Counted from the stretch's first letter, positions 1 to 64,000 are shown. The stretch: DNA of 64,000 nt from a virus (IMGVR_UViG_2799112265_000001:1-64000), one strand, 5' to 3'. Notes: a model not told the origin generated them from the sequence alone. Numbers and translations are program-made.

Positions 1-293
1 GTGGGTGGCGCGCGCGGCGCGGGTGCTGGGCGCGGCTGATGGCGCGCTCCAATCGCGCGGTGGGGGAGGCGCGCCGCGCGGTCGGAGCGCGCGGCTGGAG
101 GGGGAGGGCGCGCGAGCGGAGGCGCGCCGCGCGGTGGCCGCGCGCACCTAGGCGGGCGCGCGCGCCGACAGGGCGCGGTGCGCGGTCGACGGGGACGCGC
201 GCTCGGGGTGAGGTGACGTGAGGTGGCGCGGAGCGCGCCGCGCGGGTGACGGGCGCGCCCGGAGGGCTCGGGCGCGCATCACGTCACATCACG

Positions 294-2084
294 TCAGGCG
301 CTGGCGGGCGCGCTGTCGAGGTAGGCGGCGAGCTGCCTGTTGAGCGCGAGATCCGGGGTGCGCGCGTTGCGGTAGCTGTTGGCGAGCGCGGTCTGTCCGG
401 CCTTCACGAGAGCGTCGATGGCGTCGGGCCGCTGCGCCTCGACGTAGTTCTTCAGCTCGATCAGCGAAGGGTCGCCGGCCTCGGTGATCGGCCCAAGGTG
501 TTCACCGAGGGTGACGAACTTGAGGCGGGCCTGGGCGTCGGCTTCGGCGTACAGAGCGTTCAGCGCGACCTCTTTCGGCTTGTCCTTCTTCGTCGCTGCG
601 GGCTTCGCCGCCTGCGGCCAGGTGACCGGCTTGTCCTGCGGCTCCTCGGCCGCGCTGGTGTCCTCGGGTTCCTCGGCGGGCGCGGACTCCTCGGCCTGCG
701 GGTCCGGGGGCGGCGGCGCGTCGTCCTCGTCGGCGCCGGGCGGCTCCTCCACCTGCGCCCCGGCGTCGGTCTGCCCGGCGTCGCCCTCGGGGGCGGTCGG
801 GTTCTCGGCGCTCGGCGGGGTGCCCTCCTCCGGGGCGTGCTCCCGGTCCTGCCCGGCCTGGGGCTCCGGGGTGGGGTCCTCGCGGTGCTCGCGGGCCCCG
901 TCGTCCTGGGTGGCGTCGGGCGCGGGGGTGGAGCCGGTCTTCTCCCCGTCGTCTCCGCGCTTCTTGGCCTCCTCCTTGATGTGGTCCAGGCACCGGGTGA
1001 TCAGGGTGTTCGCGTCCAGGTCGCCCCACGTCTTCGTGAAGGCCGGGATGGTGGTGAGGTAGCGGGTGCCCCACGTTTCCCGGATGTCGCGGAGGCAGGA
1101 GTCCGGGTCGGTCGGGTTGGTGAGGGCCTCGTGGATGAGCTTCACGGCGGCCTTGCTGCTCAGGCTGGGCCGGTTGTCCTGCCCCTGGCGCTGCTCCTGC
1201 CCCTGGCGCTGGTTGTTCTGCTGCGGGGCGGGGGCGGACGGCTGCTGGTCCTGCTCGTCCAGGTAGGCGCCGGGCCGGGTCTCGTAGACCTGCCGTGCGG
1301 GGGCGGCCTCCTCGAATCCGAGGCGGCGCAGCAGGGCGTCGATGCTGAAGTCGGGGAACGGCTCGCTCTGGCCGGGCTGGACGTCCCAGTGCAGGGTTCG
1401 TACGCCGGTGAGGTGCGCCTCGCCGAGCCCGTGGAGTTCCACGATCGCGTCGACGGCGGCCGGGAGGTTCTTCTCGGCCTTGATCTTGCGGGTCTTCTCG
1501 CGGGTCGGTCGGTCGTTCTCGAACGCGGTCACGATCTCCTGCCGTGCGAGGAGCACGGTGGGGCCGGAGTGGCGGCGCAGCACCCACAGGATCTCGCCCC
1601 ACCGGTCCTTGGCCCGGTTCCACAGGTCGTTGTCGACGGTGATCGGGGTGTCGAGGGAGGGGGCGCGGCGCTTGTTTTCGCGGGCCTTGCGTTCGGCCCG
1701 GTGACGGGCGAACAGGGCTTGCTCGTCACTGAGCATGTCCCACAGGGTCGTCACGTTGTCGATCGTGATCATGTTCGGCTTGCCGTCGACGGGCGGCTGG
1801 GCGACGGCCCACCGGATGGCGTCGAGGATGTCCTGATAGCTGCCGTTGTGGGGAACGATCTCGTATCGCACGCCGGGGATGCGGCCGTAGTAGTCGGCGG
1901 TGCCCTCCGAGCCGCCTATCTCGATCCAGTACGTCATGCCGACCAGGTCGGACCGAGTGCCGAGGGCGGCCTCATAGCTCTTGCCGGACTTCTCCGGACC
2001 GGCCAGCAGGATCAGCGGGGGGTTGGGCCGGCCGGTCGGCTTCCGCGACTGGCGTTCGCGCATGGGCGTGAGGGTGTGCGGCAC
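294..2084 (-). CDS. AAA-domain ATPase (AAA_24/Sak4-like phage recombination protein) with acidic low-complexity C-terminal half
   Basis: Walker A GPEKSGKS, Walker B-like ITIDNVT; GTG start behind CGAAGGAACACCC RBS. Confidence 0.7.
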   Translation of the reverse strand: MPHTLTPMRERQSRKPTGRPNPPLILLAGPEKSGKSYEAALGTRSDLVGMTYWIEIGGSEGTADYYGRIPGVRYEIVPHNGSYQDILDAIRWAVAQPPVDGKPNMITIDNVTTLWDMLSDEQALFARHRAERKARENKRRAPSLDTPITVDNDLWNRAKDRWGEILWVLRRHSGPTVLLARQEIVTAFENDRPTREKTRKIKAEKNLPAAVDAIVELHGLGEAHLTGVRTLHWDVQPGQSEPFPDFSIDALLRRLGFEEAAPARQVYETRPGAYLDEQDQQPSAPAPQQNNQRQGQEQRQGQDNRPSLSSKAAVKLIHEALTNPTDPDSCLRDIRETWGTRYLTTIPAFTKTWGDLDANTLITRCLDHIKEEAKKRGDDGEKTGSTPAPDATQDDGAREHREDPTPEPQAGQDREHAPEEGTPPSAENPTAPEGDAGQTDAGAQVEEPPGADEDDAPPPPDPQAEESAPAEEPEDTSAAEEPQDKPVTWPQAAKPAATKKDKPKEVALNALYAEADAQARLKFVTLGEHLGPITEAGDPSLIELKNYVEAQRPDAIDALVKAGQTALANSYRNARTPDLALNRQLAAYLDSAPASA

Positions 2085-2203
2085 GGGTGTTCCTTCGTTC
2101 GCGGTGGGGTGCGCGGGTTGCTCTCCCGCGCAGGATGGAGCAGCGGAGGCGTTAACCTCTTGCTTCCGTCTGGTGTACCATCCTACCTCCCCGAAGGGGC
2201 TGA

Positions 2204-2611
2204 TCAATCCCCGGCCAGTAGGTTCCTGACGGGAGTTGACGTCTGCGGGTCGTGGTCCTCGCGGTGCCGGTCGTACCAGGCGTCCAGCGCCTCGTACCCG
2301 TCGAGGACGCTGCCGGCATCCGTGGCCGCGCTCCACTCTGCGACGTCGTCCGCGTAGTCCGCTTCGACGGTGTCCGGGTCGCGGCGGCCCAGCGCGGCGG
2401 CCAGATCCTCCCAGCCTGTGCCTCCGAGGGCCTCGGCCAGCACGATCCGATCCACGTACTCGACAGCCAGCAGCCGCAAGCGGCGGGCCTGGTCGATGCG
2501 TTCGGCGGGGGTGGAGTCCTCGGCGATCGCACCGAGCGTCTGCCGGGCCAGGTCGGACAGGTCGCGGACGGTGCGGGCTGCGCTGACACGGGCCAGGATC
2601 TCGGGGGTCAT
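2204..2611 (-). CDS. Hypothetical helical protein, possible HTH
   Basis: 135 aa ORF with protein-like composition; GTGWEDLAAALG resembles an HTH helix. Confidence 0.55.
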   Translation of the reverse strand: MTPEILARVSAARTVRDLSDLARQTLGAIAEDSTPAERIDQARRLRLLAVEYVDRIVLAEALGGTGWEDLAAALGRRDPDTVEADYADDVAEWSAATDAGSVLDGYEALDAWYDRHREDHDPQTSTPVRNLLAGD

Positions 2612-2689
2612 GGGGCAGATCCGATCATGCAGGCGGCGGGCGCCCCGGCCGGGGGCCCGCCGCGGTGAGGGGTGGGGGGCGGAGGCGAC

Positions 2690-3943
2690 TTATACCGTTA
2701 CGGGCCGCGCCAGACGCGCCAGGTCCTCGACCGTGAACTTCGTGGGCACGTCGACGCCGCGTGAACTGAGATCGGCGGCGTAGCGGTTCAGGAGCCGGGT
2801 GCGGACCTTACGGCCGTTCCCACCGGACTGCTGGAGCAACTTCCCCATGCCCACACCGCACAAGTCGCCGCCCGGGGCGAAGCGGTCGACCTCGCCGGCC
2901 TCCAGCGCGGTGACGACGACCTCGTACAACTCGTTCTCCGTCATCGGCTCCTGGAGATCGTCCTCGCCAGGCGTCTCCTCGGCGTCCTTCTGCTGGAAGG
3001 ACGGCTGAGGGGGCAGTGCCGGGGCGGCCTTCGCCTGAGGCGGGATGACGGCGGTCGGCCGCCGGGCAGGAAGCGCTGCCGGCGTCTCGGCGGGCTTCGT
3101 CTCCTCCGGCTCGGGCTCCGGCATCACCACCTCGGCGACGGGCGCCAGGGCGGGCAGCAGCTCCAGGGTGTCGGGGTCGATGTCCGCGGCTGCCAGGCCC
3201 GCCGCCGCGGTGTGCTCCAGGGGGATGCCGCTGCGGGCCAGGCGCAGCGGCAACAGGGACTCGACGGGGGCCTTGCGGCGCCACGCGCGCCCGTACCTGG
3301 CGTGTAGCGCAGCCGCGTAGACCAGCCGCTGCTGCTCCAGCCGGAGCACGGTCTCGTACGACTGCTGCTCCCACAACTTCATCCGCCGCCACAGCAGGAA
3401 GGTCGGCAGCGGGTTGAGGAACCAGCGGGAGAAGCGGACCTTGTCGAGCTTCTTGCGGCGGCCGGTGACGGCACCGATCCGCACGGCGTAGGTGTGCGCG
3501 GCGATCTCGGAGACGGCAGCCCACAGCAGGGACATCGAGCCGTGTGCGAACTTCGCCCACAGGGAGTCTCCGGAGGCCACGTTAAGGGCGCAGGTGACCA
3601 GGCTGAGCACCCACGGGACGAGCCGCGCCCACCACAAGGGCATGTCGAGCCGGATCAGCAGCAGATAGGCGCCGGTGAACACGGGGACGGCGGAGTCGAT
3701 GGCGGTCGGCAGCACCCATGGGTCGGTGAATCCCCAGTGCGCGGCCGCCGTGGACACGGCGTCGAAGGAGGCGTAGAAGCCGAGCCCGCCGACGCCGGCA
3801 CCGCCGAGGACGATGCCGGCCGCGCCGAGCCGCTCCCACCGGGTGAGCGGCGGGACCTTCGACACGGAGGTGAGTGCGGCCGGCTGGTCGGGGAGCGGCG
3901 GTTTCTCGGGAACCCGGCGGGTGCGGCGGGGCAACAGGCTCAA
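2690..3943 (-). CDS. DUF2637 / SpdA-like membrane protein of actinomycete mobile elements
   Basis: About four N-terminal hydrophobic segments, PTAID and RWFLNPLPTFLLWRRMKLWE motifs, Pro-rich linker; RBS CGAAAGGA. Confidence 0.7.
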   Translation of the reverse strand: MSLLPRRTRRVPEKPPLPDQPAALTSVSKVPPLTRWERLGAAGIVLGGAGVGGLGFYASFDAVSTAAAHWGFTDPWVLPTAIDSAVPVFTGAYLLLIRLDMPLWWARLVPWVLSLVTCALNVASGDSLWAKFAHGSMSLLWAAVSEIAAHTYAVRIGAVTGRRKKLDKVRFSRWFLNPLPTFLLWRRMKLWEQQSYETVLRLEQQRLVYAAALHARYGRAWRRKAPVESLLPLRLARSGIPLEHTAAAGLAAADIDPDTLELLPALAPVAEVVMPEPEPEETKPAETPAALPARRPTAVIPPQAKAAPALPPQPSFQQKDAEETPGEDDLQEPMTENELYEVVVTALEAGEVDRFAPGGDLCGVGMGKLLQQSGGNGRKVRTRLLNRYAADLSSRGVDVPTKFTVEDLARLARPVTV

Positions 3944-4086
3944 GGCGACGTCCTTTCGTTCGGGGTCCCACCGGACGACTTATGCTCGTCGCCGTCCGGG
4001 GTCGACCAAACGATATAGCGTCCTCCGCTCGACCGCGCGGATCTCCTCACGCGCTGTCAGGTATGCCCCCCTCTGGGAAGGTTCGG

Positions 4087-4908
4087 TTACCAGTCGAGCG
4101 GCCGCGCGGGCTTGCGCCGATCCGGGCCGAGCACCTTCACGAGGTGCGCGGACGACTCCAGCCGGGACAGCAGCCGCTCCCCGAGGATGTCCACCACCCC
4201 CATGGCGTTGGTCTGCGGGTTGCGGCGACTGCCCAGGTTCGTGGTGTAGGCGGTCGGCCGGCCCGACGAGATCCGCGCGTCGATCAGGTCGATGGTTTCC
4301 CGCCGTGCGAACTCGGTGGCGGTCACGTCCATCTCGCCGCACAGCTCGTCGAGGATCAGCAGATCGCACTCCACGAACATCTTGCGGATCTCCCACGCCT
4401 TCATGTTCCGGGGCGCGGAGTCCGGGCGACGCCACGTCAGATACGCCGAGTGCTTCACCAACAGCGTCCGCAGTCCGCGCTCCGCGGCTTCGTTGCCGAG
4501 CGCCATGACCGCGGTGGTCTTCCCGGTGCCGATGTTGCCCGGCACGATCAGGTTCAGCGTGCCGGGCCGGGCGCCGGTCTTCTTCGCCTCCACCAGGGAG
4601 CCCAGCCAGTTCCGCAGCGTGTTGGGCTTCTGGTTGGGGTCGAGGTCGTCGAACCGGAAACGCAGGTACTCCTCCTGCGCGGCGTCAGCCACGCTGATCT
4701 TCCAGGCGTTCCGCTTCGCGCGGGCCTGGGGGACGGCGACGTCCTCCCACAGGCCGTCCTCGCCGGGGGCGGGCGGCATGGGGACGTCGATCCGGGCCAG
4801 GTCGGCACCGTTGCGCTCCAGCACCTTGAGCAGGTGGTCGCTCAGCGAGCCGAGCCGGTTCAGGCCGCGCTCAGGGGCGGACACGGGGGCCTCCAGGGTG
4901 AGGGACAT
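4087..4908 (-). CDS. DnaC/IstB-like ATPase, putative helicase loader
   Basis: Walker A GNIGTGKT, Walker B LLILDEL, YTTN, and ERLLSRL arginine-finger region. Confidence 0.85.
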   Translation of the reverse strand: MSLTLEAPVSAPERGLNRLGSLSDHLLKVLERNGADLARIDVPMPPAPGEDGLWEDVAVPQARAKRNAWKISVADAAQEEYLRFRFDDLDPNQKPNTLRNWLGSLVEAKKTGARPGTLNLIVPGNIGTGKTTAVMALGNEAAERGLRTLLVKHSAYLTWRRPDSAPRNMKAWEIRKMFVECDLLILDELCGEMDVTATEFARRETIDLIDARISSGRPTAYTTNLGSRRNPQTNAMGVVDILGERLLSRLESSAHLVKVLGPDRRKPARPLDW

Positions 4909-4914
4909 GCGTGG

Positions 4915-5976
4915 TCACACTCCTTCCGGGCGGGCGACCACGCCGAAGGTGGCGTCGTCGGAGTCGTTGTTGGGCACCTTGACGATCGCCGTGCCGGTGC
5001 CGGTGCCGGTGGTCGGGTCCTGGTCCTGGCCGCCCCAGGTCGCGGAGTCGCTGTACGCGACGCGGCCCTGCGGCCGGGTGGGCTGGATGTGGTTGGTGGC
5101 GACCCCGAGCGCGTTCTGCCACTGCTGCGCGGACGGGAAGTGCTGCCGGGCGTGGATGAGCGCCTTCGCGCAGTTCTGCCGGGTGTAACCAGCGTCGAGG
5201 GCGCGGTGCACCATCTTGCGGACGGCGACGAATGCATTCTTCTGGCCGGCGTACTTCCCGAGGTGCTTCTCGGCGTGTTCCCACCACCACTTGGTGACCT
5301 CATCGGCCTCCGCGTCGAGGAGCGCGTCCTCAACCTGCTTCTGCTCGGCGGCCGCCGCCTTCGCCTCGGCCTCGGCTGCCTTCTGCGCAGGGGTCTTCCG
5401 GGGGGCGCGCGGCTTCCGTGCGGCCGGAGTCTTCGCGGGCGGCGTCTTGGTCGGGGTCGGCACCGGCACCGGCACCGGCTCGTCCTCGACCCCGGGAGCA
5501 TCGGCGGCCGGGCCATCGGGCGCGGCCGGCGCGTCGTCGGGGTCGGTGAATCCGTCGCTGCCCAGGGTGCCGTCCGGGTACTTCACTCGGAACGTGCCGT
5601 CCGGCTGCTGGACCACGGGGACGTCGAGCTTCTGCCCGAACGTCTCGTAGTCGGCGGCCCACTGTTCCACCGGGTGGTCGGAAACCGCGGTACCCATCAC
5701 GGTCTTGCCGTCAAGGAGGCGGCGGCGCTCCAGCCGGTAGTAGCCGTACTTGGCCAACCGGTGCAACGACTTGCGGATGGCGTCGCGTCCTTCGCGGCCT
5801 TCCCCCTTGCTGAGCTGCTCGGAGCGGACCGCCCATTCCTGGCTCTGGTCCCACAGGTAGGTGAGCAGTCCGAGGTCGCAGTACCGCAGGCGGGTGTCGC
5901 GGACGGTGTCCGAGACGATGTGGACGTACGGGGTCTTCTGCTTGTGGCGAGGGCCCCCGGCTGTGCTGGTGCTCAC
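4915..5976 (-). CDS. Phage/plasmid-type replication initiator with N-terminal winged HTH
   Basis: VRDTRL..DLGLLTYL..REGRDAIRKSLHRLAKYGY wHTH pattern; directly upstream of the DnaC-like gene. Confidence 0.65.
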   Translation of the reverse strand: MSTSTAGGPRHKQKTPYVHIVSDTVRDTRLRYCDLGLLTYLWDQSQEWAVRSEQLSKGEGREGRDAIRKSLHRLAKYGYYRLERRRLLDGKTVMGTAVSDHPVEQWAADYETFGQKLDVPVVQQPDGTFRVKYPDGTLGSDGFTDPDDAPAAPDGPAADAPGVEDEPVPVPVPTPTKTPPAKTPAARKPRAPRKTPAQKAAEAEAKAAAAEQKQVEDALLDAEADEVTKWWWEHAEKHLGKYAGQKNAFVAVRKMVHRALDAGYTRQNCAKALIHARQHFPSAQQWQNALGVATNHIQPTRPQGRVAYSDSATWGGQDQDPTTGTGTGTAIVKVPNNDSDDATFGVVARPEGV

Positions 5977-6269
5977 GCGGCGGCCTCGGAAGTGGTGCTG
6001 GCGGGGAGGAGACGCACGTAGGTGTGCCAGGTCTTGCGGTTCTTCGAGTGCCGCTCGTAGCGGCGCTCGCGCTCGGCCAGGCCGACGCGGCGCAGCTCGG
6101 CGAGCGGCATCCGGATCTCGTGGGACTTCATGCCGACGGCGGTGGCGACGTCCTGGCAGGAGATCCAGTCGTTGTCGGGGCGCAGGGCGAGTACGACGTA
6201 CAGACGGAATGCCCGGTCGGATATGTCGCTGGCAAGAACCGGGGTGATGGTGCTGGTGGGGATGGCCAT
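5973..6269 (-). CDS. Small winged-HTH protein
   Basis: ISDRAFRLYVVL..DVATAVG..LAELRRVGL; 4-nt overlap with the next gene. Confidence 0.65.
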   Translation of the reverse strand: MAIPTSTITPVLASDISDRAFRLYVVLALRPDNDWISCQDVATAVGMKSHEIRMPLAELRRVGLAERERRYERHSKNRKTWHTYVRLLPASTTSEAAA

Positions 6270-6330
6270 AGGAGTGGTGTCCTCGGGGAGAAGAAGGGCC
6301 CGGCCGCCGGGAAGGCCGGGCCCAGGGCGG

Positions 6331-6945
6331 TCAGTTCTGGGCGTCCTCGGCGGACGGCTGCGGGGGCGGCATGAGCTGCGGGGTGCCGCGCAGCAGGTGG
6401 TCGTACTCGCCCCGCTGCCAGGCCCGCAGCAGCCGGTTCTGGCCGACTTCCTTCTTCTCCCAGGTGAAGGTGACCGTGCCGGTGGCCTGGCCGCCCGGCT
6501 CGTACATCAGGCCGGGGATCTCCTCACCGTTGCGCTTGTCGAAGAACCGGCCGGTCTCCTCGTCCCGCTCGGCGTACCTCAGCAGCGCCTTGTCCCACGA
6601 CTGGCGGCGCCGGATCACGACCTCGGTGCCCTCGTGCCGCTCGGCGTACGCGTCGAGTTCGGCAACCTTGGCCGGATCGGGGTCGAAGACGATCTTCGGC
6701 TGGGTCTTGTTCACCGTGTACGTGCCGACGATTTCGTCTCCGGCCTTGATGACGACGCCGGTCTGACCGTGCTTCTCGTACGCGTCGACCAGCGCGCCCA
6801 GGGGGTCGTCGACGAGGGGCCCGAACACCGTCTTGTCCTGGCCCTCGCGGACCATGCGGGCCAGGGCGCCGAGCAACGCGCGTTCGTCGAGCTGAAGCGC
6901 GGGCGGCATGTTGGCGGTGCCGTCGTCGGTGACGTCGTGCGACAT
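6331..6945 (-). CDS. Hypothetical phage-like protein, first gene of the replication operon
   Basis: RBS AAGGAA before ATG; protein-like composition. Confidence 0.6.
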   Translation of the reverse strand: MSHDVTDDGTANMPPALQLDERALLGALARMVREGQDKTVFGPLVDDPLGALVDAYEKHGQTGVVIKAGDEIVGTYTVNKTQPKIVFDPDPAKVAELDAYAERHEGTEVVIRRRQSWDKALLRYAERDEETGRFFDKRNGEEIPGLMYEPGGQATGTVTFTWEKKEVGQNRLLRAWQRGEYDHLLRGTPQLMPPPQPSAEDAQN

Positions 6946-7414
6946 CGTGCGGTGTTCCTTTCTTTCCCCGGACACAGTCCCAGGGGGGCGGTTTCTCCCG
7001 GGCGGGGTGTTCGGGGCGTCGTAAGGAAGTACGACAACCGCCGAGATTTGTTACACCTAGGCCCAGGTAGCTGGGTTGCTCTCCCAACCACCTGAATAGT
7101 ACACCACTCGGAACCTTGCTGGTAGTGCCCCTCAGTGAATGTTTTTCAACGGCGGAAAACCCGTCACCGGACACAAGGCGCCAGCACCCTCTACCTTCCC
7201 GCTCGGCAGCGCACCGACCGGAGACGTCACCGGCTCCGGGGCGCCGCCCCGGAGCCGCCCCAACCGGAACGAAGGCGGCCCCGGACCGACCAGGGGCGGG
7301 GATCGGCCATGACGGCATGTCCCGCTTGCGAGGCGGGATGCTGCGGTAGAAGTCCGCAGGCTCGCAACCCCCGCCCCCGGCCGGAACCACCGACCGCGAG
7401 AGGACCGCCAGCCC

Positions 7415-8050
7415 GTGACCGCCGAGACGATCGCCGCACCCCGCTACATCTCGTACGTGCCGCTGACCGACCTCACGCCGGCACCCCGAAACCCCAAGCG
7501 GCACGAACTCGAACTCATCATCGCCTCGATCGACATGCACGGCCTGGTCGAGATCCCCGTGGTCGACGAACGCACCCAGACGACCCTCCACGGCCACGGC
7601 CGCCGCGAGTCCCTGCTCGAAATGCAGGCCAGGGGAATGCGCACACCCGGCGGCGTCCTCGTCGACGAGGACGGCGGCTGGCTCGTCCCGATCCTGCGCG
7701 GCTGGTCCTCCAAGTCGGACGCGGAGGCCGAGGCCCTGGCCATCAAGCTCAACCGGCTCCCCGGCGAAGGCGGATGGGACGCCCGCGAGTTCGCCGAAAT
7801 CCTCGAGGACTTGGCCACCAGCGACGCCGAGCTGTTCGACTCCCTCGCCATCCCTCACGACGAGATCGACCAGATGCTCCGCCAGGTCGACCCCGAGACC
7901 CTGCCCGGCGGCATCCGCGAGGACGAGCCGGCCACCCTCCACCTGCCCGACGACGGCGAACGCGACGGGCTCAGCCCGGACGACGACGGCCGCGACCCCC
8001 ACACGTCCTGTCCCGCCTGCGGGCACCTGTTCACCCCCGGCCGCCGCTGA
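7415..8050 (+). CDS. ParB/Srx-like N-terminal domain protein with C-terminal CxxC
   Basis: LTPAPRNPKRH..IIASIDMHG..PVVDE..GHGRRESL pattern; ends CPACGH; RBS GAGAGGA. Confidence 0.7.
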   Translation: MTAETIAAPRYISYVPLTDLTPAPRNPKRHELELIIASIDMHGLVEIPVVDERTQTTLHGHGRRESLLEMQARGMRTPGGVLVDEDGGWLVPILRGWSSKSDAEAEALAIKLNRLPGEGGWDAREFAEILEDLATSDAELFDSLAIPHDEIDQMLRQVDPETLPGGIREDEPATLHLPDDGERDGLSPDDDGRDPHTSCPACGHLFTPGRR

Positions 8051-8070
8051 CCCACCCCCGAGGTACGCGC

Positions 8071-8706
8071 ATGTCCCGCCGTAAGCCCCGCCGCCCAGCC
8101 CGCATCGGCCGCCCCCGCCTGCTGTCCGAGGAGGTCGAGGCGCGCCTCGTCGCGGCCTCCCGCACCGGTGTCGCCGTCGAACTGGCCGCCGAGATGGCCG
8201 GGATCTCCCGCTCCAGCTTCCTGGCGTGGATGGCCCGCGGCCGCGCCGAGGTAGAGGCCCGCGAGGAAGGCGAGACGCCGGACCCGGACGAGGAGGAGTA
8301 CGCGGCCCTGTACGAGAAGGTGCGCACCGCCCGGGCCACGGCCGGCGCCCGCGCCATGATGAACATCCGCCGCGTCGCCGACGGCGGGATCGTCACCAAG
8401 GTCACCACCCGACAGTTCAGGGACCAGGTCACCGGCGAGATCGTCACGGAGACCGTCGAGGACCGCACCGCCCCTGACTGGCGCGCGGACGCCTGGTACC
8501 TGGAACGGCAGCACCGCGAGCACTACGGCAAGGACGCCACCCTCGCGGTCGAGATCACCGGCCTCGGCAACCTCCCGGCCGCAGCCAACGAGGAGGACAC
8601 CGTCGACATGGTCGCGCTCACCGAGCGGCTGAACGCGTCGCTGTTTGCCGTCGAGTACCCGGAGCTGGAGTCCGGGGAGATCGTGGACGCCGAGGTCGTG
8701 GAGTGA
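8071..8706 (+). CDS. HTH protein, probable terminase small subunit
   Basis: GRPRLL..AAEMAGISRSSFLAW HTH and DWRADAWYLER motif; follows a ParB-like gene as in many phages. Confidence 0.55.
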   Translation: MSRRKPRRPARIGRPRLLSEEVEARLVAASRTGVAVELAAEMAGISRSSFLAWMARGRAEVEAREEGETPDPDEEEYAALYEKVRTARATAGARAMMNIRRVADGGIVTKVTTRQFRDQVTGEIVTETVEDRTAPDWRADAWYLERQHREHYGKDATLAVEITGLGNLPAAANEEDTVDMVALTERLNASLFAVEYPELESGEIVDAEVVE

Positions 8707-8740
8707 CGTCGATGTCGGTGGCGTCCCCTACGGTCCGAAT

Positions 8741-9358
8741 ATGACGACCACAGACACCGCCATCGCGGCGACCGCCGCCGGGATCAGCGCAATAGCCGGG
8801 GGGCTGGCATGGCACGCCTCCCGCAAGGCGAATGCGACGGCCGCCGCCGTGGCGCGGATCGAAGAGGACCGCTGGCACACCGAGTTGGTGCCCAACATCC
8901 AGCTCACCCGGAATGGCGACACGCTGGAGCTGACGTATGTGGGCCCGCCCACGCTGGGGCCGCTGCGCATCCGCCCCGAGATCCGCGACGATCGGGACCG
9001 CTCGGTCGACCGCGTACTGGCCGGCGGCCCCACGCGCGAGGAGCTGGCAGAGGTCATCTGGGGGCCCTGCCGCTTCCGGCCGGGCAACGAGGGAGCCGAC
9101 GAACGCGGGCGCACGACCGCGCCGTTCCGTCTCGAACCGGGGGACAGCCACAAGCTGGCCATCGACCCCTCGCCGCGGCCCTCGTGGATGGAGGGGGTCG
9201 ATGGTGAACGGCGGTGGCGCAGGGACTACCAGTCCGCGCCGATACGACTGTGGCTGATCTGCGAGGCGGACGGCCACAAGCCGTGGCGCCTCCCCGTCGA
9301 CGTACACCGCTTTGGAGCGGCCACCACGACCCCGGCCGACGGCACGACGCGACGCTAA
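8741..9358 (+). CDS. Hypothetical protein with N-terminal transmembrane helix, probably leaderless
   Basis: Hydrophobic N-terminus; TACGGT 6 nt before ATG and no RBS. Confidence 0.6.
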   Translation: MTTTDTAIAATAAGISAIAGGLAWHASRKANATAAAVARIEEDRWHTELVPNIQLTRNGDTLELTYVGPPTLGPLRIRPEIRDDRDRSVDRVLAGGPTREELAEVIWGPCRFRPGNEGADERGRTTAPFRLEPGDSHKLAIDPSPRPSWMEGVDGERRWRRDYQSAPIRLWLICEADGHKPWRLPVDVHRFGAATTTPADGTTRR

Positions 9359-9418
9359 CCTCCGGCGCCCTGCACGGTGCTGCCTCCTTGCTCACCTGCA
9401 CTGGAGGCAGCACCGGCC

Positions 9419-10357
9419 ATGGCCATACCCACCCTGTACCCGGACGCGATCCGCGGCTCGCACTACTACGGCGACCGCTACCAGGGCGACCTGATGACGC
9501 CCAACGTCCTCGTCCTGCACACCACCGAGGGGACGGACATCGTCTCCTATAGCAACGGGGCCGAAGCCCCCAACCTGACCGCGAAGCCGAACTTCAAGAC
9601 GAAGCGGTTCGACGTCTACCAGCACTTCCTCCTGAACCGGTCCGCGCGAGCCCTGGTCAACGCCCCCGGCGGAGTCGAGACCAACACCTGCAACGCCGCC
9701 CAGCTCGAACTGGTCGGCACGTGCGACCCCGCGCACAAGAACACCTGGGGGAAGCTCAAGGCCGGCGTCGACTACATCTACTGGCCCGACGCCCCCGAGT
9801 GGGCGTACGACGCCCTCGCGGACCTGATCGCGTGGATGCACCTCAACCTCGGCATCCCGCTCGTCGGTCCCGCCGACTGGCTGCCCTACCCGGCCTCCTA
9901 CGGCGCCACCAAGGCCCGTATGAGCTTCGCCCAGTGGAACGCCTTCAAGGGCATCTGCGGCCACCAGCACGTCCCGGAGAACTTCCACGGCGACCCCGGC
10001 AACCTGCCGTTCGCCAAGATCCTCACCAAGGCCAAGGCGATCGTCGCCAAGATCCTCGGCAAGGGTGGCTCCGGCTCCGGGGGCGGCACCTCGACCAAGC
10101 CGAAGCCGAAGCCGGTCCCGCCGGCGTTCCCCGGCCGGGACAAGTTCGGCCCCGGCAAGACGAACAAGTACATCAAGCAGCTCGGCGAGCGTGTCAGTGC
10201 CAAGGGGTACGGTCGGTTCTACAGCGTCGGCCCCTCCGAGAGCTGGGGCACCGCCGACCGGAACGCGGTCCGCGCCTTCCAGCTCGACCACGCCGAGCTG
10301 CGCGGCGACGCGGACGGCCTGCCCGGCCCGGCCACGTGGAAGCTCCTGTTCTCCTGA
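9419..10357 (+). CDS. N-acetylmuramoyl-L-alanine amidase (endolysin-like) with C-terminal peptidoglycan-binding domain
   Basis: [21 protein letters not shown] zinc motifs; [16 protein letters not shown] peptidoglycan-binding motif; GGAGG RBS. Confidence 0.85.
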
Positions 10358-10415
10358 CCCGTTCCGGCCCGGCCCGCACACCCTGCGGGCCGGGCCCCAC
10401 CCTGAAAGGCCCCCT

Positions 10416-10907
10416 GTGGCAGGCGAGACCGTCATCACCGTCATCGGCAACCTGGTCGACGACCCCGAACTGCGATTCACCCCCTCCGGAGCGGCGGTCA
10501 CCAAGTTCCGCGTCGCCTCCACGCCCCGCACCTTCGACCGGCAGACCAACGAGTGGAAGGACGGCGAGAGCCTGTTCCTGACCTGCTCGGTGTGGCGGCA
10601 GATGGCGGAGAACGCCGCCGAGTCCCTCCAGCGCGGCATGCGCGTCATCGTGGAGGGCCGCCTCAAGCAGCGGTCGTACGAGGACCGCGAGGGCGTCAAG
10701 CGCACCGTGTACGAGCTGGACGTCGAGGAGGTCGGCCCCAGCCTGCGCAACGCCACCGCGAAGGTCACCAAGACGTCCGGCGGAGGAGCGGGCGGCGCGC
10801 AGCGGGCAACGGGCGGCCAGGGACGTCCGGCTGACGACCCGTGGACGACGGTGGCCTCGAACGCCGGGGCGGCGGCCCAGTCGTTCTCGGACGAGCCGCC
10901 GTTCTAG
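10416..10907 (+). CDS. ssb: Single-stranded DNA-binding protein
   Basis: [25 protein letters not shown]-terminus and acidic DEPPF tail typical of actinobacterial SSB. Confidence 0.97.
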
Positions 10908-10921
10908 CCGACGTGCGACAT

Positions 10922-10963
10922 GCAGTGAGGGCCCGGACGGCGTACCGTCCGGGCCCTCACTGC
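10922..10963. terminator. Bidirectional hairpin between convergent genes
   Basis: Perfect 19-bp stem gcagtgagggcccggacgg with 4-nt loop. Confidence 0.8.
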
Positions 10964-10967
10964 GTGC

Positions 10968-12641
10968 TCAGGACGCGACCGTCCAGGCGGAGTCGAGGAG
11001 GAGCAGGCTCTCGTCGTCCTGCCGGCCGGTGTCCGGCGCGGGCGGCGCCTGATCGGTGGGGGCCGGCGGGACGTTCGGGCTCTGCGGCGGCGCGCTGGAG
11101 TCGGCGGGTGCCGGTGTTTCCGGGGCCGGGGTGTTGCTCGGTACCGGCTCGGCTGGAGTCGGCGCCGTAGTGGTGCTCGGCGCGGTCGGAGCCGGTGTCT
11201 CCGGGGCCGGAGTGTCGCTTGGTACCGGCGCGGCCGGCGTCGGCGCCGCGGTGGTGCTCGGCGCGGTCGAAGCCGGGCTAGCTGGTGCCGTCGATGTGGC
11301 CGATGCGGTCGGCGCGGGTGCGCTGGTCGGCGCGGGCGCGCTCGACGTCGTCGGGGCCGGCGTCGGTGTGGGCGTGCTGGAACTGGCCGGAGCAGGCGTC
11401 GGCGTACCGGAGGTGGTCGGTGCCGGGGCGCTGGACGTGCTCGGCGCGGGGGAGCTGCTGCCGGTGGGGCTGGGCTGCGCCGTGGCGGTCGAGGACGGAA
11501 CGGCCGTACCGGCGGGAAGGGGCAGGCTCTGGTAGGCGGGCAGCGTGCGGCCGGTGGGCTCGGGAGCGGGCGGGGCGCCCAGTTCGATCCCGGCGGCCAG
11601 GGCCACGATGTCCTCCGGGTCCTTGCCGTACGGCCCGGAGGGCAACGGAACGGTGTCCAGGCCCAGGACCATGCGGGCGGCGAGCGTGGCCGGTTCGGCG
11701 GCGGCGGCCGCGGGCTCGGCGACGATCTGCTGCACCTGGTGGCGGCTCAGGCCGAGGGTGCCCAGGGTGAGCGCGGCCAGCCGGGGCGGGAGCGGCACGG
11801 CGCTGCCCATCGCGCGGGGGGCGGCGGCGACGGCGGCCTGGTCCAGGAGGTCGCCGTATTCCTTGATCCGCTTGCGGTCGGTGCCCCACAGGATGTACCG
11901 GCCGTGGACGGTGAGGGTCGGGTACAGCCTCTTGGTGCCGTCCTGCTGGGCGAAGGTCCGCGCGCTGTCGGCGTCGCTGTAGATCCGCAGGATGATGCGC
12001 TCGTCCGCGTAGGAGAAGAAGAAGATCGTCGAGTCGGGGCCGACGCTGGCCTTGGTGGACATCACCACGCCGTCGGCGTCGGTGCACTCGGCGGTCAGCG
12101 CGCTGCCGGGCTCGCACCGTATGTTGCTGGAGTCGGCGAAGTGGCTGAAGGTGCTGTCGGTGAAGGGCCCTTGGGCCTTGCTGGGGGCGGGGCTGGGCGA
12201 GGCATCCGGCGCGGCCGCCGACGACGAATCGGCGGGGAAGAGTACGTCGGACCAGCGGCCCAGTCCCCAGCTCACGGCGAGTGCGGGCACCAGGGCAGCG
12301 GCGATCAGGATGCGCCGCCGCCGGTCGGTGTGGCGGGTCTGCTGGGCGGAGGGGATCTCCGGCAGGAGGGAGATCGGGTTGGCGCGGGGCGCCGGTTGCG
12401 CGGTGACGCCCAGGAGGTCGTCCAGGCTCTCCAGCTCGGGGCAGTTGTCGCGCACCAGGCGCTCGGCGGCCTCGTAGGGCAGGCCCGGCAGGAACTCCCG
12501 CACGTACCGTACTGCGGTCTCGAACGGCTGGTCCGGGCGCAGGTAGAGCTTGCGGAGGCCGTCCTCCTCGATGAGCGCACCGCCAGCCGGGTAGTCCGTG
12601 CTGACGGTGATTTCCAGGTGTTCGATGGACGGGTTGCTCAA
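10968..12641 (-). CDS. Single-pass membrane protein with long Pro/Thr/Ser/Ala-rich tail
   Basis: RRRRILIAAALVPALAVSW transmembrane segment; overlaps the upstream gene; third gene of the sigma operon. Confidence 0.65.
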   Translation of the reverse strand: MSNPSIEHLEITVSTDYPAGGALIEEDGLRKLYLRPDQPFETAVRYVREFLPGLPYEAAERLVRDNCPELESLDDLLGVTAQPAPRANPISLLPEIPSAQQTRHTDRRRRILIAAALVPALAVSWGLGRWSDVLFPADSSSAAAPDASPSPAPSKAQGPFTDSTFSHFADSSNIRCEPGSALTAECTDADGVVMSTKASVGPDSTIFFFSYADERIILRIYSDADSARTFAQQDGTKRLYPTLTVHGRYILWGTDRKRIKEYGDLLDQAAVAAAPRAMGSAVPLPPRLAALTLGTLGLSRHQVQQIVAEPAAAAAEPATLAARMVLGLDTVPLPSGPYGKDPEDIVALAAGIELGAPPAPEPTGRTLPAYQSLPLPAGTAVPSSTATAQPSPTGSSSPAPSTSSAPAPTTSGTPTPAPASSSTPTPTPAPTTSSAPAPTSAPAPTASATSTAPASPASTAPSTTAAPTPAAPVPSDTPAPETPAPTAPSTTTAPTPAEPVPSNTPAPETPAPADSSAPPQSPNVPPAPTDQAPPAPDTGRQDDESLLLLDSAWTVAS

Positions 12642-13018
12642 CGCTGGTGGTCCTTGTCGCGCGCTATGGCGGCGTGGGCCTCCACGGCGGCGTCGATCTG
12701 GGCGGGGGTGATCTCTTCCATGTCGGACAGGATGAGGCGGCCGCCGCCGGGCAGGGTGGTCTCCTCGCGGTGCAGGCGCACCTCCTCCAGGCCGTCGCCG
12801 GTGCCGGCGTCCTGACGGGTGTCCACGGGCGCGTTGGCACGGCGGAAGGCGTTCAGCATGGCGTCGCGGGTGGACTTGATCCGGGCGGGGCTGCGGGTGG
12901 TGTCGGGTGCCAGGGCGCCCGCGGCCGCGAGCATGCGCCGGGTCTCGGCGTCATGAGGGACCGGGCCGCCCGCCAGGGCGCGCTCTAGACGATCCGCTGC
13001 CTCAGTGAGTCGTCGCAT
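12638..13018 (-). CDS. Putative anti-sigma factor resembling the RsbN N-terminal domain
   Basis: Overlaps the end of the ECF sigma gene; helical pattern ADRLERAL..RMLAAAGAL..RDAMLNAF. Confidence 0.45.
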   Translation of the reverse strand: MRRLTEAADRLERALAGGPVPHDAETRRMLAAAGALAPDTTRSPARIKSTRDAMLNAFRRANAPVDTRQDAGTGDGLEEVRLHREETTLPGGGRLILSDMEEITPAQIDAAVEAHAAIARDKDHQR

Positions 13019-13679
13019 GCTCGTCCCTTTCCACCGTTGTCCTGCCCGTCGTCGTTACACGGACTCCGACCACCTTCGCCCGGCCGCTCACCACCGTGAG
13101 CAGCTCCTCGATGAGCTTGGCGGAGGAATCCCCCGTGGGGAGCCCGGCCACGAACTTGGCCAGCGACCGTACCGTCAGCACGCGCACGGCGCCCGGACTC
13201 TTGCCCATAATCTGGCCGATTTCAGCCGGAGTAAGCCCCTCGAAGAATCGTAGCCTGAGGCAATCGCGCTGATTTGCGCGGAGCTTGCCGAGCTGCGTCT
13301 GTACGGCCTGGGCGAGCTGCTCGCGTTCCGCGCACTCGTGGGGGGTGAGGTCGGCGCGCGGCTGGTCGAGCTGCAGCAGGTCGGCGTGCAGCACCTCGTT
13401 GGGGCGGCGGCCCTGGGCGCGCAGGTAGTCGATGACCGTGTTGTTCGTGACGGTGTAGAGCCAGGCGGTCACGTTGGTGCCGGCCTGGTAGTGCTGCGCC
13501 TTCTGGGCGACCTTGAGCCAGACTTCCTGGGCGAGGTCTTCGGCGAGGTGGGCGTCGCGTACGCGCAGGCGGGTCCAGTTGTACACCTGCTGGTGGTGCT
13601 GGTTGTAGAAGTTCTCGAGCGCTTCTTCGTCGCCCTGTGCAGCCCGGACGAGGAGCTGGTCTGCGGATTGGCTGGTCAC
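13002..13679 (-). CDS. ECF RNA polymerase sigma factor, BldN-like
   Basis: AAQGDEEAL, AEDLAQEVWLK, AWLYTVTNN (region 2) and LRFFEGLTPAEIGQIMGKSPGAVR (region 4); RBS GGGGGA. Confidence 0.9.
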   Translation of the reverse strand: MTSQSADQLLVRAAQGDEEALENFYNQHHQQVYNWTRLRVRDAHLAEDLAQEVWLKVAQKAQHYQAGTNVTAWLYTVTNNTVIDYLRAQGRRPNEVLHADLLQLDQPRADLTPHECAEREQLAQAVQTQLGKLRANQRDCLRLRFFEGLTPAEIGQIMGKSPGAVRVLTVRSLAKFVAGLPTGDSSAKLIEELLTVVSGRAKVVGVRVTTTGRTTVERDEHATTH

Positions 13680-13913
13680 GGCGTGCTGGTCCCCCCTGGG
13701 TTGCCCATGGCGCGCCGTGCCGGGCGTGCGGAAGGTTCCGGGCGATGCCGGGACGATCTTCTTCCGCGTGGCGCGAGCGAAGCATATCCGGCCATCATCG
13801 GCACGAGAACGGCTGGAGACTCCCGTGCTGTTTTCCGTCTGGTGTACTGTGCGGGCTGTCGTCGTCCGCAGAGCGAGCGGGCGCCGGCGTACCCCGAACC
13901 GAAGGAGCACCCC

Positions 13914-14168
13914 ATGCCTGCCCGCCTGTCCGCCGCCGCGGCCCCTGCGCCGGCGGCCGCGCACGTCAATCCGGTCGACGCGGTGCTGATGGGCCTGCCG
14001 TTCGGGCAGTGGGTGCCGATGCCGGAGGTGGCGCGCCGGGTGCGCGAGGCCGGGCTGGACGGGAGTCTGCTGACCGCGATGGTGCGCCGGCACCGCAGGC
14101 GGGGAGTGCTGCGCACCGACCGCCAGCCCACGATGACGTACGTGATGCGCGTCGGAAACCCGGGCTGA
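13914..14168 (+). CDS. Small winged-HTH-like protein
   Basis: 84 aa; preceded by a class I promoter, a variant hairpin and CGAAGGAG RBS. Confidence 0.6.
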   Translation: MPARLSAAAAPAPAAAHVNPVDAVLMGLPFGQWVPMPEVARRVREAGLDGSLLTAMVRRHRRRGVLRTDRQPTMTYVMRVGNPG

Positions 14169-14373
14169 CCTGCACCGGCATCCCTCCCGGCCGGTCCCGG
14201 ACCGGCCTCCGCCGCCCCTCCGCCCGACCGTCGTAGATAACGGGCCACGGCCGCCTTCCCTTCTTGCTGCGGCGCCGCAGGCGCCTGAACTGCGCCGACG
14301 CGCTTGCGCGCGCACTTAGAGGGGAGGGACGGCCGTGGCCCGTTATCTACGACGGTTCGACGGAGCTGGCCCG

Positions 14374-15147
14374 TTATCGCCCCCGGTGGACATCCAGCCT
14401 GGCCAGCGCGTCGCTGAGCCGTGCCTGCGCGGTGACCGTCATCTCCGGGTCTCCGTCCCGAACCGCCACCACCACCAGCGCGGCCGCCGCCGCACTGGCG
14501 AGCTCCGGGTCCGACTCGATCGCAGCGGACATCTCCTCGACGCTCAACTGCCGGACGGCCTGGGCGGGCACGGCGCTGAACACGCGCTCCTCCAGCCCGG
14601 CCAGAACCGTCCGCGCGGAAGCGCACTCGCCGGCCAGCACCTCGTCTTCGCAGAACTCGGCGCCCACCACGTCCAGAGCGGACTGCAGCCCGGACAGGAC
14701 CACCTTCATCTGCCCGGGACAGCGGGCCACCGCCAGGGCCGGGTGATCCCTCGTCGGCTCGTACGCCTTGACCAGGTGAGCGACCGCCTCGCCGAGATAC
14801 TCCACGACGTCGAACCGCGCGTCAGTGGACCCGCCCAGCGGAGTCAGGAAAGGATAGTCGTGCCCCTCTGCGCCCTTGGAGAAGCGCGGCGAGCTGATGC
14901 CTAGCGACCGCATCCCGTAGACGAGGGCCAGCGAGTCGGCGGCGAAGCGCACGCGGTCGGAGGCGCTGGCGATGGCCTCGTCCATCCGCACCACGGTGCT
15001 GCGGCGCTCCCGCCCGCACGTCCTCGACTGCTCCAGCATCAGGGCCTCGTGCTCGGCCCCGAGGTTCTCGAAGACCGCGGTCAGCTCGGCCATCGCGGAC
15101 CGAAGGCCGTCTTCGGCCGGGACCGGGGTGCATTGCTGAGTTGTCAT
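14374..15147 (-). CDS. Hypothetical helical protein
   Basis: RBS CGGAGG; protein-like composition. Confidence 0.55.
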   Translation of the reverse strand: MTTQQCTPVPAEDGLRSAMAELTAVFENLGAEHEALMLEQSRTCGRERRSTVVRMDEAIASASDRVRFAADSLALVYGMRSLGISSPRFSKGAEGHDYPFLTPLGGSTDARFDVVEYLGEAVAHLVKAYEPTRDHPALAVARCPGQMKVVLSGLQSALDVVGAEFCEDEVLAGECASARTVLAGLEERVFSAVPAQAVRQLSVEEMSAAIESDPELASAAAAALVVVAVRDGDPEMTVTAQARLSDALARLDVHRGR

Positions 15148-15327
15148 CGGCATCCTCCGTGTCGACGCGGCGACGACAGGCCGCCTCGCCGTGTGCAGTG
15201 ACGCGCCGGGCGGCTGCGCCACCGCGCCTAACCTGCGGTGCCACGGCTGAGACACGGCCTGTCCGCGTTGTCCTCAACCACCAGCCCCCGGCCTGCCAGA
15301 TGTGGTCTGGCAGGCCGGGGGCTCTGC

Positions 15328-16716
15328 CTACTGGCGGCCGCACTCGTAGCAGCTCGTGCCCTTGATGAACGGATCGCCGTGTGTCAAGCACACGTCGAAC
15401 TCGACGTCGTCCGGCCGGACCTCGCAGTACGGGCACGGGGTGTTCGGCTCGACGAACCGAGTACACAGCGGGCACCGGGGCCACCCCGCGCACTTGACGC
15501 AGTAGTCGGTGCCCGTGGGCGTAGTGATCGGGTCCCGGCACTCCTTGCAGTCGGGATGCGCGGTGCGGCGCAGCACCAGGTCGGCGGCGCTCTCCCCCGG
15601 AATCATGGGGTCTGCCTGGTAGACGCTCGCCCGCTTGGTCTCCTCGTACCGCTCCCAGTAGTCGAAGCCGCCCTTGGGGTCTCGTGGTTCGGGCAGGGCC
15701 ATGCGGCGGGGGAGCGGGGTGGCCGCGAGTTCTTCCAGGCGCTTGGAGATCACTGCCCCTACCGACCGGGTTCTCTCGGGCAGCGGCCGCAGCAGCACGG
15801 TCAGGATCATGTCCCGGTCGTACTTCTCCAGCAGCAGGCCGTCGACTGTGCGGGCCTGGTCCTCCAGCACCTTGCCCGTCAGCAGCAGCTCCGGCTTCTC
15901 CCGCCCGAGGCCCAGCAGCAGATCCACGCCCGGCGTCCGCTGCACGGTCCTGGCTCGCTTCTTCTGGGTTCGGATATCGGGGGCGGGGCTGTCCGTCCGT
16001 CCCTCCTCGATGGGGTCAGGAGCGGTGCTGGAACCTACGGAGGGAAGGGGCGGGTCCATGGGGTGGGTTGTAGGGGAGGTTTGGGTGACTTCAAGTCGCC
16101 CCCCCTCGGACTTGTAGTCACCCCTCTCGGGACTTGAAGTCACCCCGTGACTTGTAGTCGCCCCCTTTTCGGGGTTTTCCACAGGGGTGACTTGCAGTCG
16201 CCCCCCTTCCGGGATGCCCTCTTCCCCAGGGGTGACTACAAGTCGCCCCCCCTCGGGGGCCTCCGGGGAATGGGCTGCCCCAGTGGCCTTCTTCGGCTTG
16301 GGCTTGCCCTTGTCGACGCGAGTCTTCTTCGGCGGGGCGGCTGCGATTGGGGGGCGGTCCGCGCGGGTGATCGGGCGGCGGCCGAGACGCGCGCGGAAGG
16401 TGTTCGTGCGCTCGATGTCCCGGAACCAGTCGTACGGGATCAGCAAGTCGTAAACGGTGGGCCGCCGGTGCTCCGGGATGTAGTGGGCCGCACGCTGGTC
16501 ACCCTCGGCGATCAGCTTCCGCTCGACCATCGCGCCCAGAGCGCGCTGGACGGTCCGCGTGCTGATCTTGGCGTAGGCCGCGATGGTCTTCACCGCGGGG
16601 AAGGCGTTGCAGCCGTCTTCGTCGGCGGCCTCGGCGAGGCAGAGCAGGGTGCCGAACTCGTTGATGTCGATCGTGGGCGCGTCCTTCATCGCCCAGAGGA
16701 TCGGGTCGAGGCTCAC
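15328..16716 (-). CDS. Replication initiator-like protein: N-terminal HTH, iteron-coded linker, C-terminal Cys-rich zinc clusters
   Basis: LLCLAEAADEDG.NAFPAVKTIAAYAKISTRTVQRAL HTH pattern; five or more CxxC motifs at the C-terminus. Confidence 0.75.
   Translation of the reverse strand: MSLDPILWAMKDAPTIDINEFGTLLCLAEAADEDGCNAFPAVKTIAAYAKISTRTVQRALGAMVERKLIAEGDQRAAHYIPEHRRPTVYDLLIPYDWFRDIERTNTFRARLGRRPITRADRPPIAAAPPKKTRVDKGKPKPKKATGAAHSPEAPEGGRLVVTPGEEGIPEGGRLQVTPVENPEKGATTSHGVTSSPERGDYKSEGGRLEVTQTSPTTHPMDPPLPSVGSSTAPDPIEEGRTDSPAPDIRTQKKRARTVQRTPGVDLLLGLGREKPELLLTGKVLEDQARTVDGLLLEKYDRDMILTVLLRPLPERTRSVGAVISKRLEELAATPLPRRMALPEPRDPKGGFDYWERYEETKRASVYQADPMIPGESAADLVLRRTAHPDCKECRDPITTPTGTDYCVKCAGWPRCPLCTRFVEPNTPCPYCEVRPDDVEFDVCLTHGDPFIKGTSCYECGRQ
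16083..16252. repeat. Six palindromic iteron-like repeats GACT-nnn-AGTC(A/G)CCCC inside the initiator gene; candidate origin
   Basis: Copies near 16083, 16108, 16129, 16147, 16184 and 16229. Confidence 0.8.
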
Positions 16717-16969
16717 TTTTGGTGCTTCTCTCTGTTTCTGTAACAGAGAGGGAGGAACTACTCAGACGGGTCAGCGTTGATGAGTCGTACTACTCGTCAT
16801 ACGCCTGTATGCTCGCCTGTGAGCAGTGCCTACCCCCTGGCTTGGGATGGGTAGGAAAGAAGGGGCGTCGACCGGGCCAGGTTGGCGCCCCTTTGTCATG
16901 CGTGCCGCTACCGTCGGTGTTGGCGATCTCACCTTACACCCACGTATTACAAAGGGTAGGATGGTCCGT

Positions 16970-17209
16970 ATGACGACGATGAACGTGTCGGGTGGGGGCA
17001 CCCGAGAGCGAACCAGCATCACGATGGAAGGCGCGCTGATGCGCCGGGCCAAGTCGGCCGGCGGCGGCAACCTGTCGGGCTACATCGAGCAGGCCGTCAG
17101 GGAGAAGCTGATCAGCGACTCCATGCTCGAGGTCGCGCGGCTGCATCTACTGGACCCCATGGATGACGTGGCCGCCGCCGCTGAAGCTGACGCCGAGGCT
17201 GCCGCGTGA
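16970..17209 (+). CDS. Antitoxin, RHH/CcdA-like
   Basis: RTSITM..NLSGYIEQAVRE, acidic tail; GTGA overlap with the toxin gene; leaderless behind TAGGAT. Confidence 0.7.
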   Translation: MTTMNVSGGGTRERTSITMEGALMRRAKSAGGGNLSGYIEQAVREKLISDSMLEVARLHLLDPMDDVAAAAEADAEAAA

Positions 17210-17523
17210 CCGAAATCCAAAGGGGGTCGGTGTGGCGAGTGCCCACCGTGGGCCGTGACCGCACCGTCTTGGTCGTCCAGCACAACGCAGTCATCAAGCA
17301 TCACCCCGGCGGTGTCGCCTGCCTGATCATTCAGGAAGTCGAAGACGCCCGCGACACCCTGCTGACCGTCGTGATCGAGGAGCCTGTGCGCGGCGCCGTC
17401 ATGGCATCCGACGGGCACCAGTTCCGGCCCCTGCGGTTTGAGCAGGGAAAGTGCCTGGGGTACCTGTCTGCCGAGGACATGGAGCGGGTCAACACGGCGC
17501 TGCGCGCCGCCCTGGACCTGTAG
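17206..17523 (+). CDS. PemK/MazF-family toxin
   Basis: IQRGSVW..R.VLVVQ..LGYLSAEDMERVNTALRAALDL. Confidence 0.75.
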   Translation: MTEIQRGSVWRVPTVGRDRTVLVVQHNAVIKHHPGGVACLIIQEVEDARDTLLTVVIEEPVRGAVMASDGHQFRPLRFEQGKCLGYLSAEDMERVNTALRAALDL

Positions 17524-17571
17524 TCCCCCGTCGACGTCGTCCCGCCCCCTGCCGTCCGGCCGGGGGCGTTG

Positions 17572-18027
17572 TCACGTCCGGGCAGGGATCGAGGCCCAGG
17601 TGACCCGGCCGCCGTCGTCGCCGGCGTACTGGCCGATGTCGTCGGCGGCCCGGTGGACGAGGTAGAGGCCCGGCTCGTCCTCGGGCGCCGGCAGTGCGCG
17701 GTCCATCTCGCTCACGGTCACCGTGACGTGGCTGCCGTCGAAGGCGACGCGACCTCGCAGGTCCACGCCGGCCCTGTACCGAGCGGTCACGTCGACCAGC
17801 TCGGTGAGCACGGCCAGCGCGTCCCCGCGCACCCAGTCGGCGTCGGGCAGGCCCTGAAGGAACCGCGCGAGCTGCGGGGCCACCACCGCGCGGGCCTGGT
17901 CCATGGCCTCCACGGGGGAGACCTCGGGGCCGATCACAAAGGAGGCCGCCTTCTCCACGCCAAGTTGACGGGGAGCCCCCAAGACGTCGATGTACAGGTG
18001 GTGCGGTGCAGCGTCGGAGATCGTCAC
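17572..18027 (-). CDS. Degenerate RsbW-like HATPase-fold protein
   Basis: AVLTELV..VTVTVSE..GLYLVHRAAD..GGRVTWA pattern; N-box Asn and G-boxes altered. Confidence 0.55.
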   Translation of the reverse strand: MTISDAAPHHLYIDVLGAPRQLGVEKAASFVIGPEVSPVEAMDQARAVVAPQLARFLQGLPDADWVRGDALAVLTELVDVTARYRAGVDLRGRVAFDGSHVTVTVSEMDRALPAPEDEPGLYLVHRAADDIGQYAGDDGGRVTWASIPART

Positions 18028-18370
18028 GGTTGCTCCGTTCCGTCGGGTAACACGTTCTCGAATGCTAGTTCGAGACGAGCGGGGGCGTGGAATGAATCAG
18101 GCCAGCGGAACCGGAGCGGTGGGCGCGCGCGGGGCTGGAGCCGGGGTCGGGAGGGCGAGGCATGGAGACCTTCCAGGTGGTGCGGGGTACGACGGAACCC
18201 ACATCTGGTGATGGTGTGGCGCCGGAGCGTGTTGTTCCGGGAGTAATGAAAGAGGGTGGAGGGTCTGCTAGTCAAACTATTGGTGGCCTAAATCTTCCCG
18301 GTGACCAACGATCGGTGGGGCGCGGTTATGGTTAGGGCTTCACATCCCGCCCAGGAAGACCACACTCACA

Positions 18371-19003
18371 GTGACCACTGAACCCGCGCCCGCCGCCATG
18401 CCCGAGTTCGTTCCGCCGCAGACTTTTGCAGACCGGCTGAACCTCCTCTTCGCGGCCAGCGCCCCCGAGAGCCCGCCGGGCTCCGGCACCTACGTCGAAT
18501 ACACAAACCCGCAGGTAGCAGCCGAGATCAACAGAGTCTTCGGCGAAGGGACGATCACCGGCGAGTACATCCGTCGCCTCCGCAGAGGGGAGAGCAAGTC
18601 CCCCTCTTTCTCGTACGTCGAGTACATCGCCGCGGCGTTCGAGCGCTTCTTCGGTTTCCCCGTCGACCTCGGTCTTTTCAAGGCAAACCTGTCCGACGCG
18701 GCCACCCGGACACTGGCCCAGGCCCAGAAGGTCGCCGCCGCGAAAAAAGGGCAGGGGGTCGGTTTCGAGCAGGCACTCGCGGCCATGCAACGATCTGCGG
18801 CTCCCGCGCGTCATACCGTGGATGAGAGCCAGGAACCCCCCGTTGCCCGTGTCCTGGCGCGGTCGACCCGCCGCCTGAATCCGGCCAACGTTCAGCGTCT
18901 GGCCGAGATGGCGGAGCGGCTGCAAGCCGTGCAGGACCAACTAGACGTGGTGCAGGACCTGGAAAACGACGCCTTGTCACAGGCTACGGAGCCAGGCAAC
19001 TAA
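18371..19003 (+). CDS. XRE/EspR-like HTH transcriptional regulator
   Basis: TFADRLNLLF..YTNPQVA..YIRRLRRG...PS..FFG. Confidence 0.8.
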   Translation: MTTEPAPAAMPEFVPPQTFADRLNLLFAASAPESPPGSGTYVEYTNPQVAAEINRVFGEGTITGEYIRRLRRGESKSPSFSYVEYIAAAFERFFGFPVDLGLFKANLSDAATRTLAQAQKVAAAKKGQGVGFEQALAAMQRSAAPARHTVDESQEPPVARVLARSTRRLNPANVQRLAEMAERLQAVQDQLDVVQDLENDALSQATEPGN

Positions 19004-19026
19004 CCCCCCAAGGTGCTCAGACTCCG

Positions 19027-19575
19027 GTGATACAGAACCCTCACGACCGCAAGATCCGCTCAGCTCTCGCGGCGTTCCCCGTCCCCAACCCGCTCACGGT
19101 CGACAGCCTGTTCGCCGTCATGCGCGACCGCTACCGACAGCGCTACCAGCGTTCCCTGGAGCTGAGGCGCGGCCCCACGCCGCTGCCCGGGCTCCAGGCG
19201 AACGCCCTGTGGGTGACCCGGCCGGCCGACGACGGCGACTTCGTCTGGCTCGACCCGTCCCTCCAGGGCTCGGCTGCCGTGCACAGCCTCTCCCACGAGA
19301 ACGGGCACATCGAGCTGGGCCACACCCCGCTGGAGATCCCCACCACCGCGGCGCCGGCCGAACCCGAGCCGTTCGACATGCTCCCCGACGCCTTCGTCAG
19401 CGGCTGCCTCCTCGCCCGCGCACGCTCCACCGAGGGCAGCCACGACCCCGCCTACAAGCGGGTCGAGGACGAGGCCGAGCGGTACGCGTTCCTCCTGCGG
19501 CGCCGCGCCGACGACCAGGCCCGCGAGTCCCGCCACCGCGACCCCCTCGTAGGCCGCCTCCACCACAGCCTGTAA
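19027..19575 (+). CDS. ImmA/IrrE-like zinc metallopeptidase
   Basis: HENGH (HExxH) plus downstream EDEAE; adjacent to the XRE regulator. Confidence 0.7.
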   Translation: MIQNPHDRKIRSALAAFPVPNPLTVDSLFAVMRDRYRQRYQRSLELRRGPTPLPGLQANALWVTRPADDGDFVWLDPSLQGSAAVHSLSHENGHIELGHTPLEIPTTAAPAEPEPFDMLPDAFVSGCLLARARSTEGSHDPAYKRVEDEAERYAFLLRRRADDQARESRHRDPLVGRLHHSL

Positions 19576-19597
19576 TCCCTGCTGCCGAAAGCCACCC

Positions 19598-20860
19598 GTG
19601 CTCTCCACCGACGACCTCATTGACCTGTGCACCACAATCCCTCTCTGGATTGTGGTCGCCGTCCGCGCGTACTACTGGCCGAAGACGTCGGGCAAGCGCG
19701 CCATCCTCGCCACGTTCGCCGCGCTCGCCTTCGGCGCCACCCTGCGGCTGTCCCCGTTCGAACTCGCCCTCGCCGACGTCACCGGCATCGACGACGCCGC
19801 CGTCCTGCCCAAGCACCTGTCCGTCATGGTCGCCTGCACCCTGCTGGTCGGCTGGATCGAGTCCGTCGTACCGCCCAGCGCCACCGGGAGCGAACCGGCC
19901 TGGCGCCGCTGGTTCGCCTTCAAGCCCCGCATGGTGATCCTCGCCGTCACCAGCGCGGCCGCGGCCGTCGCCTTCCCGTTCGCCGCACCCTCGGTCACCG
20001 CCCCCGACGGCAGCCTCGACTTCGCCTCCGGCCAGTACGGCGACGTCGCCGGCACCACGCACCTGTGCCTCTACCTGATCAGCATGGGCGTGGCCCTCGC
20101 GCCCTCCGCGCTGCTGTGCCTCACCGTCGCCCGCCGCACCGACGACCGGCTGCTGCGACGGTGCATGCTGCTCATGGCCGCAGGCGCCGGAATGGGCGTC
20201 CTCTACCCCGTCTACCGGATCTCCTTCCTGGTCTGCGGCTTCACCCCGTGGACGTACCCGCTGGACGAGGGGGAGTTCCACCTCGGCGGCTCCCTGATCC
20301 AGCTCGTGACGATCCTCCTCGTCATCGTCGGCAGCTCCGTGCGCGCCATCGACCTCGCCGTACGCGCTATGCGCCACCGGCGCAGCCTGATCGCCCTGCG
20401 CCCCCTGTGGGAGGAACTCGTCGGCGTCCTCTCCGCCGACGTCATCACCGACCGCATGCAGCACACCCCCTCCGCCCGGGAGGAACGCCACCGCCTGCGC
20501 GGCCTCTACGAGCTGCTCGACCAGCGGGTTGTCGACGTCTCCGACGCCACCTTCAACCTGCTCCCCTGGGCCGACCACGACATGCCCCAACGCGCCCTGG
20601 ACGCCGCGCACCGGGCCGGCCTGTCCGGCCGAGACGCCAAGGCCGCCCAGGAGGCCATGTGCATCCGCGCGGCCCGGCTGCGCTGCGTCGGCGGCGACGA
20701 GGAAGCCGCCCGCCCGGTCGTCTCCATGCTCACCTTCGACCACGACACCCGCGCCAGCGCGGCGTGGCTGTCCCGGGTGGCCCGCTTCTACAACTCCCCC
20801 GACCTCGCCGACGAAGCCACCCGCCTCGCCGGCCACCCCGTTCTCCAGGAAGCCGCATGA
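19598..20860 (+). CDS. MAB_1171c-family multi-pass membrane protein with cytoplasmic C-terminal domain
   Basis: About seven hydrophobic segments followed by LRPLWEEL..RVVDVSD; usual position after XRE plus peptidase genes. Confidence 0.7.
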   Translation: MLSTDDLIDLCTTIPLWIVVAVRAYYWPKTSGKRAILATFAALAFGATLRLSPFELALADVTGIDDAAVLPKHLSVMVACTLLVGWIESVVPPSATGSEPAWRRWFAFKPRMVILAVTSAAAAVAFPFAAPSVTAPDGSLDFASGQYGDVAGTTHLCLYLISMGVALAPSALLCLTVARRTDDRLLRRCMLLMAAGAGMGVLYPVYRISFLVCGFTPWTYPLDEGEFHLGGSLIQLVTILLVIVGSSVRAIDLAVRAMRHRRSLIALRPLWEELVGVLSADVITDRMQHTPSAREERHRLRGLYELLDQRVVDVSDATFNLLPWADHDMPQRALDAAHRAGLSGRDAKAAQEAMCIRAARLRCVGGDEEAARPVVSMLTFDHDTRASAAWLSRVARFYNSPDLADEATRLAGHPVLQEAA

Positions 20861-21483
20861 GCACCACCGCCCCGCCCACCCCTCCGGCTCCCGCGCGCGA
20901 GGAGAACCGGACTGCCCGCCTCATCACCGACGGCATGGACCCCGCCAAGGTGATCGTCGCGGTGAGCGTCGGCGTCGGCCTGGCCCAGGACAACCGCATC
21001 ACCGGTGTCCTGTGGGCGGTCGAGGCCGTCGTGTTCGCCGCGGTGATACCGCTGCTGCTCATCGAGCGCGGCAAGCGGGCCGGGAAGTGGGACGACCGGC
21101 ACGTAGGCCAGGTCCAGCGCCGGAAGACCCTGATCCCCGCCATCATGGCCTCCGTCGCTGTCGGCATCGGCGGCATGCTCGCCCTCGACGCGCCCCGGCA
21201 GATGGTCGCCCTGGCCGCCGCGATGGTCGCCACCCTCGCCGTCATCCTCGTCCCCACCTCGGTGTGGGACTGGAAGATCAGCGTGCACACCGCCGTGGCC
21301 GGCGGCGCCCTGGCGATGCTCGCCCTCACCTGGGGGCCGCTCGTCTGGGCCGCCTACCCGCTGGTCGCCGTCATCGCCTGGTCCCGGATCAGCCTCCGCG
21401 ACCACACCCCCGCCCAGACCCTCGCCGGAGCCCTCGCGGGCACCCTCACCGCCGGCGTCGTCTTCGCGGCCCTCGCCTCATGA
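20857..21483 (+). CDS. PAP2-like membrane phosphoesterase
   Basis: WKISVH and WSRISLRDHTPAQ motifs; ATGA-coupled to the previous gene. Confidence 0.75.
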   Translation: MSTTAPPTPPAPAREENRTARLITDGMDPAKVIVAVSVGVGLAQDNRITGVLWAVEAVVFAAVIPLLLIERGKRAGKWDDRHVGQVQRRKTLIPAIMASVAVGIGGMLALDAPRQMVALAAAMVATLAVILVPTSVWDWKISVHTAVAGGALAMLALTWGPLVWAAYPLVAVIAWSRISLRDHTPAQTLAGALAGTLTAGVVFAALAS

Positions 21484-21515
21484 CACTAAGACCGAAGCGG
21501 CGGTAGATCCCCGGC

Positions 21516-22232
21516 ATGCAGACGACGCGCGCGACCGCGCCCACCGACGACACCCCCCGTCACATCAGCTTCATCGCTGACGGCAACCGGCGCTGGGCCG
21601 AACTCCACGGCACCACCCGCGAACAGGGCTTCCGCAAGGGCGCGGCCGCCGTCCACCAGGTCCTCGACCACTGCCGGAACCTCGGTGTCGAGACCGCGTC
21701 CGTGTTCCTGATGTCCGCCCGGAACTTCCACCGGGCGCCCGCCGAGGTCGCCGTCCTCAACGAGGTCATCGCCGACCTGGTCGACGCCGAAGCCGCCGCC
21801 GCCACCGGCCCGCTCCGCATCCTCGGCAGCCACCAGGTACTCCAGGACCACGCCAGCCCCCGGCTGATCAAGGCCATCAACGACGCCCGCCGCTCCACCG
21901 CCGACCTGACGGGGATGACGGTCTGTCTCGGCATCGGCTACGACGGCCGCACCGACATGCAGCAGGCCGTCGCCCGCGCCCTCATCGCCCCCGACTACGA
22001 CGAGCGCGCCGAGCTGCCCGTCGACCGCTACCTGTCCACGGCCGGCCTGCCCGACCCCGACCTGATCGTGCGCAGCTCCGGCGAGCGCCGCCTGTCCGGC
22101 TGGATGCTCCACCAGTCCGCGGACTCCACCCTCGTCTTCGACGACCAGCGGTACTGGCCCGAGTACGGGCCCGACGCCGTCGACGACGCGATCGGCGTGC
22201 ACAACGAGCAGCGGCGCACCTTCGGCTACTGA
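21516..22232 (+). CDS. uppS: cis-prenyltransferase (UppS family)
   Basis: PRHISFIADGNRRWA, YDGR, PDPDLIVRSSGERRLS and C-terminal RTFG. Confidence 0.9.
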   Translation: MQTTRATAPTDDTPRHISFIADGNRRWAELHGTTREQGFRKGAAAVHQVLDHCRNLGVETASVFLMSARNFHRAPAEVAVLNEVIADLVDAEAAAATGPLRILGSHQVLQDHASPRLIKAINDARRSTADLTGMTVCLGIGYDGRTDMQQAVARALIAPDYDERAELPVDRYLSTAGLPDPDLIVRSSGERRLSGWMLHQSADSTLVFDDQRYWPEYGPDAVDDAIGVHNEQRRTFGY

Positions 22233-22244
22233 CCAAGAGCCGGT

Positions 22245-22298
22245 TTGCACAATTGTGCAAGCGCTCCCGAGGCCCCGTACGGGTGACGTACGGGGCCT
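22245..22298. promoter_or_regulatory. Two palindromes upstream of parA (candidate centromere/operator and terminator)
   Basis: Perfect TTGCACAATTGTGCAA at 22245-22260; 12-bp stem at 22270-22298. Confidence 0.45.
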
Positions 22299-22371
22299 TA
22301 CCACGTGCCTCTCCGGCGCCGATACGGGAGCGCCGCCCAAAACGGTCACCCGGTCTGACTATCGTCCCCCC

Positions 22372-23295
22372 ATGACAGAAACCACCGCGGCCCCCACGAT
22401 CGGCGCCCAGAGTGCGCGCTCGGAGCGGCCCGAGACCGAACAGGAACGGCCCGAGACCGAACAGGAGCGGCGGGAACGCATCCGTGCGGACCTGATGCAG
22501 AACCGTCCTGACGCCTGCCGCATCATCGCCATGTGCAACCAGAAGGGCGGTGTCGGCAAGACCACGACGACCATGAACCTCGGCGGCTCCCTCGCCGAGT
22601 ATGGCCGCCGTGTCCTCCTCGTCGACGGCGACCCTCAGTGCAATCTCACCGAAGGCTTCGGCCTCAGGCCGCCTGGCCCCGACGACCTGACGCAGGCCCA
22701 AGTCGTCCTCGACGCCCTTGACCCCCTCGACCTCGTCCAAGAGACACAGGTGCCGGGGCTCTACGTCCTCCCGGCGAGCCTGGACATGGCCGGCCTCTCC
22801 AGCGACCTCCGCGACACGGGGACCGGGCTGACGCTGTACCGGGTGATGCTGGACAAGCTGCGCCCGTACTTCGACGATGTGCTCCTCGACCAGCGTCCCG
22901 CGCTGGACCTGGACACTGACTCGCAGATCGCCGGATCTGACGCCGCGATCATCATGACCGACGTCGACGAGTGGGCGATGAAGGGCCTCACCCGGCAGCT
23001 CGCCCAGCACCGGAAGGTCATGGCCCGCACCCAGCGGGATGACTTTGAAGTCCTGGGCTTGGTCATCGGCCGCATCCAGAAGCCGATGGGGAACTTCGAT
23101 GCCGAGGTCTACAAGCTGCTGCAGAACCATCCCCGGGTGCGTTGCCTCGGCGAGGTACCCGTCCGGGCGGCGGACCTCAAGGAGGCCCGCAACAAGGGGC
23201 TTCCCGTGACCCACTACAAGAAGACGGCGCGCACGGACACGGCCAGTTTCTTCCGCAACATCGCCATGAGTGCCGGGCTGGTGAAGGCCGCATGA
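22372..23295 (+). CDS. parA: ParA/Soj partition ATPase
   Basis: Deviant Walker A NQKGGVGKTT, VLLVDGDPQCNLT; leaderless behind TATCGT. Confidence 0.95.
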   Translation: MTETTAAPTIGAQSARSERPETEQERPETEQERRERIRADLMQNRPDACRIIAMCNQKGGVGKTTTTMNLGGSLAEYGRRVLLVDGDPQCNLTEGFGLRPPGPDDLTQAQVVLDALDPLDLVQETQVPGLYVLPASLDMAGLSSDLRDTGTGLTLYRVMLDKLRPYFDDVLLDQRPALDLDTDSQIAGSDAAIIMTDVDEWAMKGLTRQLAQHRKVMARTQRDDFEVLGLVIGRIQKPMGNFDAEVYKLLQNHPRVRCLGEVPVRAADLKEARNKGLPVTHYKKTARTDTASFFRNIAMSAGLVKAA

Positions 23296-24218
23296 GCAGC
23301 GGATTCAACCTGGGCTGGGGCGACGAAGCGGAGCCCGAGGCAACTGCGGACACCCTGAACGCCGTCGACGCCACTCGGGACCAGCATCGCCAGCAGACCC
23401 ACGCCGCCGAGATCGAGAAGGCGGTCGCCGATGCCGTCGAGGAGATCCGGCCCGGCCTGGACAAGGTCCCCGACCCGGTGGAGCCCGCCGGGGAGGGCGC
23501 GCTCACTGCCGAGGAGAGGGAGCGGCTCCGGCAGTGCAATGACGCCATCGACCTGCACGAGACCGCCTGGTTCATGCTGGGGAAGTCGCTGGACACCATG
23601 GCCACCGGCCGCCTGTTCCGCGACACCCGGCACAAGCTGGAGCCCGAGCGCTGCTACGAGACCATCGAAGAGTGGGCGGTGGTGGAGAAGGGCATCTCCG
23701 TCTCCAAGTGCAGCCAGTACCGGGCCGCCTGGGCGATCGGCGAGATCCTCAAGGCCCGCGGCCTCGACGCGAACCCCGGCCAGGTCCGCGAAATTGTGCC
23801 GGTGCGGAAGGCGTACGGCCTGAACGCTGCGGTCGGCGTGTACCTCCTCGTCGCTGAAGTGGCCGGCAAGGACAAGGTCACCGCCGAGCGGCTGCGGGAG
23901 ACGGTCAAGCTCCTGCCCGGGGACCTGCAACTCATCGAGGACGACGACCCCGAGGCGATGGCCAAGGTCATCAAGGGCGTCCTTCTCGACGAGGCCCCCG
24001 CGCCCCTGCCAGCACTGTCCGCTCCGCTGCGCCGAAGCGTGGACCGGCGGGCCGTCGACCTGGCCGACACCCTGGGCCGCGGCCGCATCCCCCGCCAGGA
24101 GGTCACCGTGCACCTCCTGGAGGCGTTCGCCGACCCCAAGGACACGCGGATGTTCGATCTGCTCCGCGAGCGCATGGAAAAGGCCACGAAGAAGGCCAAG
24201 CGCAAGCAACTGCCGTAG
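23292..24218 (+). CDS. ParA partner protein, non-canonical centromere-binding candidate
   Basis: ATGA-coupled to parA; helical; no ParB CTPase GxxR motif seen. Confidence 0.6.
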   Translation: MSSGFNLGWGDEAEPEATADTLNAVDATRDQHRQQTHAAEIEKAVADAVEEIRPGLDKVPDPVEPAGEGALTAEERERLRQCNDAIDLHETAWFMLGKSLDTMATGRLFRDTRHKLEPERCYETIEEWAVVEKGISVSKCSQYRAAWAIGEILKARGLDANPGQVREIVPVRKAYGLNAAVGVYLLVAEVAGKDKVTAERLRETVKLLPGDLQLIEDDDPEAMAKVIKGVLLDEAPAPLPALSAPLRRSVDRRAVDLADTLGRGRIPRQEVTVHLLEAFADPKDTRMFDLLRERMEKATKKAKRKQLP

Positions 24219-24231
24219 GCGGTCTCGAGAA

Positions 24232-24270
24232 CGCGTGGGCCCGGCCGAAGGGAACGGCCGGGCCCACGCG
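24232..24270. terminator. Hairpin after the par operon
   Basis: 16-bp stem cgcgtgggcccggccg with 7-nt loop. Confidence 0.75.
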
Positions 24271-24425
24271 CGTGTCTGCGAGCCTACGCCCGCCTCCCCG
24301 GCCCACCAGCCCCAGGTACAGCGGAGGGCCCCAGGAACGGCGTCCTGGGGCCCTCCACGGCTCACTCTGGGCGTGAGCACATCGGCCGTTCGATCGTACG
24401 CTCTACCGGCCGCCTACCCTGAAGG

Positions 24426-24902
24426 TCACCGGGTGATCGTGCACGGCACCCGCAGCCAGAGAACCCGCCCAGCGGCGATCAGCGGCTCGAAGTCGTCGAG
24501 CGTCGCCATTGGTCCCGTGATCAGGACCACGCTGCCGGCGGCCTCGACCGCCACTGGCCAGTCAGGCGTTGTCGGCATCGTGCCGTCGTAGAACGCTCGG
24601 CCGCCGGGCAACTGGATGTGCAGCGCGTGCGTGGCCGGGTTCAGGTGGGCCGCCAGCTCCGGCACCGGGGGAGCGTCGAACGTGGGCGGGAGCGTGAACG
24701 GTCGCGCCCCGTGATGCTCCATCACAAACGCCACCGCGTCGGCAGCTTGCAGCTCGCCGTCCTTGCCGACCAGGGACACCGTGTCCGGCTGGACCATCAC
24801 GATCACGGGTTCACCGCCGATGGTCGCCGACTGGGCTCGCAGCCTGGACGTCGGCGCCGTGGTGTGCACCCCATGGACGTCCCGCTCGTTCTGCCCGCTC
24901 AC
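24426..24902 (-). CDS. Hypothetical protein
   Basis: RBS GAGGAG before GTG. Confidence 0.55.
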   Translation of the reverse strand: MSGQNERDVHGVHTTAPTSRLRAQSATIGGEPVIVMVQPDTVSLVGKDGELQAADAVAFVMEHHGARPFTLPPTFDAPPVPELAAHLNPATHALHIQLPGGRAFYDGTMPTTPDWPVAVEAAGSVVLITGPMATLDDFEPLIAAGRVLWLRVPCTITR

Positions 24903-25115
24903 TCGGTTCTCCTCTACTCCTGGGGGATGACCGCTCCGACGGCACAGATCCCCGCTGACGGGGAGCAGCTTGGCGGCCACAAAGGGCTGGGCGATCCCCG
25001 CCAGCGCGGGGGCTACGCAGGGCAATGCCCATGCGGCTGAGACACCCCCGCTTCGGCGGGGAGCAGTGACGCGATCGTAGCAACGCCGGCACGACCGGAA
25101 GGGGCGATGCGGGAC

Positions 25116-26864
25116 TCAGTGGTGCAGGCGAGCGTGTGCGCCGTGGTCGTTCGCCAGATGGGTGTAGCAGTCCACCTCGCACGCCAGGCCGAGGGAGGCG
25201 ATCATCCAGCCGGCCGGGGCAGTGGTGGTGCCGCAGTGCGCGCAGTGCTTCGCGCCGCCCGGCGGGCACGGGACATCGCCGATGCGGGGGCGACGCGGCT
25301 CCGGCCGGTATGGCTCCCGCTCGTACTTGTACTGCTGGTACTCGCTGCGGGCGTCGTCGCGCAGGAAGTACCTGCCACCCCGGTCGTCGGGCTCCTCCAG
25401 CCCGCCGCCGTACGCCTCGACCTCCCACCAGGTGGCCGGAGCGCCATCGGAGAGCTGCGCGCTGATCTCCACCAGCCGCATCCGCTCCCCGTACGGGTTC
25501 AGGCCCTTGTCGTACAGCTCCTCCCGGCTGGTCACCTCCACGATGTCCAGCGCCTCGAACCGGGCCCGCAGGGCTTCGGCCGCCTCACGCTCCGCGACCT
25601 GCTTCACTGCGCGCGCCGCGTCCCGCTTCGCCTTGGCCGCCGCACGCTTCGCCTCCCGCTTCGCCTCGGCGGCCTTCTCTGCGGCCCGCTGCTCCGCTTC
25701 GGCCGCCCGCTGCTGCTCGTACTCCTCCAGCGACGGGTGATCGGCGCAGCGGCCCGTGTGCTGCACCTCGCGGCGGCCGGTGCCCTCACGCACGAGGACC
25801 ACACGCGCGGTGCTCGGTGCAACAGGCACTCCGCACCGCCCGCACGGAGTGCCCACCTGCGCCAGGTCGGCGAGCGGACAGTGGCGGTTGTGCTCCAGCT
25901 CGGCCTCGGGGCCGTGCCCGACGATGACGCCGGCGTGCGCCGCGAGCTTCCCGCCGCACCACCGGCACACTCCGGCCTTGAGGTTCGGGCGGCCGGGGCC
26001 GGGGTCGGTGACGCGCACCGGCAGGTCCCCGACGGGTGGGTGCGCGGCGAGGTACTTGCGGAGCTGCTTCAGCGCGGCCGGACCGAAGGCGCCTTTCGCG
26101 GTCTTGAAGTGCCGCGCCCACAGGGGCTTGAGCCCGCCGTCGGCCTGGACCAGGAGGAGCTGGAGCGCCGCGTCCATCTCGGGGTAGGACTTCCCGCCGT
26201 GGTACGCCTGCGCCCATCCGGTGACGTGCTGGTCCACGACCAGGACCAGGGCGCCGGGCAGCGTCTCAACACCTGCGCCGTGCCCCACCTCGGGCCCGAG
26301 GACGGTGTCCCGGCCCGTCGTGGCCTTCTCGTCCACCCCGGTCAGCACCTGCCGCCACGACCGGTACACGTCCGCTTCGCTCGGTACGCGCGGGACGGTG
26401 ATGCGTACTGCCTGTCTGGTCACGTCTCCTCCGTGAGTCTGCTCGCTGTGCGCGGCACGGGATACATCGTTCCGTTCGGCACCGACATCGCTCGGTTCTC
26501 CGGGGGTCGCCTCCGGCGAGGTGGCGGCCGGCCTGTCGTCGCACGCTCGCCGCTTCGCCTGCTCGTGGGCGTCGGCCAGGTCCGCGGCCTTCCGCATGAT
26601 GGCCGTGCCGTCACGGTGGGAGTGCACGGCCTGCGCCACGTAGCCGCCCCACTCCTGCGCGCTGGCCAGCTTCGTCCGCAGCGCGGCGAGTTCCTCCAGG
26701 GCGGCCTTCAACTCCGCCTCCACGGTGGGGCAGTCGCAGCCGTCGATGTCCGGGTTGTCGACACGGGTCATGCACCCCGGCACCAGGAACCGGTCCCCGC
26801 TCGGGTCCTCCCACCAGTGGCAGCGCAGAGCCCCCCGAGTCTCCGAGACCTCAGGCTCACGCAC
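25116..26864 (-). CDS. Hypothetical multi-CxxC protein, possibly two in-frame genes (second start at 26423)
   Basis: CRWC, CGRC and CAHC motifs; internal GGAGG RBS before GTG 26423. Confidence 0.6.
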   Translation of the reverse strand: MREPEVSETRGALRCHWWEDPSGDRFLVPGCMTRVDNPDIDGCDCPTVEAELKAALEELAALRTKLASAQEWGGYVAQAVHSHRDGTAIMRKAADLADAHEQAKRRACDDRPAATSPEATPGEPSDVGAERNDVSRAAHSEQTHGGDVTRQAVRITVPRVPSEADVYRSWRQVLTGVDEKATTGRDTVLGPEVGHGAGVETLPGALVLVVDQHVTGWAQAYHGGKSYPEMDAALQLLLVQADGGLKPLWARHFKTAKGAFGPAALKQLRKYLAAHPPVGDLPVRVTDPGPGRPNLKAGVCRWCGGKLAAHAGVIVGHGPEAELEHNRHCPLADLAQVGTPCGRCGVPVAPSTARVVLVREGTGRREVQHTGRCADHPSLEEYEQQRAAEAEQRAAEKAAEAKREAKRAAAKAKRDAARAVKQVAEREAAEALRARFEALDIVEVTSREELYDKGLNPYGERMRLVEISAQLSDGAPATWWEVEAYGGGLEEPDDRGGRYFLRDDARSEYQQYKYEREPYRPEPRRPRIGDVPCPPGGAKHCAHCGTTTAPAGWMIASLGLACEVDCYTHLANDHGAHARLHH

Positions 26865-27093
26865 CCGCCGTCCCCTTCCGTGAGTGCAGCACGACCATCA
26901 TGGCATCGGCCGGCTGCGGGCCCTGCCCGGAGCACGGGGGGCAGAAGTCCTTGCCCGTCGGCGGGGTCCGCCAGCCGCGTGCCCGAGCAGCCGCGCGCGC
27001 TTCCTCTGCCGTGTGCGCGTCGGTCGTCAGGAATCCGGCACAGGCCGACTCCCGCCACACGGTGTTGCAGTGCAGCGTGATCCGGACGCTCAT
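26857..27093 (-). CDS. Small zinc-binding hypothetical protein
   Basis: C..C and GW..DFCPPC; overlaps both neighbouring genes. Confidence 0.6.
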   Translation of the reverse strand: MSVRITLHCNTVWRESACAGFLTTDAHTAEEARAAARARGWRTPPTGKDFCPPCSGQGPQPADAMMVVLHSRKGTAGA

Positions 27094-27212
27094 GACGCCA
27101 CCGCGTACAGCATCCGGCGGTGATTCCCGCCGTTCCGATCGGCCGCCCACCGGTCGACGAACCACCGGCGGCTGTTCGGCCTGCGCCTGCGCGGGGTGAT
27201 GTTCCACTGCAT
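27090..27212 (-). CDS. 40-aa Arg-rich peptide (absent from the ORF track)
   Basis: GAGGAGG RBS; MQWNITPRRRRPNSRRW..; ATGA overlap with the next gene. Confidence 0.55.
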   Translation of the reverse strand: MQWNITPRRRRPNSRRWFVDRWAADRNGGNHRRMLYAVAS

Positions 27213-27222
27213 GTCTGCCTCC

Positions 27223-27525
27223 TCAGGCCACGTCGGTGATCGGGTGCGTGCTGGACGGGACGAGCCGAAGGTTGGGGCGCGCGGCCTTCGCCTTCGCCTG
27301 GGCCCGCGCCCGGCTGTTCTTCCGCTTGCGGTCCGAGGTGGGGTCCTCGTGCCTCCACCCCGCCGTGCCGGCGTCCAGCTCGGCCAGGTGCCGGGCCTGC
27401 TCCTCCTCGCTCCACCGTGGCGGCTCGGCCCGCGCCGGAGCGGCGGGCGGCGCCTGCGGGGGAGCCGGGCGACCGAAGCGGCCGGTCGGTATCGCCTCGG
27501 CCATCAGCCGTTCGTACGGCGTCAT
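27223..27525 (-). CDS. Hypothetical protein
   Basis: MTPYERLMAEAIPTG; GGAG RBS and a class II promoter upstream. Confidence 0.6.
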   Translation of the reverse strand: MTPYERLMAEAIPTGRFGRPAPPQAPPAAPARAEPPRWSEEEQARHLAELDAGTAGWRHEDPTSDRKRKNSRARAQAKAKAARPNLRLVPSSTHPITDVA

Positions 27526-27595
27526 GTGCAACTCCACTCCCTGGGGCGCCGGGTCATGATGTGGAACGTCACGACCCGGCATCCTGTGACACCCG

Positions 27596-28048
27596 TCAGA
27601 ACAGGCCGGACTGCCCGGCCGCCTCCAGCTCCGCCCGCTCCTCCGCCGCGCGCTCCTCGGCCTGCTGGCGGCGCAGCAGCTCCCGGACCGGCGCCTGCCG
27701 CTTGGCGGCCGCCGTCTTCCGGGCCTGCAACTCGTCGGACGTCGCCCAGCGCACCCGCACCTCGTTGTCGGCGAGCCCCGCCGCGTTGCCGTCGACGTGG
27801 CACTTCACGTACGGCTGCTCCAGGCGGTGCCGAACCTCCCGCAGGTTGGCGAACCAGTCGGGGCCGTACGCGGCGGCGATCACCACGAGCGTCCCGGTCT
27901 CGTCGACGGTCTGGCGCACGGAGAAGCCGTCGTCGTGCTCGGTCAGGGGACGGTCGGACGTCTGCTCGGCCTCGGTCAGCCCGAGGTCGTTCAGGCCGCC
28001 TTGGACCAGGTGCCGGCGGATGGTGTGGACGCGTGTGGGTCGGGACAT
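27596..28048 (-). CDS. Hypothetical protein
   Basis: Preceded by an AGAGCAA hairpin and CGAAGGAA RBS. Confidence 0.65.
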   Translation of the reverse strand: MSRPTRVHTIRRHLVQGGLNDLGLTEAEQTSDRPLTEHDDGFSVRQTVDETGTLVVIAAAYGPDWFANLREVRHRLEQPYVKCHVDGNAAGLADNEVRVRWATSDELQARKTAAAKRQAPVRELLRRQQAEERAAEERAELEAAGQSGLF

Positions 28049-28122
28049 GACGGGTGTTCCTTCGGTTCGGGGTGGGGCGGGGGCCGGTTGCTCTCCGGCC
28101 CCCTTGCGGTGCTGCGGTGCTG

Positions 28123-28638
28123 CTAGTGGTCGCCGGGGGCGTCCGGGTGGACCGGGCACGGCCCGTACACGCCGGGGCGGCCGGGGATCTCCGGGTGCAC
28201 GTGCCGTTCACCGGACAGGGAGCACGCGGTGGCCGGGTCCTCGGCGCAGCTCACGACGCACAGGCACGTCCAGTCGCGCCCGATCCACTCCACGAGCGCC
28301 GCCCGGTACTGCTGCTCGGCCAGCGCGGCGACCTCGCCGAGCGCCCGGATACGCGGGTCGTGCAGCCCGATCGCCTCGGCGACCCACGGCACGGCGGCGA
28401 CCTGCTCGGCCGTCCGGCGGTACAGCGCACCCTCCACGGTCTCCACGAGCTGCTCCAGCGGCATGGGCTTGCGGTCGGGGTCGGGCGACGGCTGGATCAT
28501 GCCCAGGATGGCGGTCACGGCGTCCGTGAGCGTCTGCATGGCGGTCATGGTGGCGCCGTCCTCGGCGTACGTCTCGGCGAGGTCGACGCGCTCGCGTATC
28601 TGGGCGAACCGCTGGGCGAGCTTGCTGGTGGTGGACAT
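28123..28638 (-). CDS. Hypothetical protein with C-terminal Cys/His cluster
   Basis: GAGAGGA RBS; CLC..C..C..HVH..CPVH. Confidence 0.6.
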   Translation of the reverse strand: MSTTSKLAQRFAQIRERVDLAETYAEDGATMTAMQTLTDAVTAILGMIQPSPDPDRKPMPLEQLVETVEGALYRRTAEQVAAVPWVAEAIGLHDPRIRALGEVAALAEQQYRAALVEWIGRDWTCLCVVSCAEDPATACSLSGERHVHPEIPGRPGVYGPCPVHPDAPGDH

Positions 28639-28697
28639 GGGTTCCTCTCTCGGGTTGCCGGGGCGCCCACGGCGGGCGCCCCGGAAGTCAGCGGGGG

Positions 28698-29582
28698 TCA
28701 GGCGGTCAGGGTGAGGAGCTGCCGGTAGTCGGGCAGGGAGTTGAGCATCCGGTTCCGCCAGGCCAGGGCGTACTGCGGGCAGTTGCCGCAGTGCTGGTGT
28801 GTGCAGCCGGTCATGGGCTCGTGGTGGGTGGCATTGACCGACCAGGCCATGGAGTCGGAGGAGTACAGCAGGTGGGAGGCTCCGTTGCGCAGGCCGGTGA
28901 CCTTGAAGCCGAAGCCGTGGAGGCGGATGCCCATGGACCACAGGGTCTCGATGATCCGGACGGCCTCCTTGGTGCCCTGGCGGCGGCACACGGAGCCGAT
29001 CCCGACGACGGGCTCAAGGGTGAGGTCGACGCCGGCGCGCTCGTACAGGTCGACGCACCGCAGGTACTCGTCGAGGGTGAAGCCCTGCACCACCGGCATC
29101 CACGGCAGATCGGCGTCGAGGGTCATCAGGTTCAGGTACGAAGCCACCGTCTTGAGCTGGTGGTCCGCCACGGTCAGCCCGGTGTTGGTGAGGATCTCGT
29201 CCTCGCACATCCAGTCCTGGATGGCGCAGACGTCCATCAGGCCGACCTCGTCGTAGTACCGGCGGGCGTCGGCCGCGTAGGCGTACGGCGACACCGTCCA
29301 CCGGCCGTGCTTCGACAGCTCCGTGAACCCGCCGGAGTCGAGCATCCACGGGGTGACGGCGCGCGGCAGCGTCTTCCGGCCGGACAGACGGTGGTTGGCG
29401 ACGCACAGCGGTACGCAGTCCTCGGCGAACTCCGGGCGGGCGAGCCAAGACGGCTGATGGGTGCCCAGGTAGGTCACGCGGTCGACGTCGTCGTAGGAGC
29501 GGCGGCCAGGGTTCAGCGGCGCGGGCGGCAGCACGCGGTCGGTCGGGGCGGACGCGGGCAGGTCGAAGAGGGTGGCGGTCAC
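28698..29582 (-). CDS. DpdA-like tRNA-guanine-transglycosylase paralog, putative DNA base-exchange enzyme
   Basis: TGT-fold motifs LDSGGF, PVVQG, GIGS, LHGFG, DSMAWS and a C-terminal C..C..C cluster. Confidence 0.75.
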   Translation of the reverse strand: MTATLFDLPASAPTDRVLPPAPLNPGRRSYDDVDRVTYLGTHQPSWLARPEFAEDCVPLCVANHRLSGRKTLPRAVTPWMLDSGGFTELSKHGRWTVSPYAYAADARRYYDEVGLMDVCAIQDWMCEDEILTNTGLTVADHQLKTVASYLNLMTLDADLPWMPVVQGFTLDEYLRCVDLYERAGVDLTLEPVVGIGSVCRRQGTKEAVRIIETLWSMGIRLHGFGFKVTGLRNGASHLLYSSDSMAWSVNATHHEPMTGCTHQHCGNCPQYALAWRNRMLNSLPDYRQLLTLTA

Positions 29583-29659
29583 CGGGAGGGTCTTTCAGGT
29601 GCGAGGTGAATGCCGGCCGCGCGCGGGGAGGGGCGCGGCCGGGCGGGGTCGGGCGGCTG

Positions 29660-30016
29660 CTACGCGTCGGGGTCGTGCCGTTCGACGATCGGCTCCAGGT
29701 CGATGTCCTCCACCATGGCCTTGAAGTCCAGCGCGCCGATCTCGTCGACGGGGTAGCCGTCGAACTCGTCGTCGTCGGGCTGCCAGGGGCCGATGAACTC
29801 GTCACCGCACAGGCTGATGGCGGGCGGCAGCGCCTCGTTGATGGCGGCCCGGTAGTCGGCCTGGATCTTCGCCAGGGCCCCGGTGCTCTCCAGCATGTTC
29901 TGCCAGTCGTTGGGGCCGCCGTTGACGTAGTCCAGCACGTCGGCGTCGGGGCTGGTGGAGTACGTGTTGACCTGGTTGCACCAGGTGCCGTACGAGGTGT
30001 TGGGGCGGTAGGCCAT
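29660..30016 (-). CDS. Small acidic hypothetical protein
   Basis: 118 aa, about 24 D/E versus 5 K/R; first gene behind a class I promoter and hairpin. Confidence 0.7.
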   Translation of the reverse strand: MAYRPNTSYGTWCNQVNTYSTSPDADVLDYVNGGPNDWQNMLESTGALAKIQADYRAAINEALPPAISLCGDEFIGPWQPDDDEFDGYPVDEIGALDFKAMVEDIDLEPIVERHDPDA

Positions 30017-30111
30017 GGCGGGCGTGCCTTTCGCTTCGGCGGTGACGTTGGCGGTTGCTCTCCACCAACAAGAAGAACGGTACACCATTCGGAAACGTGC
30101 TGGCAAGAGGG

Positions 30112-31011
30112 CTAGAACAGTGCACCCACAGCCACCGGGAAGGTCACGGACGGGACCATCTCCAGCCCGGCCGGCCCCGGCGCGGCCGCACGGAACGCCG
30201 CGGCGACCTCCTCCGTCGTACGCCCGGCCCGGTTCCCCCACGCCAGGATCACCGCCCTGCGCTGCGCGTCGACCTCCAGCGGCCCCCCGTCCGGCGCCAC
30301 CGGGCCGCCCGCCAGGTACTCGGCCATCAGCCGCACCGCGTCGCTCGCCTCCCGGTACGCCCCCCACTCGGGGTTCCGCTCGGACGGGAGCGGCTTCACC
30401 GCGCGTACGGCCCGCTCCAGGGCGTGCAGCATGGTGCACGGCGCCGTGTCGACGTACCCGGCCGGGTCGTGCGACTCCTCGCCCGGCCGGTGCCCGACCG
30501 TCTCCACGCGGATGGCCGCCCACTCCAGCACCCCGGCCGGCGTCCGCTCGCACGCCCGGACCCCGAGCCGCTGCACGGCGGCGTGCGCCCGTCCGGCGAG
30601 CACGGCGGCCTCCCGGAACGCCCCGGCCACCTCGGCGGCCGTACGCCCCTCCTCCATGCCCCACCGGTGCACCACGGCCCGGCGGTGCCGCTCCTCCGAC
30701 CCCCAGGCGGTGTCGTGCACCACCGCGCCCCCGGACAGCAGGTCCGACAGCACATCGAGCGCCAGGCGCCGCGCGGCCTCGATCGCGTCGTAGTCGTACC
30801 TCCGGGAACTGCTCATCCGGCCGTCGCCCCCGGCCACGTCGAGCGCACCGAGGATGCCCGGCGTCAGCAGCCGGGTCGTCGTCCCGTGCGGGCCGAACTG
30901 CGAGCCGTCACGGCCGTCGTGGAACCCGCGGGCCTCGACGTGCGCGGCCGCCCACTCCAGCAGCTCGGGCGCGCTGACGGGGAGGATGGTGGACTCGACG
31001 CTGTACTGCAT
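30112..31011 (-). CDS. Protein with two DUF6197-like repeats
   Basis: LEWAA..VE..G and W...GRT..EVA.AFR.AA each occur twice. Confidence 0.6.
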   Translation of the reverse strand: MQYSVESTILPVSAPELLEWAAAHVEARGFHDGRDGSQFGPHGTTTRLLTPGILGALDVAGGDGRMSSSRRYDYDAIEAARRLALDVLSDLLSGGAVVHDTAWGSEERHRRAVVHRWGMEEGRTAAEVAGAFREAAVLAGRAHAAVQRLGVRACERTPAGVLEWAAIRVETVGHRPGEESHDPAGYVDTAPCTMLHALERAVRAVKPLPSERNPEWGAYREASDAVRLMAEYLAGGPVAPDGGPLEVDAQRRAVILAWGNRAGRTTEEVAAAFRAAAPGPAGLEMVPSVTFPVAVGALF

Positions 31012-31088
31012 GTGGTGCCTCCAGGGCAGGGAGAGGGGTGCCGCGCCCGGCCGTACGACAGCCGGGCGCGGCAGGGAATGCGAGGGGG

Positions 31089-31454
31089 TTACGGGCGGCC
31101 GGTGGCGACGCGGATCGCCTTCGCGGCCAGCTCGGAGTAGTCACCGGGGTAAGCGGCTTCCATGCAGAAGCCCGCGGAGAACTCGTCGGCCCCCTCGGGG
31201 AACTCGGGCTCCTCGGGCAGATCGGTGACTCCGTCCCCGTACCAGACGCACAGCAAGTCGTCCTCGTCGACGGCGAACAGGAACGACAAGTCGTCGGGGC
31301 CGGTGAGTTCGGACTCGGTGCCGTAGCGGCGCACCCTGGCGGACCAGTCCGAGCCGAGCAGGCGGGCCGTGCCGGCGGCGATCTGGGGAACGGTGAGCGG
31401 CGCCTCGGCCTGTCCATTGGCGGCGTACAGGGCGGTCACGGTGTCGTGCGACAT
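31089..31454 (-). CDS. Small acidic hypothetical protein, paralog of the N-terminal domain of 42201..42995
   Basis: Shared motifs IA....LLG..W, PE.PE.PEG and AIR..TG. Confidence 0.65.
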   Translation of the reverse strand: MSHDTVTALYAANGQAEAPLTVPQIAAGTARLLGSDWSARVRRYGTESELTGPDDLSFLFAVDEDDLLCVWYGDGVTDLPEEPEFPEGADEFSAGFCMEAAYPGDYSELAAKAIRVATGRP

Positions 31455-31525
31455 GCGGGGATGCCTCTTTCGGCTGGAGAGCGGGGGGCCCGGTCGGATG
31501 ACCGGGCCCCGAGGGGATGGAAAGG

Positions 31526-31975
31526 TCAGGCGCGGGGCGGGCAGACGGTGCAGGTCTCGTCCTTGCAGCGCAGCACCCGGCGCCCCTTGGGCAGGCACTC
31601 GGCGGCCGCCTGCGGCTCGAAGTGCAAGTCACGCTCCACCAGGTGGGGGAGGCCGCTGCTCTGGCGGAACGACTCCAGCGCGGGCAGGTCGATGTACCCC
31701 CACTCACCGTCCCGGTCATCGATGCCGATCCGGGCCCAGCCGAACGCCTCGCCGCTCGCCGGGTCGACCTCGACGACGTACCAGTCACCCCAGGCGGCGA
31801 AGAAGTGCGCGTGCACCGTCTTGTGCTCGGCGGGAACGCCGTCCGTCTCGTACAAGGCGGGGATGCGGCCCATGACGCTCTTCGGCGGGTAGAAGGCGTG
31901 GCCGCGCTCGCGGCGCCACAGCTCGGGGGTGAGGGTGACGTCGGACTGCGCGGGCGTGTTCTGGGCGGCGCTCAT
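31526..31975 (-). CDS. DUF2958-family protein
   Basis: WYVVEVDP..GEAFG..EWGYIDL..L..VERDLHF. Confidence 0.7.
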   Translation of the reverse strand: MSAAQNTPAQSDVTLTPELWRRERGHAFYPPKSVMGRIPALYETDGVPAEHKTVHAHFFAAWGDWYVVEVDPASGEAFGWARIGIDDRDGEWGYIDLPALESFRQSSGLPHLVERDLHFEPQAAAECLPKGRRVLRCKDETCTVCPPRA

Positions 31976-32103
31976 GGGGCGTTCCTTACGTTCGGCGGTG
32001 CGCTGGCGGTTGCTCTCCGCCAACAAGAAGAACAGTACACCATCCGGAAACGTGCTGGCAAGTAGGGGTCTGAGCCCCGAGGAAGCCCAGACCCCACGGC
32101 CCG

Positions 32104-33195
32104 TCAGGCGGCGAGCGCGTACCGGCCACGCAGCAAACTCAGGCGCCCCACGTACATGGCGGCCGAGTACCGGCTGATCTCCCGGCCGATCGCCGTACCC
32201 GCCGGGGGCCTGGCGGCCGGCCCGTACTTCGCGTCCAGCTCGGCCGCACGCCGGATGATCTCCGCCATCGACAAGCCGTGCTTGAAGTCGGCCCCCACGA
32301 CCACCTCGGTCCGGGCGTAGGCGGCCGCGAGCTCCGGCACCTGCCGCGCCCCGTTGATCAAGTCGTTGTTGCAGCCCAGCACGCAGAACACGCACGACAG
32401 GCGCCGGTTACCCCAGTCGTACGCCGGGTGGTACGGCAGACCCGACACGGCTATCTCCCGCCACACGGCCGCGTCGCTCCACGAGTGGATCGGCCGCCAG
32501 GTGGTGATGTGCCGCTTCCCGTTGCTCGCCCCGCGGTCGATCTCCACCTCGGCGAGCTGCGCACGCTGGCTGCTCTCCGCCGCGCGCTGCCCGATGCACG
32601 CCAGGATGCGCACCGGACGCCCCAGGTGCGCCAGCTCGGCCGTGAGCCGCGTGTACAGCCTGCGGATCGGGCCGCGCTTCACATCCGAGGTGCACCAGCG
32701 CGCTTGACTCGACGGCCACGCCGGCGCCACCTCCGCCGTCGCGGGGTCCTCGCCACGCTCGACGGCTTCCCGCTCGGCCTTCGCCTTCAGCTTCCCGTAG
32801 CGGATCTCGACCCGGTCGAGGAGATCGGCGCCCTCGGCCTGAACGACCTCGAACCGCTGCACCCCGAGCAAGCGGGCCTGCTCGGCGGCCAGCTCCCGCG
32901 TGCCGGCCCACTCGACCCGGCCCAGATCCGCATGGACGACGATGACCTTGTGCAGCATCCCGAGGGCCTTCGCGCGCCGCACGACGTACGACGCCATGGC
33001 CTGACTGTCCTTACCTCCCGACGACGAGATGACTACCCGGTCCGCATCGCGGATCAGCTCGTCGGGGACGGTCGTCCACGGGGTGAGGGGCACGGACGCG
33101 TGCACGGTCTTCCGCCGCGTCGGCTTGGGCTTCGGAGGGACGGGCGGCTCCTCGGCCTGGACGGCGGGGAGGTCGAACAGCATGGCGGCCTGCAT
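32104..33195 (-). CDS. PAPS reductase-family (DndC-like) PP-loop protein
   Basis: SSGGKDS PP-loop, WCTSDVK, GQRAAES..R and RLSCVFC. Confidence 0.85.
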   Translation of the reverse strand: MQAAMLFDLPAVQAEEPPVPPKPKPTRRKTVHASVPLTPWTTVPDELIRDADRVVISSSGGKDSQAMASYVVRRAKALGMLHKVIVVHADLGRVEWAGTRELAAEQARLLGVQRFEVVQAEGADLLDRVEIRYGKLKAKAEREAVERGEDPATAEVAPAWPSSQARWCTSDVKRGPIRRLYTRLTAELAHLGRPVRILACIGQRAAESSQRAQLAEVEIDRGASNGKRHITTWRPIHSWSDAAVWREIAVSGLPYHPAYDWGNRRLSCVFCVLGCNNDLINGARQVPELAAAYARTEVVVGADFKHGLSMAEIIRRAAELDAKYGPAARPPAGTAIGREISRYSAAMYVGRLSLLRGRYALAA

Positions 33196-33272
33196 GGCGG
33201 AGTCCTCGGAGTGGGGCAGGGGCAGGGGCGCGGGGTGCGGGGCGCGGATCGGTGTCCGCGCCCCGCAAGAGG

Positions 33273-33515
33273 TCAGAACTCGTCGTAGACCGTGGTGTCG
33301 TTGACGGTGACGAGCAGCGGCACGGTGTCGCCGGACAGGAGACCCGCAGGGATGCCGTCGGTGTCCACGTGCACGGACACGACGAGCTGCCCGCGCTCGG
33401 CGTCGACGTAGAAGTGCACGGCCGCGCCCGCGACCCGAATGGCGGGGTGCTTTCCGTTGGGCTCCAGGGTGGCGGCGAGGTTCAGTTCACGGGCGACGGC
33501 GGGACTGACGTTCAC
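33273..33515 (-). CDS. Hypothetical protein
   Basis: 80 aa; GAAAGG RBS; operon context. Confidence 0.55.
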   Translation of the reverse strand: MNVSPAVARELNLAATLEPNGKHPAIRVAGAAVHFYVDAERGQLVVSVHVDTDGIPAGLLSGDTVPLLVTVNDTTVYDEF

Positions 33516-33594
33516 GGATGGCGCCTTTCAGCGGTACGAGGTGCGGTGGATGGTGAGCCGGGGCGCGGTGCTGCGCCCCGGCGGGGTGGAGCTG

Positions 33595-34422
33595 CTACGC
33601 GGGGACCGTGGCGGGCCGGGGGTGACGGGCCAGCAGGACGGGGCCCTCCTTGTCGAGCCAGCGGGCGACCGCCCACGCGGTGACGGCGGACTCCTCGACG
33701 GGCGTCAGACCCTCCGGGGCACGGAACACCTGGCCCTCGAAGTCGTCGGCCGGGGTGTAGAGCTGCACGCTCCACGGCTCGTCATGCGCGGTCGCGGCCC
33801 GGTCGGCGTACTCGTCCGAGCTGATCACCAGCCGCAGACCCGCATCCGCATCGGCCAGGTCGTCGGTGCGGTCGACGGCCACCAGGACGTGCGAGGCGCC
33901 CGCGTAGCGCTGGAGGAAGGCGGGGACGCCGTACGCGCGGAGAGCGGCGCACAGCTTGTCTCCCTCGGACGGTCCGGCGATCTCGGCGGCGGCCAGAGCA
34001 GCGGCGAGCGGGTACCGGCCCTCGGCTCGGACGCCCGGCGGGGTGAGGATGATCCGGGTCAACCGCTCGACGTCGTTCGGGCAGCCCTCTCGGTACTCCT
34101 GCACTCCCCACCCGGCGGCCCAGAACAGCCCGGCCCAGTCGAGGAGGAGGTCCTCCCTCGTCTCGCGGAGCGCCTTGTAGTCGATGGCGGCGCCCGGCTC
34201 GGCCGCGTCCTGCACGAGGTAGTCCATGACCACCTCGCCGGAGCGGGCACGCGGGTCCAGGTAGGCGCCGGCCTCGATGCACTCGTGGTGCTCGTTGAAC
34301 ACGGCGAGCGGCCGGTCAGCCTCCGTCAGGACCGCGATGGCCGCCCGGACCTGGGGGGACTTCAGGCTCGCGGGGAGCGCGCCGGTCGTCCGGAGGGCGG
34401 ATGCGGGCGGGTTGAGCTGCAT
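33595..34422 (-). CDS. Hypothetical protein
   Basis: Behind a class I promoter, hairpin and CGAAGGAA RBS. Confidence 0.65.
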   Translation of the reverse strand: MQLNPPASALRTTGALPASLKSPQVRAAIAVLTEADRPLAVFNEHHECIEAGAYLDPRARSGEVVMDYLVQDAAEPGAAIDYKALRETREDLLLDWAGLFWAAGWGVQEYREGCPNDVERLTRIILTPPGVRAEGRYPLAAALAAAEIAGPSEGDKLCAALRAYGVPAFLQRYAGASHVLVAVDRTDDLADADAGLRLVISSDEYADRAATAHDEPWSVQLYTPADDFEGQVFRAPEGLTPVEESAVTAWAVARWLDKEGPVLLARHPRPATVPA

Positions 34423-34577
34423 GGGGTGTTCCTTCGATTCGGGGTTGGTGCCAGCGGTTGCTCTCCGCCAACAGGAAGAACAGTACACCATTCGGAAACG
34501 CGCTGACAGGGGGAGTGCTGGGGAGTTTTCAGGGGTCGGGGCACGCCGTGACGCGCCCCGGCCGGTGAGGGAAGTGG

Positions 34578-35147
34578 CTAGCCGCGCGGGGCGGCGGGCT
34601 CCTCGACGGGGGCCTCCACAGCCCGGGTGACGAAGTCGTTGCCCTGGACGGTCCAGACGTCCTGCCGGTCGATGACCCCGCCGGACTTCCAGGTGCACAG
34701 GAACGACAGGGGGACGTGCCCGGCCTCGCGGACCTCGTCCATGTTCAGGACGGTCCCGGTCCACGAGTACACCGACCGGTCCGGGTGGCTGCCCCGGCCG
34801 AAGTCCAGGGATTCGAGACGGACGCGCATCCCGTCCTCGCGGACGATGTCGCCCTCGGTGAGTTCGCTGGACTTCTTGTAGACGAGCGTGGTGGCGGGGC
34901 GGACGTCGGCCAGCAGGGGGGCGTCGTTGTCGCCGTCCTCGAACTCGACACGGGCGATGACCTGTCCGGCGCCCGTCCATACGTCGCGCAGTCGGCCCCG
35001 ACCGCCCGGCACGAAGTAGGGGCCCTCGGGGGACTCGACCGTGCGGCCGTCGTACTCGACCAGCGCGCCGAGCTGGAGTCCGGACGCCTTGATGGCGGCC
35101 ATGACGTCCACCGGGGCGGAGGAGGGCGCGGGGGCGTTCTGGTTCAT
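34578..35147 (-). CDS. Hypothetical beta-rich protein
   Basis: CGAAGGAG RBS. Confidence 0.6.
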   Translation of the reverse strand: MNQNAPAPSSAPVDVMAAIKASGLQLGALVEYDGRTVESPEGPYFVPGGRGRLRDVWTGAGQVIARVEFEDGDNDAPLLADVRPATTLVYKKSSELTEGDIVREDGMRVRLESLDFGRGSHPDRSVYSWTGTVLNMDEVREAGHVPLSFLCTWKSGGVIDRQDVWTVQGNDFVTRAVEAPVEEPAAPRG

Positions 35148-35247
35148 CGGTGGTGCTCCTTCGTGCGGGGCGCAGCAGATCGGGGGGGGAGAGTGCCGGG
35201 GCGCGGCGGATACGGTCGCGCCCCGGCGGGAGAGGTGACCGGACCGG

Positions 35248-35673
35248 TCAGATGACGTCGGTGACGTCGTAGAAGCTGGCCAGGCCGCGCGTGAACCGCT
35301 CCAGGGAGAGCGTCAGCGTGGGCTCGGCGAACTCGTCGCGGACGGCCTTCTCGTAGGACAGCTCGGCCAGGGCGAGGGTGCTGTGGTCGCTGGCCATGTG
35401 ACGGTGGATCGACCAGTAGTCGACGGCCCAGCGGAGCTTCTGCGTGACCGGGTCGATGTACTCGACGCACCGGATGATCAGGTCGGCGTGCCCGTCCGCG
35501 CCGTTGATGACGGACTCGCGGATCTTCTTGCCGCCCAGCAGGTTGAACACGAAGGCGTCGGCCTGCTCTCGGGGGGTGTCGGCGGACCCGTCGGTGTTCA
35601 CCACGGCGCGCATCGGCCCGTACTGGGCGTAGAGCTGCGCCTCGGGCTTGAGAGCCAGCAGGGCAGGGGTCAT
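35248..35673 (-). CDS. Hypothetical protein
   Basis: Behind a class I promoter and hairpin. Confidence 0.65.
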   Translation of the reverse strand: MTPALLALKPEAQLYAQYGPMRAVVNTDGSADTPREQADAFVFNLLGGKKIRESVINGADGHADLIIRCVEYIDPVTQKLRWAVDYWSIHRHMASDHSTLALAELSYEKAVRDEFAEPTLTLSLERFTRGLASFYDVTDVI

Positions 35674-35832
35674 CGGGGTGTCCCTTTCGCTTCGGCGGTG
35701 ACGTTGGCGGTTGCTCTCCGCCAACAAGAAGAACAGTACACCATTCGGAAACGTGCTGGCAAGGGGCCGATTCGAGGCACCTGTGGGGAACCGGGTCCCG
35801 CGCCCCTCCCCAGGGCACGGGACCCGGCATCC

Positions 35833-36657
35833 TCACGCGGCCGAAGCGAACACCCTCCGGCCGGCCGTCACCACCGGCCACACCACCACCGCGGCCCCAC
35901 CGTGCCGGCCGGACCGCTCCACCTCCGGGAACAGCTCCAACTGCGCCCCGACGAACGGCCGCTCCGCCCCCACACGCCCGGCCTCCACGGACACGACCCG
36001 CTCCGCCTCCTCCACGGCCTGCCGACCAGCCTCCGGCAGCATCCGCAGCAGCCACGCGGCCACCAGCCGCTCATCCACGGCCACCAGGTCCACACCGCCC
36101 CCCTCGGCCCACACCTCCCCGGCAACCGCCTCGTACTGCTCCCACAGCGGCCGGGACGCATCCCGCGCCGCCACGCCCCGCTCACCGGCCCCCAGACCGC
36201 GCACCAGCGCCCGCAGAACGTCCGCACGGAACACCCGGCCCCTCGTCCGCATGGTCGACGCGTCCTCCCACTCCAAGAACGCCTCGGCCGCTATGGAGCG
36301 CCTCCACTGGCCGAACACCCGCACCGCGCGCGTCGCCAGCGCCTCCACCTCGCCCAACACCCGCTCCAGCGCCACCAGGTACCCGGCCAGCGCCCGCGCC
36401 GACCCGACCACCGACAGGCGCCGCACGTCCTGCCACCCGTACCGCTCCCCGTTCCCCCAGTTCTCCTCGTACACCGACCAGCGCGGATTCACCCTCCACG
36501 GAGTCGACGCCTCCACCCCGTGCACGCCGGCCAGCGCCCACGCCACATCGTGATGCTGCTGCGCCCGCCCCTTCGACCCCGCCGGGAACACCAACTCCAC
36601 CGTGAACCGGCCCGGCGACCACTCGACAACGGACGGGACCTCGACATGAGCACTCAT
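35833..36657 (-). CDS. Hypothetical protein
   Basis: GAGG RBS; same strand as neighbours. Confidence 0.5.
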   Translation of the reverse strand: MSAHVEVPSVVEWSPGRFTVELVFPAGSKGRAQQHHDVAWALAGVHGVEASTPWRVNPRWSVYEENWGNGERYGWQDVRRLSVVGSARALAGYLVALERVLGEVEALATRAVRVFGQWRRSIAAEAFLEWEDASTMRTRGRVFRADVLRALVRGLGAGERGVAARDASRPLWEQYEAVAGEVWAEGGGVDLVAVDERLVAAWLLRMLPEAGRQAVEEAERVVSVEAGRVGAERPFVGAQLELFPEVERSGRHGGAAVVVWPVVTAGRRVFASAA

Positions 36658-36918
36658 GCGCTCGCTACCTCTCCAGATACGGCGGACACCCTCCGCCACG
36701 GGACCCGACCCGCTCCCACGCGGACCAGGCAGACAACGGCCCCCGCACCACACCCGGCACACCGCCGACACAAGCCCCGCCCGACAACACCCCCCAGGAA
36801 CGCCCTGGAAGAGGGCTGGGGGCTCGTTTACGGACTTGTTGGACCGTTCCATGCGCGCGTGTGTGCGAGGGGCTGTGGCGCCGCCCTGATGGCCTCGGGC
36901 GGCGCCACGGTGGTGGTG

Positions 36919-38346
36919 CTAGCGGCCGGCGTGCTCGGCGAGGGCCTCGCGGGCTGCTGCTGTGCGGAGCCGGTCGGCCTCGGCCGCGCGCTGCTCCTCG
37001 CTGAGCGGCTCCAGCCAGTAGGACGATTCGCCCGTGGTCGACTCCAGGTTCACGCCGCCGGCCTGGGCGCGGTAGCACTGCCAGTCTTCGCGTTCCGCCC
37101 ATGCGATCAGGTCGAGGGCGGCGGCCCTGTCGACGATCTCGGTACGGGGGTCGCGGCCGAACACGCGGAAGTGCTTCATCCAGTGCTCGCCCTCGCCGAG
37201 GAGGGCGGCTGCGTTCTCGGCGGCGCTGCGGATCAGGGCGGGCGCGGTGCCGAACACGGAGTCGAGGGAGGCGCGGGTGACCATCAGGTGCATGTCCGGC
37301 GGGAAGGTGCTGCCGGTGGTGCTCTCGTTGTGGCTGCGGAATGTCCAGGTGGGGCGGACCCAGGGCGCGCCGGGGCCGGCGTAGGCGGTGACGGTGGCGA
37401 CGGTGCGGGTCTGGCCCATGTGCGCGTGGATGACGTCCATGCCGGGGCGGATCATGTCGGCGCGGACGGGGAGCGCGGAGCCGTCGGCGACGGCGGCGAA
37501 CGTCTCGGCGTAGTAGGCGGCGAGTCCCGCGTCGATGTCGCCGGTCAGCTCGGCGTCCGTGGGGCGCTCGGCCGGGGCGGGGAACGTGTCGCCGGGGGTG
37601 GCGGGGCGCAGGTACACGGTCCGGCCGTCGCGGTAGACGATGTGGGCGGTCGACTTGCTTGCGGACATCCGCTTGACGGTGCGCTTCACCTGCGGCTGCA
37701 TCATCGCGGCGGTGATCTCGTCCAGGGCTTCACGGGTCGGAATGACCTCGGTGGGGCCGTCGTTGACGATCCGCACGTGCTGGCGCTCCTCGGCGGCCGG
37801 GGGGAGCGGGGCGTAGCGGCGGGTGTCGCAGTGGATGGCGCCCTGGTCGTCCTGGTGGATGAGGCGGCCCGCGCTGCGCCGGTTCTTCACGATGGTTCGG
37901 ACGTGGGTGGCGGGGATGCCCGCGTGGGCCTGGCGGCCGTCGACGTACACGGCGTGGGGGGCGTCGACGACGTCTTCGGGCAGGGGTGCGGTGTCGCGGG
38001 CGTGCTGGGCGGCGTCGCGGCCCAGCTGCTGTACGGCGGAGGTGATGGCGGCCAGGGTGCGCATCTTGCGGGAGGCGACGGCGCTGGACGCGACGGCGTC
38101 TTCGAGGCGGCCGCGGGCGCCCTTCCGCTTGGCGACGGTCCACAGCATGGTGACGGTCTCGTTCTGGAGGGCGCGGCCCAGCTCGGTTCCGGCGTAGGCG
38201 GCGGGGACGCGCATGCCGATGCGGACGACGTGGCTGGTGAGGGTGTCGCGGTCCTGGCTGGTCACGGTCACGGTGAGGTCGTGGGCGAGCGCGAGGGTGA
38301 CGATCTCGTCGGCGTTCTTGATGCCGGTACGGGGCTCAGCGGCCAT
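36919..38346 (-). CDS. Hypothetical multidomain protein
   Basis: Behind a hairpin and CGAAGGAA RBS; 475 aa. Confidence 0.65.
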   Translation of the reverse strand: MAAEPRTGIKNADEIVTLALAHDLTVTVTSQDRDTLTSHVVRIGMRVPAAYAGTELGRALQNETVTMLWTVAKRKGARGRLEDAVASSAVASRKMRTLAAITSAVQQLGRDAAQHARDTAPLPEDVVDAPHAVYVDGRQAHAGIPATHVRTIVKNRRSAGRLIHQDDQGAIHCDTRRYAPLPPAAEERQHVRIVNDGPTEVIPTREALDEITAAMMQPQVKRTVKRMSASKSTAHIVYRDGRTVYLRPATPGDTFPAPAERPTDAELTGDIDAGLAAYYAETFAAVADGSALPVRADMIRPGMDVIHAHMGQTRTVATVTAYAGPGAPWVRPTWTFRSHNESTTGSTFPPDMHLMVTRASLDSVFGTAPALIRSAAENAAALLGEGEHWMKHFRVFGRDPRTEIVDRAAALDLIAWAEREDWQCYRAQAGGVNLESTTGESSYWLEPLSEEQRAAEADRLRTAAAREALAEHAGR

Positions 38347-38492
38347 GGGGTGTTCCTTCGTTCGGGGTGCGGCCCCGGTTGCTCTCCGGGGCGGGGTGGG
38401 GCGGTGCGCCCTGCGCCTGACACCGGGGAGGGCCGGTGTGGGGGGCGGGGCGCACCGCCCGCCGTTGTGTGGGCGGGCGGTGCGGCGGGCGG

Positions 38493-38819
38493 TCAGCCGT
38501 CGGTGAGGATGCGGCGGGCGAGTCCGGCGGCCTGGGCGGCGCTGATGGCGTACACGATGACGAGGGCGGTGCCGGGGACGTCGAGGGTCTGGAGCTGGAA
38601 GTCGAGCGACTGGAGGTCGCGTTCCACGGGGTGGGACGCGGCGCGTTCGACGGCCAGGAGGTCGACGGTGAGATCCGGGTGGGCGGGCGTCCACCGGCAT
38701 CCGGTGTCGGCGAGGACGAAGTACTCCCCGGTGATCTTGCGGAGTTCCACGCGGTAGGCCGGGGCGCGGTCCATGTCTTCGGGGAGCGGCGGGGGCGTCT
38801 TGTCCAGGCTCACGGGCAC
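38493..38819 (-). CDS. Hypothetical protein, first gene of the leftward arm
   Basis: Behind a class I promoter, hairpin and RBS. Confidence 0.6.
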   Translation of the reverse strand: MPVSLDKTPPPLPEDMDRAPAYRVELRKITGEYFVLADTGCRWTPAHPDLTVDLLAVERAASHPVERDLQSLDFQLQTLDVPGTALVIVYAISAAQAAGLARRILTDG

Positions 38820-39052
38820 GGGTGTTCCTTCGTTCGGCGGTGTGGCCCGGTTGCTCTCCGGGCCCGGCGGGAAGCGCTCCCGCCGAGAAGAACAGTACAC
38901 CAGTCGGAACGATGCGCAACACCCTTCACAGACCAATAAAGCTGCTCTGATCAGTCCCGTTCCGAGTGGTGTACTTTTCCGGTGTGGTCATGTACTGTCG
39001 TCATCAGTCGGGGAGAGCAACCCCGACAACCACCGCCGAACGAAGGAACACC
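38820..39052. promoter_or_regulatory. Back-to-back divergent class I promoters, each with an AGAGCAA leader hairpin
   Basis: TTCCGACTGGTGTACTGT on the minus strand (~38892-38909) and TTCCGAGTGGTGTACTTT on the plus strand (~38960-38977). Confidence 0.7.
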
Positions 39053-39523
39053 ATGCGTCTGCGTGCCCTCTTCACCTGTCCCGCCGCCCTCCTCGCCGCC
39101 GGACTCGCCACCGCCACCGTGGCCATCGCCGCAGTGGCCGGCATGACCCCCACCGCCGCCGCGCCCCACCCGGCCCGCACCACCACCATCGCCGCCCCCA
39201 CGGCCACCGCCGACACCGTCGCCACCTTCAACGACGGCTTCACCGACGGCCGCTCCGACGCCATCGGCGACGACAACCGGAACAACCGCGTGGAGCCCGG
39301 CGAGACCGGCTGGAGCTGCCGCACCACCCCCGCCGCCGACCTCGACCTCTGCCTCCAGGTCGCCGCCCAGCCCTCCTACTCCTGGCGCGCCCCCAGCGGC
39401 GCCACCATCGGCAACCCCAACGGCCGCGCCCTGATCGCCGACCTGGAGGTCAAGCCCGGCACCCCGCTGTGGACGGACACCCTGCGCGCCCTGCACGCCG
39501 ACTACACCGCGCACACCCGCTGA
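39053..39523 (+). CDS. Secreted hypothetical protein
   Basis: Signal-peptide-like N-terminus; behind a hairpin and RBS. Confidence 0.65.
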   Translation: MRLRALFTCPAALLAAGLATATVAIAAVAGMTPTAAAPHPARTTTIAAPTATADTVATFNDGFTDGRSDAIGDDNRNNRVEPGETGWSCRTTPAADLDLCLQVAAQPSYSWRAPSGATIGNPNGRALIADLEVKPGTPLWTDTLRALHADYTAHTR

Positions 39524-39597
39524 CCCCACCGCCCACCAGCCGGGGCGCAGCCGCCGCGCCCCGGCCCCCTCCCCACCCCCACGAAAGGTGCCACCCC

Positions 39598-40026
39598 ATG
39601 GCCACGACGTTCGACCTCGACCCGTTCACGCGCCCGGTGCTGATGAGCGCCCGCCCGAACGACACGCACCCGTACGAGTACGACCCGGCCGCCGTGCGCA
39701 TCGTCCGCGCCGACCGCGTCCAGCACGGCGACGTGGTGCTCGGCGAGGTGTACGGCCACGACCCCGGCCACGCCGCCACGGTCAGCTACCTGCCGTACGG
39801 CTGCATCCCCTACGCCGCCCGGCCGCGCCCCATGGACCCCGCGTGCCCCTGCGAGCTGTGCCAGCAGCACCGTTCCGACCCGTTCACCTACCTCACGGAG
39901 CCGGTCGCGCTCACCGTGTGGCCGCGCGACGAACTCGACCTCGACCCGGTGTGCCAGTTGAACAACGCCGACGAGCTGGTGATGGTCATCCCCGCCCACC
40001 GGCTCCCCGAGCGCCCCGTCGCCTGA
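39598..40026 (+). CDS. Hypothetical protein with CxCxxC
   Basis: GAAAGG RBS; CPCELC. Confidence 0.6.
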   Translation: MATTFDLDPFTRPVLMSARPNDTHPYEYDPAAVRIVRADRVQHGDVVLGEVYGHDPGHAATVSYLPYGCIPYAARPRPMDPACPCELCQQHRSDPFTYLTEPVALTVWPRDELDLDPVCQLNNADELVMVIPAHRLPERPVA

Positions 40027-40095
40027 CCCTCCCTCGCCCTCGCCGGGGCGCAGCACCGCGCCCCGGCCCCCTCCCCCCCTGAAAGGCGCCCCCGC

Positions 40096-40527
40096 GTGTC
40101 CGTCCTGCCCCGCAGCACCCCCGCCCGCGTCCGCGACAGCCTCACCGCCGCACTGGCCGGCACTGCCGTTGAACTCACCGGGCCCGCCCCCCGCTCCGCC
40201 ATCACCTTCCTCGCCAGCTACCGGGGCGCGCAGTGGAAGGTCACGTACATGGGGCTCGGCAACCTGTGGGGCGTGACCGGCCCGGCCGGGTCCGGTACTG
40301 AGCACTCCGTCCCCCGGTTCACGGACGAGATCGCCGCCACCATCACCGCGCCGTGGCCGCAGCCGGAGAAGGCGCCCGCCGACCCGCACCCCGGCGTCCC
40401 GCGCACCCACCTCGGCGTCGACGTGCCCGAGCTGGTCCGCGCCCAGTGGAAGACTCCGCTCGGCGACGGATGGCGCCTCGGGGTGCGCTGCGCCGTGGGC
40501 AAGCTCCCCGACACCCGCCCCCGCTAG
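40096..40527 (+). CDS. Hypothetical protein
   Basis: GAAAGG RBS; operon context. Confidence 0.55.
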   Translation: MSVLPRSTPARVRDSLTAALAGTAVELTGPAPRSAITFLASYRGAQWKVTYMGLGNLWGVTGPAGSGTEHSVPRFTDEIAATITAPWPQPEKAPADPHPGVPRTHLGVDVPELVRAQWKTPLGDGWRLGVRCAVGKLPDTRPR

Positions 40528-40605
40528 AACCGCCCCCAGGGGCGCAGCACAGCCCCGCTGCGCCCCGCCCCGCCCGTACGACCACCTCAGGACTGGAGAA
40601 CCCCT

Positions 40606-40842
40606 GTGGCTGCTTCTGGCGCCCCCCTGTACCGCGACTGGACCGCGATGCGTCCCGCCGACTTCGACCAGGAAAGGCCGGCCGAGCCGGAGCGCCTGAT
40701 GGATGTGCGGCGGCCGGTGCTCGCCGAGCCGGACAAGTGCGGGACGGAGGCCCTGTTCGGGCAGGCCCCGCCGCCGCGCCGGAACCGGCAGGAGCGGCGC
40801 GGCGCCAGTGCGCCCGGTACGGGGGCCGAGACCCTGTTCTGA
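40606..40842 (+). CDS. Small hypothetical protein
   Basis: GGAG RBS; 78 aa. Confidence 0.5.
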   Translation: MAASGAPLYRDWTAMRPADFDQERPAEPERLMDVRRPVLAEPDKCGTEALFGQAPPPRRNRQERRGASAPGTGAETLF

Positions 40843-41007
40843 CCGGTGCGCCGGGGGGCGGGATGTCCGGGCGTGAGTGGGTCGGCCAGGGAGCCTGAAA
40901 TTAGTTCCCCTGGCCGCCTTGCCAGCGCGTTTCCGAATGGTGTACTGTTTTTCTTGTTGGCGGAGAGCAACCGCCAACACCACCGCCGAACGAACGGAAC
41001 ACCCGCC

Positions 41008-41442
41008 ATGGCCTCCACCCGTGCCCGCGCCGCCGCCGCCGAACTCCGCAACCGCGCCCGCGCCGCCCGCGAACTCCGCACCGCCACCAAGGCCGTGGCC
41101 ACCGGCACCGCCTCCGCCTCCAACCACCTGATGGCGGGCGGCGTCACCCCCCTGGTCGCCCACAACTACGCGGCCACCCTCACCCGCAAGACCAAGAGCA
41201 TCGGCCGGACCCCGCTCGCCAGCCGCACCATCAAGAAGCGCCCCGGCAAGAAGGGCCTCACGGTCTCCCGCACCGGCGACCTCGCCCGCATGAAGCGGCA
41301 CCGCGTCGTCCCCGTCGCCCTCTGGACCCTCGAAGACCTCCGCGCCCTCGCCCTCTCCGGCTTCCGCCCGAAGAACACGCAGGTGGCCGACTTCCTCGCC
41401 GCGCTCGCCCTCGGCCGCCCCGCCGCCCGCGCCGCCGCCTGA
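41008..41442 (+). CDS. Very basic Arg/Ala-rich protein, putative nucleic-acid binder
   Basis: MASTRARAAAAELRNRARAARELR, KKRPGKK; behind a class I promoter and hairpin. Confidence 0.65.
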   Translation: MASTRARAAAAELRNRARAARELRTATKAVATGTASASNHLMAGGVTPLVAHNYAATLTRKTKSIGRTPLASRTIKKRPGKKGLTVSRTGDLARMKRHRVVPVALWTLEDLRALALSGFRPKNTQVADFLAALALGRPAARAAA

Positions 41443-41564
41443 CCGACCCTCAGACCGGCCCTCAGACCGGCCGGGGCGCAGCCCCCTCCCCCCTGCTGCG
41501 CCCCGGCCCCCCGGACACCACCACACCCGCGCCCCAGCGCGCCCTCGAACGGAGCCACCACGCC

Positions 41565-42098
41565 ATGAGCACCGCCCTCGCCCCGCTGCCCAACGCCCTC
41601 GCCGCCGCCCACCGCGCCCGCACCATCGCCGACTCGATCCGCGAGCAGCCCAACCACGACGCCGCGCTCCCGCAGCTCCTCACCGCCGCCGCCGACGTGT
41701 TCGCCACCGAGCCGCCCCAGGTGTTCGACGGAACCACCGTCACCAACACCGTCCCCGCCGACGCCATGTTCGCGCTCTGGAAGGCCGACGAGATCGCCGC
41801 CGAGACCCCCAGCAGCGGCCTCCCCGAGAACTTCACGGACTACGTGCTCGCCCCCGTCTTCCGCCGCCCCCTGCCCTTCCCCGACGCCGTCCACGCCCGC
41901 AGCGCCCAGCTCGCCCGCCAGCAGCACGTCTTGCGGGACCGGCTCACCTCGGTACACGAGACGCTCAACGCCCACCCGCTCGACACCAGCGACCGCACCA
42001 CGCACCTGATCCGTACCGCGCTCGCCCTCCACGCCGGGCTCGCCCACCTGGCCGACGTCATCCGGCTGGACAACACGCGCCCCTGCTACCGCCGCTGA
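41565..42098 (+). CDS. Hypothetical helical protein
   Basis: CGGAG RBS. Confidence 0.6.
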   Translation: MSTALAPLPNALAAAHRARTIADSIREQPNHDAALPQLLTAAADVFATEPPQVFDGTTVTNTVPADAMFALWKADEIAAETPSSGLPENFTDYVLAPVFRRPLPFPDAVHARSAQLARQQHVLRDRLTSVHETLNAHPLDTSDRTTHLIRTALALHAGLAHLADVIRLDNTRPCYRR

Positions 42099-42200
42099 CC
42101 CACCCCCAGCCGGGCGGGCGTAGCAACCCGCGCCCGCCCGGCGTTCCCCCCGGTGAGAGCAACACCGGGACCCACCCCGAACCGAAGGAACACCCGCACC

Positions 42201-42995
42201 ATGAGCACCGGCACCAGCCCGTACGTGTACAACCCCGCCCCCGGCACCGAGTACCCGTTCAGCATCAGCGACATCGCCCGCGCCGCCCGCACCCTGCTCG
42301 GCCCCCGATGGCTTGCCGAGTCCGGCCACTGGGGCACCACCGGCACCCTCTCCGCCGCCTACACCGCCGACTTCACGCTGAGCATCGACAGCGAGGGAGA
42401 CCTCTGCATCGACTTCACCCGGTACACGGAAGACGGCTTCCCCGAGACGCCCGAGCTGCCCGAAGGCGTCGAGGACATGGACGGCGGCGTGTACCTCCCT
42501 GTCGCGTGCAGCGTCGACGGCCTGGACGAGCTGGCCGGCATAGTCGCCGCCGCGATCCGAGCCGTGACCGGCTGCCCGCCCTACACGCTCGCCGAGATCA
42601 CTGCCCCGGCCGAGCTGGACTTGCTCCCCACCGTCGACGTGATCGCGGTACGCGACGCCGCCGAGAACGTCCTCCAGCGGCGCGGGGAGGAAGCGCTCCC
42701 CGGCATGGTTCACGCCGCCGTCCGTAAGTTCCTCGCCGACCAGCCGGACGCCCGCCCGCTGGGCGTCCGGTTCACCACTAAGTGCTACGACGACGGCTTC
42801 TTCTGGGACTTGGGGGACGCCCTCGTGAGCTTCCCGGACGGCACCTTCCGTGAGGTCGACTTGACGGGACGGGACGACGACCTGAAGGCGCTGAACGGCG
42901 CCCTGATCGATCACGCCAAGTGGGCCGGGGAGGTCGGCCCCGGCAGCACGCTCACCGTGCAGTTCGACCCGCCCGCGCTGGTCGCCGCGCTCTAG
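42201..42995 (+). CDS. Acidic two-domain hypothetical protein
   Basis: Behind a class II-like promoter, hairpin and RBS. Confidence 0.65.
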   Translation: MSTGTSPYVYNPAPGTEYPFSISDIARAARTLLGPRWLAESGHWGTTGTLSAAYTADFTLSIDSEGDLCIDFTRYTEDGFPETPELPEGVEDMDGGVYLPVACSVDGLDELAGIVAAAIRAVTGCPPYTLAEITAPAELDLLPTVDVIAVRDAAENVLQRRGEEALPGMVHAAVRKFLADQPDARPLGVRFTTKCYDDGFFWDLGDALVSFPDGTFREVDLTGRDDDLKALNGALIDHAKWAGEVGPGSTLTVQFDPPALVAAL

Positions 42996-43094
42996 CCCCC
43001 CGCCCCCGTCCGGGGCCCCGTACGCCACCGCGCGCCGGGCCCGGCCGGGGGAGCCTCACCCCGACGCCCTACCGCACGAAGGACACGCCCGACC

Positions 43095-43565
43095 ATGAGC
43101 ACCGCCCCCTCCGTCTTCACCCTTCCCGACATCCTCGCCGCCCTGCACGCCGGGGTGGAGCTGACCGCCGACGAGTCCGGACTCGACTTCCTCGACGGCC
43201 GGTTCACCTGGCCGTACGCCGCGACCCTCGCCCGCCTCGACAACCCCGACACCACCTGGTCCCAGGTGAGCGACCGGCACGACAAGCTGCGCCAGCTCTG
43301 GTCGGCCGGCACGGACCTCCCGGACACCGACGACGACGCCCGGACGTACACCCGCGAGCAGGTGAGCACGGCCGTGAACTGGGCCGTGGACGAGGCCGCC
43401 GACATCAACCATCTGGGCGGCTGCGCCGACGACGTGGACAACTTCCTCGTCAACGCCGTCCTGACCCTGCTGGACGACCCCGACGCCGCATTCACCGACG
43501 TGGTCGACGAGTGCTACGGCGAAGACCCGGACCTTGTGTCCCGGTGGCTCCACGACGCCGCCTGA
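43095..43565 (+). CDS. Acidic hypothetical protein with internal duplication
   Basis: ATLARLDNPDTTWSQV versus AVLTLLDDPDAAFTDV; CGAAGGA RBS. Confidence 0.65.
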   Translation: MSTAPSVFTLPDILAALHAGVELTADESGLDFLDGRFTWPYAATLARLDNPDTTWSQVSDRHDKLRQLWSAGTDLPDTDDDARTYTREQVSTAVNWAVDEAADINHLGGCADDVDNFLVNAVLTLLDDPDAAFTDVVDECYGEDPDLVSRWLHDAA

Positions 43566-43702
43566 CCTGCCGCCACCCTCGCCCGCAGCTTGGGGCGGTT
43601 CCGCCCCGAGCTGCGCCCCCTGGGACGCAAGCAGCGTCCCGCTGGCCCCATACGGCCGGAGAGCAACCGGCCGCCGTAACCCGAATCGAAGGAACACCCG
43701 CG

Positions 43703-44536
43703 ATGAACACCCTCGCCGTTGCCCACGCCGCCGCCGCCACGGCCCTCGCGCAGCTCCTGCCCGCACGCCGTGGCGTCGCCTGGCAGCCCGGCCCCGCCGC
43801 CTTCCCCGTGCACCCCGACGCGCCGACCACCCGGCTCACCCAGCACGACCGCACCCTGATCGTCGCCGAGCACCAGGGCGCCATCGAGGTCTGGGCGGGC
43901 GAGCCGCAGACCGTGTTCTGCCGCCCGGCCGCCGTGGTCGACGCCAGCACCCCGGACGCCGTCGCCGTCCTGGCCGCCGAGGTACTGCGCAGCGTGCTCC
44001 CCGCCCTCGACAACGAGGCGGCCCGCTACACCGGCCCCAACCACGACCACAAGCAGGTGGTCCGCGCCAAGGAGCGGGCCCTCATAGAGCTGGGCTACCT
44101 GCTGCGCGACCTGGGCGCGGCCGACCTGGCGGGCCGCCAGCACATCGACGGGCCCGGCCTGCACTGGAAGACCAGCGAGGGCGCGGAGTGGGACGTGCTG
44201 TCCCTCGGATACCAGGGCACGTTCACCGTGGCGTACAACGGGCCGATCAGCGGCCTGCACGGGCTGCTGCCGTACCTGCTGCGCCCCACCCCGGGTGACG
44301 GCCACACCGACACGGGCAGCGCCTTCACACGCCACCTGGGCGCCCGATTCCCGCAGTTGGCCCCCGTCGACGCCCACGAGGTGGACTTCGGCCGCATCGA
44401 CACCCCCGGTGGATACATCGCGCTGCCGTCCCTCGACGTGTGCCCGGACCACGCCGACGACTCCACGCGGGTCGCCTCGCAGATCGCCCACGTCGGTATC
44501 GACCTGCTGCTGGCCGCCGCCTCCGCGCTCGTCTGA
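43703..44536 (+). CDS. Hypothetical protein, paralog of 44606..45469
   Basis: Behind a hairpin and RBS; shared LLPAR, RL.Q..R.LI, VLPA.D.E and G.DLL motifs. Confidence 0.65.
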   Translation: MNTLAVAHAAAATALAQLLPARRGVAWQPGPAAFPVHPDAPTTRLTQHDRTLIVAEHQGAIEVWAGEPQTVFCRPAAVVDASTPDAVAVLAAEVLRSVLPALDNEAARYTGPNHDHKQVVRAKERALIELGYLLRDLGAADLAGRQHIDGPGLHWKTSEGAEWDVLSLGYQGTFTVAYNGPISGLHGLLPYLLRPTPGDGHTDTGSAFTRHLGARFPQLAPVDAHEVDFGRIDTPGGYIALPSLDVCPDHADDSTRVASQIAHVGIDLLLAAASALV

Positions 44537-44605
44537 CCGTCCCGCCGCCGCCCGCCGCGCCCCTGCCCGTCCGGGGGGCGCGGCACCCCGAGAGGAACCC
44601 GCCTG

Positions 44606-45469
44606 ATGACCACCAGCACCCCGGCCGGCCCGACGACCCCGGCCTCCGTACCGCCGTGCCCCGCGCTCACCCTCGCCGACCGGGTCGCCGCGCTGCTGCC
44701 CGCCCGTGACGGCGAACTCTGGGCCGTGCAGCCCTACCGGGCATGGTGGACGGTCCAGCCCGCCGCCCGCCTCGTCCAGGGCGGCCGAGCCCTGATCCTG
44801 TCCTGGCACCCGTGGAGCACCGGCGTGGCCTGGCAGCTCCCCGACCGGGAGCCGTACCAGCCCGACGCCAAGACCGACGAGATCGGCGCCCGGCATGTTG
44901 CCGACGTGCTGCTGCGCCACGTGCTGCCCGCCGTGGACGACGAGCTGGCCGGCCGGGACACCCGCGATGGCGCCGAGGTACGCCGCGAGCGCCTCGCCCG
45001 CATCGGACACGTCATGCGGAGGCAGGGTGTGGCCACCCTCGAACAGGCGGGCCCGTTGGAGTCCGCCGCGCACTGCACGTGGGGGACACCGTCCGGACTG
45101 CGGTACACGCTCACCCTGTTCGGCACCAACCCCGCCGGGCACCTCACCGTGGAAGGCCCCGTCGCGGCCGTGGAGGCGACGCTCGCCACGTTCCTGCCCG
45201 CCCGGCAGGACAAGACCCCTCGGATACCGCTGCGCCACGTACGGGGCCGTATGCAGCGCCGCATGGCCGCGTTCCTCGCCCGGCACACCGACGTGGAGCA
45301 GGTCGACTCCGGGGCGCTCGCCTTCGGCAGCGGGGACACCCCGTACGGGTTCGTCGCCACCCCCACCGACCCGGTCGCCCGCGTCCGGGACACCAGCCCC
45401 GTCACGGTGGAGCTCCACGGCCTGGGCGCCGACCTCCTCGCCTACCTCGCCCCCCAGCTCACCCGCTGA
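44606..45469 (+). CDS. Hypothetical protein, paralog of 43703..44536
   Basis: GAGAGGA RBS; same shared motifs as the previous gene. Confidence 0.65.
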   Translation: MTTSTPAGPTTPASVPPCPALTLADRVAALLPARDGELWAVQPYRAWWTVQPAARLVQGGRALILSWHPWSTGVAWQLPDREPYQPDAKTDEIGARHVADVLLRHVLPAVDDELAGRDTRDGAEVRRERLARIGHVMRRQGVATLEQAGPLESAAHCTWGTPSGLRYTLTLFGTNPAGHLTVEGPVAAVEATLATFLPARQDKTPRIPLRHVRGRMQRRMAAFLARHTDVEQVDSGALAFGSGDTPYGFVATPTDPVARVRDTSPVTVELHGLGADLLAYLAPQLTR

Positions 45470-45540
45470 CCCACCCCCTGGTGCGCCCCGTACGGCCCTC
45501 ACCGCCGTGCGGGGCGCACCGTCCCGGAAGGACTCAACCC

Positions 45541-46017
45541 GTGCCCCTGAACAAGGCCACCGTCTCCGCGTTCGATGACGCGCTCGCCAAGCTGGCCACC
45601 GCCGCGCGCGCCCTGATCCCGATGATCGCCGAGACGCTGCACGCCCAGTTCCCCACCGGCGCCTACCTCGTACTCACCCGCTCCAAGGACCCCGGCCACG
45701 CCGACGACGTGCTCTTCCTGAACTCGGTACGCGACGCCAGCGGTGGCATCGTCTGCTGGCTCGACCCGTCCGGGGGCGCCCTCGACCCGCTCCCGGCCGT
45801 CCCCCCGGAGATCGCCGCCCGGTGGGGGGACAGTGACCCCCGGAGTCAGCGGGACCTCCTCGACCTGCTCCAGGCCGTCGACGCCGTCGACCGGTACACG
45901 TTCTTCGACTGGCTGCCCGATGAGGCGCGGCGCCCCGGCGAGAGCGACTACCGGGAGCCGATCGGGGTTCCCCTGCCGTGCCAGTGCCGAGTCAGCGGGG
46001 AGTGTGCGCCGTGCTGA
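45541..46017 (+). CDS. Hypothetical protein
   Basis: GAAGGA RBS before GTG. Confidence 0.55.
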   Translation: MPLNKATVSAFDDALAKLATAARALIPMIAETLHAQFPTGAYLVLTRSKDPGHADDVLFLNSVRDASGGIVCWLDPSGGALDPLPAVPPEIAARWGDSDPRSQRDLLDLLQAVDAVDRYTFFDWLPDEARRPGESDYREPIGVPLPCQCRVSGECAPC

Positions 46018-46394
46018 AGCCCGCCGCCACGGAGCAGCTCGCCGAGCTGGCCGGCCACCTGGCCACCGCCCCGTCCGGCTCCATCGCCACGGCGATCGAC
46101 GCCGCCGAGGTCCGCGCGGAGACGATGCGCGGACGGCACACCGATGAGGCGTTCGGCCGGTACTGCCGGTCCGCGCTGCCGCTGATCCTGCGCCGCCTGC
46201 TGGACGCGGAGTCCCAGCTCGCCGCGCTCCGTGCCCAGTCCGCCCGGCATGTGGCGGCGGCCGATCTCGGGGACGAGCCGTCCCCGGCCGAGCTGCTCGA
46301 CGGGTACCGGCGCGCCGGGGTCGACCTGGCGGAGGAGATCGAGGAGGCGCGGGCCGAGCTGGAGGCGGAGGCTTACGCCTTTGCCCTTTCATGA
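46011..46394 (+). CDS. Hypothetical protein
   Basis: GGGGAG RBS; overlaps the previous gene. Confidence 0.55.
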   Translation: MLKPAATEQLAELAGHLATAPSGSIATAIDAAEVRAETMRGRHTDEAFGRYCRSALPLILRRLLDAESQLAALRAQSARHVAAADLGDEPSPAELLDGYRRAGVDLAEEIEEARAELEAEAYAFALS

Positions 46395-46518
46395 CCAGCG
46401 CCCCGCGCCCTGTGCCGAGCTGGCCGGGGCGCGGGGTGTAACAGGTCGGGCCGAACCGGCGTTCCCCTTCACGATCACCTGATCGCCGCCGTCCTCGCCG
46501 GAAGTGAGACCCGTACCG

Positions 46519-46986
46519 ATGTCTAACCGTCATGACTCCCGTAGCCCGATCGCCCTCGTCCTCGCCGGAACCCTCGCCCTCGTCATCGGGGTCGGCATCA
46601 TCATGGGCGTCATCGCTGGCTCGAAGGCGTTCGGCCGCTACCAGAGCATGTCCGACGCGAAGAACGAGGCGCAGATAGCCCTGGTCCACGCCCGGAACAA
46701 GGTCACCGTGACCGAGATCGAGATCCGGAACCAGAACCAGCGCATCCAGGTCACGAAGCAGAAGGCGCAGATCCGGTACGAGGAGGCCGTCGGCCTGCGC
46801 CACGCCCAGGACGAGGTGGCCAAGACCCTGACCCCGCTGTACGTGCAGATGGAGTACGCGCGGGCCCTGGAGGAGATCGCCAAGTCGGGCAAGAACAACA
46901 GCGTGGTGTACATCCCGACCGGTGAGGGTGGCGTGCCGCTGGTGTCCGGCGTGGCCGGCCAGCCGCAGGTCTCGCCCCGCAAGTAG
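46519..46986 (+). CDS. Membrane-anchored coiled-coil protein with SPFH/prohibitin-like C-terminus
   Basis: N-terminal transmembrane helix; TLTPLYVQMEYARAL..VVYIP; class II promoter upstream. Confidence 0.6.
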   Translation: MSNRHDSRSPIALVLAGTLALVIGVGIIMGVIAGSKAFGRYQSMSDAKNEAQIALVHARNKVTVTEIEIRNQNQRIQVTKQKAQIRYEEAVGLRHAQDEVAKTLTPLYVQMEYARALEEIAKSGKNNSVVYIPTGEGGVPLVSGVAGQPQVSPRK

Positions 46987-46996
46987 GTTCGCGGCA

Positions 46997-47030
46997 CCCA
47001 CGCTTCGGGCGGACCCGCCCGAAGCGTGGG
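46997..47030 (+). terminator. Hairpin after 46519..46986
   Basis: Inverted repeat cccacgcttcgggcgg / ccgcccgaagcgtggg. Confidence 0.7.
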
Positions 47031-47123
47031 GTGTAACAGGTTCGGTCAGGCGGCCGTTCCCCACTGCACCAGGTGCGGTCGGGGAGCGGCCGCCACACGT
47101 TTGCCCGCCGAGGAGCCGTCCGC

Positions 47124-47825
47124 ATGTCCCGTCACTCCCGCAAGAAGCCCACCCAGCACGACCGCGTCCACCGGCACGCCGCGCTCGACCTGCTGCTGCC
47201 CCGGCTGGAGGCCGGCCGCCTCACCGCCGAGGAGGCGAAGCTCCTGGCCGCGTACGTCCGCGAGGAGGTCCGGCTCGGGACGAAGGCCCGCAAGTCCCTG
47301 ACGCGTACGAACCGGCGGCTGGCTGAGCACAGGGAGGCCGCGGACACGGCGATACGCGAGGCGGAGCAGCGCGCGGCCGAGCTGGAGAAGAGGCTGACCG
47401 AGGCGGAGGCCGTCAGGAACCAGGGCAGGTACCGGCATGTGTCCGCCCCGGCGGGCGTGGAGCAGGAACGTCTGGATGCGCGGCGTGGCTCGGCCCGGTG
47501 GATGATCGCGCAGCCCTCCCTGACGGTGGCCGACGGGATGAAGCTGCGCGAGCACTTCGACGCCGAGGCCGCCGAGCGGGACGGGTTCCGCTCGATGCTG
47601 TGGCAGGTGCTCGGCCTGCTGACCCCGGTATACGTGAACGGCAAGACGGCCTTCTTCGAGTGCAGGAACCCGGTGAAGCCGGATGCCGTGCGGTACTGGG
47701 AGGCGGCGCTGGGGCTGGGGGACGGGCAGTCGCGTTGGGCGCCGCCACTGGCTGACCACGCCGGCCTGACGAACAAGATGGCGAACGAGTACGGCGCACT
47801 CGCCCGCAAGCTGTGGGCCTCCTGA
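47124..47825 (+). CDS. Hypothetical coiled-coil protein
   Basis: GAGGAG RBS; class II promoter upstream. Confidence 0.6.
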   Translation: MSRHSRKKPTQHDRVHRHAALDLLLPRLEAGRLTAEEAKLLAAYVREEVRLGTKARKSLTRTNRRLAEHREAADTAIREAEQRAAELEKRLTEAEAVRNQGRYRHVSAPAGVEQERLDARRGSARWMIAQPSLTVADGMKLREHFDAEAAERDGFRSMLWQVLGLLTPVYVNGKTAFFECRNPVKPDAVRYWEAALGLGDGQSRWAPPLADHAGLTNKMANEYGALARKLWAS

Positions 47826-47904
47826 CGGCTTCCCCGTCCTCAACCTGTCGGCCCCGGCGCCTGGTCGGGGCCGGCTCTCGTGTTGCCCCAGGTCGCACCG
47901 GGGA
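47820..47904 (+). repeat. 85-bp direct repeat, copy 1
   Basis: Colinear with 58603-58687; about 12 mismatches by hand count. Confidence 0.8.
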
Positions 47905-48082
47905 GGGGGGCCGGTCTCTCGGCGACTCCCGCCGTGGCGACGCTCGGCTCCCAGCTCACGGCCGAAACCGCGCTCAAGCAATCAGCGCATCGCTGACCAG
48001 CCTCATTCCGAATGGTGTACTATCGCGGTGTTGGTGGAGAGCAACCACCAGCACCACCGCGAAACGAAGGAACACCCGCCCG

Positions 48083-49423
48083 ATGAGGACTCTCCCGGCC
48101 AAGGTCCAGACCGCCGTCCATGTCGCCACGCTCACCCGCAAGGCCGGTCTGCCCATCCCGGCGGAAGTCCTCACCGTCCTCGACGAAGCCGCCGCCCCGT
48201 TCCCCGGCCGCTGGCTCCTCGACCCTCTCCCCGGCGACCCCATCCGCGTGGTCGAGCTGTTCGCCGGCCCCGGCGGCTGGTCCGAAGGCATCGCCGCCGT
48301 CCTCGGCGTCAACGTCGACGCGGTCGGCATCGACATCTCCAAGGACGCCTGCGCCACCGCCCGCGCCGCCGGGCACCGTCGGATCTGCGCCGACATCACC
48401 ACCCTCGACCCCGAGCACTACGCGCTGCGCCACACGCGCGGCCTGATCGTCTCCCCGCCCTGCCCCTCGTTCTCCCCGGCCGGGAAGCACACCGGGCAGG
48501 AGGCGGCGAACATCCTCACCCTGTGCCGCGTCCTCGCCCAGTGCTCCGAGGCGGGCGGGTTCCTCCCCGGCAGCGAGCTGGACGACTGGTGCACGGGCTG
48601 CGCCGTGTGCGACGAGCTGGGCTACCACGACGGCTACGCCCCCCGCTCCGGCCTCTCCTGGAACGACCTGCGCGCCCAGCTCGCCCCGCTCACCGACGCC
48701 CGTATCGGCCTCATGGCGGAAGTCCTGTTCTGGGCGTTCGGCCTTCAGGCGTCGGGCGCGCCGCTGGAGTTCGTCGCCATGGAGCAGTCGGCCCGCCTGC
48801 CCGAGCAGATCCTCAACGACCTCCGCCTGGAACTGTGCGGCGGGCAGGGCGAAGGCGAGTGGGCCGCCGCCACCTGGGGCGTCCTGGAGGCCTCCCAGTT
48901 CGGTCTCGCCTCCCGCCGCGAGCGCGTGTTCTTCCTCGCCACCCGCCGCTACGTCTCGCTACCCACCCCCGACCCGGAGACCCTCCCCACCTCCATGGCC
49001 GACGCCCTCGGCTGGGAGGAGGGCGAGCGGATCAACACCCGTGGCGTCCGGCCCGTCGACCCGAAGACCGGCCGCGCCAAGGGCGGCAACGAGTTCTCCG
49101 CCGACAAGCCGTCCAACTGCCTCACCGGCAAGGCCCGCACCTGGAAGCGCGTCAGCGACGGACTGCGCCTCACCATGCACGAGGCCGGACTCCTCGTCGG
49201 GTTCCGCCGCACCTACCCGTGGCAGGGGAGCCGCTCCAGCGCCTTCCAGCAGGCCGCCGACGTCGTCTCCCCGCTCATGGCCGCCCTCGTCCTCGGCGCC
49301 GCCCTCGGCGTCCGCCTCGGCAAGACCCTGGCGCGCGACTACCTCACCCAGCTCTACGCCATGGACGACATGCTCCGCCAGGACGACGACGCGCTCACCG
49401 ACGACTACGACCTCGCCACCTAA
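48083..49423 (+). CDS. DNA cytosine-5 methyltransferase
   Basis: ELFAGPGG (motif I), SPPCPSFS (catalytic PC) and RRERVF (motif VIII); motifs VI and X divergent (EQS, ADVV). Confidence 0.85.
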   Translation: MRTLPAKVQTAVHVATLTRKAGLPIPAEVLTVLDEAAAPFPGRWLLDPLPGDPIRVVELFAGPGGWSEGIAAVLGVNVDAVGIDISKDACATARAAGHRRICADITTLDPEHYALRHTRGLIVSPPCPSFSPAGKHTGQEAANILTLCRVLAQCSEAGGFLPGSELDDWCTGCAVCDELGYHDGYAPRSGLSWNDLRAQLAPLTDARIGLMAEVLFWAFGLQASGAPLEFVAMEQSARLPEQILNDLRLELCGGQGEGEWAAATWGVLEASQFGLASRRERVFFLATRRYVSLPTPDPETLPTSMADALGWEEGERINTRGVRPVDPKTGRAKGGNEFSADKPSNCLTGKARTWKRVSDGLRLTMHEAGLLVGFRRTYPWQGSRSSAFQQAADVVSPLMAALVLGAALGVRLGKTLARDYLTQLYAMDDMLRQDDDALTDDYDLAT

Positions 49424-49542
49424 CCCCGCCCCGGCGCCCCGCCGCGCCCCGGCCTGCGGGGTGCGGCGCGGGCGCTTCGATGGCTGACAGCGGCTCTCCC
49501 CGGGGCGGACACCCCCTACCAGGCTCCCGAGGCCGGCGCGGA

Positions 49543-49731
49543 TCACGTCCACCGGTCCGGGCCCACCCCGCGCCAGTCGATCAACGGCGAGCGGGCCACC
49601 TCCTCGGGCTCCAGCTCCAGGCCCGCACGGCGAAGGAACTCGACCAGGTCCTCGATGCGGTAGGCCGTCCCGAGGATCTCCCCGTCGACCCGTACCCGCC
49701 GCCCGCCTGAAGGGGACGGCGGGTACACCAC
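49543..49731 (-). CDS. Small hypothetical protein
   Basis: VYPPSPSGGRRV..EFLRRAGL..W; TACGTT 7 nt before GTG. Confidence 0.5.
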   Translation of the reverse strand: MVYPPSPSGGRRVRVDGEILGTAYRIEDLVEFLRRAGLELEPEEVARSPLIDWRGVGPDRWT

Positions 49732-49853
49732 GACCCGCAACGTACCAGCCACCCGGCCAGGGTCCCCCGCCCGGTGAAGGGGCGCAGCACGGGCTACGCC
49801 GATCAGCCATACCGGCCGCCACGTAAGATGACCCCGGACAGGAAACGGGAACC

Positions 49854-50744
49854 ATGGCATACCTCTACGCCAGCGCCTCCATCCAGGTGCGGTACATGCA
49901 CGGCATCGGTCCTACCGCGCTGGCTCTCCTCGCGGACACCGTCACCCGCCACCTGGTGCAGAGGGAACGGTTCACTGTGCACCTCGACGGATGGTATCCG
50001 CCAAAGTCCAGACACTTTCGCTGGATGAACGACAAGGAGAACGACCGAACGGTCAAGTCTCTGGAGGACACCGTCCGGAACAGGTTCCCCGGGCCCTTCG
50101 GCATCGACGTCGTCCAGACCGCCAAGTCGAATCTCCTGATCAGGTTCGTCCCGCACGATGAGTGGCACCCAGAACCGGCCGCCGCTCCCGGCCCGCCCGT
50201 TCTCGCCACCTCTGATGCCTCCTACCGCGGCCCGCACCATGCCCGCGCGGGCATAGCCGTCAACGGCACGGCGACGACGATCGACCTCGCGCCCGCCGGA
50301 CATATTGACTCGAACGGATATGAATTCCTCGCTGTGTGCCTGGCCCTCCTCACGGCGGTTGGCGAACGCAGCCCGCTGACCGTACGCAGCGATTCGACCG
50401 AAGCGGTACGCGAAGGGCGGTTTCTCCGCGAGGGGCAGATGCCATCCTGGGTGTATCGGCATGGAAACGAAGTGGTGCAGCGAGTGGCCGCGTCAGCGAT
50501 GTCTGCCAGCAGGCTGCGACCCGTACGCATCGAGCATGTACCCCGCGAGAATGTGGCCGCCGCGCACTATGCCGCCTTCAGCGCTGCCGGCGAGTGCCCA
50601 ATGGCGATGCGAAGCTGGGCGACCCGGCAGGGGATGCCACTGTCCTGGGTTGACGCTCAACGTGGCCTGGACTCGCGCGCGCCATCTAAACCGGCGTTCG
50701 TAGAGCGAAGGACTGTTATTGCCGCCGGTCCGATCTGGGCTTGA
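49854..50744 (+). CDS. Protein with C-terminal RNase H-like domain
   Basis: TSDASY, NGYEFLAV, VRSDS and EHVPREN match the RNase HI acidic pattern; lower GC than flanks. Confidence 0.6.
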   Translation: MAYLYASASIQVRYMHGIGPTALALLADTVTRHLVQRERFTVHLDGWYPPKSRHFRWMNDKENDRTVKSLEDTVRNRFPGPFGIDVVQTAKSNLLIRFVPHDEWHPEPAAAPGPPVLATSDASYRGPHHARAGIAVNGTATTIDLAPAGHIDSNGYEFLAVCLALLTAVGERSPLTVRSDSTEAVREGRFLREGQMPSWVYRHGNEVVQRVAASAMSASRLRPVRIEHVPRENVAAAHYAAFSAAGECPMAMRSWATRQGMPLSWVDAQRGLDSRAPSKPAFVERRTVIAAGPIWA

Positions 50745-50837
50745 GCACGAGGGGGCGCAGTACGGGCTCCGCCGACCCGGCCCGCCACCGGCACGTGCAG
50801 GCGTAACAGTGCGCGGCGCGCCCACGTTCCCCCGAGC

Positions 50838-51239
50838 ATGAGCGATGTCATCCCGGCCGGCCATGAAGTGGCTGCCGCCTTCAGCGAGGACCCCGGACTG
50901 CGAGCCTTCTCCGAGTCGCTCGCCTGCGTGCAGGTGAGCGCCTCCCTGGCCGTGAACGGCCGGGTGATCAGCTACGAGCAGTCCCTCCCGCTCCATGAGT
51001 GGCGGACCATCTCCGACGACCTGGCCTGGCGCGAAGGCTACGAGCGGCACATCCGGCGCTGCCTCGCCGAGGCCCTCGTGGACGCCCTGAACCCGCCCGT
51101 GGTCGTACGGGCGCCGGACCCGGTCGATGAGGCCGTAGCGCGCATCTCAGCCGGGTGCCGCCCGGACCATCTCCAGGACGCGGCCGCGGGCGGAGCCGGT
51201 GCAGCCCGTCAGCAGCCCGAACTAGGCTCGAAGGCGTGA
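50838..51239 (+). CDS. Hypothetical protein, probably leaderless from a class II promoter
   Basis: CGTAAC-N17-CGTT ends 9 nt before ATG. Confidence 0.55.
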   Translation: MSDVIPAGHEVAAAFSEDPGLRAFSESLACVQVSASLAVNGRVISYEQSLPLHEWRTISDDLAWREGYERHIRRCLAEALVDALNPPVVVRAPDPVDEAVARISAGCRPDHLQDAAAGGAGAARQQPELGSKA

Positions 51240-51628
51240 CCACCGCCCCCGATGCGGACGCCGACGGCGCCCCGTTCGACCCGCACGCGTTCCCTTCCGA
51301 CCTGCGCAAGGCTCAGCGGAAGGTGGACGACCTGTTCGCCCGGCTCCACGCACTACAGAGCACGCTCCCGTGGTCCCGCGAGCCGCACCCCGGGTGGCCC
51401 GCCGTCGACGAGCGGGCCAGGAAACACCCAGGACGGCCCGCTACGCCCGGCTGGACGGCCGAGCAGGCCGCCGAGTACGACGGGCTGCGCGCCGAGCTGC
51501 GGGACGCTGCAGAAGCCGTACGCGGCCACGAGTGGTGGAGGGAGTGCTGGCGCGCCGGGGTACGGGATGCCGCGCTGGTCGACGCCCGCCAGGCCCTCAA
51601 GCACGCCCCGTCCCCCGAGGACGCCTGA
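51236..51628 (+). CDS. Hypothetical protein
   Basis: GTGA overlap; FPSDL..LPWSREP..GW..HEWW..ARQALK. Confidence 0.6.
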   Translation: MTTAPDADADGAPFDPHAFPSDLRKAQRKVDDLFARLHALQSTLPWSREPHPGWPAVDERARKHPGRPATPGWTAEQAAEYDGLRAELRDAAEAVRGHEWWRECWRAGVRDAALVDARQALKHAPSPEDA

Positions 51629-51629
51629 C

Positions 51630-51977
51630 CTACCGCTCCCGGCGGGGCATGCTCCCCGCCTGGTCCCGCTCGAACGCCCTGGTGGGCTTCGCGCTGCGGC
51701 TGCCGTGCGCCATGCGCAGTCCCGGCTGCGGCCACTGGTACAGCCGGACCGTGATCGTGGTGTCTCCGAGGAGGTCCACCTCGACCTGGTAGCGGATCGT
51801 GCCGTCCGGCCACTCCTGCTTGGCGAGCACCGGGGCGTACCGCCAGCGGCCCGCCGACCACACGCCGAGCGCGGGCCGGTCCCCGGCCGGCCACGCCCAC
51901 ACCTCCGGTGCCGGGCCGTCGTCCGGGCGCCAGGGGCGGGACGGCTCGGGTTCGGGGACCGGCTCGGTGCTGCTCAC
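51630..51977 (-). CDS. Hypothetical Trp-rich protein
   Basis: GGAGG RBS; GTGA overlap with the XF1762-like gene. Confidence 0.55.
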   Translation of the reverse strand: MSSTEPVPEPEPSRPWRPDDGPAPEVWAWPAGDRPALGVWSAGRWRYAPVLAKQEWPDGTIRYQVEVDLLGDTTITVRLYQWPQPGLRMAHGSRSAKPTRAFERDQAGSMPRRER

Positions 51978-52501
51978 CCCTCCGAGGGTAGGGGGCGGCC
52001 CTTCGTGACGCGGTCGGCGGGAGCCTCCCAGCGCAGTCGACCGACCTGGTCGACGCCGTGGGACTGCCGTGGACGGCTGGGGCAGTCCCAGCCCCTCCTC
52101 GGGGGGATCTGCGCCACGACCCGCCATCCGGCTCCGCGCAGGCTCGCCCCGCTCTCCCCGTCCTGCGTGTAGGTGATCAGCCGGGTGTAGCCGAGAGCTT
52201 GCGCTGCCCGCCAGGCCGCCCCGTACAGCAGAGAGTTCGCGTTGAAGGCGCCGTCCGTGGCCGTCCGGGTGACCTCCAGGGTCTGCCCGTCGTCGAGCAT
52301 CCGGGCCACCGGCCGGCCGACCATGGCGACCGCGCGCAGCATCGCCGTGTCGTCAGCGGCGCCGACGCAGAACACCGCCCCGGCCGGCGGCTTGTGGTGG
52401 CGGTGCCACTCGGCGACGAACGCCTTGGCGTCCTTCTGCTTGACCGGAACCAGGTGCAGTCTCGGGTGGCTCTCATGGCGGGCGGTACGGGGGCGGGGCA
52501 C
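51974..52501 (-). CDS. XF1762-family / Mom-like GNAT-fold protein
   Basis: FVAEWHRHH..VGRPVAR.LDDG.TLEVTR..SLLYGAAWRAA.ALGY..ITYT...ESGASLR.AGW. Confidence 0.75.
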   Translation of the reverse strand: MPRPRTARHESHPRLHLVPVKQKDAKAFVAEWHRHHKPPAGAVFCVGAADDTAMLRAVAMVGRPVARMLDDGQTLEVTRTATDGAFNANSLLYGAAWRAAQALGYTRLITYTQDGESGASLRGAGWRVVAQIPPRRGWDCPSRPRQSHGVDQVGRLRWEAPADRVTKGRPLPSEG

Positions 52502-52727
52502 AGCGGGTCTCCACGTGGCGGTCGGCGGCGCCGTGCTGCGCCTCCGGGGGACCGCACACCGTGAGTCCCCGGAGCGCCTTACGTCTGGATCACATCTCCG
52601 CTTGGGACGTGATGAGTTGAGATGTGATCAGTTGCGGGGCCGGGGTGTAACAGGTCGGGCCGGGCTGGCGTTCCCCTGATCAGCACGGCCGAGAGGCGGC
52701 CGTCATCCCGCCCGGAAGGCCCGCTCC

Positions 52728-53135
52728 GTGTCCCAGTCGCTCTCCCACAGCCCCCGCCGCGGCCCCGGCCCGCTCACGGTCGTCATGCTCGCCCTGGTTG
52801 TGTTCTTCGCCGTGATGGTGACCGCCTGCACCAGCCAGGCCGGCACCGACGACCACGACGGCACCCCCGTCTGCCGGGCCACGCACACCTCGACGGGCGA
52901 CTACGTCCCGGCGGGACTGCGGCCGTGCACCCTGTACGGCTCCAGCCACTACTCCGGTGACACCGGGCACTACTCCGGCAGCTCCAGTCACGGCAGTACC
53001 AGCCGGACGGGAAGCGGCGTGAAGAAGCCCGCCCGGCCCGCCGCTCCGAAGCCGAAGGCGCCGTCGCTGGTGAAGCCGCCCACCATGCCGAAGCCCGCGG
53101 CCGCGCCGCCCCGGGTCTCCCTCTCCAAGCGGTGA
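52728..53135 (+). CDS. Putative lipoprotein
   Basis: Hydrophobic stretch ending VTAC; class II promoter upstream. Confidence 0.6.
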   Translation: MSQSLSHSPRRGPGPLTVVMLALVVFFAVMVTACTSQAGTDDHDGTPVCRATHTSTGDYVPAGLRPCTLYGSSHYSGDTGHYSGSSSHGSTSRTGSGVKKPARPAAPKPKAPSLVKPPTMPKPAAAPPRVSLSKR

Positions 53136-53269
53136 CCAGGCCCGGCCCGCGAGACGAGCCAGCGCCCTTCACTGTCCGAGCGGCGGGCTTCGTCGAGCCC
53201 ATCCGGGACACAAGCCGGCCGAGCCCGTCATGGTCCGCTCGACCTTGCTCCCGCACTGAAGGAACCTCC

Positions 53270-53698
53270 GTGGCCGACACCTCCCTCTTGAAGTCCAACG
53301 AGGCACCCTGCGCGTCCTCCTGCCAGTCCGGCGAGCTGCTCGCCCGGCTGAACCACTGCATTTCCCTCCACGCCCTGTTGGCCGGACTGATCTCCCTCAA
53401 CCTCGTTCTGACCTTGATCGGTATCGGGGTCGGGATCAGCCTGCGCGACCAGGTCGAGGCGCAGCCCCAGCCGAAGCCCACCGCGACCGCCCACCCGTCG
53501 CCGGGCGCCACGACGCCGACAGCGCCCAGCCCGGAGCCGACCCCGCAGCCCAGCGGCAGCTGCAACATGTTCGACCCCGAGTGCTCCGACGGCGTGTCAG
53601 CCGGTTCGACCGGCGGAACCGGCCCGACGTCCGGGAGCACGGACGGCACGATCTTCGGCGGCCAGACCGGCGGCGCGGACGGAGGAAGCGGCACGTAG
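53270..53698 (+). CDS. Small membrane protein with Pro/Gly-rich tail
   Basis: GAAGGA RBS; one transmembrane helix. Confidence 0.55.
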   Translation: MADTSLLKSNEAPCASSCQSGELLARLNHCISLHALLAGLISLNLVLTLIGIGVGISLRDQVEAQPQPKPTATAHPSPGATTPTAPSPEPTPQPSGSCNMFDPECSDGVSAGSTGGTGPTSGSTDGTIFGGQTGGADGGSGT

Positions 53699-53713
53699 CC
53701 CCCCCTCGCACAC

Positions 53714-53755
53714 CACTGCGCCCCGGCCGGACGACTCCCCGGCCGGGGCGCAGTG
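53714..53755 (+). terminator. Hairpin
   Basis: 17-bp stem cactgcgccccggccgg. Confidence 0.7.
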
Positions 53756-54122
53756 CGTTCCGGAAGCGCGGACGGTCATCGGCGGCTGGAGCACCACCGG
53801 TGCCCGCAGTCGATGAGCCGCCGGTCCGGGGCTGGCAGACCACCGATACCAGCCGGGGGGAGCGCCGGGGCCGGGATGCCCAGTTCCCATTCCAGGGACC
53901 AGATCCGGCGCGGGTCGGCAGTGTCGTGGGTATCGCAACGCCGAACGAGACGGCGCAGCAGGGTCTCAAGCATGGCCGTGTTGTAGCAGGTCACGGGTGC
54001 TACGCCCCAGGGCCTATCGGACGCAAGCACTCCGGTTCGTGCAGGGTGCATCCGCTTTGCCCGTGGCGCGCTCCCGAGGCTGCCACCACGGCGGCCGCGC
54101 GCCGCCGGCGGAAGGGAGCTGC

Positions 54123-54602
54123 GTGCAGCCGCACGTCATACGAGCGCTTCACGACTGGCGCATGGCCTGGGCCGACCATGAGAGTGCCGCACAGGACGCG
54201 TTCACCGCGGCGTTCCCGGCGCTGAACACCTCCGACCCGCGATGCCAGTGCTTCGGCCCGACACTGCGCTGGGACGTCGACGGCGAGGGTACGGGGAAGG
54301 TGTGCCTGGACGGCCACGGGCGCGCCACCATGGCCTTCGAGAACGTCCCCAAGGCCGCGATCGGCAAGGCCATGACCGAGACCTGGGGGGCCGACTGGTT
54401 CGACGAGGGCCCCGGCGGGCTCGCGGCCGCCGAGCCCGGCCGCTACCACTACGAGGACGAGCAGACCTACGCGGAGTACGAGTTCGACGTGAAGGCGGAC
54501 GGCACCGTCGACCTCGACATCGCGTACGTGAAGGTCGACGACATCGTGGCCATGCTCGACGCCCTCGAGCGCGCCCTCGCCGAGCTGCGCTGCGCGGCCT
54601 AG
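54123..54602 (+). CDS. Acidic hypothetical protein
   Basis: GAAGGGAG RBS. Confidence 0.6.
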   Translation: MQPHVIRALHDWRMAWADHESAAQDAFTAAFPALNTSDPRCQCFGPTLRWDVDGEGTGKVCLDGHGRATMAFENVPKAAIGKAMTETWGADWFDEGPGGLAAAEPGRYHYEDEQTYAEYEFDVKADGTVDLDIAYVKVDDIVAMLDALERALAELRCAA

Positions 54603-54607
54603 GCTGC

Positions 54608-54659
54608 GCGAGGTGAGGTGACGTGCCAGAGCGCTCTGGAACACGTCACCTCACCTCGC
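54608..54659. terminator. Long hairpin between convergent genes
   Basis: 18-bp outer stem gcgaggtgaggtgacgtg plus inner ccagag/ctctgg. Confidence 0.75.
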
Positions 54660-54665
54660 CGCGCA

Positions 54666-54755
54666 TCATTCCTCGGAGCCGCCGCGCCCCCTGGCGATAA
54701 GCGCCGCAGCGACCATTCCCACCGTGGTGATTAAGGCCGCGATGATGGTGCTCAT
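54666..54755 (-). CDS. 29-aa hydrophobic peptide, type I toxin-like
   Basis: MSTIIAALITTVGMVAAALIARGRGGSEE; RBS GAAGGGGGA; contains a TTA codon. Confidence 0.55.
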   Translation of the reverse strand: MSTIIAALITTVGMVAAALIARGRGGSEE

Positions 54756-55329
54756 TTTTCCCCCTTCGGTTGGGACGCCGTGGTGCGTCCGAAATCACGA
54801 TCGCACGTCCGCCGAAGGTCGCTGTCTAGCTCAACGCCGCTGGTGGGGAGGGGTGTCTACCCCGTCTTGGGGTGCGGGGCCGAAGGGGCGTTTTACAGGT
54901 CTGCGGCCGTTTCCGCGTAGGAATCCTGCGGGAAAAGCTGCTGCCGGGAACACCGGCGCGACGACCACCGGCAACACGTCCTCACCCGGTGCGCCAGGGG
55001 CTACCACTTTCTGAAGCTGATGCCTGGCACTTTTCCCCGCTCTCCCCTACCAGGTCCTACTAGACGGATTTCATCCCCGGCCGCGGGCGCCTACGTAGTT
55101 CGTACCAGGTGAAAGATCCGCCGCGAATTTCTGCGCGCAGCGCCGCGCGGGACGTACGGCGGGTCCGCCGGTTCCGGGGTTGTGCCCTTGCCGCCCTCGG
55201 TAGCCTGGCTCCCGGAGACCTCGCCGGACTCCCCCTCGTGGACCCGCAGTTGCGGGGATGCAGCCCGTTCCGGCCGGGCTGGTCACGCGCGCCTCGCGCC
55301 CCGCCCGCCACCGCTGAGGAGTCCCCCTG

Positions 55330-55926
55330 ATGCCCGAACAGCAGCACGCCCTGGTCGCCCCCGAGTGGGACGGCGGCGCGTTCGTCTTCACTCACACCTA
55401 CGGCAGCGGAATCTCCGTCTGGGCGCGGAACCTGGGCGCCGTCATCGCGGAAAGCCCCCGGCCCCGCGGTGTCGCCGCCCCGCTGTACGCCGGCACCATC
55501 GCCGACATGAAGGCCCTGGCGGACTTCGTGGCCGACTTCGTGGAGCACGCCACCGGCGACGAGGACGAGGGTCTGCGCCTCGGCCGTGTCCGCGACACCA
55601 AGCCCATCGTTCAGCGCACCCACAGCGACAGCCCGGCGAGCCGGATGCACTTCTCGTACCGCAGCATCCTGATGGACACCGTCGGGCCGTGGGACGGCGC
55701 CGCCGCCGAGCTGCTCCTCGCCCGCGTGCGGGGCGGGCACAGGGGGCACGTCGGGTTCTTCGCCACCGGCCTGCCCGAGTTCCCTGCCGACGCCCCCCTG
55801 GACGTCGTGCCCTACGGCCTGCCGAGGGCGGTCATCGACCGGGGCGCGGCCGCCGACCTTGCCGACTTTCTAAGCGAGCCGCCTGGCCGTGTGCTCCCCC
55901 GTGAGGTCGCCGATCGCTGTCGCTGA
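55330..55926 (+). CDS. Hypothetical protein
   Basis: GAGGAG RBS. Confidence 0.6.
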   Translation: MPEQQHALVAPEWDGGAFVFTHTYGSGISVWARNLGAVIAESPRPRGVAAPLYAGTIADMKALADFVADFVEHATGDEDEGLRLGRVRDTKPIVQRTHSDSPASRMHFSYRSILMDTVGPWDGAAAELLLARVRGGHRGHVGFFATGLPEFPADAPLDVVPYGLPRAVIDRGAAADLADFLSEPPGRVLPREVADRCR

Positions 55927-56037
55927 CTCTGGGCGCGACGTAAGACGTCTAGGACGCACAGGGTCTCGCGTCCTCGCCGTTCATCAGGGTCCTCCGCGTG
56001 GCAGGCCCGGCGTGCGGGGGCGGGACGGAGAACCGCT

Positions 56038-56502
56038 GTGGATGAGCAGCAGCCGCCGATACGCGTCCTCCCTTGGTGTAACCGGCTGTACAAGGTCGGC
56101 CGCGCGAGGGTGCGGGTGTTGAAGGCGCCGCCGTTCGACGGCGACGGCATCACCGTGCGGGAATGGGAGTTGCTCGCGCTGCCCTACGAGGTCGGCTTCA
56201 TGCTGATCTCCCTTGCGCCTCACGCGGAGTTCGGCCGGCGGGGGGCTCGCGCCCCGGGAACGTGGAAGCGGCTCTGGAACATCGTGCGAGAGGACACCGG
56301 GCGCATCCACGAGTCCTACTGCCAGGGGCGACCGCGCTCCTGGTGTGGTGTCGCTCTCCGTATCCCCTGCCTCCACATCTGGCTGACGTGGCGTACACCG
56401 CGGCAGCGGGCCGCTCTGTACGCGCACGGGCAAGGGCCCTGCACGGTGTGCGGGGAGACCAGCGGTGGGTGGAAGAGGACGGTCGGCGGCGACGCGACGT
56501 AA
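56038..56502 (+). CDS. Hypothetical protein with Cys/His zinc motifs
   Basis: GGAG RBS; C..C..C.H and CTVC. Confidence 0.55.
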   Translation: MDEQQPPIRVLPWCNRLYKVGRARVRVLKAPPFDGDGITVREWELLALPYEVGFMLISLAPHAEFGRRGARAPGTWKRLWNIVREDTGRIHESYCQGRPRSWCGVALRIPCLHIWLTWRTPRQRAALYAHGQGPCTVCGETSGGWKRTVGGDAT

Positions 56503-56604
56503 GCGGCGGCCGCCGCGCACTCTCCTCGCCTCGCCCCGGAAGCGGACTCCTGGGCCGCGCTCCCTGCGGCCCGGCGCGCCGGGGCAGGCAAGGAGAACGG
56601 CGCT

Positions 56605-56958
56605 GTGGCGCAACGAAAGACCGGCCCCACCGACGTGGTGAAGGTCATCGTCTACGACCGGGACGATGGCACATGCGTGCGCTGCGGGGCCCGGCATGAC
56701 CTGACGATCCACCACCGCGTGAACCGGGGTATGGGCGGCGCCCGCGAGGCGTGGATCAACCAGGCCCACAACCTCCTGACCGTGTGCACCACGTGCAACG
56801 GCTGGTTCGAGGACCACCCGCGCGAGTCGTACGCGGCCGGCTGGAAGGTTCGGCGGCCGCAGCTCCCCGGCGAGGTCGAGGTGCGCTACCCGGACGGCTG
56901 CTTCTACCGGCTCACCCCGGACGGGGTGCGCTCGACGACCGTGGCGGCCGCGCGGTGA
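56605..56958 (+). CDS. HNH endonuclease
   Basis: RD..TCVRCG..HH..NLLTVCTTCN. Confidence 0.85.
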   Translation: MAQRKTGPTDVVKVIVYDRDDGTCVRCGARHDLTIHHRVNRGMGGAREAWINQAHNLLTVCTTCNGWFEDHPRESYAAGWKVRRPQLPGEVEVRYPDGCFYRLTPDGVRSTTVAAAR

Positions 56959-57053
56959 CCCGGCGCAGGCGCAGGCGCAGATGGATCTCGGACATGTTCG
57001 ACGCGGTGCTCGACGGGCTGATCGAAGCCCTGTTCTCTCGGGGGTGGAAGTGA
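56955..57053 (+). CDS. 32-aa peptide with a seven-Arg run
   Basis: GTGA overlap upstream and TGATG overlap downstream. Confidence 0.5.
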   Translation: MTRRRRRRRWISDMFDAVLDGLIEALFSRGWK

Positions 57054-57898
57054 TGTTGCGGAAGCAGTGCCCGGCGCGGGCGGAGAAGGTTCTGGCCGGC
57101 GACTTGCAGTGCCAGCGGGCCGCCCGGCATGTGGGGGAGCACAAGGCGTCACCGAGGGCGGATTCGGCGATGCATCATTCGTGGTCGGAGGGCGCTGACC
57201 GGTTCGGCTACCAGTGGCTGCCCGGCAACGTCCGGTTCCGCAAGCGAGAGTGCCAGGCCCTCGACAAGGTGTCGTACGGCCTGGGCGGGCTCGTCGTGCG
57301 GGTGCTCATGTCCGCAGCGCTCTGGGCGAGCGGGAACCCGGGCGCCGCCGCGGTGTTCTTCGTCTTGGACATGCTGCTGTCCGTACGGCGGCCGCACTTC
57401 GTGGACGTCGGCCGGTTCACCGTGGGCGTGTTCCTGGCGGTTCCTCGAAGCAACTGCGAGCCGTTCTTCTCGATCGGCTTCACCCGGCACGGGCCCGACG
57501 CGGGCGCGCCGGCGAACGGCCTGTCCATCGGGTTCGGCCGCGTCGTGCTCATGGCGTGCACGCTGCTCCCGCGAGCCGAGTGGAAGGTGTTCCGGGCGGA
57601 GCAGGCCGAGCGGCGGGCGCAGCGGAAGGGGCCCCGAAGGGCGCTCCGGGTCCGGCGTCGGCTGCGTCGGCTCGTGGTGGCGGGGCCGAGGTCGCTGCGG
57701 GTGGGTTCGTGGATGCTGTGGTCCGGGCGGATGCCCGGGACGACCATCGGGGTCGGGCAGATCACGGTGGCGGACAAGCCGTCCGACCTGCGGCTGACGC
57801 GGACCGAGGACTGGCGGGGACACACGGTGGTCCTGTTCGGGCGGGCGTTCGCAGTGCTGCGGAGCCGGCCGGTCGAGGTTCGGCAGCTTCGCACCTGA
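57053..57898 (+). CDS. Hypothetical membrane-associated protein
   Basis: C..C...H.G.H motif followed by hydrophobic segments. Confidence 0.5.
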   Translation: MLRKQCPARAEKVLAGDLQCQRAARHVGEHKASPRADSAMHHSWSEGADRFGYQWLPGNVRFRKRECQALDKVSYGLGGLVVRVLMSAALWASGNPGAAAVFFVLDMLLSVRRPHFVDVGRFTVGVFLAVPRSNCEPFFSIGFTRHGPDAGAPANGLSIGFGRVVLMACTLLPRAEWKVFRAEQAERRAQRKGPRRALRVRRRLRRLVVAGPRSLRVGSWMLWSGRMPGTTIGVGQITVADKPSDLRLTRTEDWRGHTVVLFGRAFAVLRSRPVEVRQLRT

Positions 57899-58008
57899 GC
57901 ACCATCAACCTGGGTGGTGTACCATTCCGGGCGTGGTGCCGACATGGGGTTACCCCAGTCGGTGCTGGGCGCAACACCGCGCCACGTCTCCGCTCACGGA
58001 GCCCCGCC

Positions 58009-58608
58009 ATGCCCCGCATCGCCAACAGGCTGAACATCGAAGCTCCGGACTACGACGCTCTGCGCGAGAAGGCCGAGAGGGACGTCGTCCAGGCCCTGGA
58101 CCGGGTCGAGCGCCTGGACGACCGCGTCCAGCTGGCTGCAGAGATCATCCAGCAGGCCGACATCGAGATCGCCACCTACGCCGACACCCGTAACGAGCTG
58201 CTCGCCAGTCTCTACCTGCACGATCTGATCGAGGGCGCGCAGCTCAGCCAGATCGCCGGCGTCAACAAGAACGGGCTGCGCAGGCTGCTGGGGTACGCCG
58301 TGTACGGCTCCGCGGCGAGGAAGACGCTCCCGGCGTACATGAGCGACGCGGACATGAACGCGCTCGCCAAGCAGATGAACGTCCGCCACATCAAGAAGTC
58401 CCCGGGGAAGCAGCTCCTGGAGGCGTCCCTCGTCATCGAGGAGGCCAAGGCCCGCCGCAAGGCCGCCCTGCCCGTCTTCCGGAGGACGGCTCTCGAGCTG
58501 GTGGAGAAGCACGACTGGGCGGTGCACCAGGTCGCGGCTCACACCGGGCAGACGAACAAGTTGATGAGCGAACACCTCAAGTTCGCCCGCAAGGCCCGGA
58601 AGTCCTGA
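58009..58608 (+). CDS. Putative double-HTH DNA-binding protein
   Basis: AQLSQIAGVNKNGLRRLL and VHQVAAHTGQTNKLM; GGAG RBS; partial class I promoter at ~57915. Confidence 0.6.
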   Translation: MPRIANRLNIEAPDYDALREKAERDVVQALDRVERLDDRVQLAAEIIQQADIEIATYADTRNELLASLYLHDLIEGAQLSQIAGVNKNGLRRLLGYAVYGSAARKTLPAYMSDADMNALAKQMNVRHIKKSPGKQLLEASLVIEEAKARRKAALPVFRRTALELVEKHDWAVHQVAAHTGQTNKLMSEHLKFARKARKS

Positions 58609-58687
58609 CGGCTTACCCGCCTCCAACTCGCCGGCCCCGACGCATAGTCGGGGCCGGTTCTCGTGTTGCCCCAGGTCGGACCGGGGA
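58603..58687 (+). repeat. 85-bp direct repeat, copy 2
   Basis: Colinear with 47820-47904. Confidence 0.8.
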
Positions 58688-58951
58688 CGGATTATCAGGC
58701 CCCGGTACCGGCGCCTGATAATCCGGCGCCGGTGAAACCTGCCACCGGAAAGCCGGGTCCCGGAGGATCAGGCGCCTTTAGTAACAAGATCAAGTAACAC
58801 AATGAAGTAGTTCCGATGCCTTCGCTTCGCTCAGGCATCGGCGGGCATCTCGTCTCGCTTCGTCTCCGCGCTCCGGCGCCGAAGCGGCGCACCACAAGCA
58901 GCAGCAGGGGAGAGGTGTCGCAAAATCCGGGCGGGTGACGTTCCACCAGAC

Positions 58952-59659
58952 ATGACGATGAACACCACGCCTCCGCAGAACCTCGCCCGCCACTTCTACG
59001 ACATCCATCGGGCCGACGTCGCCGATCAGGGCGGCCAGCTCCCGCACTGGTACCAGCTCCCGGCCGAGATCCAGGCCAACGTGCAGAAGGACGTGGACAA
59101 GTTCTGGACCGCGCTGCGCAACGCCGAGCAGGAGCAGCAGCAGGAGCGGGTCGAGCCGGAGGCGGTGCCGGACATCCGCGGAGTGCTGGAGAGCGCCGGA
59201 GCCGACCAGGCGGAAGGCCCGGAGAGCACCCCCTCGCCCGTCAACGCGTGCAACTGCCCCTCCTGCCTGCTGGAGGCCGTCCTGCGGATGCTGAACCCGC
59301 CGACCGAGGGTCCGCCCGCGCCGCCCGCCGAGCGGCGGGTCCGCCTGGTCCCGCTCGACGTCCGCCGCTGGGGTGTGACGCTGAGCGCCGACGAGGAGGA
59401 GAAGCTGGAGAAGCCCGCCCGGAGGGCGCGGCCAGCAGAGCTGGAGCTGATCGTCGCCCGTATCGACCCGGGCGTCCTCACCGGCGACGCCCCGGCCCCG
59501 CCGCCGATCATCGACTTCGGCACGCCGTGGATCACCGAGGCCGGCCTCGAACGAGCGTTCCGGGAGGAGATGCGGCGTGACCGGGAGCGGCAGCGCTGGG
59601 CCGCATGGGTCGGCGATTCCTTGAAGCGGCTCTCGACGGTGTCTGCGGGCACGGTGTAA
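58952..59659 (+). CDS. Hypothetical protein, probably leaderless from a class II promoter
   Basis: TGTCGC-N17-CGTT ends 9 nt before ATG; CNCPSC motif. Confidence 0.6.
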   Translation: MTMNTTPPQNLARHFYDIHRADVADQGGQLPHWYQLPAEIQANVQKDVDKFWTALRNAEQEQQQERVEPEAVPDIRGVLESAGADQAEGPESTPSPVNACNCPSCLLEAVLRMLNPPTEGPPAPPAERRVRLVPLDVRRWGVTLSADEEEKLEKPARRARPAELELIVARIDPGVLTGDAPAPPPIIDFGTPWITEAGLERAFREEMRRDRERQRWAAWVGDSLKRLSTVSAGTV

Positions 59660-59937
59660 CAGAACCTGCCGCCCTGTCGTACTACAGGGTGAGGCCGGTT
59701 CCCCAACACCGGCCGCCTCTCGGGGTGACAGGCGCAAGCACCGCCTCCCTCCCCACACCGTGACGGCGCGCAGCCATCGCCCCGAGAGGCCCAGGCTTCC
59801 GGCCCGGACCGCCTCCCTGCACAGGGGGAGCGAGTCGTCTGCGGTCCCGCCGGAACACGCGGCCTGGCCACGGGTCTGGGCATGGACCCCAGGCCAGGCC
59901 GCGACACAAACCCCCCACGGACTGCACCTTCCGGGCC

Positions 59938-61728
59938 ATGTCCCTACCGCAGTCCCCCGCCCGGCGGCGCGTGACGCCCTCCAGCGAGGCGCTGCGCAAA
60001 GCCCGCCAGCCCGGCGTCACCTCCAAGGACGCCGCGAACGTCGCCGACGTCCTGCTCCGCGCCCCCGCCAAGGCCCGCCGGCACGCCTTCAAGCACGACA
60101 TGGGCGGCCGTGAGCGGGCGTACGTCATGCGGGAGGTCGAGCGGGCCACCGGCTCCATGTACGGGCTGTGGGCGGACACCCCGTCCGGGTTCATCGAGGA
60201 CGTCCTCGGCGAAAGCATCTGGGGCAAGCAGCGGGAGATCGTCGACGCGGTCCCGTTCCACAAGCGGGTGGCCGTCCCCGCCGGATTCGGCGTCGGAAAA
60301 ACGTGGATCGCGGGCAGGCTCGTCGCCTGGGCCGGGTCCGTCAACGCCCCCGGCACCATGGTCATCGTCACCACCGCGACCCGGTTCCGGCAGGTCCGTA
60401 ACCAGCTCTGGCCCCACATCCGCAAGACGGTCGCCCGAGCCGGGTTGCCGGGCTACTGCGACACGACGCAGTGGAAGATGCCCGACCAGTGGGGCAACGA
60501 CGTTCTCGTGGCGTACGGCTTCACCGCGCCGGACAACGACGAAGCCGCAATGCAGGGCATACATGGGACCCCGAAGCTGCTGATCGTCGTCGACGAGGCC
60601 GGCGGCATCGCGCGCATGATCGGCGCAGGCACGAACAACCTCCTCACCGGTGACGCGCGGATGCTGGCGATCGGCAACCCCGCGATGGACGACCCGCGGT
60701 CCTGGTTCGAGACCCTGTGCGAGGAAGGCGACGACCCCGAGGAACCGTCCACCGTCACCATCCCCATCGCCACGTTCGACTCCCCGGCGATCACCCGCGA
60801 ACGCGTCCCGTTCTGCAACGACTGCCCCGACGGCGTACCCCGGCACTCCCTCGCCATCCACCTCCCCGACCAGGACTGGGTGGACCGCACCCTGCGCGAG
60901 TACGGCGAGGACCACCCGTACGTCATCGCCAAGGTGCACGCCAAGTTCCCGAAGGGCGGCGGCGGCCTGGCGATCCCCGTCACCTGGGTCGAGGACGCGC
61001 AGAACAACGACGACCCGACCGGACCCGGCTGGCACCGGATATGCGACCTCGGCCTCGAAGGCGAGACCGCCAAGCACACCGTGAAGGAAGGGGCCTGGGT
61101 CCGGTTGGGCGTCGACGTCGCCGCCGACGGCGGCGATGAGTTCACCATCTACCGGGTGGTCGGCGACGCCGTGGAGATGCGTCACGCCAGCTCCGGCACC
61201 GCCAACGACAACCAGGTGAAGGTCGCGGAGAAGGTGCTCGAGGAGATCCGCGCCGCGCAGCGCCTGGCGGATGCCCTGAAGTCCCCGCACCCCGTCCGCG
61301 TGAAGGTCGACAAGAACGGCATCGGCCACGGCGCGACCAGCATGCTGGAGGTCTGGGCCGACAACGGCACCCACCAGGCCCAGATCGTGGGCGTCATGGT
61401 GTCCGAGAGCCCCAGCCAGGACGACCCCGGCGCCGTGATGCGCCCGTACCGGAAACGGGACGAGATGTGGCTCGCCACCAGGGCGCTGCTGCAGCCGGAC
61501 CCGTCCACCGGCACCGGACGGCTCCGGCTCCGCGTCGACCGGCAGGCCGGCATCCAGCTCTCCACGCCCAAGCTCGGGTCGAACACCGCCGGGTACAGCA
61601 TCATCGAGTCGAAGAAGACGATGAAGGCCCGCGGCATGAAGTCCCCCGACCGTGCGGAGGCCGCGCTCCTCGCCCTGTACGAGCCCGATCCGATCAACCG
61701 CCGTCGCCGTCGCGGTCTGCTCAACTGA
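59938..61728 (+). CDS. terL: Phage terminase large subunit
   Basis: Q motif, Walker A AGFGVGKT, Walker B LIVVDEA, IGNP coupling motif; RNase H nuclease motifs LGVDVA, VDKNGIG, KSPDRAEA. Confidence 0.85.
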   Translation: MSLPQSPARRRVTPSSEALRKARQPGVTSKDAANVADVLLRAPAKARRHAFKHDMGGRERAYVMREVERATGSMYGLWADTPSGFIEDVLGESIWGKQREIVDAVPFHKRVAVPAGFGVGKTWIAGRLVAWAGSVNAPGTMVIVTTATRFRQVRNQLWPHIRKTVARAGLPGYCDTTQWKMPDQWGNDVLVAYGFTAPDNDEAAMQGIHGTPKLLIVVDEAGGIARMIGAGTNNLLTGDARMLAIGNPAMDDPRSWFETLCEEGDDPEEPSTVTIPIATFDSPAITRERVPFCNDCPDGVPRHSLAIHLPDQDWVDRTLREYGEDHPYVIAKVHAKFPKGGGGLAIPVTWVEDAQNNDDPTGPGWHRICDLGLEGETAKHTVKEGAWVRLGVDVAADGGDEFTIYRVVGDAVEMRHASSGTANDNQVKVAEKVLEEIRAAQRLADALKSPHPVRVKVDKNGIGHGATSMLEVWADNGTHQAQIVGVMVSESPSQDDPGAVMRPYRKRDEMWLATRALLQPDPSTGTGRLRLRVDRQAGIQLSTPKLGSNTAGYSIIESKKTMKARGMKSPDRAEAALLALYEPDPINRRRRRGLLN

Positions 61729-61825
61729 CGGCGGCCGCCGCGCTACGATCACGCCACCCTGGGCACCGGCTGGTCCTCTCCCCGGCCCGTGCCCGAGGGC
61801 CTCGCACGACTTTCGGAGGGCACCT

Positions 61826-62539
61826 GTGTCACGTCGTACACGCCGTCACGGCAGCGGAGGCCGCACCGGGCAGCACTACAGCGCCACCCCGAACCTGCGG
61901 TCCTACAGCACCCCACCGGCCGGGCCGGTCACCATCACCCGCGCCGACGGCACCACGGACGTCGAGGCCCCGCAGAGGGCCGTGCGCAGCACCCCGCCCG
62001 CGCAGCGGCGGAAGAAGCCGCCGGCCGGGAAGAAGCCGAAGCCGCGTCTGATGCCCACGATGAAGCAGCTCCTCACCGTGGAGTGCACCGGCTGCGGCCG
62101 GCCGGTGGGGGAGCCGTGCACGATGCGGCAGGGGCACCGCGCCCGGGTTGAGCTGTACCGGGCGGTCAACGGGCAGAGCGACGCCACCCCCGATCAGGTG
62201 AAGGCCGCCGTGCAGAAGGGGGCCCAGGTCCGGGAGGAGAAGCTGGCCGCACGCCGTCGCCCCCCGACCGAGGCCGAGCGCGCCTCGCGGGCCGCCCAGT
62301 CCGAGGCCGCCAAGGAGAACAACCGGCGCAAGAGCAGCAACGGGAATCCTGGCTCCCCAACCAGGTCGGCGAACACCCGCGCGGTTCCGCCTGCGCTCGT
62401 CAAGGCCCGCGTCTGCCGCCGGTGCGGCGCAGCACCCGGCGAGTCGTGCAACGCTCGGTTGAAGGACGGCTCGGCCGCGTTCCACCAGGAGCGGGTGCAG
62501 GATGCCCGCCGCGACCTCCAGGCCGTGATCGACGGCTGA
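61826..62539 (+). CDS. Basic protein with two C-x2-C-x7-C..H zinc fingers
   Basis: CTGCGRPVGEPC..H and CRRCGAAPGESC..H; GGAGG RBS. Confidence 0.65.
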   Translation: MSRRTRRHGSGGRTGQHYSATPNLRSYSTPPAGPVTITRADGTTDVEAPQRAVRSTPPAQRRKKPPAGKKPKPRLMPTMKQLLTVECTGCGRPVGEPCTMRQGHRARVELYRAVNGQSDATPDQVKAAVQKGAQVREEKLAARRRPPTEAERASRAAQSEAAKENNRRKSSNGNPGSPTRSANTRAVPPALVKARVCRRCGAAPGESCNARLKDGSAAFHQERVQDARRDLQAVIDG

Positions 62540-62615
62540 CCGGGCACGGGCGAGAACGAGCCCATCCTGGCCGCACCTCCACCCGGGCCGACCGGACAAG
62601 GCACACTCTTGTGTC

Positions 62616-63632
62616 ATGAGTTCGCCCGCCCACCGCCTCAACGCCGGCAGCGGCCGCCCCGACACGGCGGCCACGCTCACCGTCGTGCCCCCGCCCGCGA
62701 CCGCTGTCGTCGAGCTGGAGCAGGTTGTCGGCCGGCTCCGACGGCTGCACCGGGCCTCGCCGCGCTTCCTGTCCGCCGCCCGGCTGCAGCAGATCGAATG
62801 GGTGGCCGCCGAACTCACCACCGCGCTCCCGCTCGGCCTGTCCGAGACCGCCGGGGAATCCCTGGCCGCTCTCCTCGCCGAGGACGCCGTCGGCGCCTAC
62901 CTGGCCTACAGCCGCAGCGGCTTCCTGCGGACCATGCCCACCGTCTCCACCGACCCCACCAGCAGCGACGCCTCCGAACGCATCCGGATCTTCTGCCTGG
63001 ACCTGATCGCCCGCGAGGCCAAGGTCCCCTTCACGATCCCCCCGGCCCTCCCGCAGAAGCTCAGCCGGACCCGTCCGGACTTCGCCGACCTCATCACCAG
63101 CCACCTGGACGAGCTGGCCGAACGGCATCTCGTCGAGGGCGGCGAGGAGTGGGTGGAGTCGTTCTCCTCGGAGTCCCTGGTCCGGGGCCGCGCCATGTGG
63201 GCGGTCATGCGACGCCTCAAGCCCCGCATCGGGGAACTGGAGGTGATGGGGACGACCGACTGCGTCGCGGACGCCAGCGGGCTCTACACGGTGACCGTGA
63301 TCCGGATGCCCCAGGGCGGTAACCGCGGGGAGAGACCGGAAGCCGACACGGCCACCCTCGACGAGGCAGACAGCGCTCTGATGGGCGAGTGGCTGAAGCT
63401 GCGCACCGAGCTGATCACCCGACTGCGCGGCGGTGTCCCCGATCAGCTCTGGCTGGCCGTGCCGCCCGCCGCCGACTACGGCGTCCCCATCAACCGGCGC
63501 GGCATCAGCCGGTTCTACAAGAAGGTCGCCGACCAGATCCAGAGAAAGCAGGACGCCGCCGGCGTTCCCGAGGAAGACCTGATCCCCACCAGGTGGGAGA
63601 CGTTGCGGCGCGCCCTGGCCGCACCCGACTAG
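62616..63632 (+). CDS. Truncated tyrosine-recombinase-like protein
   Basis: PRIGEL (box I Arg) and ETLRR at the HxxR position; ends before any catalytic Tyr. Confidence 0.5.
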   Translation: MSSPAHRLNAGSGRPDTAATLTVVPPPATAVVELEQVVGRLRRLHRASPRFLSAARLQQIEWVAAELTTALPLGLSETAGESLAALLAEDAVGAYLAYSRSGFLRTMPTVSTDPTSSDASERIRIFCLDLIAREAKVPFTIPPALPQKLSRTRPDFADLITSHLDELAERHLVEGGEEWVESFSSESLVRGRAMWAVMRRLKPRIGELEVMGTTDCVADASGLYTVTVIRMPQGGNRGERPEADTATLDEADSALMGEWLKLRTELITRLRGGVPDQLWLAVPPAADYGVPINRRGISRFYKKVADQIQRKQDAAGVPEEDLIPTRWETLRRALAAPD

Positions 63633-63683
63633 GCGCGCCTGGAAGGCGCCTGAGCGCCCCCAGGACGCTGGTACGGTCCCCGC

Positions 63684-63899
63684 ATGGATATCGCCTGTCC
63701 CGCACCGCTCTTCGCGTCCCTCACGGCCGCTGAACGCGTCGAGGTGGAGCGGGCGGCGGCCGTCGCCGGGCAGCCGGTCGAGGAGTTCGTGCGGGCCGCC
63801 GTGCTGGACGCGGCCCGCGATCCGTTCCTCGCCGCCCTCGACCAGGCCGTCACTACTGTCGTCACCCGAGACCGGATTCAGCACGACTACGCCCGCTGA
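63684..63899 (+). CDS. DUF1778/RHH-like small protein
   Basis: LTAAERVEVERAAAVAGQPVEEFVRAAVLDAA; leaderless behind TACGGT. Confidence 0.6.
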   Translation: MDIACPAPLFASLTAAERVEVERAAAVAGQPVEEFVRAAVLDAARDPFLAALDQAVTTVVTRDRIQHDYAR

Positions 63900-63927
63900 G
63901 TCCTGTGGGGCCCGTAGGCTCCCACCA

Positions 63928-64000
63928 TGGCAGAACTGACCTCCCTCGCCGACGCCTACGACCTCGAACGCGTACGTGAGGCGCCCGCCAGGGGGCGCGA
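63928..64000 (+). CDS. 5' end of a CDS running off the window
   Basis: TAGGCT 6 nt before ATG; frame open to the window end. Confidence 0.4.

Follow-up and report, generated by a model that had tools for sequence, protein, structure and literature searches.

A short hairpin followed by a ribosome-binding tract looks like an undescribed control tag placed before about 19 non-virion genes of a Streptomyces virus, a temperate, probably plasmid-like siphovirus related to phage Gilgamesh. The replicon is a 131,782-bp virus record, and the window analysed here is its first 64 kb. It holds 15 of the 19 hairpin copies in the replicon, with four more beyond it; all 15 reported in the initial annotation are real and correctly placed, 14 with the loop AGAGCAA and that at 13863-13883 with AGAGCGA. 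The window contains 15 occurrences of AGAGCAA itself where 2.35 ± 1.45 would be expected; none of 100 shuffles reached 15 (maximum 7), and 14 of the 15 sites are loops bounded by uninterrupted pairing of 7-14 bp. An AGAGCAA at 18591 (plus strand) was rejected as a member, as it lies inside a coding-looking HTH-type ORF and lacks a ribosome-binding block. The hairpins go with the 5' leaders of genes spread over the element, in keeping with the element-wide gene set first proposed; every copy is sense to its downstream gene (19/19), and none precedes a gene of the virion module. The modules in the window are as follows, SAS denoting the ribosome-binding block, after the Cluster K mycobacteriophage elements compared below:

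2082-2132, minus strand: module of an AAA-ATPase-like gene (596 aa); hairpin 2110-2132, 8 bp, loop AGAGCAA, 60.7 bits; A/C-rich leader, SAS-like ribosome-binding site, GTG at 2084
7062-7096, minus strand: atypical copy (7076); hairpin of up to 14 bp, AGAGCAA, right behind a class I promoter box, 38.4 bits; start codon 6939, 116 nt downstream, with a class II promoter-like site (7055, minus) between; orthologous copies in Gilgamesh, G002, G003 and G004
13863-13916, plus strand: module; hairpin 13863-13883, 7 bp, loop AGAGCGA, 47 bits; leader, ribosome-binding block with GGAGCACC, ATG 13914; divergent from a sigma-factor gene
28046-28103, minus strand: module without class I promoter, 19 nt past the upstream gene; hairpin 28079-28103, 9 bp; leader, SAS, ATG 28048
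30014-30070, minus strand: class I promoter and module; hairpin 30046-30070, 9 bp; SAS variant GAAAGGCACGCC; ATG 30016
31973-32025, minus strand: class I promoter and module of a DUF2958 protein gene; hairpin 32001-32025, 9 bp; SAS; ATG 31975
34420-34473, minus strand: class I promoter and module; hairpin 34449-34473, 9 bp, three G.U; SAS; ATG 34422
35671-35726, minus strand: class I promoter and module; hairpin 35702-35726, 9 bp; SAS; ATG 35673
38344-38392, minus strand: module without class I promoter; hairpin 38372-38392, 7 bp; SAS; ATG 38346
38817-38864, minus strand: module; hairpin 38844-38864, 7 bp; SAS; GTG 38819; class I promoter 29 nt upstream, with a second hairpin intervening
39007-39055, plus strand: module; hairpin 39007-39027, 7 bp; SAS; ATG 39053; lies divergently to the 38851 copy, with the end of a second TACTGT box 8 nt 5' of the hairpin
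40955-41010, plus strand: class I promoter and module; hairpin 40955-40979, 9 bp, 70.1 bits; SAS variant GAACGGAACACC; ATG 41008
42149-42203, plus strand: module; hairpin 42149-42169, 7 bp; SAS; ATG 42201; class II promoter-like site 42119-42145 upstream
43653-43705, plus strand: module without class I promoter; hairpin 43653-43673, 7 bp; SAS; ATG 43703
48027-48085, plus strand: class I promoter and module of a C5 DNA methylase gene; hairpin 48027-48055, 11 bp, stem including G.U pairs; SAS; ATG 48083

The stems are conserved as structures. For the 18 clear copies in the replicon, aligned on a 9-pair structure, 90.1% of cells were paired versus 57.5% in shuffled controls, and the covariation score was 0.784 versus 0.186; neither value was equalled in any of 500 shuffles. 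Shifting the 3' arm by 1-3 columns reduced pairing to 29-54%. In the seven inner pairs, 125 of 126 cells hold a standard pair, including ten G.U or U.G and no A.C, so the pairing holds on the sense strand only. These data bear out the earlier claims that the stems differ yet always pair and that their G-T pairs form only on the mRNA-like strand, and the sense-strand G.U pairs point to mRNA as the acting form.

Copy numbers of 10-24 were found in Gilgamesh and in each of at least seven related proviruses or plasmid-like elements from Streptomyces (84-128 kb). Across 87 distinct copies from at least nine genomes, pairing stands at 86.1% versus 58.6%, which supplies the covariation among homologs that had been proposed as a check, and G.U cells outnumber A.C cells 32 to 10. 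The loop is AGAGCA or AGAGCAA in 73 of the 87; among the other 14 are several loops that differ by one base (AGAGCGA, AGAGCAG, AGAGCG, AGAGCTA), together with a few that are more divergent. The 7-nt loop had been described as fixed, and it is indeed constrained, but relatives mostly have the 6-nt form, so the invariant core is AGAGCA, constant over 62 different stems. Orthologous genes tend to keep the tag (24 of 29 pairs, versus 6 of 210 for untagged genes) at protein identities of 37-79%. Taken together, these results support the family as genuine: its members are structured on the sense strand, their stems covary and their loop is constrained in sequence. A search of Rfam 15 at the gathering threshold gave no match in the window or in the rest of the replicon, in agreement with the initial view that this is not a described family; a permissive scan of 38300-43800 returned one chance-level match (E 0.53) off any hairpin, and no published description of the family was found in the literature searched.

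Downstream of the hairpin, 17 of the 19 copies have a leader rich in A and C and then a ribosome site of the CGAAGGAACACC type. Measured from the hairpin's 3' end, the AGG of the ribosome-binding site (RBS) is 11-18 nt away and the start codon 24-31 nt away (17/19 for each distance). As annotated, 14 of the 15 window copies lead directly into a CGAA..GAAGGAACACC block and then a start codon, the exception being the 7076 copy. Exact AAGGAACAC sites number 15 in the replicon, of which 12 are downstream of a hairpin and one forms the distal RBS in the 7076 leader. Tagged leaders consist of 31% A, 45% C, 22% G and 2% T, compared with 18/37/33/12 before other genes, and their predicted RBS accessibility is higher (0.52 versus 0.42; p = 0.002). 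Together with its orthologues, the 7076 copy is the best conserved and sits 116 nt from its start codon, indicating that the hairpin can persist without proximity to an RBS.

We suggest, with a probability of about 0.45, that this leader tag is read by some factor and controls translation initiation. The tag has two parts, a 7-9-bp hairpin with a fixed loop core, AGAGCA(A), on a free stem, and, starting 11-18 nt beyond it, an unstructured A/C-rich leader ending in the fixed CGAA..GAAGGAACACC block 7-10 nt from the start codon. Marking the first gene in about 19 short non-virion transcription units, it would act in cis, as RNA. A sequence-specific trans factor, either a phage or a host protein, would recognise the loop and set the rate of translation initiation across the whole gene set; because the distance from hairpin to Shine-Dalgarno sequence is fixed, such a factor could tune initiation. 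What is inferred here is the presence of the hairpin in transcripts, the binding of its loop by a factor and an action at the level of translation.

So constituted, the tag would be a translational operator or enhancer comparable to sites in phage T4, where the RegA sites, the gp43 hairpin operator and the gp32 leader are translational operators. Operators of the RegA/gp43 type are bound by a phage-encoded repressor, and that of gp43 consists of a small hairpin, specific in its loop, directly 5' of the Shine-Dalgarno sequence. In both cases early or non-virion mRNAs across the phage share an RNA site at or beside the RBS, which the site adjoins here. In sequence, neither loop nor RBS is related to its T4 counterpart, and the copies here are more numerous and have a more cassette-like uniformity. 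No RNA-binding protein was recognised among the conserved unknown proteins in Pfam, PHROGs or NCBIfam.

Alternative readings turn in part on how the hairpin relates to promoters. The five copies set apart in the initial annotation (2110, 28080, 38372, 42149 and 43653) do lack a class I promoter, having no GGTGTAC box within 150 nt upstream. The separability deduced from them extends to the class I box but less surely to promoters in general: copy 42156 is 3 nt downstream of a second-class promoter-like site and copy 72676 is 7 nt downstream of a TAnnnT box, so some copies without a class I promoter may still be at the 5' end of a transcript. Where a class I promoter is present (n = 10), the hairpin begins 1-8 nt past the -10 box in seven copies, exactly 8 nt in five of those seven, which places it at the predicted 5' end and fits a 5'-end function equally with a translational one. 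The hairpin might therefore be a 5'-terminal stabiliser and/or processing mark, with the RBS block an independent strong initiation site, an account we judge somewhat unlikely. It would shield the 5' end of the primary mRNA (or, at internal copies, the processed mRNA) from decay by RNase J/RNase E, its loop being recognised by a factor for processing or protection. The known comparators are 5'-stabiliser hairpins of the E. coli ompA leader type and the intercistronic processing hairpins of T7 and SP82, which the present hairpins resemble in forming the predicted first nucleotides of transcripts and in recurring between early-array genes. Seven of the 10 promoter-linked copies have their first paired base at the predicted start site or next to it; at 38851 another hairpin takes that place, and at 39014 the second TACTGT box is 8 nt before the hairpin. 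The positions of 42156 and 72676 favour the same account, as do the 7076 copy, promoter-proximal though far from its RBS, and the internal copies, which come after G+C-rich hairpins closing the upstream gene. However, these start sites are predicted only, and a purely structural protector needs neither a fixed loop sequence nor a fixed distance to the start codon; the comparators are defined by structure or by helices of RNase III length and have neither, whereas RNase III requires helices longer than the 7-9-bp stems found here.

A promoter-proximal hairpin would also suit a nut/boxB-like or LoaP-type antitermination site, at which a phage factor on the nascent hairpin would carry RNA polymerase past the G+C-rich hairpins found behind almost every array gene; we regard this as quite improbable. 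The lambda nut site combines boxA with boxB, a 5-nt GNRA-like loop on a 5-bp stem bound by an N-type arginine-rich protein, and boxB occurs once per early operon, not tied to start codons. The resemblance lies in a short, variable G+C stem with a conserved, sequence-specific loop in nascent RNA just past early promoters, and copies do recur behind intergenic hairpins. The boxB-like character first proposed survives only as an analogy of function: the loop, AGAGCA(A) of 6-7 nt, is unlike that of GNRA-type boxB, no boxA-like partner was noticed, and the copies, 19 in number, are tied to start codons (24-31 nt before them in 17/19) rather than occurring once or twice per operon. Moreover, the Gilgamesh annotation includes no NusG-like or N-like protein, and a terminator scan of 27000-46900 found no enrichment of canonical terminators (5 versus 3.5 expected). 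A further concern, for the translational reading, is common descent, since copies 30055, 32010, 34458, 35711 and 40964 share a nearly identical promoter-hairpin-RBS cassette of about 90 nt, and part of the fixed spacing could come from its duplication. Taken to its limit, the tag would be a functionless moron-type promoter-leader cassette, spread by duplication or recombination before newly acquired genes and conserved through recent copying, and three of these five copies do precede ORFs without a homologue in Gilgamesh, G003 or G004. This is very unlikely, as neutral copying would not yield 62 distinct compensated stems under a fixed loop; the tag is retained at orthologues diverged to 37-79% identity, and the loop is constant despite promoter boxes and linkers that vary between lineages. 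Least probable, to the point of being barely credible, is an element acting as DNA, a cruciform or folded single strand for a recombinase (attC-like) or a single-strand promoter. Conservation of the inverted repeat in structure only, arrays made of small accessory genes and the two tyrosine integrases encoded by Gilgamesh speak for it. The constant sense orientation, the fixed distance before the start codon and the fused ribosome-binding block downstream all weaken it, together with the single-stranded DNA option raised initially, and the G.U pairs are possible on the non-template strand only. Integron attC sites are long imperfect hairpins that carry extrahelical bases and R/L boxes and close promoterless cassettes on the 3' side; their stems are far longer than those of these 21-35-nt hairpins, which are 5' of genes, often joined to a promoter and fused to an RBS; Streptomyces conjugation, in addition, transfers double-stranded DNA. 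What has held of the earlier interpretation is the covarying sense-strand leader family, while single-stranded DNA, separability from the promoter and likeness to boxB have lost ground.

The closest analogue of the tag is the SAS/ESAS system of Cluster K mycobacteriophages, in a different host genus and phage group. There the SAS has a 13-nt consensus, GGGATAGGAGCCC, with at most two deviations, 3-8 nt before start codons (PMC3203893). The block here, CGAA..GAAGGAACACC within the CGAAGGAACACC-type site, does not match that consensus and is unrelated in sequence, but position and orientation are alike: both are asymmetric conserved blocks over the RBS a few nucleotides ahead of the start codon, conserved beyond the rRNA-pairing core and present in 11-19 copies per genome, in a single orientation and outside virion genes. 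Likewise, our 19 sense copies precede non-structural genes and stay with gene families over related phages, as in the 24 of 29 orthologue pairs. About half of the SAS copies have an upstream inverted repeat, the ESAS. ESAS arms are imperfect 17-bp inverted repeats of conserved sequence, in which the deviations give no support to RNA pairing, and its authors favour a DNA-binding protein. In contrast, the arms here are 7-9 bp, have 62 distinct sequences with compensatory pairing, and leave the loop as the conserved part. Phage-wide translation-start tags have been known since 2011, and the hairpin family is a cleaner case, with strong RNA-structure evidence, an obvious recognition determinant in the loop and a cultivable member, Gilgamesh on S. 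lividans. It is a candidate for Rfam, and a covariance model could mark genuine start codons and the borders of units in the Streptomyces phage-plasmids of roughly 85-130 kb, which form a widespread group. The hairpin with its open A/C-rich RBS might also serve as a compact portable leader for high-G+C hosts.

A 338-nt gap (replicon 130085-130423), where the virion gene block ends, contains about 250 nt of conserved, structured plus-strand sequence, one conserved segment of which reads as the SAS block in reverse complement (GGTGTTCC core). Compared by eye within this genome, the segment matches several tagged leaders at about 16-17 of 18 nt, a better fit than to its own downstream RBS. One could imagine a post-transcriptional regulon with two readers, a protein on the AGAGCA loop and the 130085-130423 RNA on the RBS block, an idea we hold to be speculative and rather unlikely. 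If true, a late-expressed RNA would mask the Shine-Dalgarno sequences of all tagged early and accessory mRNAs simultaneously, an RNA-guided counterpart to T4 RegA.

Within the window the heptamer AGAGCAA occurs 15 times, compared with 2.35 expected. The hairpins reported in the initial annotation are present: 14 of these copies form the loops of perfect hairpins at the coordinates it had assigned, and its fifteenth hairpin was confirmed at 13863-13883 with the loop AGAGCGA. Further copies were found in the replicon (the whole record) beyond the window:

72676, hairpin copy
73250, hairpin copy, 6 bp behind a T.C mismatch
79671, hairpin copy

A covariance model was built from the 18 clear copies and searched over the replicon, adding one weak copy (130373-130429, loop AGAGCAG, E ~1e-6; next match E 0.25) for a total of 19 among roughly 150 genes. 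The element had been put forward as new, and the hairpin family indeed matches no Rfam family: at the gathering threshold there were 0 matches in the window and 0 in the rest of the replicon, and permissive scans of 38300-43800 and of locus L004 (positions 6000-6480) returned one chance-level row each.

The AGAGCAA at 18591 was rejected as a family member, since it lies inside a coding-looking HTH-type ORF and is not accompanied by the RBS block described below. This 210-aa ORF with an HTH-like stretch (18371-19003, plus strand) holds the only non-family AGAGCAA, which sits by chance in a 7-bp hairpin. The surrounding region of ~1 kb (17958-19027) was skipped by the GC3-based gene caller and has a lower G+C content (~0.68); the ORF may encode a repressor and be foreign in composition.

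In this genome's 18 clear copies, pairing reached 90.1% of cells, compared with 57.5% in shuffles, while sliding one arm lowered pairing to 29-54%; all nine stem pairs vary on both sides. For the seven inner pairs, 125 of 126 cells hold a standard pair, with G.U in 10 and A.C in none, and therefore the helix exists on the sense strand only. Homologues were pooled by searching 53 loci, which yielded 97 matches, 87 of them distinct. Here the covariation anticipated by the initial annotation was found, with 86.1% of cells paired (58.6% shuffled) and a covariation score of 0.592 (0.148 shuffled). Fitting the 87-copy alignment to the model favours the structure; slid controls reached only 25-50%, which argues that the pairing effect is real. 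These copies comprise 62 distinct stem forms with a G.U:A.C ratio of 32:10, and their loops read AGAGCA (41), AGAGCAA (32) or other forms (14). Mimicry of an anticodon loop, a T-loop or an RNase P substrate was dropped on inspection by eye, as U does not occur at the second position of the loop, the majority of loops have 6 nt and no consistent RCCA follows the stem.

The hairpin forms part of an mRNA-leader tag, together with an A/C-rich leader and a fixed RBS block (the SAS block). In 17 of 19 copies the 3' end of the hairpin lies 11-18 nt from the AGG of the RBS and 24-31 nt from the start codon, the exceptions being copy 7076 (hairpin 7062-7096, minus strand) at 116 nt and the weak copy at 130382 at 33 nt. 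From the hairpin to the start codon the composition is 31% A, 45% C, 22% G and 2% T, and this segment has a higher predicted accessibility than other start regions. The exact sequence AAGGAACAC is present at 15 sites: a hairpin precedes 12 of them, and another serves as the distal RBS in the 7076 leader; the RBS block is thus specific to the tag.

A class I promoter box, GGTGTAC[T/C], precedes 10 copies. In seven of these the first paired base falls 1-8 nt after the -10 element (exactly 8 nt in five), so that these hairpins are predicted to lie at the 5' end of the transcript. Several copies had been described as having no class I promoter directly upstream, making the element separable from the promoter. 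The absence of a class I box stands, but one of those named may not be promoterless: copy 42156 (hairpin 42149-42169, plus strand) begins 3 nt after a promoter-like site of a second class (TGTAAC..CGTT). Copy 72676, also with no class I box, lies 7 nt after a TAnnnT box. Members of the second family read TGTAAC(A)-N16-18-CGT(T/A), often with CCCC next, and lie at these positions:

42119-42145, window, plus strand, class II site
46437, window, plus strand, class II site
47032, window, plus strand, class II site
50802, window, plus strand, class II site
52646, window, plus strand, class II site
58916, window, plus strand, class II site
59655, window, plus strand, class II site
27591, window, minus strand, class II site
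7055, window, minus strand, class II site
74819, replicon, plus strand, class II site
89249, replicon, plus strand, class II site

One of these is directly 5' of hairpin 42156 and another lies within the long, well-conserved 7076 leader, whose conservation we attribute to that site. The phage encodes a sigma factor of its own (13002-13586, minus strand), to which the class II family probably belongs.

Five promoter-hairpin-RBS cassettes of ~90 nt are near-identical:

30086, promoter box of a cassette
32041, promoter box of a cassette
34489, promoter box of a cassette
35742, promoter box of a cassette
40939, promoter box of a cassette

Three of the five lie ahead of ORFs for which three relatives have no homologue. 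The stretch just 5' of the -10 box is lineage-specific, being TTTCCnnnTGGTG here and other boxes in the related genomes G001-G003 and in G004, suggesting that a DNA-binding regulator is specific to the phage and that the cassettes evolve in concert within each genome. A scan of 27000-46900 detected no consensus sigma-70 site, and its five terminator-like sites compare with 3.5 expected, showing no enrichment of canonical terminators; both results are uninformative for this G+C-rich phage. In the two divergent arrays spanning 27000-49500, most genes are followed by a G+C-rich hairpin lacking a T run.

Tagged genes stand at the head of short non-virion units. Their products were scanned against Pfam (14 of 19, plus three more among ten conserved unknowns) and PHROGs (18), and most had no recognisable function, the exceptions being a C5 DNA methylase, a DUF2958 protein, an ATPase-like protein and an FtsK/SpoIIIE-like translocase; in the related Streptomyces phage Gilgamesh a queuine tRNA-ribosyltransferase-like gene is also tagged. 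Among three untagged proteins scanned against PHROGs, the sigma factor was recognised. When a protein that might read the loop was sought, the ten conserved unknowns gave no meaningful Pfam match and no NCBIfam match. The tag stays with its gene: at orthologues in Gilgamesh, G003 and G004 it was found in 24 of 29 pairs for tagged genes versus 6 of 210 for untagged genes, where orthologues were tblastn matches covering at least 60% of the query and gene calls were our own and crude.

The window, with a G+C content of ~72%, is the opening 64 kb of a single-contig virus record of 131,782 bp. Genes in the remainder of the record code for a portal-MuF fusion, a major head protein, a tape measure and an FtsK/SpoIIIE-like protein. 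Among named relatives Gilgamesh (129 kb, host S. lividans) is the closest, annotated with ParA- and ParB-like proteins, two tyrosine integrases, a sigma factor and a giant head-module protein, and several 125-180-kb Streptomyces records filed as plasmids have genes in common with the window. Because of these virion genes, the par and integrase annotation of Gilgamesh and the plasmid-filed relatives, we take this element to be a siphovirus that is temperate and probably plasmid-like.

Every related record that was model-searched whole contained tag copies: Gilgamesh gave 24 matches at E <= 1 (15 at E < 0.001), and four IMG/VR records of 84-128 kb gave 10, 11, 12 and 19 at E <= 0.01. A pattern scan of IMG/VR returned 32 stretches, of which 25 were model-searched, producing 54 matches in 19 loci; the six negative loci held a single pattern match each. 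The same scan of genome contigs returned at least 120 stretches, and among the 32 loci given to the model 16 of 18 from Streptomyces and 0 of 14 from elsewhere were positive; several Streptomyces contigs among the matches listed are 92-128 kb long. Promoter boxes and linkers vary by lineage; the loop is constant.

Because the loop is fixed on freely varying stems, we propose that it would be recognised by a sequence-specific reader. Translation initiation is favoured as the step at which the tag would act because of the fixed distance to the RBS and the conserved bases after the Shine-Dalgarno sequence that are unable to pair with rRNA. That the tag acts on translation initiation through such a reader is our leading, tentative reading, with a probability of roughly 0.45. 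A role of the hairpin as a stabiliser or processing mark is possible though doubtful; it would suit the 5'-terminal position of the hairpins and the distance of the 7076 copy from its RBS. The other explanations fit less well than either of these. We consider it improbable that the hairpin is an antitermination site, and give about the same weight to mechanisms beyond those listed here; that the tag is a functionless spreading cassette appears somewhat less probable still, and action at the DNA level very improbable.

The nearest described system is the SAS/ESAS, the start-associated repeats of Cluster K mycobacteriophages (PMC3203893), which according to a later report were still functionally untested in 2025 (PMC12699233). 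The logic is the same, whereas the sequence is unrelated. Moreover, the upstream ESAS repeat as described there does not pair as RNA and that of the Streptomyces phages does, and it therefore differs in kind; we accordingly place the tag outside SAS/ESAS. A literature search on Gilgamesh found no paper, the element was absent by title and abstract from the Streptomyces phage-plasmid literature among the matches listed, and searches on conserved stem-loops and motifs in actinophages gave nothing relevant.

A 338-nt gap outside the window (replicon 130085-130423; L004 6085-6423), before a gp76-like gene, is conserved at the nucleotide level, in blocks, across eight related genomes, with no reading frame kept. 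A 13-bp helix closes its consensus fold, whose many G.U pairs place the modelled RNA on the plus strand; the gap had no Rfam match, and a single-sequence fold of the 251-nt gap RNA was no better than shuffles (z -1.3). Within the gap the reverse complement of the SAS block is conserved, with the GGTGTTCC core intact in five of eight genomes and differing by one or two changes in the rest. It could sequester the RBS of the tagged gene downstream in cis, act in trans as an antisense RNA, or be a decayed tag on the minus strand. The anti-SAS duplex energy of -32.0 kcal/mol for tagged leaders versus -22.2 kcal/mol for untagged ones restates the complementarity and is not independent of it. The gp76-like protein (272 aa) has a confident all-helical predicted fold (pLDDT 83.2, 7-row alignment) with nothing similar in the PDB at E <= 0.001 or in the protein atlas; a likeness to 14-3-3 proteins in the best rows (TM ~0.2) was read as meaningless.

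For Gilgamesh genes 10 and 137 (L113 8869-9052 and L005 20156-20214), tag-predicted starts differ from the deposited annotation. Homology and the tag extend the FtsK-like gene ~45 codons upstream of its annotated start, and for the methylase gene the tag predicts an ATG downstream of the annotated start, which falls within the hairpin. Within the head module, a 69-aa ORF with a CPY...W..GW signature (replicon 105071-105280; L003 1071-1280, plus strand) lies at the position corresponding to Gilgamesh gp51, which carries the annotation 'ribosome modulation factor', and has only a weak PHROG match (E 7e-4); if packaged and ribosome-acting, the protein could bear on translation of the tagged leaders.
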